Origin: Scenedesmus sp. PABB004
Lineage: Eukaryota
Assembly (NCBI GenBank): GCA_014905635.1
Contig: JABVCE010000031.1
Location: 62,001-126,000, forward strand
Direction: 5' to 3'
Length of the DNA stretch: 64,000 nt
Shown: piece after piece, positions 1 to 64,000 of the stretch
Layout of the letters: the number at the start of each line of letters is the position of its first letter
How positions within the stretch are numbered: the first letter of the stretch is position 1
The notes under the pieces: model-generated
Told to the model about the DNA's origin: nothing
What the model saw: the letters and a program-made list of their open reading frames with translations, nothing else
The model's database searches: none
Program-made: the position numbers and the translations under genes

Positions 1-160
1 ACGCAGCTTGAAGGTGCCGGGACAGGCGGTCACCGGCGAGGGGAGTTCGACGACTGCTGGTGCGAGCGCGTGGCTGGCCGTAGAAGCAGCAGGGAGCGCT
101 GTGGAAGCTTCAGCCGAGCTGGACAGGCGGTTGTGTGCTCGGCCAGGGGGCGCGCGTGAA

Positions 161-166
161 TTTATA
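161..166 (-). promoter_or_regulatory. Possible TATA box (TATAAA) for a minus-strand gene continuing left of the window
   Basis: Minus strand reads GGTATAAATTC, an isolated AT-rich motif in very GC-rich DNA. The downstream gene is not visible. Confidence 0.3.
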
Positions 167-1937
167 CCCCCCGGCAGCCCCACCCGGCAGCCAAGCGGCC
201 GGGGTTTGCGAGCCGCCGCTGTTTTGCGCTCCTCGCTGACCGCGCTAGCGCCCTGGCCGCGCGCGCCGCGCGCCGGCCGCGCGGCGGGGGCACCCGCGGC
301 CGCGGCGTCGGCGAGCGGCGCCGCCGCTGCTTTCGCGCGCGGGTGCCGGCGGCGGTGCGCCGCGTGCGGCCGCCCACGGTCCAGGCCCGGCGCCTGAGAC
401 CTCACGCGCGCGGCGGCGCGGGCGCCGGGCCGCGGGGCGCCGCCGCCCGGCCGCCGAGTGCCGCCGCTGCGCGCCGCGCGTGCCGCCTGCGCGCGCCGCG
501 GCGCGTGCGCGTGATGGAGCGCGCGATGCCAGCATCACTAAAAGCGATAGTGTTACACGCGCCTGTGCTCGCACAAGTGAGTTGCTGGCAAGCCCTCGAA
601 CAGCAGTGCTGCTGCTGCCCTCCCCACTGCCCACGCCTGCCCTCGTCAACACGCTGGTCATCGATCATCGATCGAGGCGAGAGAGACCGCAGCAGAGCAG
701 AGAAAGGGCGACCCCGCGTGGTGAGGCCTGCCTGCCCAGCCCCCGACGCGCGGGCGGCCCGCAGGCCAGGCCCACGCGCGCCCCGCGCGCGCGGCGCGCG
801 GCGCGGGGTCAGAGCAGCACGCGACAGGGACGGCAGCAATGGCTGCGCCGCGGGCGGAGGCAAGCAAGCAGGCGGCGGGGCGCCGGCGGCGCCTGAGGCT
901 GCAGGCGGCCGCCGCCCCCGCCGCGGCCCGGAGCGACAGTCCCACCCCCCGTGCCGCCAAGCAATGCACGCACGCACACACCCAGGAATACGCCCGCCGA
1001 CGTGCACTCCTGCCGCCGGCACACACGCACACACACACACACACACACCCGCCGGCGCGCGCGCAGCCGCCGCGGCCGCGCGCCCGCGCGCGACGGCGAG
1101 GGCGCGCCCACAGGAGGCGCCGCCGCCGCCGCCGCCGGGGCGCGCAGGGGCGGCGCGCTGCGTGCGCGTGGCTGCAGACGTACGTAAGGAGTCGTGAGGG
1201 CGCGCCCTCGCTTATGTGTGTGACTGCTACGCATGGCATGATGCTGTACACCCCGCCCGCCCCGCCCCGCCCCGCCCGCCCGCCCCGGCGCACCCGCGGC
1301 TGTGCCCGGGAGGCGTGGCGGCGCCGCGCGCGCTGCAGCCGGCGCGCGCGCGGCGCCTGCGCCCCCGCTGGCGGCGGCCCGTACAGTGGGTGCGGCACAC
1401 TGGTGGTACACGTGGGGAGAGAGAGAGGGGCCGCGCCGCCTGCTCCGGCGCAGCGCCGCACTCGTTTATGTGGCGGCGGCGGCCCTCGCGGGGGCCGGAG
1501 CGTCAGCGGCTGGCCGCCGCCCCCGTGGCCGCACGGGTGCGAATGAAATGGCGCCGCGCGCTGCAGCAACTGCCGGGGCGCCCCCCGGCTTGCGGCGCGG
1601 GGCGTGCCCGGTGGGCGCGCCGGCGTGCGTCAGTGGTTGGAGTGGTTGGTCGTCCCGCAGGGGCCGTGCAGCTGCCTTGAGGCCGCTGGGGCGCCGGCTG
1701 CAGCAAAGCGAGGTCTTGTGCTGAATGGAACCCTGGCGGCGCGCGCGGCGCCGACGGCCACGCCCGCCGTCGCCCTCCTGTCGAGTTCCCCCGCGCCGCC
1801 CCGCCCCGCCCCCTCCGTCCTCCGCCCTCCGCCGTTCCTTGCCGCCCGCCCGCCCGCCCGCCCGCCCGCCCGCCCGCGCGGCTCGCTGGCGCGCCCCGAC
1901 GCCGCGCGGCGCGGCGCGCCCGCGGCCGGCGCGGCGC

Positions 1938-3773
1938 TCAGCTCGTGGTGCTGCCGGCGGCGCTCGAGGGCGCCGCGTCGTCGTCGGCGCGCTTGACCGT
2001 GATCTTGCGCCCCTCCACCAGGCTGCAGTGCAGCGCCTTGATCGCGCCGTCGACCACCTGGCCGTCGGCAAACTCGCAAAAGCCGTAGCCCTGTGCACGC
2101 ACGCACCCGGCGGCGCGGGCGGGGGCGGGGCGGGGCGGAGTGGGCGGGCGGGCGCGCGGCGCGCGGCGGCTGCGTGGGCGCCCGCAGCCGCGCCCGCGCG
2201 GCGCGCGCCGCTGCCGCGCCGCCGGCGCGCGCTGAGTTGGGCCCATGGCGCGCGGCGCGGGGGCGGCCCTGCCGCCCCCAAAACAACAGCGCACCTTGCT
2301 TTTCTGGCTCATCTTGTCCACGATGACCACGCAGTCCTTCAGCTCCCCAAACGGCGTCAGCATGCCCTGCAGCTGCGCGGGGTGATTGGCGGCGCGGCGC
2401 GCGGGCGCGGGCGCGGCGCGGGCGGGTGAGGCGGCCGGCCGCGGCGCGCGCGGGCGCTGCGAGGCGGCCGGCCGGCCGCGCGCGCGCCGCGCGCCCTGCG
2501 GCGCGCGCACGTGCTGCGTGCGCCAGTTGTAGGGCAGGCCGCTGATGTAGAGGCGGTTGGGGTTGGCGGGCTTGCGCGGCGGCGCGTCGCCGTTGGCGGC
2601 CGACACGGGCGTGCCGTCGCCGCTGCCCGAGGTGTGTATGCTCAGCATGCTCGTGTTGATTGTGGGGTCGGGGTGCGTCGGCCCGAGCAGCACGCCCCAG
2701 TCCGGGTGGTACTTGCTCGGCCGGCTCACCTGGCGGGCAGCGGGAGGCGAGACGCGCGGGCACGTGAGGCGTGAGGTGAGCCGCTGCCGCGCTGCGCGGT
2801 GCGCGCCGCTGCTGCCGCGCGGTGCGCGCCGCTGCCGCGCGGTGCGCGCCGCCGCTGCCGCTGCTGCCGCTGCTGCCGCTGCTGCCGCTGCCGTGCTGGG
2901 CGCCGCTGCCGCGCGCGCCTTGAGCGTCGAGCCGCGGAACTGGATGCCGCTGAAGGCGAGCGCGTTGCTCGTCTCCTGCACGCTGCGCATCTTGATGAAG
3001 GCGTACGGCGGGCCCTTGTCGCGCGTGATGCTGCAGCGGCGGCAGCAGCGGCGGCGCGGGAGGGTCGGCGGCGGCGCGCGCGTGCGCGCCCGGGCGCCGA
3101 GGGCGCGCCGCGGGCGCGGCGGCGCCGCGGACCTGCAGTTGACGACGCTCGTGCCGGTGTCCTGCTGCGCGCCGCTGCAGGTCATGAGGGCGTTGAAGAA
3201 GGAGCAGAGGTCGTCCTGCGAGGGCGGGAGAGCGGGAGCAGCGGCGGCGCGCGCCGCGGTCGGCGCGGGCGGCGGCCGGCCGGCCGGCGCGGCGGCGCGC
3301 GGCGGCGCCCGCGAGGAGCGCCAGGGCGCGGGCGCGCTGCTCCGGGAGGCCAGCGGGCTCGTCTGGCGGGCGGCCATGTGCGCGGCCGTTTCGCACGTGG
3401 CCCGGAAAAGCCCTCGCCCGCATCCGCAGCCGCTGCGCTGCCGGCCGGGGGCGGCCCGAGGGCCCCCGGGTGCGCTGCCGGCGCGCCGCGGGCCGGGGCG
3501 CCCCGGGCGCGCCGGGGGGCGTCTGCTGCTGCCCGGCGGGCAGCCCCGCCCCCGCCGCGCGGCCCCCACCTCGGTGGTGCCCTCCGGCACGCCGCCGACG
3601 TAGAGCTCCCGCGCCACGACCAGGGCGTGGGGGTCGTTGGCGCGCGCGCGCTGCTGCAGCTGCTGCATCCAGGCCCGCAGGTGCGCCAGCTGCGCCCTGA
3701 GCTGCTGGTTCTCCGCGTCCTTGACCGCCAGCTGCTCCTGCAGCTGCGCCACCGCCTGGACCGGCGCCTCCAT
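1938..3773 (-). CDS. U2AF large subunit (U2AF65)-like protein: N-terminal coiled coil plus two RRMs, 6 exons
   Basis: Spliced: ELYVGGVPEGTTE|DDLCSFFNALM..YAFIKMRSVQETSNALAFSGIQFRGSTLK|VSRPSKY (RRM1-like) and RLYISGLPYNW..KSK|GYGFCEFADGQVVDGAIKALH..RKITVKRA (RRM2-like). One GC donor at 2918. Confidence 0.8.
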   Translation of the reverse strand: MEAPVQAVAQLQEQLAVKDAENQQLRAQLAHLRAWMQQLQQRARANDPHALVVARELYVGGVPEGTTEVGAARRGRGCPPGSSRRPPARPGRPGPRRAGSAPGGPRAAPGRQRSGCGCGRGLFRATCETAAHMAARQTSPLASRSSAPAPWRSSRAPPRAAAPAGRPPPAPTAARAAAAPALPPSQDDLCSFFNALMTCSGAQQDTGTSVVNCRSAAPPRPRRALGARARTRAPPPTLPRRRCCRRCSITRDKGPPYAFIKMRSVQETSNALAFSGIQFRGSTLKARAAAAPSTAAAAAAAAAAAAAAARTARQRRAPRGSSGAHRAARQRLTSRLTCPRVSPPAARQVSRPSKYHPDWGVLLGPTHPDPTINTSMLSIHTSGSGDGTPVSAANGDAPPRKPANPNRLYISGLPYNWRTQHVRAPQGARRARGRPAASQRPRAPRPAASPARAAPAPARRAANHPAQLQGMLTPFGELKDCVVIVDKMSQKSKVRCCFGGGRAAPAPRAMGPTQRAPAARQRRAPRGRGCGRPRSRRAPRARPPTPPRPAPARAAGCVRAQGYGFCEFADGQVVDGAIKALHCSLVEGRKITVKRADDDAAPSSAAGSTTS

Positions 3774-4419
3774 GCCGCCCGCGGGCGCGGAGGCCTCCGC
3801 GGGCGCCAGGGCGATGCGAGGGCGCCCGAGCGCCGGTCGGCGCCGGGACGGCCTGATCAGGCGGCCTGAGCCCGCTCACGCCCTCCCCCACCGCCTCGTG
3901 CGGCGGCGGCCCGCTGGCGACGCGCGAGCGCGCGGGCCGGGGGCAGTGGTTGCGCGCGAGGGCGCCGGGGCCCCTGTTCGCGCGGCCTGGCGGGCAGCCG
4001 GGCCGCGAGCGCGGGCGTCTGCCGGCCGGAAACGCGCTGGGGCCGCCGCGACGCCCGACGCTGCGCGTGCGTTGGGGCGCGCGCTGCTCGGGCGATCCAG
4101 TCCTGGCGCTGAGCGGCACGCCGCGGCGACGGTGTGACGTCGCGGGGGCACCGGGGTCGCGTGATGGGCCGCAGGCTCGGCGGCCAGGGCTCTCGGGCGC
4201 CCCAGCTGACAACCTGGGTGCTGCCCGGCTCCCGCCTCACGCAGCCCCCTCACCAGCGCGGTGGTCAGTTGCACGGTGGCCGGCGCGCCCCGCGGCGCCC
4301 TGCTCGCCGCGCGCGGCCGCGCCCCCCCGCAGCGACGCACGCCGCAGAATCCGCCGCCGCGGCGCCGCCGGCGGGCCGCGCACCGCCCGGCGGCCGCCCG
4401 CCGGGCCGGGGCGCCCTGT

Positions 4420-5203
4420 TCACACGCCCGGCGCGCCGCCGGCGCCGCGCTCGCCGCGCTCGGCGACGAGGAACGGGTGCGCCCGCATCGCGGCCGCGGT
4501 CGGGCGCTTGGCGGGGTTGTGCGCCAGCATCGCCTCCAGCAGGTCCGCCAGCGCCGCCGCCTGGCGCGCGCGGGGGCGCGGCCGCGCTGAGCGAGCCAAG
4601 CGCACAGCGCGGGCGCGCGGGGCGCGCCGCGCAGCCGCACCTCGGCGTCGGGCGCTCCGCCGGCGGCCGCCCCGTGGCAGATGAAGTCGCGCAGCGCCGT
4701 GTACTTGAGGTTTAGCGCGTTTGTGACGCGCAGCGTGTCGTTGGGCGTGAAGTACTGGTCAAACGCGGGCGAGCGCCGCACAAACTGCGCGGCGGTGCGG
4801 CGCGCGGGGCGGGGCGGGGCGGGGCGAGAGAGCGGGCGGGGCGGGTCGTCAGCGGGGGCGGCGGCGGCCGGCGGCAGCGGCGGCAGCGGCAGCGGCGGCG
4901 GAGCGGCGGCAGCGGCCGGCGGCCTGTGGCGGCGGCAGCGGCGGCGGCAGCGGCCGGCGGCCGGCCGGCGCGCACCTCGCGGTCCCACGCGCCGATGCTG
5001 GCCTGGAGGTGCAGCAGGTGCAGCGCGTCGTCGCTGTGCCGCGAGCTAAGCTGGATCTTGGCACGCATCGCCGCGAGGTCGGCCGGCGGCACGAGCGGCC
5101 GGCCCAGCGCGAGCTCGCACAGCAGCGCGCCGAGGCGCCACACGTCGTACGGCGGCGCCGCATAGTCCAGGCCCAGCACCTCCTGCGCGCGGCGCGAGAC
5201 GCG

Positions 5204-5234
<31 letters not shown>

Positions 5235-7270
5235 GGCCTCGGCGCGCGTGCCGCCGCCCGGCCCTGAGGGCCCCCGCCCGTGCGCCCGCGCGCCACGGCG
5301 CGCCCCACGGCGCGCCACGCCGCGCCCCCGCATGCGCGGCGCGCCTCTGGCGGGCGCAGCCAGGGCGGCGACATGACGATCGGGCCGTCGGCGTTGAAGG
5401 CCAGACCCTCGGCGCTCACGCCGCCGCCGCCGCCGCCCACGGGGCGCGCCGGGTGCGCGCGGCCAAAGTCTGTGAGCTTGACCGCCGCGCCCTGCAGCGC
5501 GCGCTCGTTGTAGGTGTCGCCCGCCGGCGCGGTCGCGAGCGCGTCGACGCGCTCCGCGAGGCTCGCCATCGCGCGCTCGTCGTGCAGCACGATCGCGCGG
5601 AACGCCTGCGCGCAGCGCGCCGCCGCGGTCAGCCAGCCGTTGCCCCACAGCTCGCGCGCGACGTCCTGCGCCGCGGGCGGCGGGCGGCGGGCGGCGGGCA
5701 CGCGCGCGTGGGCCCCTCGAGTGAGCCACAAACAAAACCATCAGTGTTTCGTTGCTTCAAAGCCCTTGCGGCGGCCTCACGTCTTTGAAGGAGACAAAGG
5801 GCTTGTCAATGAGCATGTTGTCAAGGCTGAGGTCCATGTGCACCAGGCCGCGCCTGGCCGTGGCCATGTAATGAAGATGGGGGCGTGCGGCGGCGCGGCG
5901 CCGCGGTCAGTGGGCGCGAGCGCGCGGTGGCGCGGCCGCGGCGCGGCGCGGCGCCGCGGCGGCGGCTCACGCGTGCAGGTGCTCCAGCCCCGCCAGGCCC
6001 TGCCGCGCGATGCTGCGCAGCGCGGCGCGGCCCTCGTCGCTGCCGAGCAGCGGCACGATGCCGATGCGGCCCTGCGGGTCCTGCGCCACCGTCCCCAGCG
6101 GCCGCCACTCGGCGGCGACCTGCGCGCGGGCGGCGCGCGCGGGCGGGCGGCGCGTGGGCGGGCGGCGGCGTGGCACGCGCAGCGCCCCAGCCCCGGCCGG
6201 CGGCCGCAGCGGCGCACCACGGCGAGGGAGCTGCCCATGCGCTCGAGCACCATGCACGCGTGGCGCCCGGCGGGGCTGCGGTGCTCAAACGCGTCCAGCA
6301 GCGCGACGACGTTGGGGTGGCGCCCCGCGAGCGCGTGCAGCGCCGCCTCGCGCGTGCCGGCGGTGTAGCTCACGGCGTCGCCCGCCTCCATCAGCTGCGG
6401 CGCGCGCGGGCGTTGCATCATCAGCGGCGGCGCCGCGGCCGCTGCCGGCGCTGGCGCCTGCCCCATGCCCCCTCCCCTGACCCTGCGCTCCTCGGCGGGG
6501 TCGCCGGCCCCTCCCCGCCGGGCCGCCGGCCCCCCCAGCCCGGCCGCCAAGCCGCGCTGCGCCGCTGCGCCGCACCTTGAGCACCACGTCTGCGCCGCTG
6601 GAGAGGTCCTGGCCGCGCCACATCGTGGTGAAGCGCCCCTCGCCGACGCCCTCGGCCGGCCCGAGCGCGCCCTCGCCGAGCTTGGCGACCAGCTTGTAGC
6701 GCCCCCGCCGAGCACGTCGCCGGCCTTGAACACGTCCGGCACGGTCGCCGCGGCCGCCGCCGAGAGCAGCTGCGCCTCGGTCAGCGGGGGCGGCTGCTGC
6801 GCCGCGTCGCCGGCGCCCGCGCCCGCGCCGCCCTTGCCCCCGGCGGCGGCGCCCGACTGCCAGCGCAGCTGGCCGACCACGGTGCCGTTCCCGGTGACGC
6901 TGGCGAAGGGCAGCCGCGGCCCGCGGCCGCGCCAGCCGCCGGCGCCGCTGCTGCCGCTGCTGCCGCCGCTGCTGCTGCAGCCGCGCGAGGAGAGGCGCCG
7001 CTGCTCCAGCGAGAAGGAGAGGCTGTCGGCGCCCAAGCCCTCCGCTGCGCTCCCGCTCGGGCTCGCGCCAGCGGCCCGCCAGAAGCCCGCGGGCATCGCC
7101 GCCGCGCCCGACAGCCGCGCCCGCTGGCTGCTGCCGGCCATGGCACCACCCAGGGCGCTGCTCACGCTCTCTAGATCACGGGACGAGCTCACGCCGCTGC
7201 GAGGAGGCCTGCCGCCGGCCGCGCGCGCCAGCCGTCGCAGCGCGGACGCCGCCGCTGCCGCAGCCCGCAT
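4420..7270 (-). CDS. CMGC/SRPK-like Ser/Thr protein kinase, multi-exon, apparent 1-nt frameshift near 6702-6706
   Basis: GDVLGG/RYKLVAKLGEG, VVLK, HPNVVALLDAFEH..HACMVLERMG, HMDLSLDN, VKLTDFG, WLRPPE|EVLG (GC donor 5344), YDVWRLG, ALADLLEAMLAHNPAKRPTA. The start codon is uncertain. Confidence 0.75.
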
Positions 7271-7447
7271 GCGGCGCTCGCGCGCCCGCTCGCCACGCGC
7301 GCTCTGGGACTGGGCGGTGCGGTGGAGAGCGACCGGGAGGAGGGTCTGAGCTGCAGCGGTTCAGGCGCGCGCTGCGCCCCGCGCGACGACCCGCGCGTGA
7401 CCGCGCGCGCGCGGCGCCTGCTTCTGCAGCAGGCCGCCGCCGCCCTC

Positions 7448-7767
7448 TCATGCCTTGCCGCCGCTCCCGGCCTCCGCCGGCTGCAGCAGGCAGCCCTGCC
7501 AGCTGCCGTAGAGCTCGGGCCCGCTAAGCTGCACCGACGCCAGCAGCATCTCGCCGCGCGACATCAGCGGCGCGTGCAGGTTGCCGCCCGGGCCGCCGTC
7601 GTCGCCGCCGCCGCGGTCGGCCTCATCCGCCTCCCCCTCCTCCTCGCCGTCGTCGTGGTCGTCGCCCCACGCCTGCGCGTCACCGAGCCACGGCTGCGGC
7701 TCGTCGCCGTAAAACACGTCGCCGGGAGCCGCGAGCCCTTCGCCAGCCCAGCCCGCGCCGCCCGGGC

Positions 7768-7823
<56 letters not shown>

Positions 7824-10011
7824 AGCAGCTGCTGCTGCTGCCACTGCCCGCGCTGCCGCCACGCCTCGCGCGCGCGCCCCAGCAGGTCGCCGCCGCGCTC
7901 CCGCTCCAGCTGCTCCTGCGGCGGCGCCGCGCGCCCGCCTGCGCCGTCGCCCGCGCCCGGCAGGCGGCCGCGGCGCACGGGCCCCGCGCGCCGGCGCCGT
8001 CCGCGAGCGCGCTGCCGGCCACCGCGACGCCGCCGCCGCCGCCGCCGCGCGCCGCGTAGGCCTCGAGGGCCTCCACAAACACGCTCAGCTGGCGGTCCAC
8101 GGCGTCCTCGTGCCGGCTCGGCGCCGGCGGCGCCGGCCGGCGCCAGCCCTCGTCGCCGGCCTGCGGCTGCTGCTGCTCCCCCTCCGCCTCCTGCTGCTGC
8201 TGCTCGGTCGCTGCCGCGGCGCGGCGCTCGCGGCTGGCCTTCCAGGCGGTGAACTCGTGGCGGAAGGCTCCCTCAAACGCCGCGCGCGACATGCCGAGCA
8301 CCTCGGCCAGCGGCAGCCGACCGGCGAGGCCGCTGTCCGCGAGGAACTCGAGCCGCCGCCGCCACGCGGGCGCGCGCAGCAGCGCCAGCCCGAGCGCCTC
8401 GGGCGCGAGGCTCGCGCCGGCCTCGGCGGCCCAGGGCGGCCAGCGCGCGAGCGCGGCCGCGAGCGCGGCCGCGTGCGCGGCGACACGCGGCGCGCCGAGG
8501 CGCAGCAGGCTCGGCTCCAGCACCGCGACCTGCTGCATCAGGTGCGGCGCGCGCAGCCCGCAGCCGGTGAGGGCGCCCAGCGACTCGACCGCCACCGCCG
8601 CCGCGCACGGCAGGTCCTGCGCGCCCCGCGCCGGGGCCTGGTGCGGCGCGCCCGGCTGCTGCTCCGCCTGCCGCGCCGCTGCGGCCGCCGTGTGCCGCCG
8701 CCAGCTGTCGCGGGGCACGAGCACCCACCAGATGCTGGGGTCACGAATCAGCGCGACCGCGAGCTGCGTGGGCGTCAGGCCCAGCAGCGCCGCCGCGGCC
8801 GGCAGCGCGGCGCCCACGCCGCGCCCCAGCAGCAGCACCTCCGGCGCCGCGGCGAGCAGCTGCGCCACCAGGCGCGGCTCCGGGACGAGCGCCGCGAGCG
8901 CGCCCGCCGCGGCGGCGGCGTCGGCTGGCGGCTGCTGCAGCAGCAGCGGCTCCCGCACGGCCGCCCCCAGCGCGTCACCGCGGCTGAGCTGCAGCGTGCG
9001 GCCGAGGCAGGCCAGGGCCGCCACAACCTCGCCAGGGGACATGGTCAGGTAAACCTGGGGGCACTGCGCGAGGCGCCGCGCCTGCGCGGCGGTGAGCCCC
9101 GGCACCAGGTGCTGCACGTCGCAGGCCCAGCCCGCCAGCAGGCCCGGCTCGCCGACCAGGTACGACGGGTGCGCCGCGGCGAGCCACACGGCCAGCTCCC
9201 AGGTGCAGCACAGCTCCTGCTGCGCGCTCGCGAGCCGCGCGTGCAGCTCGCGCGGCGGCAGCAGCAGCACGCGCGGGTCCTTGGCGACCCACGCCAGCAG
9301 CTCCGCGCGCTCGCCGGCGACGCAGGACCAGGCGCCGTCGACCGCGCGCGCGCCGAGCGGCGCCGCGTGGCGCGCGAGCTGCTCGGCCAGCGCCTCGAGC
9401 CGCGCCGCCAGCTGCGGCGCGGGCACGAGCAGCAGGCCCGGCGCCGCGAGCGCCCAGGCGTTCAGCGTGCCGCGCTCCACGCCCAGCGCGGCGCACGCGG
9501 CGGCGTGGTTCTCCGCCAGGGCCTGGCTCGCCGGCATGAGCAGGCGCGGCTCCGTGCGCAGCAGCGCCAGCAGCAACGGCCGCGGCAGGCCCAGCAGCGC
9601 CTGCAGGCTCGCCGACCTGCGGCGCCGCGCCGGGGCGGCCGGCGTGGGCGCGCCGCGCGCCAAGCGGCGGCGGCGTGCGCTACCGCGCGCGGCGCCGCGC
9701 GCCGCACCGTATCTGCACGGCCGGGCCCTCCACCAGCAGCAGCGGCGGCAGCGCCGCCGCCATGCCCGCGGCGTCGGCAAAGGGCGCGGCCAGCAGCGCC
9801 GCGAGCGCCTCGACCTGCTGCCGCACGCGCAGCGGCGGCACGTCGAGCAGGCCGAGGTCGGCCGCCAGCATCGCCAGCGCGGCGTGGCGGGGCAGGCCGA
9901 GCGCGAGCCCCAGCGCCTCGGCCGCGCTCCGCAGCCTGCGCCGCGGCGGCGGCGGCGGCGGCGGCGGCCGCGTCAGGCGGCCAGCTCAGGCGGGCGCGCC
10001 GCGCCGCAGCA

Positions 10012-10045
<34 letters not shown>

Positions 10046-10642
10046 CGCACCGCAGCGGGAGCACGTCGACCAGCCCCGCGTTGGCCACCAGCAGCTCCGC
10101 GACGTCCGGCTGCCGCAGGCCCAGCATGGCGCCGAGCGCCGCCACGCGGCCCGCCAGCTGGCCCGGCGCGACCGCCAGCAGGCGCGGCTGCTCGGTGAGC
10201 AGCCACAGGCAGGTGTGGTGGCTCAGCGCGCCGCGCGTCGCGCCGCTCAGCTGGTACGCGCCCTGGTGCACTGCGGGCGGCGGCGCCGTCGCGCGGGCGT
10301 CGGCGCGGGCGGCGCCGCGGCGGCGGCGGCGGCAGCGGGCCGTCGCTCCCGCGCGGCGCACAGCCCACGGGCCGCGCCGCGCCGCACCGAGCGTGGCGCG
10401 CGCGGCGCGCAGCTGCGCCGCGTCGAGGGCGCGCTCCGCCGTCGAGGGCCCGCGCTGCTGCCGCCGCTCCTGGGCGTTGTTCGCGGAGCGCCGCAGGTCG
10501 TGGCGCGCGGCCGGCGCCAGGCGGGCGCCCCGGCACGGCGCGCGCGGGCGCGCGGCGGCCGCCACTGCTGCCAGCGCCGGCGCGTGCGCGCGGGGCCGCC
10601 GGAGCGGCCGCCGGCCCGGCCAGTGCGGCGAGCCGCCAGCAT
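7448..10642 (-). CDS. mTERF-like helical repeat protein, probably organelle-targeted; apparent frameshifts near 7980 and 10570
   Basis: Repeated mTERF-like units (LLTEQPRLLAVAPGQLAGRVAALGAMLGL, LLRTEPRLL, WVAKDPRVLLLPP, AVREPLLL, RRRLEFL) and an acidic/polyQ C-terminus. Both ends are approximate. Confidence 0.55.
7770..7840. repeat. (CTG/CAG)n tract encoding polyQ on the minus strand
   Basis: Direct inspection. Confidence 0.85.
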
Positions 10643-11191
10643 GGCTCAGCCGCGGGCCGTCGGCATGGCTCAGCCGCGCGCGGCGGCGGAGCTGTCACGA
10701 GCAGCGGGGGGCGGCGGGCGGGAGCAGCGGCCGCAGCTGCTGCCACCGTCCGTGCGGGGAGCTCTTGCCTGCCGGAGCTGAGCGTCGGCCGCGGAACACA
10801 CGCCCCGGCAGCTGGGGTCTGGCGAGCGCCGCCGGCGCCAAAAGCGCTCGAAGCGCTCCGCGGCGCCGCACCCCGCTTCCGAGCGCCTCTCTCGAGTCCT
10901 GCTGTCTCGCACGCGTCCCGTCGCCGACCGCAGCCCGCCGGTTCCGGCCCGCCGAGAGCCAGCAGCAGGTGCGGCGCTCCGCCGGCGCCCTCGCGCCCAC
11001 ACGCGGGCGCCGGCGCCCGCGGCGGCCAGGCTGCCCGTTGGCGGGGCTGGCGTGCCGCGGGGCGGTGTCGGGGGCGCAGCGCACGCGCTGCGGCGGCGGC
11101 ACGGCCGATCGGCGCTGGGTCGCGCTGCTGCTGACCAGCAGCTCCCGCCGGCAGCGCGCCGCCGCTCGCCCGCAGGGCCAAGGCAGCCGCC

Positions 11192-14100
11192 ATGGGCAAC
11201 GTGGTGTGCTGCGCCTGCGTGGAACAGGGCGAGGTGGGGGCCGCCGCGCCGGCGTGGGGCGGGCGCTGGCGCTGGCGCCGGCCGCGCACGCTGCCGCACA
11301 CGCCGCCGCGCGGCGCCGCGCAGGTCGGCGCGATCGAGCGCTGCGGCAAGTTCTCGCGCCTCGCGGTGCGCGCCGCGCCGCACGCTCCCCCGCGCCCCCT
11401 GGCCTCGCCCGCGCACGCCGCCGCCGCCGCCCGCACGCCCCGCTTCTCCCCTGCCCCCTTCCTCTGGCCCCGCTCAACCCCTAAAACCCCGCCTCCTCCC
11501 CCTCCTCCTATACCCCGCCTCCTCCCCCTCCACGCAGGAGCCCGGCATCAACCTGCTCAACCCCTTCTGCTGCGAGGAGGTGGCCGTCAAGCTCTCCAAG
11601 CGCGTGCAGCAGGCGCGCACGCGCCCGGCGCGCCGCGGTCTTCGCACCTGCGCCCGCGCCCGCGCCCGCGGCGCCGAGCCGCGCGCGCCGAGCCGCGCGC
11701 CGCGCGCGCCGCCCGCGCGCCGCCCCCGACGCCCCCGACGCCCTCCGTGCACCCCTGCCGCCCCGCGCGCCCCCGCCGCCGCCGCCCCGCGCCCCCCGCC
11801 GTGCGCCGCGCGCGCCCCCGCCGCGCAGCTGGACGTCGCGGTGGAGACCAAGACGCGCGACAACGTGTTTGTCACGCTCGTGGTGTCGGTGCAGTTCCAG
11901 GCGCGGCGCGCGCAGCCACCCGCCCCCGCGCCCGCACGCCGCTGCGCGCCGCTGCGCGGCAACGGGGGCGCGCCGCACGCCGCCCGCGGCGACGCACGCC
12001 GCCCGCGGCGACGCACGCCGCGGCGACGCACACCCCGGCGGGGATCGGCGGCGCGCCGCCACCTGCGGTGGCGCCGCACGCCGCGCGCCGCGCGCCGCGC
12101 GCCGCGCGCCGCGCGCCGCCCGCGGCGACGCACGCCGCGGCCGCCGCGCGCCGCCCGGCCGCAGGTGGTGCCCGAGTCGCTGTACGACGCCTTTTACCGG
12201 GTGCGTGCGTGTGCGTGTGTGTGTGTGGGGGGGGGGGCTCGTCGGGAGGGTGCCCCGAGCGCCGCGCCCCGCCCGCCGCCTGGCAGCCCGCCCCCGGGGG
12301 CGCTGCTGGCGCGCGCGCGCGCTGCCGCGCCCGCGGCCCCCGTCACGCCGCTCACCGCCTGCACCCCCCACTAAACCCCTGGTCTGCTGCTGAACCCCTG
12401 CTGCTGCCCTCACCCCCCCCCCCACACACACACACACACGCACACCTCCACGCAGCTGACCGACTACCGCACCCAGATCCGGTCGTACGTGTTTGACGTC
12501 GTGCGCGCGACGGTGCCCAAGATCAACCTCGACGACGTCTTCGTGGTGCGGCTGCGGTTGCTGTTGTGATCGTTATTGTTATTGCTGTTGTTATTGTGTG
12601 GGGTTGTGTGTGTGGGGGGGGCTGCGGGCGTGTGGGCGTGCGGGCGGGCCGGGTGTTGCTGAGCGTCCCACCGCCCCGCTGCACGCTCCCCCTGCCCCCT
12701 CACTCACCCCCCCCCCCCCCGCCCGCCCCCTCAGACCAAGGAGGAGATCGCCAACGACGTGCGCGAGGAGCTCGGCAAGGCGCGCGCAGACCCCCCCGGC
12801 CCGCACGGCACCGCGCGCGCGCGCGCGCACGGGGGCGCGGGGCGGCGCGGCGCGGCGCGGCGGCGCCCACGCGCCTGCGCGCGCGCCCACCCATGCCCCC
12901 CTCCCGCATCCACTGCGCGCAGGAGATGAGCACGTTTGGCTTCACCATACTGCAGGTGGGGACGGGCGCGGACCGGCGCGGCGCGGGCGGCGCGGCGCGG
13001 ACCGGCCCAGCACTCCCACGCGCACACACACCCATCCCCCCAACAACACCCCGCAGGCGCTGGTGACGGACATTGACCCCGCGCCGCGCGTGAAGGACGC
13101 GATGAACGCCATAGAGGAGGCGCGCCGCATGAAGTGAGAGGGGGGGGGGGGGGTGTGGGAGGGCTGGGGCGTGGGGCGCGCACGCTGTGCTCACGGCCGC
13201 CCCGCACGGCCGTGCGCGCCCGTGCGCCCCCCGCGCACCGCGCACCGTGCGCAGGCAGGCGGCGGCGGAGCGCGCGGAGGGTGACAAGGTCACGCGCGTC
13301 AAGGCGGCAGAGGCGGAGGCCGAGGCGCGCTACCTGCAGGCGCGTGCACACGTGGGGGAGGGGGGGGGGAAGGGGAGGGGAGCGGGCCTGCGGCTGCGCG
13401 GCCCGCGGGGCCCGCGGGGCCCCGCCGCTCCAGCGCCGGCGCCCGCGCGCTGACCCCCGCCTTGCGCTGCGCCGCCCCGTGCCGCGCGCCGCCGCGTGCG
13501 CAGGGCCTGGGCATCAGCCGCCAGCGCGCGGCGATCCTCAACGGCCTGCGCGACAGCGTGGCAGACTTCTCGGGTGCGCGACACGCGGGGGTTTTAAGGG
13601 GGGGGCACGCGCCGCTGCGCCGCCGCGCGTCGCGCCCGCGCCTGCTCACGGCGTGCGCCCCCCACCCCCCTCTCCTCTGTCGTGCGCAGGCGACCTGGAG
13701 GGGGTGTCCAACAAGGAGGTGCGGGGCGGCGCGTGAGGGGCAGAGGGGGCGGTCGGCCGGCTCGCCGCGCCGCGCCGCGCCGCGCCGCGCCGCGCCGCGC
13801 CGCGCGCGTTCAGCGCCAGCCCGCGCGCTCAGCCCGCCGCCGCCGCCGCTGCGGCGCGCCGCAGATCATGGAGCTGCTGCTGCTCACACAGTGTGCGTGT
13901 GCTGCACGACGGCTGCGCCGCTGCACGCCGCCCGCTGCGCGCCGCCCGCTGCGCTCCCTCGCCCGCACACCTCCCCCACCTCTCTCTCCTCACCCACGCA
14001 CACCCCCCCCCCCCACCCCCCCCCCCCCACACACACACACACGCGCGCGCGAAGATTTTGACGCGGTGAAGGACGTCGGCCAGTCGGCCAAGGGCGCGAC

Positions 14101-14350
14101 GCTCTTCATGACGCACAGCCCCTCCGCAGTCAACAAGGTGACCCGCGCAGGGTGGACATCCAGCCCCGCCCCCTCACGCCGCCGCGCCGCGGTCGCTGTG
14201 TGCGGGGGCGCGCAGTCCCGCGCCGCGAGAGACGCGCGCCGCGCCGCGCGTCGCGCCGCCGCGCAGGTGGCGGCCGAGCTGCGCAGCGTGCTCGGCGGCG
14301 CCGACCAGCCGGCGAAGCGCCCCGCGCCGGTCGCGGCGATGCAGCGCTGA
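11192..14350 (+). CDS. HIR: Hypersensitive-induced response (HIR)-like SPFH/band-7 protein, 15 exons
   Basis: MGNVVCCAC (myristoylation/palmitoylation-type N-terminus), VGAIERCGKF, LDVAVETKTRDNVFV, YVFDVVRATVPKINLDDVF, ALVTDIDP..VKDAMNAI, GLGISRQRAAILNGLRDSV, LLTQ|YFD. GC donors at 11613, 11901, 12780 and 13340. Confidence 0.93.
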
Positions 14351-14615
14351 TGAGCGGGGCACTGGCTGCGGGCTCGCGGCCGCGCGGGCGCGCGCGCGTG
14401 TGCTGCGCGGAGGAGGAGGAGGGGCACTGTGACTGACTGCGTCAAACCCAATCCCTGCGTTGTGGGTGTGTGTGGTGCCGCGCCACCCTTTCTCACGCAT
14501 GCGGCGGCGGGGCAGGCTGCACTGTGCATGCACGATGCGCCGGCCGGCCGCCTTTAACAGGTCTCACCGCACCACGAGCGCCGCTCACGGCCCGCGGTGC
14601 GCCCTCCGCCGCGCG

Positions 14616-15385
14616 TCAGAGCGTGCAGGTGAGGCCGGGGCCGGCGCCGTTGTAGAACTGGCCCGCCCACTCGTGGCCCTCGGCGTCGGTGAAGGTCCCC
14701 GCGCCGTGCATGACGCCGCCCGCCCACTCGCCCTGCGCGCGCGCGCGCGCGGGCCGGCGGGCGGCGGGAGGCACGGTCAGCGAGACTCTCGCGCTCTCGC
14801 GCGGCGCCTCGCGCCGCGCCGCCCGCGGGTGAGCTCGCTACGGCGCCGGCGCCGGCGTACACAGCACGCGCCGCCGCCGCCGCGCCGCGCCTGGTAGGCC
14901 CGGCCGTCCGGCCACGCGTACCGCCCCACGCCGCTGTAGGCGTTGTGCGACCAGCCGCCCTCATAGGCCGCGCCGTTTGCAAAGCTGAAGCAACCCTGGC
15001 CGTGCATCTCGTCGTCAACCCACTGCCCCGTGTAGGTGTACGCGCCGCACGCCAGCGTGCCTGGCGTGGCGCAGCGCGCGGCGCGCGGCGTGGCGCCGGG
15101 CGTGCAAGCGCCGCGCGCGCGCGCGCGCGCGGGCGCGCGCGCACCGACGCCGTGGCGCACGGGGCGCGGCGGCTCCGCCGGCGCGGCCGTCTCGTCGTCG
15201 CCGGCGCGCCTCTTCGCGGCCGCCGCGCCGCCCTTCTTGCCCGCCGGCGGCTCCGGCGGCGGCCCGCCCAGCAGGCGGTACTCGCCCTCGTAGGTGCTGC
15301 CGTCGGGGTAGTGGAAGCGGCCGCGCAGCAGCGGCGGCGCCGCCGGCTCGGGCGCGGCCGCGGCGCCCGGCTGCTGCTCCGGCAT
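14616..15385 (-). CDS. MORN-repeat protein, 3 exons
   Basis: YPDGSTYEGEY, YTGQWVDDEMHGQG, YEGGWSHNAYSGVG, DGRAYQ|GEWAGGVMHGAG. GC donor at 14890. Confidence 0.85.
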
Positions 15386-15868
15386 GCGGCCGGCGGTGGC
15401 GACTGGAGCGGCCGGAGAGGGTGCGGGCGCGATGAGCGGGCGGGACGCGGCGGCGGGCGCGGCGCGGCGCCGGGGCGCGACGGTCTTTGCTGCTGTCGCG
15501 CCCGCGTTGAACGGGCCGGCGCCGCTGCTGGCGCGCGTGATTTGCGGCTCGATGAGCACGGCGGACCCGGAATAGCACGGTGGAAGCGCGGGACCGGGCG
15601 CCGGGGCTTGCGGCAGGCGGGCGGGCGCGGCGCAGCCCGGCCGCGAGCGGTCGCGCGCCGCGCGAGCGTGGGCGCGCCAGCTGACGCACGGGTGGCGAAG
15701 GGGCAGCGAAGGGATGTCACCAGAGCTGAAATCGCACGCGCTGATCTCGCGCCCGCGCCTCTGGGCGGCGCGGCGCCCCCCGCCGCCACGCGCAGCACAC
15801 AAACCCGCCTCGCGCGCCCGCGCCGCGAGCCACCAGCGCCAGGGCTCGCCCAGCACACTGCCCCCGGC

Positions 15869-16088
15869 TCAGTAGTAGGCCAGGTTGAGCGCGAGGGGGA
15901 CGACAAAGGGCTCCATGACGAGGCGGGTGAGGAAGTAAAAGGCCACGCCGAGCGCGATGCTGACCGGCAGCGCGGGCAGCGCGCGCCGCGTGAGCGCGAG
16001 CAGCAGCAGCGTCACGCCCAGGCCGCTGATGACGGCGATGTAGGAGGAGAAGACTGCGGCGCGGGGGGGGGGGGTGGAAGGAGCGTGT

Positions 16089-16176
<88 letters not shown>

Positions 16177-18049
16177 ATGTGGGGAGAGGGGGGCGATGCT
16201 GGACGGGGCGGCGGCGGCGGCACGGCGGACCGCACCGCGCCGCACTCCACACACACCACACAGCCCCCTCACCCCACACGACCGCGGCGCACCGGTCATC
16301 ATGTCGTACATCGCCGCGCGGCCGACGAGCATGGAGTAAAAAATGAAGTCCCCCAGGCCCAGCTTGATGCCGTCCGGCAGGCCCAGCTCGCTGTCGCTGG
16401 CGTCCGCGTCGTCGCTGGCGGCGCCGGGGTGGTGCGGCGCGCCGCCGCCGCGCGCGCGTGCTGCGGCGGCGGCGCCGTCGAGCTCGGCGGCGCGCGGGCC
16501 GGGCGGCGGCACAGGGCTGCGCGCGGCGGCGCGGCGGCGGCGGCGGCGCGGGCAGCGGTGGCGTCGGCGGCCGCCCGCCCATGGCGGGCCCCGGGGAGGC
16601 GCGCCCGCGCGCCGCACCTGCTGCCGTCGCCGTCCTCGGCGGCCGCCAGCGCCGCGGCCGAGCTGCTGCCGCCCCCACTGCCGCGCAGCACCGGGGCCGC
16701 CGCGCCGTCCTCCTCGGCGCCCTCGCCCAGCGGGCGGGGCACGCCGCGCCCGCCGCTGCCGAGCCAGGCGCGCCCCGGCGGCCGCGCGCCGTGCGCGCCC
16801 TCCGCCTCCACGCCCTCCGCGAGCGGCACCGCGCCGCTCGAGCGCCGCTGCACCGCGCCGCCGCTGCCGAGCACCGCGCTCGCGGCTGCGGCGACGACCA
16901 CCGCGGCGGCGCCGCCGCCGCCGCCGGCCGCAAACTCGGCCGAGCTGCGCGGCTGGCCCGCGAGCAGCGCGGCGGTCGGGCTACCGGCGGGGCCGCCGCC
17001 GCCGCCGGGCCGCCGCCGCCCGCGCGCGCGGCGTCGGCGAGCACCGCCATCGGCGTGCCCGGCCCCTCGCCGGCACTGCCGCCGTCCCGCCGCCGCCGCC
17101 GCGGCGCTGCCACATGCCGCGCCGGTAGGGCCGCGTCGTGGGGCGGGACTCGTAGATGAGCGCTGGCAGGTCCTGCTGGCGCTCGATCGCGAGCTCAACC
17201 AGGATCTGCGCGCCAGCCACAGCGCGCGTGGGCGCGTGGGTGTGGAGGGGGGAGGGGGGCGTGTGGGGGCGTGTGGGCGCGCCGGCGCACACGCACGCCG
17301 CCCCGCGCCACCGCCTGCAGCCGCCGCCGCCGCGCGCGCTCGCGCGGCAGGCCCGCCCGGCAGCAGCACCGCGCGCGGCGCGGCCCCTCAGCCCTCAAGC
17401 CCCAAAACCCTGAACCGCCCACCCAGCCACCCACCTTGAGCGGCCCGCCCGGCAGCAGCACCGCGGCGAGGTCGTACAACGCCATTACGCCCAGCAGCAC
17501 CCAGGAGGTCCACTCGGGGATGTGGGTGAAGATGAAGGCCACGCAGATGCCCACCCACACCGTGTACGCCTGCTTCAGCAGCAGCGGCCCCGGCAGCACA
17601 AAGAGCGACAGCAGCCCGCCGACCTGCGCGCGCGAGCGCGGGGGAGGTGAGCGGCGCGGGGGGACAGAAAAGAGAGAGCCCCGGCGGCGTGGGCGCGGGG
17701 CGGCGCCGCGCGGCGGCGGCCTGGCCGCGCCCAAGAAACGCCCCGCGCGGGCGGCGGCCGGCCGGCCCCCGGTTGGCCGGCCAAAACCCCGACGCTCAAC
17801 TAAACTAAAACGCGCACCGAGAAGTTGAAGAGGATGACGGCGAGCGAGGGCAGGTCCAGGTGGAGCCCCACCACGCGCAGGAGCTGTATGGAGAGGGCGC
17901 CGGTGAAGAAGAAAAAAATGTTGAGCATCGCAAACCCCATGTAGGCGTGGATCACGCGGTAGCACTGAGGGGAGGGGGAGGAGAGGGGCGGCGCGGCGGC
18001 GGCGGCGGGGGCGTGTGCGGGTGCGTGTGAGTGTGCGCGCGCGTGTGTG

Positions 18050-18103
<54 letters not shown>

Positions 18104-18116
18104 CGCGTGCGCGTGC

Positions 18117-18184
<68 letters not shown>

Positions 18185-18803
18185 GGGGGAGGTGAGCAGG
18201 TGCGGCGGCGAGTGGGCAGCAAGCAACAACAAACGCGCAGACCCCTGGCACGGGCAGCTGCAGCTGCAGTCGGGCGCCGCCCCTGGGCAGCAGCGTCCCA
18301 GGGTTTAGGCAGGCGGGCAGGCGGGCACAAAACCGCGCGCGCACGCGGTACTTGAAGAGCAGGAAGAGCACAAACGTCATGCCCGCGATCACGGCCATGA
18401 ACACCACCGCGTTGAGCAGCGCGCCGCCGAGCTTGGTGCCCGCGCTGTCGCTGTCCTGCGAGCGGCACGCGGCGCGGCGCCGGCGGCGCGTGGCGGGTCG
18501 CCGGCGCGGCTGGCCGCGCGCTGCCCGCCGCGGCGCGTGGCGGCGCGCTGCGCAGCGGGGGGCGCGGCGCGGCGGTTGGAGGGCCCCCCGTCCTGCGGGC
18601 GCGCGCGCCTTTTCGTGGTAGGCAATCGTCGCGATCGCCACGCTGCTGCTGTCGGCGGCGCCGTCGGGGTTGAGCGTCTTGACCAGCACGACGACGAGGG
18701 CCATGCAGATGCTCACCGGCGCCACGATGCCCGTGACCTCGGCGCCCAGGTCGTCCAGCACGCTGGGCGCCGCCGCCGGCTCGCCGCCGCGCGGGCGCGC
18801 CAT
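15869..18803 (-). CDS. PSEN: Presenilin (gamma-secretase catalytic subunit); two apparent 1-nt deletions in the loop exon (near 17087 and 17008)
   Basis: [38 protein letters not shown] (YD), [25 protein letters not shown] (GxGD), [10 protein letters not shown] (PAL). GC donor at 18608. Confidence 0.93.
16085..16174. repeat. (TG)n microsatellite in presenilin intron
   Basis: Direct inspection. Confidence 0.9.
18012..18182. repeat. Compound (TG)n-(CG)n-(TG)n alternating purine-pyrimidine tract in presenilin intron
   Basis: Direct inspection. Confidence 0.9.
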
Positions 18804-19230
18804 CGCGCGCGGGCGGGCGGGCGGGCTGTCGCGCGCCGCGCCGCTGCTGCCGCCGCGCTGGCGGCGGTTGGCTCAGCACGCGCCGCCGTCGGCGCGCATG
18901 GCGGGCGGTCACGGACGCGGCAGGCGCGGAGGGGCGCAGGGGAAGAGAGCACCTGGCGGCCTGGCGGCGCCGGGGGCGGCGGCGGCGGGCGCTCGCAGCA
19001 CGAGCAGCAGACTGGCCGCGGCGTGTGGCGACGGTGCCTGCGCGGCCGTGCGTGGCGCTGGGAGCGGGCAGCCGGAAGCCCGACCGAGGTGTTGTCAGCG
19101 CGTCCGCGGGTCTGGCTGCGGCGAACCCCGCCGTCAGGGCGTCGCGCTGCTCGGCCAGCCGCCAGCGCAGCCGCCGCCACTCCCCTCGCTGCCCCCTCGC
19201 TGCCGCCGATCTCTCCCGAACACGCACGCC

Positions 19231-19331
19231 ATGCTGCGCTGCCGCTGCGCCGTGGCGGCGCCGCTGCCGGCAGCGCAGCGCCGCGCGCGGGCGCCGCGCG
19301 TGCCGCCCCGCGCGTGGCGCACAAGCAGCAT

Positions 19332-19369
<38 letters not shown>

Positions 19370-20186
19370 GCCGGCGGCGGCGACACAGTGCAGCCGCGGC
19401 AGCGGGCGGCGACGGCCCCACCACTGCGGCGGCAGCGGGCGACGGCGCCGGCCCCACCACCGCCGGCGCGGCGGCAGCGCAGCCCGCAGCCGGCGCCAGC
19501 AGCCGCTACAATTGGACCTTTGACCTGTCCCAGCCGGCCAAGCAGGATCCAAAGGTCCAGGAAATTCCCCTCGCGCTCATCCGGCGGTGCGCGGCGGGCA
19601 CGCGTGCCGGCGCGGCGCACGGGCGCACGCGTGGCGGCGCACGCGCGCGGACGAGCGCCCCCGCCCCGCCCGCCCGCGCGCGCAGGCCCCTCGGGCGCAC
19701 GCGCAGCAACGGTGTGTGCGCCCGACCGGGGCGCGCCGGCCGCGGCGCTGCGGCTCGCGCCCCGGGGCGCCGCGCCGACCCCCGCTGCGCAGAACCCCTG
19801 CCGCCCCGCTGCCGCCGTGCCGCGCCGCGCAGACCAGGCCAAGGTCGTGGCGCTGATGGCAAGCATTGACGCCATAGGCCTGCAGGAGCCGGTGCGCACG
19901 CGCCTTTTTTGTCTGGGCGCGCCGGCGCCGGCGCCGGCGCCCGCGCCGGCGGGGGCCACGCGCGCAGCACGGCTCGGACACGCCACCGCGCAGCCCGCGC
20001 CGCGCGCCGCCCACGCGCGCTGCCTGCGCCGCTCTCGCACAGATTGACGTGCTGCTCGTGGACGGCGTGTACTACGGATTCTCCGGCTGCCACAGGTTTG
20101 AGGCGCACGCGCGCCTCGGCCGCGAGACGATCCGCGCGCGCGTGCGCCGCGCGACGCGGGAGGTGCTGCGCATGCACCTCATGTGA
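19231..20186 (+). CDS. SRX: Sulfiredoxin with probable plastid transit peptide, 4 exons
   Basis: EIPLALIRR|PLGRTRSN|DQAKVVALMASIDAIGLQEP|IDVLLVDGVYYGFSGCHRFEAH; FSGCHR is the sulfiredoxin catalytic motif. Confidence 0.93.
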
Positions 20187-20388
20187 ACGGATGGGCGCAT
20201 GGGAGGGAGGGAGCGAGGGAGAGCAAGCTGCGCCCGCGAGGCATGCTTGGACGGCCCGGGGCGAGGCCGCGTGCGCCGCGGCCGGGCGGCGGCGGGCGCG
20301 TGTGCGGGCGCGCCCCAGTGTTACTCGCCGCAGTGCGCGCACACGCGCCGGGCGCGCCCGCCGCTGCGCAGCACACGACGCCTGCGCG

Positions 20389-20424
20389 CTACGGCGGCGG
20401 CGGCCGGGCCGCCCCAGCGCCGCC

Positions 20425-20455
<31 letters not shown>

Positions 20456-22269
20456 GCCGTCGCCGCCGCAGCTGCGGCGCCCTCGCCGCCCGCGCCCGCG
20501 GCCGCCTCGCCGGCCGCGCCCGCGGCGCCCTCGCCGGCCGCGCCCGCCGCTGCGGGCGCCGGCGTCGCCGCCCTACCTGCGCCCGCGCCGGCCCCGCGCG
20601 CGGCGGCCGCGCCGCGCCGCGCCGCCGACGCCAGCGCGCGCCCCGCGCCGCGCGCGAGCGCGGCGGCGCCGGCCGCGGCCGCGGCGGCGGCCGCCGCGGC
20701 GCGGTCCCACAGGGTCTGCTGGTCGGGGTCGTCGGCGGGGCTGGCAAAGCCGCCTAGCTCGCCCTCCGCCTCGTCCTCTGCCTCGTACACCGCGACGTTC
20801 TGCTGCAACGCAAAGACCAGCGGCTGCTTCAGCTCGTCCAGCAGCGCGCGCGGCGCGGGGCCGCGGCCGGCGCCGCGCGGCGCGGCGCCGCCCGGCGCGG
20901 CGCCGCCGTCGCGCTGCTGCTCCTCGCCGCCGGCGTCGCGGGGCGCCGGGCCACCGATGATGTAGACGCGCGCCGGGCCCTCCTCCTCCGCCGGCGCCTC
21001 TGCGCCCTCGGGCGCCGCCGCCGCCGCCGCGGGGCCCTGCGCGTCGCCAGGCCCGCCGGGCGCAGCTGCCGCGCCCGCGCCCGCGCCCGCGCGCGCCGCA
21101 GCCGCAGCCGGCGCCTCCGCCGCGCCCGCGCGCGCCGCGGCGGCCGCCGCCGCGGCCGCGCCGGCCGGGCCCGCGAGCGGCCTGGCCGGCAGCTCCACGA
21201 CGAGGCTGCGGAAGGCGTACTTGCCGCGCGCGCCCTTGCTCGCCTCGAGCGAGACCACGCCCGAGCGCAGCGGGCCGGTCAGCGGGAAGAGCAGGTGGAT
21301 GCGCGGCGCGCGCAGGCGCGGCGCGAGGCTGTCGCCGACGAAGAGCGACCCCCGCGTCACGAGCTGCACGCGCATCGCGCTGCCTGCGCGCGGCGGCGGC
21401 GCCGGCGGCGCGCGGGCAGGGGCGTCGGCGGGCGCCGGGCGCCTGGCGCGGGCCGGGCACGGCGGCGACGGGCGCGGCGCGGCGGCGGCGCCGCGCGTTG
21501 TGCCCCCCGCCGCCGCACCCGCGAGCGGCGTGCCCATGACCTCCGCCAGGCCCGCGTGGCGGGCGAGCTTGCGCATCGCGACCGCGTACACGCGCTCCGG
21601 CGACGGCACGAGCGCGCCGCGCAGCCACAGCCCCGCGCCCGCGACGGCCGCGGCCGACGCGGCGACGCAGCCGGGCGCGAGCCCCGGCGTGTCGGCGCCG
21701 AGCAGCGCGCCCGCGGCGGCAAGGGTGGCGTGGTACGCGCCCGCTGTGGCGGCGGCTGCGGCGAGCGTGGCGAGCAGCGCGCCGTGCTGCTGCCACGCGC
21801 TCGCCGCGCACAGCGCCGCCGCGCGCAGCAGCGACGTCTCGCGCACGAGCCTGACCAGCCGCGCCGCGCGCCCCGCCGCGCCGCGCGAGGCCTTGGCCGC
21901 CAGCTCGCTCACCGACAGCAGCGCGGCCACCGCGACGGGCGGCACCTGCAGCCGCGCCGCCAGCCGCCGCGCGCTCTTCACCGCCGGCGGCGCGCCGCCG
22001 GCGCTGCCAGCGCCGCCAGCGCTTTTGCTGCTGGCGCCGGCCGCCGCTGCGGCCGCCGCCGCCGCGCCGGCGCCGCTGCTGCTCACGCCGCGGTGGTGGG
22101 CAGCGCCGCGCCAGGCGGCGCCGCTGCTGCCGAAGCGCCAGGCGGCGCTGCCGCCGCTGCCGCCGCTGCCGGCCAGCGGCGCCGCCGCCCCCGTCAGCTC
22201 GCCCGCCGCCGCCAGCGCCCGCCGCAGCAGCAGCGGCGCCGCGCCCGAGCGCGCCGCCGCCGCCAGCAT
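20389..22269 (-). CDS. Tim21-like mitochondrial inner membrane protein (plant-type family), 2 exons
   Basis: Mitochondrial presequence-like N-terminus, TM segments, then SPERVYAVAMRKL..EVMGTPLAG|SAMR..LLFPLTGPLRSGVVSLEASK..GKYAFRSLVVELP. The similarity is recalled from plant Tim21-like proteins. Confidence 0.65.
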
Positions 22270-22674
22270 GGTGCAGGCAGCGCCGCCTGCGGCGCGGCGC
22301 GGCGGCGCGCGCGGCGCCCTCTCAGCGCCGTCGGCAGCAGCAGCAGCGGCGCCAACCGCCGCGCGCTCGCGCAGACGCTGCCCCGCTGCGTCACGCACGG
22401 CTGATCACGCTGCTGTGAGCGCGCGTGGCGGCGATCTCCGGGCGGGCGCGCCCCTGCACGCACCACGAAGGCTGGTGCCGATGGATGCAGCAGTCCCTGC
22501 TGCTCCCCCGCTGGTGCGCTGCGAATCCGCGCGAACGCCGCGGCGAGGGGCTGCGAGACGAGCACGCAAGCGCGGTGCGCGAGCGGACGGGCCGGGCGGC
22601 GGCGGCGGCGGGGCGCAGGGCGGCGGGGCACAGGCTCGGGGCCGAGCAGCGGCTGCGTTGCACCGCCGCCGGCT

Positions 22675-23232
22675 TCAGAAGAAGAGGCGCATCACGCCAA
22701 ACATCAGCCCCACGCCAAAGCCCACCGCCAGGCTGTTCCCGAGCACCTGCAGCGCCGACGGCCGCGCGCCGCCGCCCGGCGGCGCCGGCGGGGCGACGAG
22801 CCGGCCCTCCGGCCCCGGCATCGGCTCGCCCACTTCCGTAGTTTCGTTTGACTCCTTGTGCCAGTAGTAGGTGCCGCCGCTGCGCTCGTCGGTCACCGCG
22901 ATCCAGGCGTCCGGGCGCGGCGCGCCGACCGGCGTCGTCACGCCCGTCTTGCGGTTCCACCAATACGCGCCGCCGCCTCCGGCCTTGTCGGTCACGCGCT
23001 GCCAGGGGCCCGCGTTGGCGGCGCCGCCGCCCGCGGGCGGCCCCGCCTGCGGCTGGCGCGCCGCCGGCACGACGACCGGCTCGGCCGACGGCGCGGGCGG
23101 CTCCGCGGCCGCGTAGCCGCGCGCCCCCGCCGCTACTGCCGCCGCTGCGGCGGGCGGCTGCGTTGCCACGGCGCGCCGGGCGAGCGCGGGCAGCAGCAGG
23201 CCGCCGCCCGCTGCCAGGCGCCGCGCCGCCAT
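22675..23232 (-). CDS. Small intronless protein with two WW-like domains and a C-terminal TM helix
   Basis: PWQRVTDKAGGGAYWWNRKTGVTT and AWIAVTDERSGGTYYWHKESNETT, followed by LAVGFGVGLMFGVMRLFF*. Arg-rich presequence-like N-terminus. Confidence 0.75.
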   Translation of the reverse strand: MAARRLAAGGGLLLPALARRAVATQPPAAAAAVAAGARGYAAAEPPAPSAEPVVVPAARQPQAGPPAGGGAANAGPWQRVTDKAGGGGAYWWNRKTGVTTPVGAPRPDAWIAVTDERSGGTYYWHKESNETTEVGEPMPGPEGRLVAPPAPPGGGARPSALQVLGNSLAVGFGVGLMFGVMRLFF

Positions 23233-23604
23233 CTGCTCAGGCCGCTGCCGCTGCCGCTGCCACTGCGGCCGAGCTGCCGTCGCCGCTGCGAGGGAGGAGG
23301 CTGGCGCGCGGGCTGGGCGCCCGGGAGGCTCGGGAGTGGGAGGGCGGTTCTTGTGGCGGCGCGCCGCGACCGTCATCACTTGAGTTTTTTGTGCTGCGCC
23401 CTGCCGCCGCCCGCTGCCCGCAGGTCGTCGCTCTCGCTCGCTCTCGCCCCGTCCACTCGCCCTGCGTGCGCAGCGTCGCCCGCCGGCAGCGCGGCAGCAG
23501 CTGGCCTCGCCCTCACTCGCACGTGCTGCTCCCCGCACGGGCGCCGTCGGCACGCCACCGGGAGGCCCAGCCGCTCTCCATCGCGCTACACCAGCAGCAG
23601 CAGC

Positions 23605-24709
23605 ATGCGGGCGCTCGCGGCGCGCGGCAGCAGCGGAGCGGCGGCTGCGGCGCCGGCGGCGCGGCGCGGCGCCAGGCCGGCAGCGGCCCGCCCCGGCGCC
23701 GCCGCCCGCCCCGAGTGCGCAGCGGCGCCGGTCCGCCCCGGCCGGCGCGCGGCCGCGGCGGGCGCGGCGCCGCCGGCGAGCGCGGCGGCGCCGGGCGCGG
23801 CCGCGGCGGCGGCCGGCGCGCTGCCGGGCGACGTCAAGTGCGTGCTGTTCAGCGCCGAGCAGATCGCCGGCAAGGTGGCCGAGCTCGGCGCGGCCATCGC
23901 GGCGGACCACGCGGGCGTGGAGAACGTGGCCATCATCGGCGTGCTCAACGGCGCGTTCATCTTCACCAGCGGTGCGCCGTGCCGCGCCGCCCCCTGCTGC
24001 TGCAGCGCACCGCCGCGCAGCGCTGCGCCGCCACCCCCTGCTGCAGCGCCGCCGCCGTGCAGCGCCGTGCAGCGCCGTGCGCCGCCGCCGCGCGGGCGCC
24101 GGCAGCGGCGTCGCGCCCCCGCCGCGCGCTCTCACTCTCCCTCACTCTCCCTCGCGCTCTCACTCTCCCTCCTCCCCCACCCGCGCCCTCCCTCTCACAC
24201 GTCCCCACCCTCCCCGCCTCGCCTCGCCCGCCCCGCCCTCCCCGCCCCGCCCGCCCCGCCCCGCCCTCCTCCTCAGACCTCGCGCGCTGTGTGTCGGCGT
24301 ACCTCCCCGACGTGAAGGTCGACTTCCTCCGCGCCTCCAGCTACGGCGCCGCGAGCGAGAGCAGCGGCGCCGTGTCGGTCAAGGGCGCGGGCAGCGCGCT
24401 CGCCAAGTGGGCGGGCTACCACATCGTGCTGGTGCGTTGTGTGGGTGTGTGTTGTGGGTGTGATGTGCGCGCGCATGTGTGCGCTCGTGTGTGTGTGGGG
24501 AGGAGGCCCCTGCTAAACCACCCCTAAACCCCGTAAACCCCCTGAACCCCCCCTCCCGTAGGTCGAGGACATCATCGACACGGGGCACACGCTCGCGCGC
24601 CTGAGCGCGCTGCTCGCCGACGCGGGCGCGCCGAGCGTCAAGGTCGTCGCGCTGCTCGACAAGAAGGGGCGGTGAGGACCACAGCGCGCGGCGCGGCGCG
24701 GCGCGGCGT

Positions 24710-24750
<41 letters not shown>

Positions 24751-25284
24751 GGTGGGGGGGCAGGAGTGGTCGGGGGCAGGAGTGGTCGGGGGCAGTGAGG
24801 CGGCGCGCGCCGAGCAGCCGGCGGCGGTCGCGGTCGCGTGCGCCGCGCCCCCCTGGGCATCAGTGCACACGCGCGCCCCTGACACACCCACCCACCCACC
24901 CACCCACCCACCCACCCACACCCCCCACGCCCACTGGGCAGGCGGCGCGTGGAGTGCTTCCCCGACTATGTCGGCTGGGACTGCCCCAACGAGTTTGTGG
25001 TCGGCTACGGCCTCGACTTCAACGAGCGCTTCAGGCGCGCAGGGGGGCAGGGGGCAGGGGGGGGGGTGCTGAGGGCGTCAGGGCTCCTCGGGAGGCGCCT
25101 TGCGGCGGGCAGGGGGCAGGGGGAACGGGCGGCGGGCGGCAGGCGACGGGCGCGGCGGCGCGCGGCGTGGCGCGCCGACCCGCGGCGCCGCCGCCGCTGC
25201 CGCCGCCGCCGCCGCCGCAGGTGCCTGCCGTACGTGGCGGCGCTCAAGGAGGAGGCCTACAGCTGCGCGCTCGACGGCCACTGA
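23605..25284 (+). CDS. HPT: Hypoxanthine-guanine phosphoribosyltransferase, 5 exons
   Basis: [39 protein letters not shown] (PRPP-binding motif), [24 protein letters not shown] donor at 25035. Confidence 0.95.
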
Positions 25285-25682
25285 GCCCCCGCGGCGCGCG
25301 CGCCCGTGGCGGGCGCTGAGCTGAGCGGCGGGCTCGAGGCCCGCTGGGTGAATCTGTATCATACATGAATCAGCGTCGGGTGATTACGAACGAATTGACT
25401 GACTCGGCAGGCGCGCGCGCGCACACGCGCGCGCAGCGGCGGCGGCTCAGAACGACTGCAACCGCGGCGCCGCGCCCGACCGAGCCGCCCCGCGCCTCTC
25501 CCTCCGCGCTCCCGCTCTCGCTCGCTCTCCGCGCCGCTCCGCTCGCGCACGCTGCCACCGCTGCCGGGCGCGCCGCCCCAGCTGGGCAGCGACGCCGCCG
25601 CTGGCCCCCGCGCCCACGGGTTCAGCGCCCTGAACCCCTCAGCACCAGGTCTCAGGGCTCAGGGCTCAGGGTTTAGGGCTGC

Positions 25683-26864
<1,182 letters not shown>

Positions 26865-27263
26865 TCACGAACAGGCGGGCGTGAGGCCGCCACGAGCAGC
26901 GCGCGGCGCGCTGTCGCGCCACAGAGATGGCGGGCGGCGTGCGGCTGCTGAAGGCGGCGGCTGGACGCGGGCGTGGTCGCGGCAGCGTTGGGGTGATCAG
27001 GGGCGTCGAACCGAACCACAGTCGAACCCAGTCGCCGCGCGCAGGGCACAGCGCGACAGCACCTCGACGCGCTGCGCAGCGCCCGGCCAGTCGGCACGCC
27101 GCGGACAGGCCCCGGCAGCACACCCGTGCGTGACGAGCATCGGCCGCACCCGCTGCGCGCCCCAGCAGCGCGCTGGCAGGCCATCTCGCGCGCGCGAGCG
27201 CCGCAGAGCGCGCGCGGCGGCCATGACGGCCTGAGCGAGCGCCCAGACATCGCCCCCGGTGCC

Positions 27264-38827
<11,564 letters not shown>

Positions 38828-39307
38828 CGGCCCGCGCGGCGCGCGGCGCGGCGCGGCGGGGCGCGGCGCGCAGCGGCAACTCGTCGGCGCGCTGTGCGTC
38901 CCGGTCGCGGTCGCCCGGCAGCAGCACCGCGCGGCCCGCAGAGCAGCGGCAGGAGGACCGCTTTCGGGGGCACGTCACCCGGCAGCGGCGGCGGTGCAAG
39001 GAGGGGTCCCACGTGCCCGCTCCCCTTCCCCGTCCTGCACACAGCGACCGCAGCGCGCCCGTCAGCGCACGCATCGTTGCGGCATCAGCGCAACCAGGCA
39101 GGGCAGCAGCAGCAGCAGCAGCAGCAGCGCGGACTTTGCCCCCGTCCCGCGCCGCAGAGGACGCGCGCCGCTTCGCCCGTGGCTCCGCTGTCTCCCGGAG
39201 GCTCTCCCCCAGCTCACCCCTCAGCGACGCGAGCGAGCCGGGCGGGCAGGGCCGGAGCAGCAGCGGCGGCGGGCGGCCGCGGAGCAGCAGCGGCGGGGGC
39301 GGGTGGC

Positions 39308-39733
39308 ATGGCGCCCAAGAAGCGCAGCGGCGCCGCCGCGGCGCATGCCGGCGGCAGCGACGCCAGCGACGACGACGACGCCGCGGTGGCGGCGGCGGCG
39401 GCCGCGGCCAAGACCAAGACGCTTGTGCTGCAGACGAGCGCCGTCGTCGCCGCGGCGGCCGTGGCCGCCTATTTTGAGGTGCGCATGCGTTGCGGCCGCG
39501 CCAGCTGGCGCGCTCGCGCCGCCCGCGGCAGCTCAGCGCCCCGCGCGGCGCGCTGGCCGCCGCGCGCCCAGCGCGCCAGCCCGCGCCGCCGGCCCCCGCG
39601 CCGCCGGCCGCTGCCGACGCCCACTCGCCCGCCCGCGCGCGCGCGCGCACATACACACACGCAGGTGATAGGCCACCAGTTTGCGCTGGGCATCATTGTG
39701 CTGATGTACCTCACGCTGCGCCTCTTCGGCTGA
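39308..39733 (+). CDS. Small two-TM membrane protein of unknown function, 2 exons
   Basis: MAPKKRSG..LVLQTSAVVAAAAVAAYFE|VIGHQFALGIIVLMYLTLRLFG* with a clean GT-AG intron at 39479-39664. Confidence 0.6.
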   Translation: MAPKKRSGAAAAHAGGSDASDDDDAAVAAAAAAAKTKTLVLQTSAVVAAAAVAAYFEVRMRCGRASWRARAARGSSAPRAARWPPRAQRASPRRRPPRRRPLPTPTRPPARARAHTHTQVIGHQFALGIIVLMYLTLRLFG

Positions 39734-39913
39734 CAGGCAGCAGGCAGGCCAGGCCAGGGCAGACAGCAGGCAGACGCCCGGCGGGCGAGCACGCGGCGCT
39801 GGAGCGGAGCGCCGACCGACCGGCGCGGCGCGCGGCGGCCGTGCGGGGCGCGCGCGCGGCGCGGGGTCGGGCCGGGCGCCGCCGCGGAGGCGCGCGGCGC
39901 GTGTTACGGACGG

Positions 39914-42338
39914 TCACGGCTCCACGCACACGCGCACGGTCCCCAGCGTCGGGTCGGCCGCGCCCGTGACGGCGCCGCCGGCGGCGAGCGTCGCCGCGAG
40001 CGCGTCGACCGCGCCGGGCGTCAGCCGCTCGCCGGGGAACGCGAGCGGCACGCCCGGCGGGTAGGGGCACAGCAGCTCGCCGCTCACCCGCCCCGCCGCG
40101 GCCGCGAGCGGCACCGCCTCGGTCTGCGCAAAGAACGCCGCGCGCGGCGACAGCGCCGGCGGCGGCGGGCGGTCGCGCTGCTGCTGCTGCACCGGCGGCG
40201 CCGGCGGCTGCGCCGGCGGCGGCAGCGGCGCCGGCCCGGCGGCTGCGCAGAGGTCGGCGAAGCCCCGCAGCAGCGCGTCCGCGTCCGCCATCACGCTGCC
40301 GGGGCCGACGACCAGCACCACCAGCTGCGCCGGGGGCGGGCGGCGTCAGCCGGCCGGCCGGCGCGCGGCCCGAGCCAGGCCCGGGATCCGTCCAGCGCGG
40401 CGCGCGCGCGCGCCGCGCTGGCTCGGCTCATCCGCACACCTGCGCCGTCGCGAGCTCGGGGACCACGCCGTGCCGCGTCTCGAGCGCCTCGGCGGCGGCG
40501 TAGCCGGTCAACCCCAGCCCCGACACGTTGACCACGACCCGCAGCGGGTCAAACCCCGCGACCGAGGCGTCGCTCGCGCAGGCGCCCGCCTGCAGCAGCG
40601 CGAGGCCGGGCAGGCGGGCGAGGCCCGCGCGCGCGGCCGCGGCGACCGCGAGCGGCGCGTCCCACGCGCCCGGGCGCGCCGCGTGCGCGCGCGCGGCGTC
40701 CAGCGAGGCCAGCAGCAGGTAGCTGGGGGACGACGTCTGCAGCACCTGAGCGGATCCGGCGACGGTGCGGGCGGGCGCGCTGCTGGGCGCACGGGCGGCG
40801 CGCGGCACGGCGCTGCGGGCCGGGCCCGCGGGTGGCCGGGCCCGCCGCGCGCGCACCTGCAGCGCGCGGCTGACGCGCTCGTGGCGCACGCGCGGCCCCT
40901 GGACGTGCAGCATGGCGGCCTGGGTCATCGCTGTGAGCACCTTGTGGCTCGACTGCAGCACCACGTCCGCGCCGCCCGCCAGCGCGCCCAGCGGCGCGCT
41001 GCCACCGCCGCCGCCATTGCCGCCGCCGCCGCCGCCGCCGCCATTGCTGCTGTCGCTGCTGCCACTGCTGCCGCTGCTGCTGGCGCGGGCGCTCGCTGGC
41101 AGGAAGCTGAGGTGCCCGCCATGCGCCTCATCCACCAGCAGCGGCACGCCGCGCGCGTGGCAGACCGCCGCGAGCTCTGCGGCAGCGCGCGGCGCCGCGG
41201 CGGCAGCCTGGCGGGCTCAGCGCTGCGCGTGCGCGAGCGCGCGCGCGGGCGGGGGCGGGGCGCCGCCGCGCTGCCGCGCTGCCGCGCTGCCGCGCTGCCG
41301 CGCTGCCGTGCTGCCGCGCACCTGGCACGCGCGCGACCGCGCCGTAGTATGTGGGCGACACGACCAGCGCCGCGCCGACGACGAGGCCCCGCTCCGCCGC
41401 GGCGTCAAAGCCGGCGGCGATCTCGGCGGGGACGACGCCGTGCGCGACGCCGTGCGCGGCGTCCGTCTCGGGCGCGAGCCACACCGGCTCCGCGCCGGCG
41501 AGCACGCACGCGGCAAACGCGGAGAGGTGGCAGTTGCGCGGCAGCAGCAGCGCCTGCCCCGGCGACAGCGTCGCGAGCACCGCCGCGTGCACGCCCGCGC
41601 TGCAGCCGTTAACGAGCAGCCACGTCGCGTCGGCGCCAAACGCGGCCGCCGCCTCGGCCTGCGCCGCGGCGATCACACCGGAGGGGCTGGACAGGAAGTC
41701 GAGGCCTGGAGGCCCCCCGCGGGAGGGGGGGGGGTGGCGGGCGGCGGAGTGCAGGTGAGAGTGCGCGCGCAGCTGCGGTGCCGCCGGCAGCCACGCCCCA
41801 CACCCGCGCCGCCGCTGCCGCCGCCATCGCCGCCGCCGTCGCCGCCGCGGCCGCACCCGCGAGCTCGGTGAGGTCGTGCCGCAGCGCGTTGCCGCCGCCG
41901 CCGTCGGCGCCGTCCGGCGGCGCCAGCAGCCGGCGCATGCCCGGGTCCAGCGCGCGGCCGCGCTGGTGGAGGCAGAGAGAGCAGCACCAGCGGCAGGCGG
42001 TGAGGGGGAGGCCGCTGCCGCCGGCGCGGGCGCCGGCGCCGCGGCCGTCGCCGCTGGCTGCAGCAGTCGCGGGCAGCTGCAGCCGGCCGCGCCGCGCGGC
42101 GCACGCGCGCCGGCGAGGCGCTGCAGGCATCGCGTCAGCTCGCTCCCCGACCGCGCTGGCGCACCTTGTGTCCCGGCACGTGGAAGGGCGCCTCCGTCGC
42201 GCGGGCGCCGCGCTCGTGCACAGCGTCCAGCAGCGGTGTCGCGTGCGGCTGCTGCGCGCGCCGGCGCGCAGCAGCCACAGCACGTGGCGCTGTGGGTAGC
42301 TGCACGCGTGCGCCGTGCGCCTGGCCGGCGAGCGCCAT
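39914..42338 (-). CDS. Fold-type I PLP-dependent Orn/Lys/Arg decarboxylase (bacterial-type, no wing domain), 6 exons
   Basis: TPLLDA..PFHVPGHK|RG, DLTELA|GLD, FGADATWLLVNGCS, PRNCHLS, SPTYYG, VDEAHG, QSSHK (PLP-binding Lys), QTSSPSYLLLASLD, FDPLR, PYPPGVP..PGE. Confidence 0.92.
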
Positions 42339-42541
42339 CGAGCGCGCGGGCGCCGCTGCGCGGCAGCTCGCGGCGGCGGGGACTGTCGCCGGGGCGCGGC
42401 CGGCCGCTGGCGGGCTCCTGCGCGGCGGCTGGGGGAGCGGGACTGGCCGCGAGGGCGAGCACGCAACGTTGGGGTTGCAACGCGCAAAAGAACACGCCGA
42501 CGACGGCCGTCACGCCAACCGAACGCGCGCTGCTCTGCGTC

Positions 42542-43883
42542 TCAGTTGTTGCCCTGGATCTCCTGCAGCAGGCGCAGCAGGTAGAGGAACAGGTTGACCA
42601 CGTCCTGCGAGCAGCGGGGGCCGAGCAGCAGGGGCAGCGGGGCTGCGCATGAGCGCGGGCGAGCGCCCGCGGCCGAGCGCGCCGCCGCGTGCCCCGTCGG
42701 CGGCGCCCCCGTCGCGCCCGCCCCGGCGCCGTCCGCCCACAGGCCCCGGCCCCAGCCCCAGCCCCCAGGTGCGGCGGCTCGAGCTCACGAGGTAGATGTT
42801 GATGGCCGCCATCACGTACTCGTCGGGAGAGATCGCCGCGCTGCCGGAGCCCATCATCAGCTGTGCGCGGCGGCCGCGGCCCGGCGGCGGCGGCGGCGGC
42901 GGGGGTGAGGCGCGGGGCCCAGCCCCGCCCCGCCCCGCCCCGCGCGGCGGGCGGCGTCTGCCCCGGCTGCGGCTGCGGCGGCGGCGCGCCTGGACGTCAA
43001 AGACGATATAGACCGCAAACACCGCGGCGCCGGCGGCCGCGACCGCGATGCTGAGCGTGCGGGAGGGCATGAGCATGGACAGCAGCCCCGCGCCCAGCAG
43101 CGTGAGCAGGAGGGAGAACATGATGCCGCCCGACGCGGTGAAGTCGCGCCGCGTGGTCATCGCGTACGCGCTCAGGCAGCACGTCACGCCCGCGGTCAGC
43201 CTGCGGCGCGGCGGACCGGGCCGCGGCTGACGCCCCCGCCAGGGCGCCGGCGGCAGCGCACAAGCAACGGCCGCCGTCGGCGGCGGCGCGCGCTCCTCCG
43301 CGGCGTCGCCGCCGCGCGCGCGGCGTCTCTCACCCCGCGGCCATGAGCACGACGTCTGTGTCGTACATGGAGCTGATGGTCGCGACGAGCACGCCCTCGC
43401 ACGCGGTGAATGCAAAGAGGGCGACCAGGTTCCACGGGTGCGCGCGCCGCGCCGCCTCGACGCAGCTCAGCACGCCCACGAGCACCAGCGACGCGGCGAA
43501 GGCCACCCAGAACGTCCTGGCGGCCGGCGCGGCGCGGGCGCGGCCGCGTCAGCAGAGAGCGCGTCAGCGGCGGAGCGCGCGACGCGCGCGCTGGCTGCGC
43601 GGCGCGCGCGGCGGCGAGTCAGGCCAACCGGGCGGCGGCGGCGTGGCGTCAGTCAGGCGCACCAGGGGTTGTGGTACACAAAGCCCTTGAGGCCGGGGTT
43701 CAAGATGACGCCCGCGGTCATGGCGGCGGTGATGGCGAGCTGCACGCTGAGCAGGCCGAAGACCTTTCGCACAAACCCGAGGCGCACCTCGCGCTCCGCA
43801 AACTCGAGCGAGGGGCCGCTCTTGTCGAAGAGGGAGCCCATGAGCCCCGACTCCTCGTCGGCGGGGGCGTAGGCGTACGCCAT
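42542..43883 (-). CDS. Bax inhibitor-1 / lifeguard (TMBIM) family protein, 5 exons
   Basis: VRLGFVRKVFGLLSVQLAIT, HPWNLVALFAFT, RRDFT, YIVFDVQ|LMMG (GC donor 42989), SPDEYVMAAINIYL|DVVNLFLYLL. Confidence 0.93.
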
Positions 43884-44529
43884 CACGGCGCGGGGTGCCG
43901 CGCTCCGCTGCGGCGGCACAGCGGGGCAGCGGGACGGCGGCCGGGCGGCGTCAAGCGGCGGCCGCCTGCCCCCGCCGCTGCTGGGACGCCGCCGCCGAGG
44001 TCTGGCCTGCGCGCTGGTCGCTGCCGCCCGGCCCCAGCGCGGCGCCCGCTCGGGGCATCGGGGCTGGCATGCACTTCTGCTGCTCCCGGTCCCGGCGCGC
44101 GTGCGCGGGTGCCGCATGGGCTCCGCTAGCTCGGTGCAGAGCAGCCCCCGGGAACCCTCGAGCGACCGGCGTGGCGCGAGCGCCGCGGGCCGCGCCAGGC
44201 GCGCACAACGCTGTCCTCGAGCAGCGCACCTGGCGAGGGCGCTGCGAGGGCGCGATCAGGGGCGACTCCGCCCGAATCACACGCGAAGCTGCTGCGTGGG
44301 CCGCGGCGGCAGGCCGGCGGCAGGCGGCGGCGGTGGCAGCAGGCGCCGGTGCTGTTGCGCGCGTGCGTGAGGTGCTGCGGGCAGCGGCACGATGAGGAGC
44401 GCAGGCGGTGACCAGCTTGTGCTGCGGCGCACTCGCTGCAGCAGGCAGCACGCGCACAGGCGCCGCGCCGCTGAACCGCGGCCCCTGACGGTCAGCGCCG
44501 CGAATCGATGACGCTCTGCCGCCTCCGCC

Positions 44530-45468
44530 TCAGCCGCCCTCGCCGCCGCCGCTGCTGCTGCCGCCGGCGTCGCTGCCCGGGTCGCCGCCCAGCGGCAGCG
44601 TGTGCGACTCGGTGAGCTGCGCACGCAGGCCGCCGCGCAGCCGGCTGAAGCCGTGGCGCCAGCGCGAGTCGCTGTGCCCGAAGATGTGCCTGGTCCAAGC
44701 GAACAGGCGACCGGGGTCAGGGTCGGCCGGCCGGGCTGGCTGAGCCCTCTCGAGCGGGCCGGGGAGCGCCCGAGCCCGCCGCGCCGCCGCCGCCGCCGCC
44801 GCGGCTCACCGGTTGAGGCGCGCAAACACGGGGCCGTGCCCCGAACCGTACAACTCCGGGGAGTCGCGCGACGCGGGGCAGAGGGATTCCACGATGCAGT
44901 GCACCATCTCGTGCCCCAGCGCGTGCGCGAGCCACTCCAGCCGGCTGCGCACGTAATAGCCGTCGGCCTGCGTCGGCGCGGCCAGGCTCGGCGCCGGGCC
45001 GTCGAGCAGGGGGCTGCGCGAGAAGACAACGATGGTGTTGGAGGCCGGCTCGTAGCCGGCGACGGCGTTTGAGCACGCCGCCGCCGACAGCCCCGGCGCG
45101 GCGGCGCTCGGCAGCGCGCCGCGCACGGCGTAGCCCGGCCGGCCGCAGGCGGCGGCAAAGGTGCCGTCAAAGAAGGCGCTGTCGATTGCGCCCGCCAGCG
45201 CCGACAGCCGCCGCGGCGTGAGGTCGGCGGCGGTAAAGTCGGGGCGCCAGCCGCCGCCCGCGGGCGTCGCGGCGGCCGCGAGCGCGCGGCGCCAGCGCAC
45301 GCGCGCCGCGAGGCCCGCCGCGTGGCTCGGCGTCTTGCGCCAGGCCATGCGCCGGCAAAACTCGGGCTGCTCCGGCGCGCCGGCGGCGCGGCAGGCGCCG
45401 CCGGCCGGCGGGTCCGGCAGCCGCACCGCCGGCGCCGCGGCCGCCGGTCGGCTGGGCGCGCCGCCCAT
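44530..45468 (-). CDS. SprT-like zinc metalloprotease, 2 exons
   Basis: AIDSAFFDG, LGHEMVH (HExxH), GHGPVFARLNR|HIFGH. Start and stop codons are inferred. Confidence 0.65.
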
Positions 45469-46075
45469 GCCCAGGCCAGCAGCCGGGTTGGCCCGCGACG
45501 GCCAGCCCGGCGGCTGCTGGCGGCAGGGCCCGGGGTCGTGCAGGGGGGACCAGAGCTCCCGGCGCAGCTGCCCGGCGCCGGCGGCGTCGCTCGCGGCCAA
45601 GGCGCTCCGGCGGGAGCGGCGGCAGCGGCAGTGGCGGCGGGCGCCGGCTGGGGCGCTCGGCTTTTCGGTGCGACTTTGCGGATGCTGCCGACGTCGGGGA
45701 TGTGCCGCGCGGCCGCCCTGGCCGCCCTGCATCTCTGTTGGCACTCGCGTCGCGCGCCGCCATCAAGACCCTGCGCCGCCGCAGGCCCTCACGGGCCGCG
45801 CCCGCCGTGAGCGCTCTTGCCGGGCTTGACCAGCGCGTCGGTGCCGTCTGACTCGCCATCACGGCCCGCCTCGCGTACAGCAGCAGCAGCGCGCGCTGCC
45901 GCTCACCCGGGCGCCCCGCCGCGCCAGGGCCACGTCCCGCCCAGCTCGCTCGCGCCGACACCGCGCGGACCGCGGCCAGACCGCCGCGCCACCGCGCCAG
46001 CGGCCCCGACGCCGGCGGCGCCGGCGCACCCGCGCGCGCAGCGCTGCTGCTGCCGCTGCGGCGGGGCGGCGCGCG

Positions 46076-47733
46076 ATGTCGGACGGCGCGCTGCAGCAGC
46101 TGCGGGAGGACGCGCTGACCATGCTGGTGCTGTGGGCCACCACGCAGGAGTACAGCGCGGTGCGATCCGCGCCCGCCGTGCCGCGCGCTGCCCAACCGCG
46201 TGTGCGCGCGCGCCCCCACAGGCACCCGCGCCGCGGCGCCCACGCCGCGCCCGTGCCCGCGCCCGCGCGTGCTTGCAGGACATTGAGGCGCTGCTGAAGC
46301 AGTGGGCCGGGACGTTTGAGATCCCCGACGATGACCTCATGGCCCGCCTCACAGCGGCGACCGGCGGCGCGCTGCACCGCCCGCCCGACAGGTGACTGCG
46401 CCGCGCGCGCGTGAATGCGCGCGCGCGTGTGCATATGTGCGTGTGTGCGTGTGTGAGAGGGACAGCGTGAGAGAAGGGGCTGGCATGCGCACGCGTCGCC
46501 CGACCGGCCGCCGCCGCCGCCGCCGCCGCCGCAGCCGCACGGGGCTGGGGCACTCGCTGGAGCTGCAGGCCGTCACGCCGACGGCGGGCGCCGGCGGCGG
46601 GGGGCCGTTTGCGCCCAGCGGCAGCAAGCGGCCGCTGGACGGCGGCGGCGGCGGCGGCGGGGGCGGCAAGCGCACCAAGGTGCGGCCCTGAGCGCCGCGC
46701 GCCGCTGCGCCCGGCGGGGACAGCGCTCGGCGCCGACCCGCCGACCCGCCGCGCCGCGCAGACCATGCCGGTGCTGGCCGACGGCGACCTGCCGTTTGCA
46801 AACATCGGCCCCGCGCTCGGACACAAGGTGCGCGCGACCCGGGGCGCGCGCCCTGCCGCGCCGCTCCTGCGCACCCCTCGGCCACCTCCTCCCCCACACG
46901 CGCCCTCCTCCACGCGCCCTCCCGCACGCGCCCACGCTCGCGCCCACGCACACGCCCACACACCCGCCCCCGGCCGCCGCCGCCGCCGCCGTTTCACCAC
47001 CGTGCGCCCGCCAGGTGCTGCGCTACTGGCCGAAGGACGCCGCGCGCAACAAGGGCGACCCCTGGTTCACCGCTGTCGTCACCGACTATGACGAGGCGAC
47101 CGGCGTGCACATCCTGACGTACCAGTTTGGCACGCAGCGCGAGGAGAAGGAGCGCGTGAGCCTCGGGCACAAGACGCACGACGAGCTCAAGGCGAGCCTC
47201 GGGCAGGGGCAGGAGGGGCGCGTGCTCCCTCTCCCTCCTCTCTGCCTGCCCCCTCTCCCGTCCCTCTCTCCCGCACCCACCCACGCCCACACCCGCCCTC
47301 TCACCGCCGTCCACGCCCGCGCCCCGTCCCCCCCACCACAAACACACACACGCACGCACACACCCGCACAGTTTACGGGCGAGAGCGTCGACCTGCTCGA
47401 CTGGTTCAGCGACCCCAAGAAGCGCCGGCGCTCGAGCGCGGTCGAGAAGAGCACCTACCTGCGCCGCCAGTACCAGGTGCGCGTGTGGGGGCGGTGCGTT
47501 TGGGGCGGCGAGGGCTGCAAGAGCCTGCGGCTGGCTGGCTGGCGCGTGCGTTGACCGGCCGCGCGTAGACCTGACCGGCCGCAGCGTTGACCGACACCGC
47601 GCGCCCGCCGCCGCCGCCGCCGGGCCGCAAGGCGATCCACGGCGCGACGCTGCCGCCGGGCATGCCGCGCCCCAAGAGCGGCAAGGGCAAGGCGCACTCA
47701 AACTCGGCGCTCAGCTCGGGCTATTCGTTGTAG
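46076..47733 (+). CDS. EMSY-like chromatin reader (ENT-like N-terminus plus plant Tudor/Agenet-like domain)
   Basis: LQQLREDA..IEALLKQW..FEIPDD and LGHK|VLRYWP..WFTAVVTDYDEATGVHILTYQFGT. GC donor at 47192. The last exon needs a 1-nt correction near 47452. Confidence 0.55.
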
Positions 47734-48255
47734 GGCAGAAGGGCCGAGCCGAGGCCGAGCCGAGGCTGAGGCCGAGCCGAGCCGGGCGGGCGCGGGGCAG
47801 CGCAGCGGCGCGCGCGGGGCGAGAGGGAGGCAGCAGCGGGCGCAGGAGCAGCAGGAGCAGCAGGCCAGGGGCGGTGGCCGGGCCGGGGGGCGCGGGCGGA
47901 GCTGGCGGGGGCGGGAGGGCGCAGGCAGCGGGGACGGGCCGGCGGGCACGCCGGCGGGGGCGCTGGCACTGCCGCAGCGTGCGGCAGCGGCGGCGGGCGG
48001 GCGGACGGCTTGGGCTGTACAGAGGCGCGCAGCCGCGGATCGGTGGGGGTCGCAGCCGCCCAGCGGCGCGCGTGCGGCGCGCGGCGCGGCGGACGAGGCG
48101 GGCGGCGCGGCGGCGGTGAGCGCGTGGCAGCGCGTCCGCCGGGGAGCGCCCCGCGCGCGGCGGGCGGGGCGGGCGGGCGCCGCGCGGGCGGCGCCTCGGT
48201 TACCCTCCTCGCCGCCGCCGGCGCGCGCGACCCAGCGCAGCGCAGCGGCCCCTCC

Positions 48256-49936
48256 TCACACCGCGACGCTGCCGGAGAAGGCGAGCTCCGCTGGGCCGGT
48301 CATGTAGACGTGGTTGTCAGCCTCCCGCCACTCGATCTGCAGCGGCCCGCCCGGCAGGTCCACCTGGCAGCGCCGATCGACCAGCCCCTCCAGCACGCCA
48401 GCGACGACCGTCGCGCACGCGCCCGTGCCGCACGCGAGCGTCGCGCCCGCGCCGCGCTCCCACACGACCATGCGCACGTGCGCGCGGGAGAGGACCTCCA
48501 CAAACTCGGTGTTGGTGCGCGCGGGGAAGGCGGCGTTGTGCTCGAAGAGCGGCCCCAGCGCCGCCAGGTCGAGCGCGTCAACCTGCGCGCGTCGCACCAG
48601 CGGCGGCGCGGGCGTCGAGGGGGCGTCAGGGGGCGTGCGAGGGCTCGGGGGCGCGCGAGGGCTTGGGGGCGCGCGGCGCAGCAAGGCGGTGCGCGCCGCA
48701 CGCCGCCGCCCGCCCGCCGCCCGCCGCCCGTCACCGCACCTTGATGGGCGTGCCATCGACGGCGTACGTGACGGCGTGGGGGTTGCCCATGCTCACGCAG
48801 CTCATCGCCCAGCGCCGCCCGCGACCTCGAGCGGCGCGGCCACGACCGCGCCGTCGCGCGTCGCCGGCAGCGTCGTCGGCACCGACGGGCCGTCGAGGAT
48901 CGGCTCGCCCATGTCCACGCAGACCTGGCCGTCCGGCAGCAGCTCCGGCTGGATGAGGCCTGGGCGGCGCGGGGGCGGCAGGGCCAGGGCGGGTTCAATC
49001 GGCGCGGCGCACGAAGCAGCAAGCGTTGCAGCGGCGCGCGAAGCAGCGGCGAGCGCCGCGGCGCGGCGCGGCGCCGCGCGCACCCGCGAGCGTGTGGATC
49101 TTGAACTTGGCCGCGCCCGCGCCGTCAATGTCGGCGACGAAGCGCGCAAGGCAGCGGATGCCGTTGCCGCACATCTCGGGCTCGCTGCCGTCGCTGTTGT
49201 AGATGCGCATGGCCAGGTCGGTGCCGCCGACCGGCGGCAGCGCAAAGATGACCTGCGCCGCGCGGCGCGGCGGGCGCGGCGCGTGGGCGCCGGCGCGCGG
49301 GCGCGTGCGGCCGCGGCCGTCGCAGCGTGCGGCTGCGGCGTGGCCGCCGGCTGCGCGCGCGGCAGGGGCCGCAGGTGGGGCAGGGGCGGCGCGCACCCCG
49401 TCGCCGCCGATGCCAAAGTTGCGGTCGCACAGCCGCGCCGCCTGCTCCGGCGTGATCACCGGCTCCGCGCTGTGCCGGTTGTCGACCTGCGCGCGGCGCG
49501 CGGCGGCCGCGGGCGGCAGGCGCGGCGGCGGCGGCTCGGCGGCGGCCCGGCGCAGTCGAACAGCGGTACCCCCGCCCCCGCGGCGGCGCTGCTGCGTGCG
49601 CGCCCGCCGGCCGCACCAGGATAAAGTCGTTGCCGAGGCCCTGGTACTTCATGAACTGAATGGTCTTGCCGCCGGCGGCGCCCATCGCCGGCGCCTGCGT
49701 GCGCCGGGAGCGAGGCAGCAGCGGCGGCGCCGGCGAGCGGCGCTCGGCGTGCGGCGCCGCGGTCGCGGCGCGCTAGCTGGCGCGCGCGTCGGGTGCCGTG
49801 CAATGCGCGCGGAGGCGCGAGCTGCGCCCACCTTTTGCTGCGCCGGGGCGCTCACGGCCGCCACGCGCAGCGTGGGCCTGCCCGCGCGGCGTGGGCCGGC
49901 GCGGGAGGCGTGCGTGGCGCGCAGGTTGGCCTGCAT
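48256..49936 (-). CDS. dapF: Diaminopimelate epimerase, plastid-targeted; apparent 1-nt deletion at 48818-48820
   Basis: [83 protein letters not shown]. Confidence 0.96.
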
Positions 49937-50234
49937 GGCGGCCGCTGCGGCCGGGGCTGCGTGCGAGAGGGCTGGCGCGATGAAGCCGAGCGCTGGCTGC
50001 GACTGCGGGCGCGGCGGGCTGGCGCGACGCGGCAAGGTGGGCGACCAGGAGGAGCGGGTCGCGCCGCCCGGAGCCGTTGATCGCGCGCGCATGTCACACC
50101 GCGGCGCAACCGCCGCTGCACCGCCGCGCGCGGGGCTGCGCCGCCGCCCCCGAATGGATTGGGTTCGCGCCCCCACCCCACAAAGCACCAGTGCGTGCCT
50201 CCACCCCCGCCCTGGTCTGTTTGCGCCGCTGCTG

Positions 50235-51422
50235 TCAACGCGGCGCCGCAAAGGGGTGCGGCTGCTCGCCGGAGGCGCCGTCCGAGGCGAGGCTGATGAG
50301 GTCGGCCGTGGGCACGCCAGCAGAACCCGCCGCCGCGGGGGGCCCGCCCGCCGCGGTCAGCGCCAGGCTGGCCGCGCTGCCGCCAACGCCGGCGAGCCCA
50401 CCAGCCGCGAGGCCAGGCTGGCTCGCCGCGCGGCCGCCGCCGCTGCTCTCGGGCGGCGGCGCCAGCCGCGGCGGCGACGGCTGCGACGGCTGCGACTGCT
50501 GCGGCTGCTGCGCCGGCGCCGGGCCGTTCCAGGCGCAGAACGACGCCGCCGACGCGGCGTCGGCGGCGGCGGCGGCGCTGTCGCTGGCCCGCCGCGGCTG
50601 CGCCGCCGGCGCGGCCGCGCTGAAGGAACCCGTGTGGCCGCCCGGCGGCGGCGGCAGCAGCGGCGCGACGGGCCCCGCCGCCGCTGCGGGCGCTGCCGCC
50701 GGGGGCGCGGCCGCGCCCGCGGCGGGCTGCTGCCCGCCGGAGCTGAAGCTGCCCGTCCCGCCGCTGCTGCTCGCGTGCCGCGCGGCGCGCGCGGCGGCGT
50801 CAACCGCGGACCCCGCCTCCACCGCCGCGGCCAGCGGGCAGCCCGGGCCGGCGCCGGCGGGCTCGCCCGCCGCCCCGCCGGCGCCCCCGGCGCTGTCCGC
50901 CTCGTCGGCGGAGGTCAGCGGGCTGCTGCCGCCCGCCAGCGCCGCAAAGGGGCTGGCGCGGATGGGCGAGCGCGCAGCGGGCGAGGCGCCCGGCGCCGCC
51001 GCGCCGGCCGCGGCGGCCGGCACCGCCACCGGCTGCGACGCTGGCGGCGGCCGCGGCGGCGGCGGCGCCGCGCCGCCGAGGCTGCCGCTGCCGCTGTGCG
51101 CCGTCTGCGCGGCCGGCGCCGCAAAGGGCGACGCAGCCGGGCCGCGCGGCGCGGCGGCGGCGCCGCCGCCCGCCACCGAGGCGCCGTAGCTGACCGGCAT
51201 TTGCTGCTGCTGCTGCGGCGGCGGCGGCGCGTCAGAGGCGGTCGGCTCCAGCTGCGCCACCGCCGCAAACGGCGAGAACGGGCTGGCGAGCGCCCGCGGC
51301 GGCGCCGCCGCCGGCGGCGCCCGCGGCGGCAGCCCGCCCGCGTCCGCGCCCGCGTCGGCCACGCCGCCGGCGAGCGACACCACGCGCGGCGTGCCGCCCG
51401 ACGCAAACGGGCCGGCGAAGCT

Positions 51423-51472
<50 letters not shown>

Positions 51473-54400
51473 CGGCCGACGTGCGGGGTGAGATGAGCGG
51501 CGTGGGCGCGGCGCTGCCGCTCGCGCTGCTGCTGCCGCCGGCCGCGCTGCCCGCGGCGCTGCCGAGCAGCAGCCCCGCAGTGAGGTCGGCGTCGCCGCTG
51601 CCGGCGCGCGCCGGCGGCGGCACCGGCGGCAGCGCCGCCGCGGGCGGCTTGGGCGCGCTCGGGCCGGGGAGGTCGTCCTCCTGCAGCTGCAGCAGGTCAG
51701 CGATGGCCGGCCCCGCCGCGGCCGCGGCCGCGGCCGCGCCGCCCGCGACGTCGCTGCGGCTGTGCTGGTGGTGCCGCGCGCCGCCGGCGCCGCCGCCGCC
51801 GCGCGCCGCCGCCGCCGCCGCCAGCAGGTCGCCCTCTGACGCGTTGCGCTGCCCGCGCGGCGGCGCCGCGGGCGCGGCGTTGGGCCCGGGCGCCGCGTTG
51901 GGCCCGCCGAGCTTGAGCAGCGCCTTGAGCGTCGTGACGATCGCCCCGAAGTTCGGCCGCGCCGCGTAGTCCTGCGCCCAGCACTGGGCCATGAGCTGAG
52001 TGTAGCCCGCGACCGCGGCCGCGGGGCCGAGCTGCCCCGGCAGCGACGACAGCGGCGGCAGGCCCGGCCGCGCGCCCTGCTGCTGCACCGCGATCATGAT
52101 CTGAAAGGACCCCAGGCCCTCCGCCTCCCACGGCTCCTCCCAGCACCTGGGGCGGGAAGGTGGGCGGGCGGGAAGGTGGGCGGGCGGGCGGGCGGGAAGG
52201 TGGGCGGGCGGGCGGGAAGGCGAGTGGGGTGGGCGGGCGGCGGCGAGGCATGTGGGGCGCGCGCCGCGGCGCGGCGGGGCGGCGGCGCTCACAGGAGCTC
52301 CCACAGCACGATGCCCATCGCATACACGTCGGCTGGCAAAGAGGGGGCGAGGGGGGTGCGGGCGCGGCGGCGGCGTCATCGCGGCCGGCGCGGCAGGCGG
52401 CGCGCGCGACGCGGGGCGCGGCGGCAGGCCTTGGCAGCAGCAAAAGGCTGCGGGGCGCGCAGGCGGCTGCGGCCACCTGCGGTGCTGTAGTAGCCCTCCC
52501 CGATGACCTCGGGCGCCTGCCAGCGCGGGTTGAGCTCGAGGCTGCTCTTGACGAACGAGGCGCCGAGGGTCATGTAGCGGCTGCGCGGCGCGGCGGCGCG
52601 GGGGCGGGGCGACGGGGTTTAGGGTTAAGGAGGAGCCGGGGCGGCGGAGCAGGGTCGAGGGCGGCGGCGCGGGGCCGAGCAACGGCGGGGCGCGGGCAGG
52701 GGCAGGCGGCGCGTGGCGGGCGGGGGGGGGGGGGGTTGTCGCGCCTGAGGTTGAAGTCCCCGACCTTGACGTGCAGCGCGTTGGTCACAAACAGGTTGGG
52801 GCTCTGCGGGCGGTTGGGTGTGTGTGTGTGGGTGGGTGGGTGTGTGGGTGGATGGGTGGGTGGGTGTGCGTGCGTGTGTGATTAGGTGTGGGTGTGAATG
52901 TGTTTGGGGGAGGGGGGCACGTCGTGGGGGTGGCGGCGCCCTGGACTCGAGGGCCACGGCAGCGGGGACGGCAGCCCCGCCCCGTCGGGACGCCGGCCGG
53001 CCGGGTTTCGGGGTTCAGGGCCTAAAACCTAACCCCTAAACCCTAAACCCCGTGCCTTGAGGTCGCGGTGCAGGATGGTGGGCTTGTGGGAGTGCAGGTA
53101 GAGCAGACCGCGTGCAGCGTCCAGCGCCATCAGCAGCCGCCGCGTCCACGTGAGCCGCGCCGCCATGGCCGGGTCGCTGCGCGCCTGCGCGGCGGGGCGG
53201 GGCGGGCGCGTGTGCGTCAGCACGTGTGTGTGTGCTTTCAGCGGGCCGTCACATCTCGTGAGCGCGGCGCCGGCTGGGGGGCCCGCAGCACGCCCGCACG
53301 CGGCTCCACACACGCAAAGCAAAAGCAAACGCAAAAGCGAGCGAGGCCGGGCCTTCTCTTTTCTTTCTCTTTCTCTTTCTCGCCATCTCTCGCGCCGCCA
53401 TCTCTCTCACCTTTTTGAGGACGTCGTAGAGTGAGCCGAGGGGGCAGAACTCGGTCACGATCGCGGGCGGGGCGAGGCAGACGCCCATGAACAACACCAC
53501 GTTGGGGTGGCGCAGCGTCGCCTGGCGCCCGGCGGCGGCGGCGGCGGCGGCGGCGCGGTGTCGAGTGCGCGCGGGTGCGGGCAGGCGCGCGGTTTTGAGA
53601 GCGACAGCGTGTGAGCGCGTGCGTGGCTGCACGAGGGGAGGGGAGGGACGGGGCCAGGGGGCGGCAGGCGGACGGGCGCGCCGCGGGCGTGTCCCAGCCT
53701 CCGCCGAAGCCCCATTCCTGGCGCACGCGCGCCCGCGGCGCACCAGGATGCCGACCTCCTGCCGCAGCGCGCGCAGGCGCGCCTCGTCCCACGACGGGCA
53801 GTCGGCCGGCGCCGCGCCGCCGGGGCGGTCGGCGGCGGGCAGGTCGGTCAGGATTTTCACCGCGACGTCGGTCTGGTTGAAGCAGCCTGGCCGGCGGGCG
53901 GGCGGGAGCGTGCGCGGGTGGGGTGTGAGCGTTTGTAAGGGTGTGAGAGGGAGCCGAGGAGGAGGGGGAGCAGGGGAGGAGGAGGCACTGGGGGTGGGGC
54001 AGGACCCGGCGCGCCGCCGCGCACGCGCGGCCGCGCGGCACCGCACCGATCTCGACGCGCCCGTAGCTGCCGGTGCCGATGACGCGGCGGTGCGCCGGGT
54101 CCTGCGCCACCCCCAGCGCCTCCCACTCGAGCATCCAGCTGCTGCCCTGCAGGTCGCGCCCCCAGCGCGCGCTGCTGCTGTTGCGCACGAGGCCGTCGGC
54201 GCCGCCCGCGCCGCCGCCGCCCGCGCCGGCGCCGGCCGGCGCCGGCTGCGGCTCGGCCGCCGCCGGCTGCGGCTCGGCCGCGCCCCGCTGCTCCTGCTGC
54301 TGCTGCTTCTGCTGCTTCTGCTGCTGCTGCTCGGGCGGCGTCGGCGCGCCCTCCTCCACGACCGCCAGCGCGGCTGCCGCGTCGGCGGCGTCCGTCTGCC

Positions 54401-57400
54401 GCGTCGCCGTCTGCGCGCGCGCCGCGGCGAACTGCAGCGCCTGCGGCGCGCCGCCGCTGCCGCCCAGCGCAGCGCCGTTGGGCACGGCGCCGTCGCTGCG
54501 CTGGCGCAGGTGGTGCGAGCCCGCGCCTGTGCCCGCCGCCGCGCTGGCCGTGGGCGAGAGCAGCAGGCTGCTGACGTTGCTGCCGCTGCCCGCGCTGACG
54601 CTGGTCGACGCCGACAGCCCCAGCACCGCCGCCGCCGCCTCGCTCACGGGGTTGCGGCTGTGCGGCAGCGCCAGCCCTGCGCGGCGCCGGCGGCGGCGGC
54701 GGCGCACGTCAGCTCGCTCCACGCCTGCGCTCCGCCAGCCTCCACCCCTCCCCCGCTCGCCGCGCGCGGCGCGGGCACCCGCCCACCCGCCCGCCCGCCC
54801 GCCAAAACCCGCCCGCCACCGCCCGCCGGGGCGCGCCGCCGCGGCACGCACCCGCCTCGGCCGCGCGCACGCGCAGCGTCGTTTCGGGCCACATCTTGAT
54901 GCTGCCGGTCTTGCCTGACGACACCAGCAGGTGCCCCGCGCCCACGAGGTGTGTGAGCCCCAGGCGGTGCACCTGCGCGGGCCGCAGCCGCGGCGGGGCG
55001 CGCGTGCGTGGGCGCGCGGGCCAGGGGGCGGCGGCGGTGCCTGCGCGCGCCGCCGCGAGGCTGAGGCGCCGCGCCGCGCCTGCAGCGTGACCGTGGCGGG
55101 GTTCCAGCGCGACACGTTGGCGTCGTCACGCGGCGCGAGGCGCGTCTTGGGGTCGAGCTTGCGCAGATAGACCTGGCGGCGGCGGCGCGACACGGCGCCC
55201 GACGGGCGAGGGTTCAGCTCGGGGGCAACGGCCGACGCCGCGGCGGCCGCGGGCCGCCCAGGCACGCCGGCCGGCTGCCCGCAGCGGCGCTCGCGCACCT
55301 TGCCGTCGGCGTGCGCCGCTGAGAGCAGGCCGAGGTCGTCCAGCACCACAACCGCGCGCACGGGGCTGCGGCTGCCGCCGCGCTCGGGGCGACGAGCAGC
55401 ACCGGCTTCAGGCTGTCGCCGGCAGTGTCCCACATCACGAGCCCGCCGTTGGCGTGCCCCGTCACGAGGTGCCGCTCGCCGCTGCCGCCGCCGGGCGGCG
55501 CGCGCGGCGTGCCGGCGCTGCCGCTGCCCGCGCTGCCCGGCAGCGAGCCGCCGCTCGCGAGCAGGCCGCCGCTGCCGGCGCGGCGCGCGGCGGGCGGGGC
55601 CGCCCAGTGGACCATGGCCATCGCCGTGGCGGGCGACCTGCGGCGGCGGCGAGCGCGCGGCGGGGGGTCGGCCGCTGCGCGCGAGCCCCGCGACACGCGG
55701 GCACCAGGCGCAGCAGCCGCACGTGGCGCCGCACCTGCACCAGCGCGTGCTGCGCTTGCTGATGCTGCGCAGCAGCTCGAAGCGCGCCGCGTCCCAGACG
55801 AGCAGCGCGGCCGACGCGGCGCTCGCGCCGCCGGCGGTGTAGGCGCGGCCTGCAGAGATCAGGATGCCGCGCACCGGCCCCGCGTGCACCGCCGTGGCCT
55901 TGAGCCGCCCCGCGCTCCCCCCCGACTGCGCGCCGAGGCACGACTCCAGCAGCTCCAGCCCGCTCGCGGCGGCGTGGTGGCCGCTGCCGCCAGACGGCCG
56001 CGACCCGCTCCTGCGCGGCGGCGCGCGGCGGCGGCAGCATGCGAGGGCGTGAGCGGGTGCGGCGTGCGAGGGTGCGGTGCCGCGCCGGGCCGCGCGGCCG
56101 GCGGGCGCGGCGCGGCCGCTGGCTGGCGGCCGGCGCGGGCCGCGCACCTCGCGACTCGCCCGGCGTGCCGCTGCTGCGGCTTGCTGCAGGGGTGCGTTCG
56201 CGCGCTGCCGCAGGCGCTGCCCGGTGGCGCGGCGCCGGCCCACGCGCCGCCGCTGCCGGCGCTGCCCGCCGCGGCTCCCGCGATGGGCGCGGCGCTCGCG
56301 GAGCTGCCGCCGCTGTCAATGGAGCGCGTGGTGGGGCTGTGTGCGTCGTAGCCCAGCAGCTGCCGCACCGGCTCCAGCTTGCCGGGGCCGGGCAGCGAAT
56401 AACCCTGGTTGAAGCTGCGCGCGGCGCGGGCGGCGGCGCGGCCGGGAGGGTGAGGCCCGGGGTGCGGCGCGCGGCGGCCGCGGCGGGGCCGGCGCCCGCG
56501 GCGGCAGCGGCGGGCCCGGCGCCGGCGCGCTGCCACGCACCGCACGACCGCCACCTCGCCGTCCGCGGTGCCGGCCCAGCAGTAGCCAGAGTCGGGGTCG
56601 ACGGCGAGCGCCGTCACCGCCGCGGCGCCGAGGCGCACGGGGCTGCCGCCTGCTGCGGCGCCCTCCATGCTCCAGATGCGCACGGTGCCGTCAGCGTGGC
56701 CCGACCAGAGGAAGCCTGGCGGCGGCGCGGCGCGGGTTAAGTGCGGCGCGGGCGCGGTCAGCGGCCGCGCCGGCGAGGGCGCAGCCGCGCGCGCGAGGCC
56801 GGGGCCCGCGGGCCTCCCCGCGCGCACCCGACTTGTCGTGTGCCATGCACAGCAGCGCCTCGCCCGCGCCCTCGAGCACCGTCGTCACCTGCGCGCGGCG
56901 CGCGGGCGCTCGCACGCTACACACCCCGCCCGCGGCCTCTGCGCGCCCCGCGCGCGCGCGCGCGCGGCCGCCGTGCTGCCGCCGCCGTCCCGCCGTTAAC
57001 CTGGCTGGCGAGGTGCACGATCTTGATGTTTCGGTGCGCCGCCCACGCGACGACGCCGTCGTGCCCCTCGCCCTCGTCGTCGGGGAACGCAAGCAGCGCC
57101 GCAACCTTGTGCTTTGACGCGAGCCGCAGGCTGTGCCTGCGCGGCGGCGGTGGCGGCGCGGGGGCCACCGGCGCCCAGGGCGGGCGGGCGGGCGGGCGGT
57201 GGCGCGTGGGCGCGCGGCAGCGTGGGCGGCGCGCACGCGCTCGCATGACCATGGCGGCGGCCGCGGCGGCGGCCGCGGCGCGCACCGGGCAAACGCGTTG
57301 CCGCTCGCGACGCTGCTGCTGCCGGACGGCCCCGCCTGCGTGACCTCGCGCTTGATGCGGTTCTGGGGGTCGATCAGGTCCCACGTCTGCAATCGCGCGG

Positions 57401-58405
57401 GCGGCGCGGTGGCCGGGCGCGCCGGGCGCGTCGGGCGGGCGGCGCCGCCAAGCGCGGCCGCCGCGGGCGTGCCCCGTGCGAAACGCACGCGCGTGCGGGC
57501 CGCGCACCCGGTTGGTGAGGCCCTGGAGGTCATCGATGAGACGCTCAAACTTGGCGCCCACCTCGTCCTTGCCCTCGAAGCGCAGCACGCTGTCCAGCAG
57601 CCGCTCGTGGCCGTACTTGCGCACCTGCGCGGCGCGGCGCGGCGCGGCGATGAGGGATGAGGAGGGGAGGGCAGGGCGCCGCCGCCGCCGCCTGCTGACG
57701 CCACGCGCCCGCCTGCCGCCTGCCGCCGCGCGCTGCCGCGCCGCCGGCCGGGCGCTGCACGGCGCGGCGCGGGCGCGGCCGCACCAGCGCGTCGGCCGAG
57801 AGCAGCCGGGCCTGCAGCTCGCTCGCGAGCTGCTGCACGTTGAGCTCGCTGCCGGCGCCCTTGTGCGACGACAGCGCCTGCGGGACAGGGCCGCGCGGCG
57901 TGAGGAGCCAGCCGACCGCGCCGCCGCCGCCGCCGCCGCTGTGTGGCAAGCCCTCCCTCCCCCTCGCAGAGCAAAAACCGCGCACCTCTGACAGCGCGAG
58001 GCTCGCGGCGATCGCCGCGCCCAGCAGCCGGCTGCACTGCTCCCGGAAGCTCCGCGCGCTGTTGGCCTGCTGCGAGAGGGCCTTGATCAGCGCGCGGCAG
58101 TCGCCGACCGTGCGCGCCGCGCGCTGGAAGCGGTCGTACGCCTCGGGCGACGCCGCGAGGGCCGGCGGCCCCGGCGACGGGCCGCCGGGGCCGCCGCCGC
58201 CGGCGTGGCTGCCGCCGCCGGCATGGCTGCCGTCCGCGGGGACGCTGCCTGCGGCGCGCGCGTGCGGCGCGGTGAGCGGCGGCCGCACAGCGGCGGCAGC
58301 GGCGGCGCACGCCGCCCCGCGGCGCCACGCACTGCTCAGCAGGCGCGGCAGACTGCGGCTGCGGAACTGGTCCAGGTTGGCGCCGCGGTGGCCGCCATGC
58401 TCCAT
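50235..58405 (-). CDS. Multidomain protein: MLKL/4HB-like helical N-terminus, WD40 repeats, Raf-like (TKL) kinase, low-complexity tail
   Basis: WD40: LWSGHADGTVRIWS, LVTGHANGGLVMWD, LVSSGKTGSIKMWP. Kinase: IGTGSYGRV, VAVK, LRHPNVVLFMG, HRDLK|SPN, VGDFNL|SR, NPRWQAPE, DVYAMGIVLWELL, CWAQDYAARPNF. GC donors at 52744, 53055 and 55079; 1-nt deletion near 55387. Confidence 0.85.
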
Positions 58406-59198
58406 GCCGCCTCACGCGGCGCGGCAGCGGCAGCGGCCGCGCGCCTGCCCTGCTGCGGGCGGCGCAGCAGCGGCAGCGGCAGCGGCAACCGTCGGCGGCG
58501 GCGACCCGCTCAGCGGGCGGGCCAGGGCAGGAGCACTGGCCCTGGGCGGCGCGCTGGCGGGGCTGCTTCGCTGCGGCGGCGTGCGCTCGCTGCGGGCAGG
58601 CGAGACAGCTGGCCCTGCTGCGCCGCAGCGCCGCATGCGCCCCATGGCGGCCGAGAGCGTCGAGCAGCGCGCCCAGCGACCGCACAGCTCGCCCCCAGCC
58701 GCCGTGCGCGGGCGCAGCGCTCACCACGCGGCGCGATGGCCATCGGCGCCCTGCTCGCGCGGTGCGGGCGCCGGCGCTGCCTGGGCCGACGCGGGCCGAC
58801 GACGCGATCGATCAGGCGCTCAAGGCCGCCCAGCCACAGCGAGCGGCCTGCTCCGGCTGCTGCACCCCGCCTCGCAGGCCGTGCGCTGGCGTCCAGGGGC
58901 TCGGGGCGTGCCCGCGATCTGAGGAGGGAGAGCAGCGACTGCCCGGCACGCGCGCGCTGCAAAGCGCGCGGGCCCGCGCCCAGCCGCCGCGGCGCAACCG
59001 CCGCGCCCGCGCCCCGGGGCGCCGCCCGCGCGGGCCCGGCAGGCGCGCTGGTGGGGCGCAGGAGCTCAGCTCAGCTCGTCTCGGCCTGGGTCGGCCCGGC
59101 GCGGCCGCCTCGTGAACGGGCGGGCCTGCCGACGTTTCCGCGCGCGCCGCACGCAGCACACGCCCAGCCGTCGGCGGCGCCAGTTTGGCGGGCTACTG

Positions 59199-59203
59199 TT
59201 ACA
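59199..59203 (-). promoter_or_regulatory. Chlorophyte-type TGTAA polyadenylation signal for the Nnf1-like gene
   Basis: TGTAA on the minus strand about 45 nt after the stop codon at 59246. Confidence 0.55.
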
Positions 59204-59245
59204 AACGGCGACGCAATGAAATCAACGGAGCGCGCAGCCTCGCCG

Positions 59246-60413
59246 TCAGAGCTGCAGCGGCTCGCCCGCGCTGGGCGCGACCCAAGACTTGGCGGCGCGA
59301 TACACCTGCGGGCGCGGCAATGGTCGTCGCACGCGCGGGCGCGCAGCAGCCCGTGCGGGGCGGTGTGGCCCGGCAGGCCCCCGGCACGCACACACGGCCC
59401 CCCCACCTTGTCAACCTGGTCCGCCACGCTCGCGTCAAAGTCGCGCGCCAGCTCGGCCGCGGCGCGCTGCTTGGCCTCCAGCTCGGACGCGAGCGCCGCC
59501 TGCTGCGCCTGCACCTGCGGCGGCGCGCGGCGCGCGAGGGTCGGCGCGGCGGGCGCGAGCGGCCGCGCGCCAGCCGGCGCGCGCCGCCACGGCGCACCTC
59601 CGCCAGCATCTGATGCAGCACCTGCTGCTCCGCCTGCTTCGCCGCCATGCGCGCGGCCGCCTCGGCGGCCGAGGGCAGCGTCGCCGCGGCGGCGGCGGTG
59701 CTGCGGCGCGGGCGCGCGGCGCGCCGTCATCAAGCGGCGCGCGCTGCCGCTGCGCCATCGCCGCGCGCGTGCATGCGGCTGTGAGCGTGCACGCGGCCGC
59801 GCCGCGCACCTGGCTTTGCTGAGCAGGCCGCGCTCGAGCAGGAGCGCCTCCAGCTCCTCCAGCTGCTGCGGGAGCCCCACCTCGGCGCACGCCGCCTCCA
59901 TCTCGCTGACGCCCGCCTCCACAATGGACTCGCATTGCTGCGCGACAGGGGGCGGCGGCGGGGTGGCCGCGGGCGCGCGCTGGCCCCGCCCCCGGGCCCG
60001 TGCACGACGCGGCGCGGGCGCGCCGCAGGCAGAGACCGAGTCACGCGCCCGCCTGCCGCGCAGCTCGCACCCTCGCGAGCAGGCGGTGCAGGAGGCGCAG
60101 CTGCTTCTCCGACGCCCGGCCCTGGAAGGTGGCCAGGAATGTCTGCGGCACGCGCGGCGCCGGCGCGGTCGGTCGCCGCCGAGCCGACACAACAACGGCG
60201 CCACGCCCGCCGCCAACCGCCGCCGCCGCCGCCGCCCACCTGCTCGTCCAGGGCGCCCAGGCCGGCGTTGAGCATGTTGCGGAAGCCGTTGACGAGGCGC
60301 AGGTAGCGCAGGCTGGTCGCGGGCGGCGGCGGCGGGGTGCCGCGCGGCGCGTCGCCCTGCTGCTGCTGCTGCTCGCCGCCTGCGGGCGCGGGCTGCGCCG
60401 CGGGCTCGGCCAT
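59246..60413 (-). CDS. Nnf1/PMF1-like subunit of the MIS12 kinetochore complex, 6 exons
   Basis: RYLRLVNGFRNML..|TFLATF..LRLLHRLL|QCESIVEAGVSEMEAACAEVGLPQQLEELEALLLE followed by coiled coil. The pattern is recalled from the Nnf1 family. Confidence 0.6.
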
Positions 60414-60854
60414 GACCCCGATCGCGCGGTGTGCCACGCCTGGGCGCTGCCGCGGCAGCCTGGCGCGGTGTCGCGGGGTGCGGTCGGGCTCGCTCGCGCG
60501 GGCCGGGGAGCACGCGGGCTTCGGAGAGAGGTTCACGAGCGCTGCGAGCAGTCGCGGGGCGGCCGCGCGGGCCCGGGCGAGGGCGGCGCAGGACGTGACA
60601 GGTGCGCGCGGCGTTTGATTCGTGAACCGCCGCGGCGCCGCTGCCGCTCGCACGATTGCCCGATTGCCCTCCCCGTCCCCTTCCTGCCGCCACAGCGGTG
60701 CCCCCGGCCGCTCCCGGTCGCCCTCGCCGCGTGCCGCACACCCGCGCGCCGGCAGGCCGCGGCGCCGCGCGCCGCGCCGCGCCGCGCCGCCCGCCCGCCC
60801 GCCCTCAGCGGCCTGCGCCGCCGCCGCGCCCGCCGAGGGACCGCACCACTCACC

Positions 60855-63800
60855 ATGGGGAGCGCCCAGGCGCCGCTGGGCGGGCTGGCGCACCACCGCC
60901 AGCCCGCGCCGGCGCTGCGCGCGGCGGCGCCCGCAAACGTGCACGCCCGCCCCCTCCTGGGCGCCCTGGGCGGCGCCGTGGCCGGGGCCGGCCTGGCGTC
61001 GGGCCTGGAGGAGCTCAAACGCACCGCGGGTGCGCCGCGCGGGGCAGCCGCGCGGGCAGGCGCCCCCGCCGCGCGCCGCTGCTGCTGACGCCGCCCCGCC
61101 TCCCGCGCCGCGCCGCGCAGACACCTGGATGCAGGACCAGCAGAACAGCAAGCAGCGCGTCGAGTTCATGGCGCGCCGCGCGCCGCCGCGCCGCCACGCC
61201 GCAACGCCGCTGCTGCTGCGCGCGCAAGCTTACGCTGCACCGCGCCGCCGACTGACCCCGCGCCGCTGGCCCGCCGCGCAGAGCGCCAGGATCCAGGAGC
61301 TCGAGGCCGCCCGTGCGGCGCTGCTGGGGGACAACCAGGCGCTGCAGGAGGCCGTGCGCCTGCGCGACGCGCGCATACGAGAGGGTGCGCCGCCGCGCTG
61401 GGCGGGCGCGCCGCCGGCACCGCCGCCGCGCGCGCCCCGCGCCGCCGCGCGCGCCCGGCGCGCCGCGGTGCGACCCCCGCCGGCCGCTCCCGCTCCGTGC
61501 TCGCCGCGCAGACGACAAGGCGGTCGCGGCGCTGATGGACAAGCTGGCGCGCGTGGACGAGCAGCACCGCCTGCTCAGCCACAACGCCGAGCGCGCCATG
61601 CTCGAGGCCATGCGGCGTGAGCGGGGCGCGCGCGCGTGCGCGCGCGCTCGGGACACAACGAGGGTGCCGCCGCCGCTGCCGCCGCCGCCGCCGCCGTCAC
61701 GTGCGCGCGGCGCCGTCCTGCAAGGGCCCGCGCCCGCACCGCCCACCGCCGCCGCCGCCGCCGCCGCTGCGCGCGCAGTCGAGGGCTGCAGGCAGGGCAT
61801 GCAGGACGCGCTGGACGCCCAGGGGCTCATGTGCACGGTGAGGGCCAGCGCTCGCGCGCGCGCCGCCCGCACGCCGGGCCGGGGCTGCTTGCAGGAACGG
61901 CGCCGCGCGACCACGCCGCCGCCGCGCGAGCGCGCCGTCGCCGCCCCGGGTGCGAGCACCCGCTTGCAGGACGTCGAGACCAAGTTCAGCGCCCTGCAGG
62001 GCGCGCTCGCGGTTGCGCGGAGGGACCTGGACGCCGGTGCGCCGCCGCGCTCGCGCCCACGCTCCCGCGATCGCGCGCGCCGCGGGGGCCAGGGGGCGCG
62101 CGTGGACGCGGCGCGCGCCCTGCAAGCCCCCTCCCCCCAAACCGATCGAGCTGCGTGCGCCGCCGCCGCCCTGCAGGTGCCGCGCGCACCGCGCGCCTGG
62201 AGCTGGAGCTGGACAACGCGAGCGGCCGCGCGGCGGCCAAGGAGCGGGAGCTGGCCGAGGCGCTGTGCCTGAGCGTGAGCGCGCGCGCCGGCGCCCGGCT
62301 CGGGCCCGGCCGCGCCGCGCCGCGCCGCGCCGCGCCGCGCCGCGCCGCGCCGCGCCGCCCACTACGTGCACCCCCCCCCCCACACACACACACCCACAAA
62401 CACACGCACGCGCAGGCGCTGCTGAAGAGCAGCAGCGAGGGCACCATCGCCGCCCTGTCGGCGCAGCTCGCCACCGCGACCGCGGCGCGCGACGCCGCGG
62501 ACAAGGCGCTGGCCGAGCAGGCGGCCGCGCACGAGGCGCAGCTCAGCGCGGCGCGCGACGCGCACGCTGCCGCGCTCGACGACCAGCGGCTGCAGATCGG
62601 CGCCGCGCGCGGCCAGCTGCGGGACGCGGCCGCCCGCGAGGAGGCGCTGAGCGCTGAGCTGGGCGACGCGCGCGCGGCGGCCGCGCGCGGCGCGGCCGCC
62701 ATTGCCAGCCTGGAGGCGCAGGTCGCAGGTGCGCGGGAGGGGGCTGTGAGCCCTGTGCCCTGTGCCCTGCGAGCGCGCCGCGCGCGCCTCCCACACGCCG
62801 CTTGTCGTGCGCGTGCCTCCCGCGCCGCAGGCCTCACCGCCGCGCGCGACGTGGCCGCCGCCGCGCTGGCCACCAGCGAGGCGCGCGTGGCTGAGGCAGC
62901 CGCGTCGCTCGACGCCGCGGCCGCGCGCGCGGCCGGCCTGGAGGAGCTGCTCGCGGCGGCCAAGCAGGGCTGGGAGGCGGCCGAGGCCGCCGCGGCCGAG
63001 GCCAAGGCCGCGCAGCAGGCGGCCGAAGCGTGCGACGTGGGTGCCGCTGCCGCCGCGCTGCCGGCCGGCGCGGCTGTTGTCTGAGCCGCCGGCGCCGCCG
63101 CGCTGCTGCCGCCGCGTGCAGGGCAAGGCGGGCGAGGAGGCGGCCGCCCTGCGGGGGCAGCTGTGCACGCTGACGGACGCGCACGCGCGGCTGGCGGACG
63201 AGCTGCAGGCCAAGGAGGTGCGGCGGGCCCCCTGGCGCGCAGCTAGCTGCGCGGCCGCGCGCTGCGCTGGGTGCCGCGCCGGCGGCAGCTCGGACGACGC
63301 GCGCGCGGCCGCGCGCGCCGCGCCGCGCCCCGCAGGCGGCGCTCGCGGCCGCGCAGGACAGCGCCGGCGCGCAGGCGTCCGCGCAGGCCGAGGCGGCGGC
63401 GCTGCGGGGAGAGCTGGCCAGGGAGCGGGCCATGAACCGCAAGGCCACCGAGAGCGCCGCCAAGGTGCGTGCGTGCGCGCGCGCTCGCGCTCGCGTGGCG
63501 GTGGGCGCGGCGGCGGGCCCGGCGCTGAGCCCCGCCGACCGTGCCGCCGCCGCGGCGCGCAGCGCATGGATGAGATGATGGCGCAGGCGCGCAGGGCCCA
63601 GGCGGTGCGTGCGCGTTTGTGTGTTGTTTATGGGGGCTGAGCGCGCGCTGGTGCTGGGCCGCTGTGCCGCGGCGTGCTGGCGGCCGCGGCGCAGCGCGGC
63701 GCCGGCGCGGCGCGGGGGCTGCCTCCAGGTGCGCCGACCCGCCGGCTGCGCCGCCCGCAGCTGGAGAAGGAGCTCGCGGCCGCCCAGGAGCGGCTCGCGG

Positions 63801-64000
63801 CCGCCGAGCAGGCGGCGGCCGGCTGCGCCGCTGCGGCGGGCGCGGAGGGCGCCGAGGCGGCCGCGCTGCTGGCGGGCGTGGTGGCGGAGCTGGAGAGCGC
63901 GCACGCGGCGCGGCAGCAGGACAGCGCGGCGCTCTGCAGGTGCGAGCGGCGGCGCCGCGGGCGCGCAGGGGACGCTGGCGCCCCGCCGGCACGGGCCGCG
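60855..64000 (+). CDS. Long coiled-coil protein with ZYP1-like N-terminus (synaptonemal complex transverse filament); 3' end outside the window
   Basis: GLEELKRTA|DTWMQDQQNSKQRVEFM|SARIQELE..ARIRE|DDKAVAALMDKL, followed by many Ala/Glu-rich coiled-coil exons. Confidence 0.6.

Follow-up and report, generated by a model that had tools for sequence, protein, structure and literature searches.

GC-AG introns are supported at 22 sites of a 64,000-nucleotide window (the whole stretch of DNA that was analyzed), with homology confirming 12 of them, and appear to account for roughly one in six introns there. The window has a G+C content of 79% and belongs to the nuclear genome of the green alga Scenedesmus sp. 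PABB004, for which a published table gives a genome of 78.5% G+C and 7,092 genes (PMC12571836). The GC-AG introns are probably of the ordinary U2 type, with the T at donor position +2 changed to C under GC pressure, a change that would have been kept only at donors that are otherwise strong.

The sequence contained G-C at intron positions +1/+2 on the predicted strand at 22/22 sites, and an independent ab initio gene finder, whose training set was limited to homology-defined exons and introns of PRP16, also placed an intron at each of them. This parse comprised 151 introns, including 113 with GT donors, the 22 listed GC introns, and 16 extra GC candidates that were left out of the count, being mostly non-consensus and located in low-complexity sequence. 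The share of GC donors was 22/135 (16%; 22 GC vs. 113 GT, the latter an ab initio denominator that takes in low-complexity genes), which agrees with the original prediction of about 22 in 120–130 introns and differs from a 2% expectation (binomial p = 5e-14). Among 45 junctions in four homolog-checked genes, 12 were GC-AG and 33 GT-AG (two ambiguous junctions excluded), a share that is biased upwards because two of the four genes were picked for their many listed sites. GC-AG was found at 10/36 junctions in two conserved genes. A self-trained parse with T, C, and G allowed at +2 yielded 47 GC and no GG introns, and a parse with only T or a decoy G at +2 called 31 GG introns; therefore, ab initio counts alone are inflated. 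The intron density of the window was about 2 per kb.

Removal of the GC-AG introns restored the frame and continuity with homologous proteins at 12/22 sites, as judged by homolog or HMM junction scoring (29336, 31153, 33155, 33698, 34691, 35316, 11613, 11901, 12780, 13340, 55079, and 18608). At six further sites (26263, 42989, 53055, 25035, 2918, and 5344), it was backed by the boundaries at which Pfam or PDB alignments stop and resume, and the support for the other four (14890, 47192, 52744, and 61171) was ab initio. Lengths divisible by three occurred in 12/22 GC introns, 10 of which had no in-frame stop. Where such introns are unverified, their removal is not strictly needed to keep the protein continuous. 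The HIR3 gene (11192–14350) contained four of the introns:

11613..11828, plus strand: GC-AG intron of HIR3 (band 7); deposited-protein identity and three orthologs
11901..12164, plus strand: GC-AG intron of HIR3; deposited-protein identity and ortholog scoring
12780..12922, plus strand: GC-AG intron of HIR3; deposited-protein identity and ortholog scoring
13340..13503, plus strand: GC-AG intron of HIR3; needed for identity with P0026, acceptor outside the ortholog refinement

The spliced model of this gene was identical to the HIR3 protein deposited for Scenedesmus sp. PABB004 (P0026) over 296/296 amino acids, which implies that the deposited annotation already contains these four GC-AG introns. 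The top GT alternative was 81 units worse at 11613 (three orthologs) and 95 units worse at 11901, and at 12780 the GC donor was 6 units and the best GT alternative 124 units below the top candidate. Six more GC-AG introns were located in a gene for a PRP16/DHX38 helicase:

29336..29562, plus strand: GC-AG intron of PRP16/DHX38; five homologs, GC-AG in the best junction set
31153..31320, plus strand: GC-AG intron of PRP16; eight homologs
33155..33517, plus strand: GC-AG intron of PRP16; eight homologs, GC-AG at -4 and best GT-AG at -94
33698..33906, plus strand: GC-AG intron of PRP16; seven homologs, best GT-AG 126 units worse
34691..35153, plus strand: GC-AG intron of PRP16; eight homologs, old intron position
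35316..35524, plus strand: GC-AG intron of PRP16; eight homologs, best GT-AG 96 units worse

The intron at 31153 splits the motif GKTTQ|MTQ, as had been predicted, and the best GT-AG there was 616 units worse (eight homologs); the corresponding cost at 29336 was 104 units. No GT-AG candidate existed at 34691 within the range searched (eight homologs), and a metagenome relative with 45% GC (locus L007) has a GT intron at this very position (phase 0, following residue 931 of P0004). The other genes with GC-AG introns encode a variety of proteins:

2730..2918, minus strand: GC-AG intron (189 nt, phase 0) of a U2AF65-like RRM protein gene; ab initio and alignment ends
5183..5344, minus strand: GC-AG intron (162 nt, phase 0) of a divergent protein kinase gene; ab initio
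14733..14890, minus strand: GC-AG intron (158 nt, phase 0) of a MORN-repeat gene; ab initio
18456..18608, minus strand: GC-AG intron of a presenilin gene; HMM of presenilin homologs
25035..25220, plus strand: GC-AG intron (phase 2) of a hypoxanthine phosphoribosyltransferase gene; ab initio and PDB alignment ends
26097..26263, minus strand: GC-AG intron of a serotonin N-acetyltransferase-like (GNAT) gene; PDB alignments
42861..42989, minus strand: GC-AG intron (129 nt, in frame, no stop) of a Bax-inhibitor-1 gene; Pfam Bax1-I
47192..47371, plus strand: GC-AG intron (donor GCGAG) of a gene of unknown family; ab initio
52581..52744, minus strand: GC-AG intron (phase 2) of a WD40/TKL kinase gene, kinase domain; ab initio
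52804..53055, minus strand: GC-AG intron (donor GCACG) of the WD40/TKL kinase gene; Pfam and PDB alignment boundaries
54973..55079, minus strand: GC-AG intron of the WD40/TKL kinase gene, WD40 part; one ortholog (P0030)
61171..61281, plus strand: GC-AG intron (ATG|GC, no exonic AG) of a coiled-coil gene; ab initio

The presenilin intron ranked at the top of 80 in-frame GT/GC-AG candidates with 135.5 bits (retention scored 119.4 and the best GT candidate 110.1), and the Pfam profile was continuous over the junction. For the WD40/TKL kinase gene, GC-AG was in the best junction set at 55079, and the best GT-AG was 23 units worse (one ortholog). The intron at 53055 splits the catalytic loop at HRDLK|SPN, in line with the original prediction: the upstream Pfam PK_Tyr_Ser-Thr match extends to profile position 128 and ends one residue before the exon end, the alignment of the downstream exon to PLK3 (E = 0.12) starts just past HRDLK, and the read-through has an in-frame stop at codon 8. 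At 52744, the spliced product reads DFNLS|R, and no in-frame GT was present within 45 nt. The predicted interruption after FNERFR is likewise supported, since PDB alignments of hypoxanthine phosphoribosyltransferases stop at the donor of 25035. In the GNAT gene, the upstream exon end (..LCEK) aligns to LCDK of rice SNAT1 (7dai), and the downstream exon start (VGWP) aligns to the VGWP that follows directly in that chain. The unspliced ORF at 42989 gave a Bax1-I alignment of 137 residues for 93 profile positions, in which the extra 44 match the intron stretch, and its read-through is non-coding in composition (GC2 0.98). At 2918, the PDB alignment of U2AF65 reaches the last exon residues (..STLK) and then ends, the Pfam RRM_1 profile stops at the exon end, and the read-through is also non-coding in composition. 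The DYRK2 alignment starts at the downstream exon start of 5344, which is weak support. MORN profile matches were found in both exons flanking 14890, and the read-through contains an in-frame stop. A PDB search with the gene containing 47192 returned no match. The least secure of the 22 sites is 61171. It was the sole donor candidate scoring above 2 in 61100–61260, and its intron carries CTGAC 31 nt upstream of a CGCAG acceptor.

The sequence context of the GC introns differs from that of the GT introns. The usual donor of this organism is (C/A)AG|GTGCG, and that of the GC class is (C/A)AG|GCGCG; beyond +2, GC donors share the host's own U2-type consensus. As predicted, an exonic AG preceded 21/22 GC donors (the exception being 61171, ATG|GC), and GT donors were looser at the exon end, with an exonic AG at only 49/113 (Fisher p = 3e-6); the difference was also observed in the homology-defined subset (10/10 GC vs. 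12/26 GT donors, p = 0.003). Positions +1 to +5 were GCGCG in 20/22 GC donors, the others being 47192 (GCGAG) and 53055 (GCACG), and 19/22 read AG|GCGCG, which had been described as the form of most of them. Donors with an exonic AG had C at +2 in 21/70 cases vs. 1/65 without it, and C was found in 19/48 donors with the strongest context (AG|G.GCG). GCG at +3 to +5 was present in 20/22 GC and 77/113 GT donors, and G at -1 in 22/22 and 98/113, respectively. Twenty of the 22 GC introns were in phase 0, compared with 62/113 GT introns (p = 0.0015), and the last exon codon before their donors was CAG (11), AAG (7), GAG (1), or ATG (1). The stricter exon end at GC donors is the compensation pattern that had been proposed.

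In the proposed mechanism, T at donor +2 would be replaced by C in major-spliceosome introns of a genome with 78.5% G+C, presumably under mutational or conversion pressure toward GC, and a GC donor would be tolerated only if all other parts of the site, and the exonic AG in particular, are at full strength. Because the donor consensus here pairs poorly with canonical U1 at +4 and +6, we only infer that this compensation would act through base pairing with U1 snRNA. Third codon positions in the genes of the window are almost always G or C; A at -2 is therefore easily supplied only by codons with A in the middle (CAG, AAG, and GAG), and GC introns are therefore nearly confined to phase 0. On the other hand, the splicing RNAs may have co-evolved with base composition, such that a changed U1 5' end (or changed U6/U5 contacts) pairs with G-Y-G-C-G donors. 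In that case, C at +2 would be cheap once an exonic AG is present, and the GC-AG introns would belong to a re-tuned 5' splice-site code instead of being tolerated drift. The donor consensus (C at +4 and C/G at +6), which is poor for canonical U1, and the C in 19/48 AG|G.GCG donors are compatible with this; nevertheless, changed splicing RNAs are considered unlikely. The 64-kb window contained no snRNA genes.

It is very improbable that the boundaries are misplaced, with nearby GT donors being used and the GC donors being a fitting artefact in stop-poor, GC-rich DNA. The window has about four GC dinucleotides for every GT, open frames are long, and the parser is permissive, as seen from the 31 decoy GG introns and the 16 distrusted GC candidates. 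However, misplacement is refuted at the 12 scored sites, where GC-AG belongs to the best set and the best GT-AG loses 23–616 summed BLOSUM units or, under the HMM, about 25 bits, and the deposited HIR3 protein is reproduced exactly by the model with four GC donors. An in-frame GT within 45 nt was absent or weak at 20/22 sites: there was none at 4/22, and the remaining alternatives scored far lower except at 12780 and 13340, which are settled as GC because the deposited protein fits. Of the sense-strand AGGCGCG heptamers, 20/31 of those inside gene models were donors. An assembly or polishing error that turned T into C in true GT donors would need to alter only one base (AG|GCGCG vs. AG|GTGCG), yet random T-to-C changes would be blind to context and thus leave no enrichment of exonic AG (21/22 vs. 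49/113) or phase 0 (20/22 vs. 62/113), and 22 errors exactly at donor +2 in 64 kb are implausible; such an error has hardly any probability.

Several unverified calls could instead be in-frame coding insertions or often-retained introns, which would lower the true share to perhaps 10–13%. Surveys find GC-AG introns to be enriched for stop-free lengths divisible by three (PMC7072748), and 47192, 61171, 5344, and 2918 have weak or no homolog support. This is nonetheless improbable: the read-throughs of all 22 introns had negative coding log-odds (-0.34 to -0.80 per codon vs. +0.26 to +0.73 in exons) and flat GC1/GC2/GC3 profiles with no codon periodicity, four of the 10 stop-free introns with lengths divisible by three (11613, 11901, 33155, and 18608) are absent from homologous proteins, and, measured against the Pfam profile, 42989 is an insertion. 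There is also very little to suggest that the GC-AG introns are a class of their own, whether of U12 type or derived from an intron element that spreads by copying. Two PRP16 introns have a repeat of about 400 nt in common, and 34691 weakly matches part of it (68% over 343 nt), but 34691 lies at an old intron position. In an all-against-all BLAST of the 151 predicted introns of this one window, a small sample, low-complexity matches dominated and the only strong pair was formed by two GT introns of PRP16 (80% over 403 nt); apart from low-complexity matches, no family covering the GC introns was found. The extended U12-type donor, [AG]TATCCTT, was present at 0/22 sites, mean G+C was the same in GC and GT introns (0.836 vs. 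0.837), and the acceptor was CAG in 22/22 GC introns, as in GT introns.

The high GC-AG share is real and lies at the expected extreme of a trend that has been described in other GC-rich algae, and the favored explanation has a precedent, because genome GC pushing GT toward GC has already been published for Emiliania huxleyi (PMC4028052). With gene finders that assume GT donors, roughly every sixth intron here would be broken or missed, and many multi-intron genes with them. Searches for PRP16 and the WD40/kinase gene returned no protein of Scenedesmus sp. PABB004 itself, which is compatible with under-annotation. With this window, frequent GC donors are documented in a second, independent lineage of GC-rich algae, in which their share is far below that of E. 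huxleyi despite a higher G+C content (78.5% vs. 65%); composition alone therefore does not set the level. The exonic-AG dependence and phase-0 confinement offer a simple, testable picture of selection on +2 that is tied to site strength and codon usage.

In the haptophyte E. huxleyi (65% G+C), 56–60% of donors are GC, which was attributed to genome GC content, and annotation pipelines were reported to under-call them (PMC4028052; Feldmesser et al., 2014). Both algae are GC-rich, have a large share of GC donors, and keep AG acceptors, and in both the explanation is a shift from GT to GC with genome GC content. However, GC donors are the majority in E. huxleyi and a minority (about 16% in the window) in the chlorophycean green alga studied here, and the available text of PMC4028052 states neither an exonic-AG requirement nor a phase-0 restriction. 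Ostreococcus lucimarinus, another GC-rich green alga, has the donor consensus GTGCGTG, and snRNA changes behind it were raised and left open (PMC2483917; Irimia and Roy, 2008). The donors here are likewise GTGCG rather than GTAAG or GTRAGT, whereas Ostreococcus is intron-poor and the introns here are dense and one-sixth GC-AG; GC-AG introns are not mentioned in the available text of PMC2483917. In animals, plants, and fungi, ordinary U2-type GC-AG introns account for about 1% of introns (PMC7072748, Frey and Pucker, 2020; PMC3167603, Kralovicova et al., 2011), and splice-site GC, like the frequency of these introns, correlates with genome GC across species (PMC7072748). The introns described here resemble them in following the host's major-type consensus, in being stronger elsewhere in the donor as compensation (PMC7072748; PMC3167603), and in their excess of stop-free lengths divisible by three, although they are roughly ten times more frequent. 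Positions +4 to +6 are C-G-C/G in both the GC and GT donor classes of this alga and, unlike in animals, plants, and fungi, the compensation lies not at +4 to +6 but in the exon (-3 to -1).

The G+C content of the window was 79% throughout, and its genes were eukaryotic and rich in introns. In a comparative paper, the genome of strain PABB004 is listed as 39.8 Mb in size, with 78.5% G+C and 7,092 genes (assembly GCA_014905635.1; PMC12571836). Twenty-two GC-AG introns, each named here by its first intron base, had been predicted in the window, and at all 22 the predicted strand read G-C at the first intron bases. An exonic AG (AG at exon positions -2/-1) preceded 21 of the 22 donors as claimed, with the exception of 61171 (ATG/GC; slash, exon end). 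Furthermore, 20 of 22 carried GCGCG, with the exceptions of 47192 (GCGAG) and 53055 (GCACG), and the predicted predominance of AG/GCGCG was borne out at 19 of 22 sites. The genes identified by homology were as follows:

27264-38422, + strand: PRP16/DHX38-type helicase gene, from a homolog search with the stop-to-stop ORF 34413-37604
11192-14350, + strand: HIR3 (band 7) gene, 15 exons and 14 introns (4 GC, 10 GT)
50235-58405, - strand: WD40/kinase gene, for which the homolog search returned one protein
1938-3773, - strand: U2AF65-like RRM protein gene, from a PDB alignment to U2AF65

The best PRP16/DHX38 matches of ORF 34413-37604 were from the chlorophycean green algae Tetradesmus, Scenedesmus, Astrephomene, and Chlamydomonas. 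The search with ORF 11403-12371 returned four band-7/HIR proteins, headed by "HIR3 [Scenedesmus sp. PABB004]" with a local match of 100% identity. The strain's own HIR3 protein was thus returned, and its own proteins were absent from the matches for the PRP16 and WD40/kinase ORFs. Together with the 7,092 listed genes, these absences are compatible with an under-annotation of long multi-intron genes, but they are a hint at most, since the protein searches scored no more than 8,000 candidates from a given length range. Two of the genes bearing GC-AG introns encode splicing factors (the U2AF65-like RRM protein and PRP16/DHX38), which is probably a coincidence.

The junctions were tested against homologs by enumerating, for every two adjacent tblastn segments, all in-frame donor and acceptor positions with any dinucleotides, and scoring the joined peptide. 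The 22 PRP16 junctions, scored with up to eight homologs, comprised six GC-AG (29336, 31153, 33155, 33698, 34691, and 35316), 14 GT-AG, and two ambiguous cases; at the GC sites, the best GT-AG alternative was 90-616 summed units worse, or none existed within the search range. Scoring of HIR3 against three orthologs placed the GT alternatives behind the best junction by 81 units at 11613, 95 at 11901, and 124 at 12780. The ortholog refinement stopped short of the acceptor of 13340, and this donor is based on identity with the deposited PABB004 protein, which the spliced HIR3 model matched at 296/296 residues. From this identity, the algal matches, and the G+C content, the window is taken as nuclear DNA of PABB004 or of a near-identical strain. 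The single ortholog of the WD40/kinase gene supported five GT junctions and one GC junction (55079, GT alternative 23 units worse), and did not discriminate at a further candidate GC donor:

55383, - strand: candidate GC donor in the WD40/kinase gene

Four presenilin junctions were GT in the same scoring. The first presenilin exon gave no tblastn match with presenilin homologs and was then scored with an HMM built from these homologs, in which the junction 18608/18456 ranked first among 80 in-frame candidates (135.5 bits, vs. 110.1 for the best GT junction and 119.4 for retention). Across these four genes, GC-AG was found at 12/45 resolved junctions, a share that is biased upwards because two of the genes were picked for their many claimed sites. 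The predicted high frequency of GC-AG introns in the window was confirmed, with GC present at all 22 coordinates and 12 sites confirmed by homolog or HMM scoring or by the deposited protein.

Profile and structure matches support six of the other sites. At 26263, the flanking exons (..LCEK and VGWP..) aligned to the consecutive LCDK and VGWP of rice serotonin N-acetyltransferase 1 (7dai_A), and at 42989 the unspliced ORF had 44 extra residues relative to Pfam Bax1-I, located exactly at the 129-nt stretch. The kinase-profile match of the exon upstream of 53055 reached profile position 128, at HRDLK, and the downstream exon aligned to PLK3 from the residues after HRDLK (E = 0.12). HPRT alignments stopped at ..FNERFR, i.e., at the donor 25035; the alignment to U2AF65 extended to the exon end at 2918; and a weak DYRK2 alignment began with the exon downstream of 5344. 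The donors 14890, 47192, 52744, and 61171 come from the ab initio parse only, and a PDB search at 47192 was without any match.

This parse used an exon-chain parser that combined codon log-odds with donor and acceptor matrices. Its initial training set was PRP16 (exons and introns), followed by two rounds of re-training on its own predictions. A per-strand parse of the whole window with greedy removal of overlaps merged neighbouring genes and let the GC share drift to 38%, and was not used as a tally. The tally was taken from a strand-segment parse, which reproduced the deposited HIR3 model exactly, placed an intron at 22/22 claimed sites, and also gave 113 GT introns and 16 extra GC candidates. 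Counting only the 22 claimed sites among its GC calls, GC donors made up 22/135 (16%) of the introns, in agreement with the original prediction of about one in six. Permissiveness was controlled by limiting +2 to T or G, whereupon the parse contained 31 GG "introns"; with +2 open to T, C, and G, it contained 47 GC and no GG introns. The 16 extra GC candidates were left uncounted, being mostly without the consensus and in low-complexity sequence. Three of them are listed here, and the remaining 13 appear to be parser noise:

63587-63760, + strand: CAG/GCGCGC, resembling the confirmed class and plausibly a genuine GC donor
17122-16945, - strand: CCG/GCGCGG, ahead of the presenilin variable loop
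42320-42252, - strand: candidate from the ab initio parse

The majority of the questionable ab initio introns fell in two long coding stretches of low complexity (poly-Q, poly-A/G/S), at 7451-7915 (-) and 50238-52145 (-). Weak "TFIIA" Pfam matches at both stretches were rejected as spurious and due to the low-complexity coding sequence.

The read-through frame of the 22 GC stretches was non-coding (-0.34 to -0.80 log-odds per codon, vs. +0.26 to +0.73 for exons), with flat GC1/GC2/GC3. In-frame GT alternatives within 45 nt were absent at 4/22 sites and clearly weaker elsewhere, except at 12780 and 13340, where the GC donors are settled because the deposited HIR3 protein requires them.

The claimed GC donors (n = 22) were compared with the GT donors predicted ab initio (n = 113). 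The prediction that GT donors tolerate other exon ends was upheld, as exonic AG preceded 49/113 GT donors vs. 21/22 GC donors (p = 3e-6), and likewise 12/26 vs. 10/10 in the subset of junctions defined by homologous proteins (p = 0.003). The GC share was 21/70 among donors preceded by an exonic AG and 1/65 among the others. GC donors also had C or A at -3 in 21/22 cases, GCG at +3 to +5 more often than GT donors (20/22 vs. 77/113, p = 0.04), and a strong preference for phase 0 (20/22 vs. 62/113, p = 0.0015), with CAG (11), AAG (7), GAG (1), or ATG (1) as the preceding codon. The phase bias is due to codon usage, because the -2 base of a phase-1 intron is a third codon position and nearly always G or C; only 5/29 phase-1 GT donors had an exonic AG. 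The sense-strand heptamer AGGCGCG occurred 31 times in the gene models (20 donors, 10 within exons, and one within an intron), and G at -3 was found in 6/11 of its coding-sequence occurrences vs. 1/22 donors. No difference was detected in the CAG acceptor (22/22 GC and 109/113 GT introns) or in intron G+C (0.836 and 0.837, respectively). GC introns tended to have lengths divisible by three (12/22 vs. 40/113, p = 0.10) and to be also stop-free (10/22 vs. 28/113, p = 0.07), and the same trend is reported for GC-AG introns in a cross-kingdom survey (PMC7072748). C and T had frequencies of 0.416 and 0.126 in the PRP16 training introns, and composition alone predicts about 77% C at +2. GC made up only 19/48 donors within the context AG/G.GCG, so T retains an advantage even in this optimal context.

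Judged by their sequences, the 22 GC-AG introns behave as major-type introns; they have their donor consensus and acceptor in common with the GT introns of this organism, and no U12-type donor was present among them. The most economical reading is a threshold model, in which G+C pressure turns T into C at +2, and the C would persist only where the other 5' splice site contacts have full strength. By general splicing principles, the partner in these contacts would be U1. The original prediction had likewise combined G+C pressure with compensation by the exonic AG, and this reading was supported on the points tested. The donor consensus of C at +4 and C or G at +6 is expected to pair poorly with canonical U1, and given this poor fit the snRNA of this lineage may have been re-tuned. 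An Rfam scan at gathering thresholds gave 0 matches, i.e., no snRNA gene in the window.

Intron positions were compared with relatives on metagenome contigs, where the HIR3 search found no relative and the PRP16 search found 80 loci, nearly all of them from intron-poor marine picoalgae or transcripts. Only three of the 80 (L005, L007, and L012) had several introns; these are distant relatives with 42-45% G+C and about 65% identity. Two PRP16 intron positions were common to the window and the multi-intron relatives, after residues 683 and 931 of the protein P0004. The donor after residue 683 was GT in both the window and a relative, whereas that after residue 931 was GC in the window (34691) and GT in L007, a single case, but one consistent with GT having changed to GC in an old intron. 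A further PRP16 intron follows GKTTQ here (31153) and lies three codons later, after MTQ and in the same phase, in L007 (5220) and L005 (11702), each intron being preceded by a CAG codon. This offset arose either by sliding of the intron or by independent gains at proto-splice sites close to each other.

Two PRP16 GT introns (29724-30338 and 32472-33032) shared a repeat of about 400 nt with 80% identity (E = 7e-99), and weaker matches to it were found in the introns 34691-35153 and 23972-24276. It may be a dispersed repeat living in introns. In addition, the plant-type telomere heptamer occurred 14 times on the + strand of the window, vs. about 0.5 per orientation predicted from composition:

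29906-30284 and 32582-32976, + strand: copies of the repeat of about 400 nt, from an intron-vs-intron match in PRP16
11479, 24522, 31041, 31074, 31279, 31306, 32131, 33012, 34044, 53034, and 53041, + strand: CCCTAAA, from the heptamer count
25672, 35628, and 52618, + strand: TTTAGGG, from the heptamer count

Thirteen of the 14 heptamers lay within predicted introns. CCCTAAA in sense orientation was located 15-59 nt upstream of the intron 3' end, as in ...CCCTAAACCCCGCAG in three adjacent PRP16 introns, and a run of TTTAGGG units began 9 nt inside the GC intron 53055. The intronic heptamer may be a telo-box or an element similar to a branch site.

A literature search, with the strain's genome paper (Calixto Mancipe et al. 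2022) outside its scope, found no published GC-AG frequency for PABB004 or the Sphaeropleales, and the terms "GC-AG", "splice", and "intron" had zero occurrences in the comparative paper that lists this strain (PMC12571836). Typical GC-AG levels are about 1-2%, and the correlation between genome GC and splice-site GC is weak to moderate (r = 0.24 in fungi, 0.40 in plants, and 0.43 in animals; PMC7072748). The consensus GTGCG has been reported for the donors of Ostreococcus, for which changes in snRNAs were posed as an open question (PMC2483917). In Emiliania huxleyi (65% G+C), 56-60% of donors are GC, which has been attributed to GC content, and such donors were under-called by ab initio annotation (PMC4028052). 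The GC-AG introns of the window are a further case of a known kind, quantitatively striking, rather than a new mechanism.

What the first reader, a model, noticed from the sequence alone, without database searches (positions are those of the whole stretch)
60855..61620. ZYP1-like synaptonemal complex transverse-filament gene: possible evidence for meiosis
The spliced N-terminus reads LEELKRTADTWMQDQ-(43 aa)-EDDKAVAALMDKL. It aligns without gaps to the conserved N-terminal block of plant ZYP1 as I recall it, FSNLKLTAEKLVKDQ-(43 aa)-EDEKLWRGLESKF, with further in-register identities (E, AL, Q, R), and a long coiled coil follows. The register only holds if the in-frame 111-nt GC-AG intron at 61171-61281 is removed. 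Transverse-filament proteins diverge quickly and are hard to detect in algae, so a true ortholog would support cryptic sex in a group where it is rarely seen. The reference sequence is from memory.
Basis: inference. Interest (0 to 1): 0.7.

Follow-up and report, generated by a model that had tools for sequence, protein, structure and literature searches.

The report
Green-algal ZYP1 chromosome-zipper gene
This green alga carries an intact-looking counterpart of the plant protein ZYP1, which zips paired chromosomes together in meiosis; the protein is too diverged for the standard searches tried, but four of its introns sit exactly where the plant gene has them.

Summary
ATG 60855 opens an 18-exon gene that ends about 2 kb beyond the window and encodes 1026 aa: short head, rod of about 560 aa, basic disordered tail. 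The recalled ZYP1 motifs and the 43-aa spacing match the printed Arabidopsis sequence. Sequence alone is weak: 16/71 identities, and only 3.8-5.5 bits against an angiosperm ZYP1 profile. Gene structure decides it. The first four coding introns of plant ZYP1 (offsets 0, 50, 258, 384 nt; phases 1, 0, 1, 1) recur exactly in the alga, including the GC-AG intron. Simulated chance is about 1e-4 over any register, and that same register ranks 1 of 956 by sequence. DMC1-like, MND1, HOP2, two SPO11/TOP6A and HAP2 loci are in the genome. Verdict: a chlorophyte ZYP1 ortholog, a new member of a known family. ZYP1 is already reported in Chlamydomonas and Volvox, and core meiotic genes in Scenedesmaceae. 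Splicing, expression and function were not tested. The scan's earlier notes held no ZYP1 finding.

The parts
60855..61029 (+). Exon 1: ATG, Gly/Ala/Pro-rich head (aa 1-50) and start of the conserved N-terminal helix (L54, K55, T57, A58)
61030..61120 (+). Intron 1 (GT-AG, phase 1); same position and phase as plant ZYP1 coding intron 1
61121..61170 (+). Exon 2, 50 nt; same length as plant exon 2
61171..61281 (+). Intron 2 (GC-AG, 111 nt, in frame, phase 0); same position as a GT-AG intron in plants
61282..61384 (+). Exon 3, 103 nt; with exon 4 (105 nt) it equals the 208-nt plant exon 3. Intron 3 (61385-61511) is absent from the plant genes examined
61512..61616 (+). Exon 4, carrying the second motif (D110, K112, L117, K120)
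61617..61778 (+). Intron 4 (GT-AG, phase 1); same position as plant intron 3
61779..62036 (+). Exons 5 (61779-61837) and 6 (61970-62036): 59+67 = 126 nt, the length of plant exon 4. Intron 5 is absent from the plant genes examined
62037..62176 (+). Intron 6 (GT-AG, phase 1); same position as plant intron 4 in the ungapped register
62177..63939 (+). Exons 7-13 (62177-62274, 62416-62728, 62831-63036, 63122-63217, 63336-63464, 63563-63604, 63761-63939): Ala-rich coiled-coil rod. Intron 7 lies 1 nt from plant intron 5 (not counted as shared)
63940..64000 (+). Start of intron 13. The gene continues beyond the window in L003: exons 14-18 at window-equivalent 64043-64217, 64316-65007, 65123-65285, 65429-65679, 65819-65997, encoding the end of the rod and a 416-aa basic disordered tail

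Best explanation
The gene is the chlorophyte ortholog of plant ZYP1/ZEP1, the transverse filament of the synaptonemal complex. Shown here: a 1026-aa reading frame with coding-like codon use in every exon, head-rod-tail architecture, a conserved N-terminal helix, four introns shared with plants, and other meiotic genes in the genome. Inferred from plant and mouse work: the rods form parallel coiled coils; the conserved helix at aa 51-65 meets its partner from the opposite homolog head-to-head at the midline; the basic tail anchors to the chromosome axis; the zipper sets homolog spacing and imposes crossover interference during meiosis.
For: Plant intron offsets 0/50/258/384 nt with phases 1/0/1/1 recur exactly in the alga. 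The same exon sizes are present in grass and eudicot loci: 50 nt in 23 of 38 matches, 208 nt in 29 of 38, 126 nt in 28 of 38 (redundant loci; searched for these lengths). The intron-defined register is independently the best ungapped match to a 119-sequence plant profile: rank 1 of 956; 88 of 20,000 heptad-preserving shuffles and 14 of 1,000 best-of-register shuffles reach it. All 14 identities to the plant consensus fall in the 49 columns that are at least 90% conserved, none in the other 22. Rod periodicity and basic tail, pI 10.4. Meiotic genes in G000: MND1 (26), HOP2 (31), two TP6A/SPO11 loci (32), RAD51 plus a DMC1-like locus (65, 70), HAP2 (85). ZYP1 orientation: PMC8000504 passage. Conserved head-to-head tip shared by SYCP1 and Arabidopsis ZYP1: PMC10588951 passages.
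Against: hmmsearch with angiosperm profiles gives 3.8 and 5.5 bits for the N-terminal block, and a profile of the plant mid-rod matches the same algal stretch at 8.9 bits in another register. BLASTP and phmmer of the algal N-terminus against 132 plant proteins give no convincing hit. A grass ZYP1 query did not find the locus in G000. No algal homolog was retrieved, so there is no bridging profile and no reciprocal best hit. Exon 3 fits the ungapped register poorly (rank 135 of 587), and a +21 shift scores as well as the ungapped register for plant exons 4-5, so the fourth shared intron is the least secure; 3 or more shared introns in a free register arise in about 1% of simulations. No later intron is shared exactly. 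The plant terminal PYADDPYAFD motif is absent; only a DIF resemblance remains. HORMA and SPO22 searches were blank (the tool flags such blanks as no proof of absence). The gene model is my own and has no RNA support.
Confidence: 0.9

Rival explanations
1. A ZYP1-derived gene that no longer works as a meiotic transverse filament: a diverged paralog, or a protein repurposed for a vegetative structural role.
For: Strong divergence, an Ala-rich rod about 110 aa shorter than in the grass protein, and loss of the plant terminal motif. Axis partner HOP1/ASY1 and ZIP4 were not detected (weak searches). No expression data.
Against: The retained residues are those conserved in plants at the head-to-head tip. 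The reading frame is intact with GC3 of 96%. DMC1-like, MND1, HOP2, SPO11-type and HAP2 loci are present. No better ZYP1 candidate appeared (an insensitive search).
Confidence: 0.06
2. An unrelated long coiled-coil protein whose likeness to ZYP1 is heptad noise and whose intron matches are chance.
For: Non-significant HMMER and BLAST scores. Generic coiled-coil proteins score high against ZYP1 in feature space. An earlier scan note describes a by-eye SYCP1 likeness on other DNA that failed.
Against: No other family matched: Pfam on 11 pieces gave nothing near a cut-off; the only phmmer hit was a repetitive oomycete protein. Genuine plant ZYP1 also has no Pfam match, so a blank is normal for this family.
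Confidence: 0.03
3. The 111-nt GC-AG segment is coding (retained), so the register and the motif spacing are an artefact of the model.
For: In frame, no stop, non-canonical donor scoring below the 16 GT donors.
Against: Intron-like codon score, branch-like motifs and GCAG acceptor. Exact match to a plant GT-AG intron; introns 1 and 4 lie 258 spliced nt apart, as in plants, only if it is removed.
Confidence: 0.02

Closest known systems
Plant ZYP1/ZEP1 (Arabidopsis ZYP1A Q9LME2 and ZYP1B P61430; rice ZEP1)
   Same: Head-rod-basic tail layout; conserved N-terminal helix in an ungapped register; first four coding introns identical in position and phase.
   Different: About 23% identity in the best block and none detectable further on; two extra introns in the block; rod about 560 vs about 670 aa and Ala-rich instead of Glu/Lys-rich; tail 416 vs about 160 aa; terminal PYADDPYAFD motif absent.
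Chlamydomonas XP_001694664.2 and Volvox XP_002948362.1, listed as ZYP1 in PMC9957857 supplementary table 2
   Same: The only chlorophyte ZYP1 calls in that survey (2 of 14 chlorophyte rows); expected nearest known orthologs.
   Different: Their sequences could not be fetched, so they were not compared. Chromochloris zofingiensis was 'not detected' in the same table.
Mammalian SYCP1 (Pfam SCP-1; alpha-N-tip/alpha-N-end)
   Same: Same role in the complex; PMC10588951 reports its head-to-head motif as conserved in Arabidopsis ZYP1.
   Different: No match to SCP-1 or to solved SYCP1 chains, neither for the algal exons nor for real plant ZYP1. That algal L54 equals the essential human L109 rests on a recalled alignment and was not checked.

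Membership tests
ZYP1/ZEP1 transverse filament | Short head, long central coiled coil, disordered C-terminal tail | tested here: met
   Heptad power 0.53 vs 0.16 +/- 0.04 in aa 51-610 (1 Pro); none in aa 611-1026 (42 Pro)
ZYP1/ZEP1 transverse filament | Conserved N-terminal helix motif in register | tested here: met
   Rank 1 of 956 registers; first block rank 1 of 596; 14 of 14 identities in conserved columns
ZYP1/ZEP1 transverse filament | Significant profile (HMM) match to the family | tested here: inconclusive
   3.8-5.5 bits with an angiosperm-only profile, not significant; only one bryophyte and no algal member could be fetched to broaden it
ZYP1/ZEP1 transverse filament | Shared gene structure (intron positions and phases) | tested here: met
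   4 of the first 4 plant coding introns shared exactly; the 5th is 1 nt off; the next 3 examined are not shared
ZYP1/ZEP1 transverse filament | Basic C-terminal tail | tested here: met
   pI 10.4 (last 140 aa 11.9) vs 9.5 in three plant tails; S/TP sites 2 vs 0-5
ZYP1/ZEP1 transverse filament | Land-plant terminal motif (DLF...PYADDPYAFD) | tested here: inconclusive
   112 of 132 plant proteins have [DE][LI]F near the end; the alga ends with DIF plus five residues and lacks the rest. Whether algal ZYP1s keep the motif is unknown
ZYP1/ZEP1 transverse filament | Reciprocal best hit | tested here: inconclusive
   Exon-wise genome search too insensitive (best E 4.5 elsewhere); no proteome available
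ZYP1/ZEP1 transverse filament | Meiosis-specific expression and localisation in the central region | not testable with these tools
   No RNA run was listed; needs cytology
SYCP1 (Pfam SCP-1) | Match to the SCP-1 profile or to solved SYCP1 chains | tested here: not met
   No hit for algal exons; real plant ZYP1 also fails; not filed under SYCP1

The most novel reading that the evidence does not exclude
ZYP1 is general in chlorophytes and most 'not detected' calls are search failures. The 50/208/126-nt exon signature dates from the green-plant ancestor and can find the gene where BLAST and HMMER fail. This lineage (probably Sphaeropleales) would then build a synaptonemal complex from a rod about 110 residues shorter than in grasses (roughly 83 vs 99 nm), possibly without SCEP3, which was not found outside streptophytes: a narrower, minimal green-lineage complex in algae whose meiosis is rarely seen.
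Probability: 0.35. Interest if true: 0.65.

Novelty: new member of a known kind. Interest (0 to 1): 0.45.

Why it matters
Transverse filaments are among the hardest meiotic proteins to trace: a dedicated survey found ZYP1 in only 2 of 14 chlorophytes. This case shows an ortholog invisible to the BLAST and HMMER searches tried yet marked by intron positions, which gives a cheap way to re-test reported absences in algae. It adds the synapsis component to the case for meiosis in this alga and narrows the residues that matter at the head-to-head tip to about a dozen shared by alga, liverwort and flowering plants. It does not overturn anything: sex in such algae was already inferred from other genes.

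Tried and rejected
RNA evidence: no RNA holder was listed. Searches with the only single-frame piece of the block (exon 2 + intron 2 + exon 3): none at E<=1 among 4471 candidates; one spurious repetitive oomycete protein in the phmmer scan; nothing at 0.9 or more in the Atlas. Pfam on 11 pieces: nothing near a cut-off. A length-restricted profile search for algal ZYP1 returned 19 angiosperm models and one liverwort. PDB searches with plant ZYP1 did not reach SYCP1. The Atlas search with plant ZYP1 gave generic coiled-coil clusters. HORMA and SPO22 searches in G000 were blank and uninformative. An eye-catching exact ETKFS match to Arabidopsis needs a +14 shift that the plant profile scores below the ungapped register (-11.6 vs 4.3), so I treat it as chance. 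The S/TP-rich tail criterion was rejected because plant tails do not meet it. Three plant gene models annotated as fused to another domain (P0010, P0036, P0127) were dropped before alignments and counts. A splice-site listing of RAD51 was not analysed, so the genome-wide GC-AG rate is unknown. No structure or complex was predicted, since the spliced protein is not a single reading frame of the window. A paper search could not confirm the organism of PDB entry 8cmo.

Full report
Setting. The window is 75-84% GC and intron-rich and lies at G000:C26:62001-126000 in a 40-Mb assembly. Its nuclear PsaD matches green-algal chains best; the top single-domain hit is 8cmo at 230 bits, against 207-210 for the next chains. 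That these entries are chlorophytes and that 8cmo is a Coelastrella (Sphaeropleales) structure is my recollection; a paper search did not confirm it. The order is therefore probable, not shown.

Observation. The first four exons splice to the two quoted motifs with 43 aa between them. Using the neighbouring genome stretch L003 I built an 18-exon model from ATG 60855 to a TGA at window-equivalent 65995-65997: 1026 aa, 16 GT-AG introns and one GC-AG intron of 85-162 nt. A codon model trained on the gene itself scores all 18 exons positive and all 17 introns negative; intron 2 scores -24.8 bits, and its GC donor is the best candidate in the region, though weaker than the 16 training donors. Residues 51-610 are heptad-periodic (0 of 500 shuffles reach the value) with one proline; residues 611-1026 are Pro/Gly-rich, aperiodic and basic. 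Some later boundaries (for example the donors of introns 7 and 9) have alternatives, and no RNA run was listed.

Reference sequences. A scan for one plant motif in metagenome contigs returned 36 loci with 38 matches, all translating to ZYP1: spliced grass transcripts and genomic copies from grasses and eudicots. L016 matches Arabidopsis ZYP1B by eye over residues 36-235. A search with the grass protein gave 382 homologs, of which 120 were listed, all angiosperm by the names shown. I aligned 119 sequences: 118 of the 120 (two fused models dropped) plus the query.

Sequence evidence is weak by standard tools. hmmsearch gave 3.8 bits (156-position profile) and 5.5 bits (101 positions) for the spliced block, and below zero with intron 2 retained; a mid-rod profile hit the same stretch at 8.9 bits in another register. 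BLASTP and phmmer against 132 plant proteins gave no convincing hit. The grass N-terminus did not find the locus in G000. An ungapped profile scan is more favourable: the proposed register ranks 1 of 956 (29.3 vs 8.1 for the next); 1 of 20,000 plain shuffles, 88 of 20,000 heptad-preserving shuffles and 14 of 1,000 best-of-121-register shuffles reach it. By segment it ranks 1 of 596, 135 of 587, 8 of 586, 8 of 579 and 42 of 588. All 14 identities to the plant consensus lie in the 49 of 71 columns that are at least 90% conserved (hypergeometric about 0.003, computed by hand), and 12 of them are also kept in the liverwort P0140.

Gene structure is the decisive evidence. The first exons in L016 are 145, 50, 208, 126 and 99 nt, placing introns at 0, 50, 258, 384 and 483 nt from intron 1 with phases 1, 0, 1, 1, 1. 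The algal gene has introns at 0, 50, 153, 258, 317, 384 and 482 with phases 1, 0, 1, 1, 0, 1, 0. Four match exactly, two are extra in the alga, the fifth plant intron is 1 nt off, and the three later plant introns examined are not shared. The same exon sizes occur across the plant loci: 50 nt in 23 of 38 matches, 126 nt in 28 of 38, and 208 nt bounded by AG and GT in 29 of 38 (of the other nine, six look spliced, two are cut by a contig end, one has another acceptor). These loci are redundant and I searched for those lengths. In 300,000 simulated 17-intron genes per model, four or more shared introns in any in-frame register occurred at 7e-5 and 9e-5; three or more at about 1%. The match at intron 2 also supports the GC-AG intron, which is GT-AG in all 23 plant matches found. 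The fourth match is the least secure, because a +21 shift fits that region about as well.

Meiotic context. Six of eight family searches for meiotic or sexual genes in G000 gave matches: MND1, HOP2 (31), two TP6A/SPO11 loci not typed further (32), HAP2 (85), and two recombinase loci from one search (65), one RAD51 and one DMC1-like (2 of 4 exons tested favour DMC1, the last by 50.3 vs 31.9 bits; the other two slightly favour RAD51). Correction of the count: five of seven searches matched; HORMA (27) and SPO22 (66) were blank, and the HORMA search also missed the MAD2-type gene any eukaryote should have, so it is uninformative.

Mechanism. Shown: the anatomy above. Inferred from other species: in Arabidopsis the ZYP1 N-terminus lies at the midline and the C-terminus towards the axes (PMC8000504, passage); the complex imposes crossover interference (title and abstract start in the listing). 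In mouse the conserved tip of SYCP1 assembles head-to-head, one buried leucine is essential, and the motif extends to Arabidopsis ZYP1 (PMC10588951, passages). The best-conserved algal stretch (aa 51-65) is the start of the rod, so I infer the same assembly. Equating algal L54 with that leucine rests on a recalled alignment. SCEP3 binds the ZYP1 N-terminal region but was not found outside Streptophyta (PMC12283363, passages). The rod is about 560 aa against about 670 in the grass protein; at 0.1485 nm per residue (textbook value) that is about 83 against 99 nm.

Comparison with what is known. PMC9957857 (passages and supplementary table 2, part 1 of 3 read) reports ZYP1 in at least one representative of each major green-plant lineage; among 14 chlorophyte rows only Chlamydomonas and Volvox have an entry, and Chromochloris is 'not detected'. 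PMC4132317 (passages) found only low similarity of plant and fungal central-region proteins to chlorophyte proteomes. PMC13315243 (passages; supplements not read, and its meiotic-gene table may bear on ZYP1) tentatively concludes that all 38 Scenedesmaceae strains have sex. PMC12711579 (passages) did not mention algae. Eight full-text searches showed no report of a Sphaeropleales ZYP1 or of these shared introns; the library lacks most subscription papers, and public annotations may already hold such proteins. The scan's own notes had no ZYP1 finding.

Verdict. A real, intact-looking gene and very probably the ZYP1 ortholog (0.9): a new member of a known family, interest 0.45. The value lies in the intron-based evidence and its use as a search key, more than in the evidence for sex.

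Noticed in passing
window about 59200-60414, minus strand: A small multi-exon coiled-coil gene starts head-to-head about 440 bp from the ZYP1-like ATG, suggesting a shared promoter. By eye it recalls the kinetochore subunit NNF1/PMF1 (recalled); three pieces gave no Pfam hit and my exon boundaries were not refined.
   Followed up: partly
window 62275 (intron 7): Intron 7 lies one nucleotide upstream of plant intron 5 (482 vs 483 nt; phase 0 vs 1), a possible one-base intron slide or a coincidence.
   Followed up: no
L003 7829-9830 (beyond the window): A 231-bp unit repeated 8.7 times at 97% identity. It appears to be an exon-plus-intron unit of a minus-strand gene encoding an Ala-rich helical repeat, convergent with the ZYP1-like gene.
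   Followed up: no
window 1938-54643: Ordinary neighbours by Pfam on 96 long frames: RRM, MORN, presenilin (about 15900-18900), WW, GNAT acetyltransferase, HA2 helicase, Orn/Lys/Arg decarboxylase, Bax inhibitor-1 and a protein kinase. No other meiotic gene among them.
   Followed up: no
G000 C5:972149-974102; C76:98050-99557; C46:1601544; C29:164563; C67:1399366; C2:60904: DMC1-like, HAP2, MND1, HOP2 and two SPO11/TOP6A loci elsewhere in the genome; gene integrity was not checked.
   Followed up: partly
L015/L016: One metagenome contig holds both Arabidopsis-type ZYP1 copies, one on each strand; host-plant contigs in metagenomes are a usable source of plant gene structures.
   Followed up: yes
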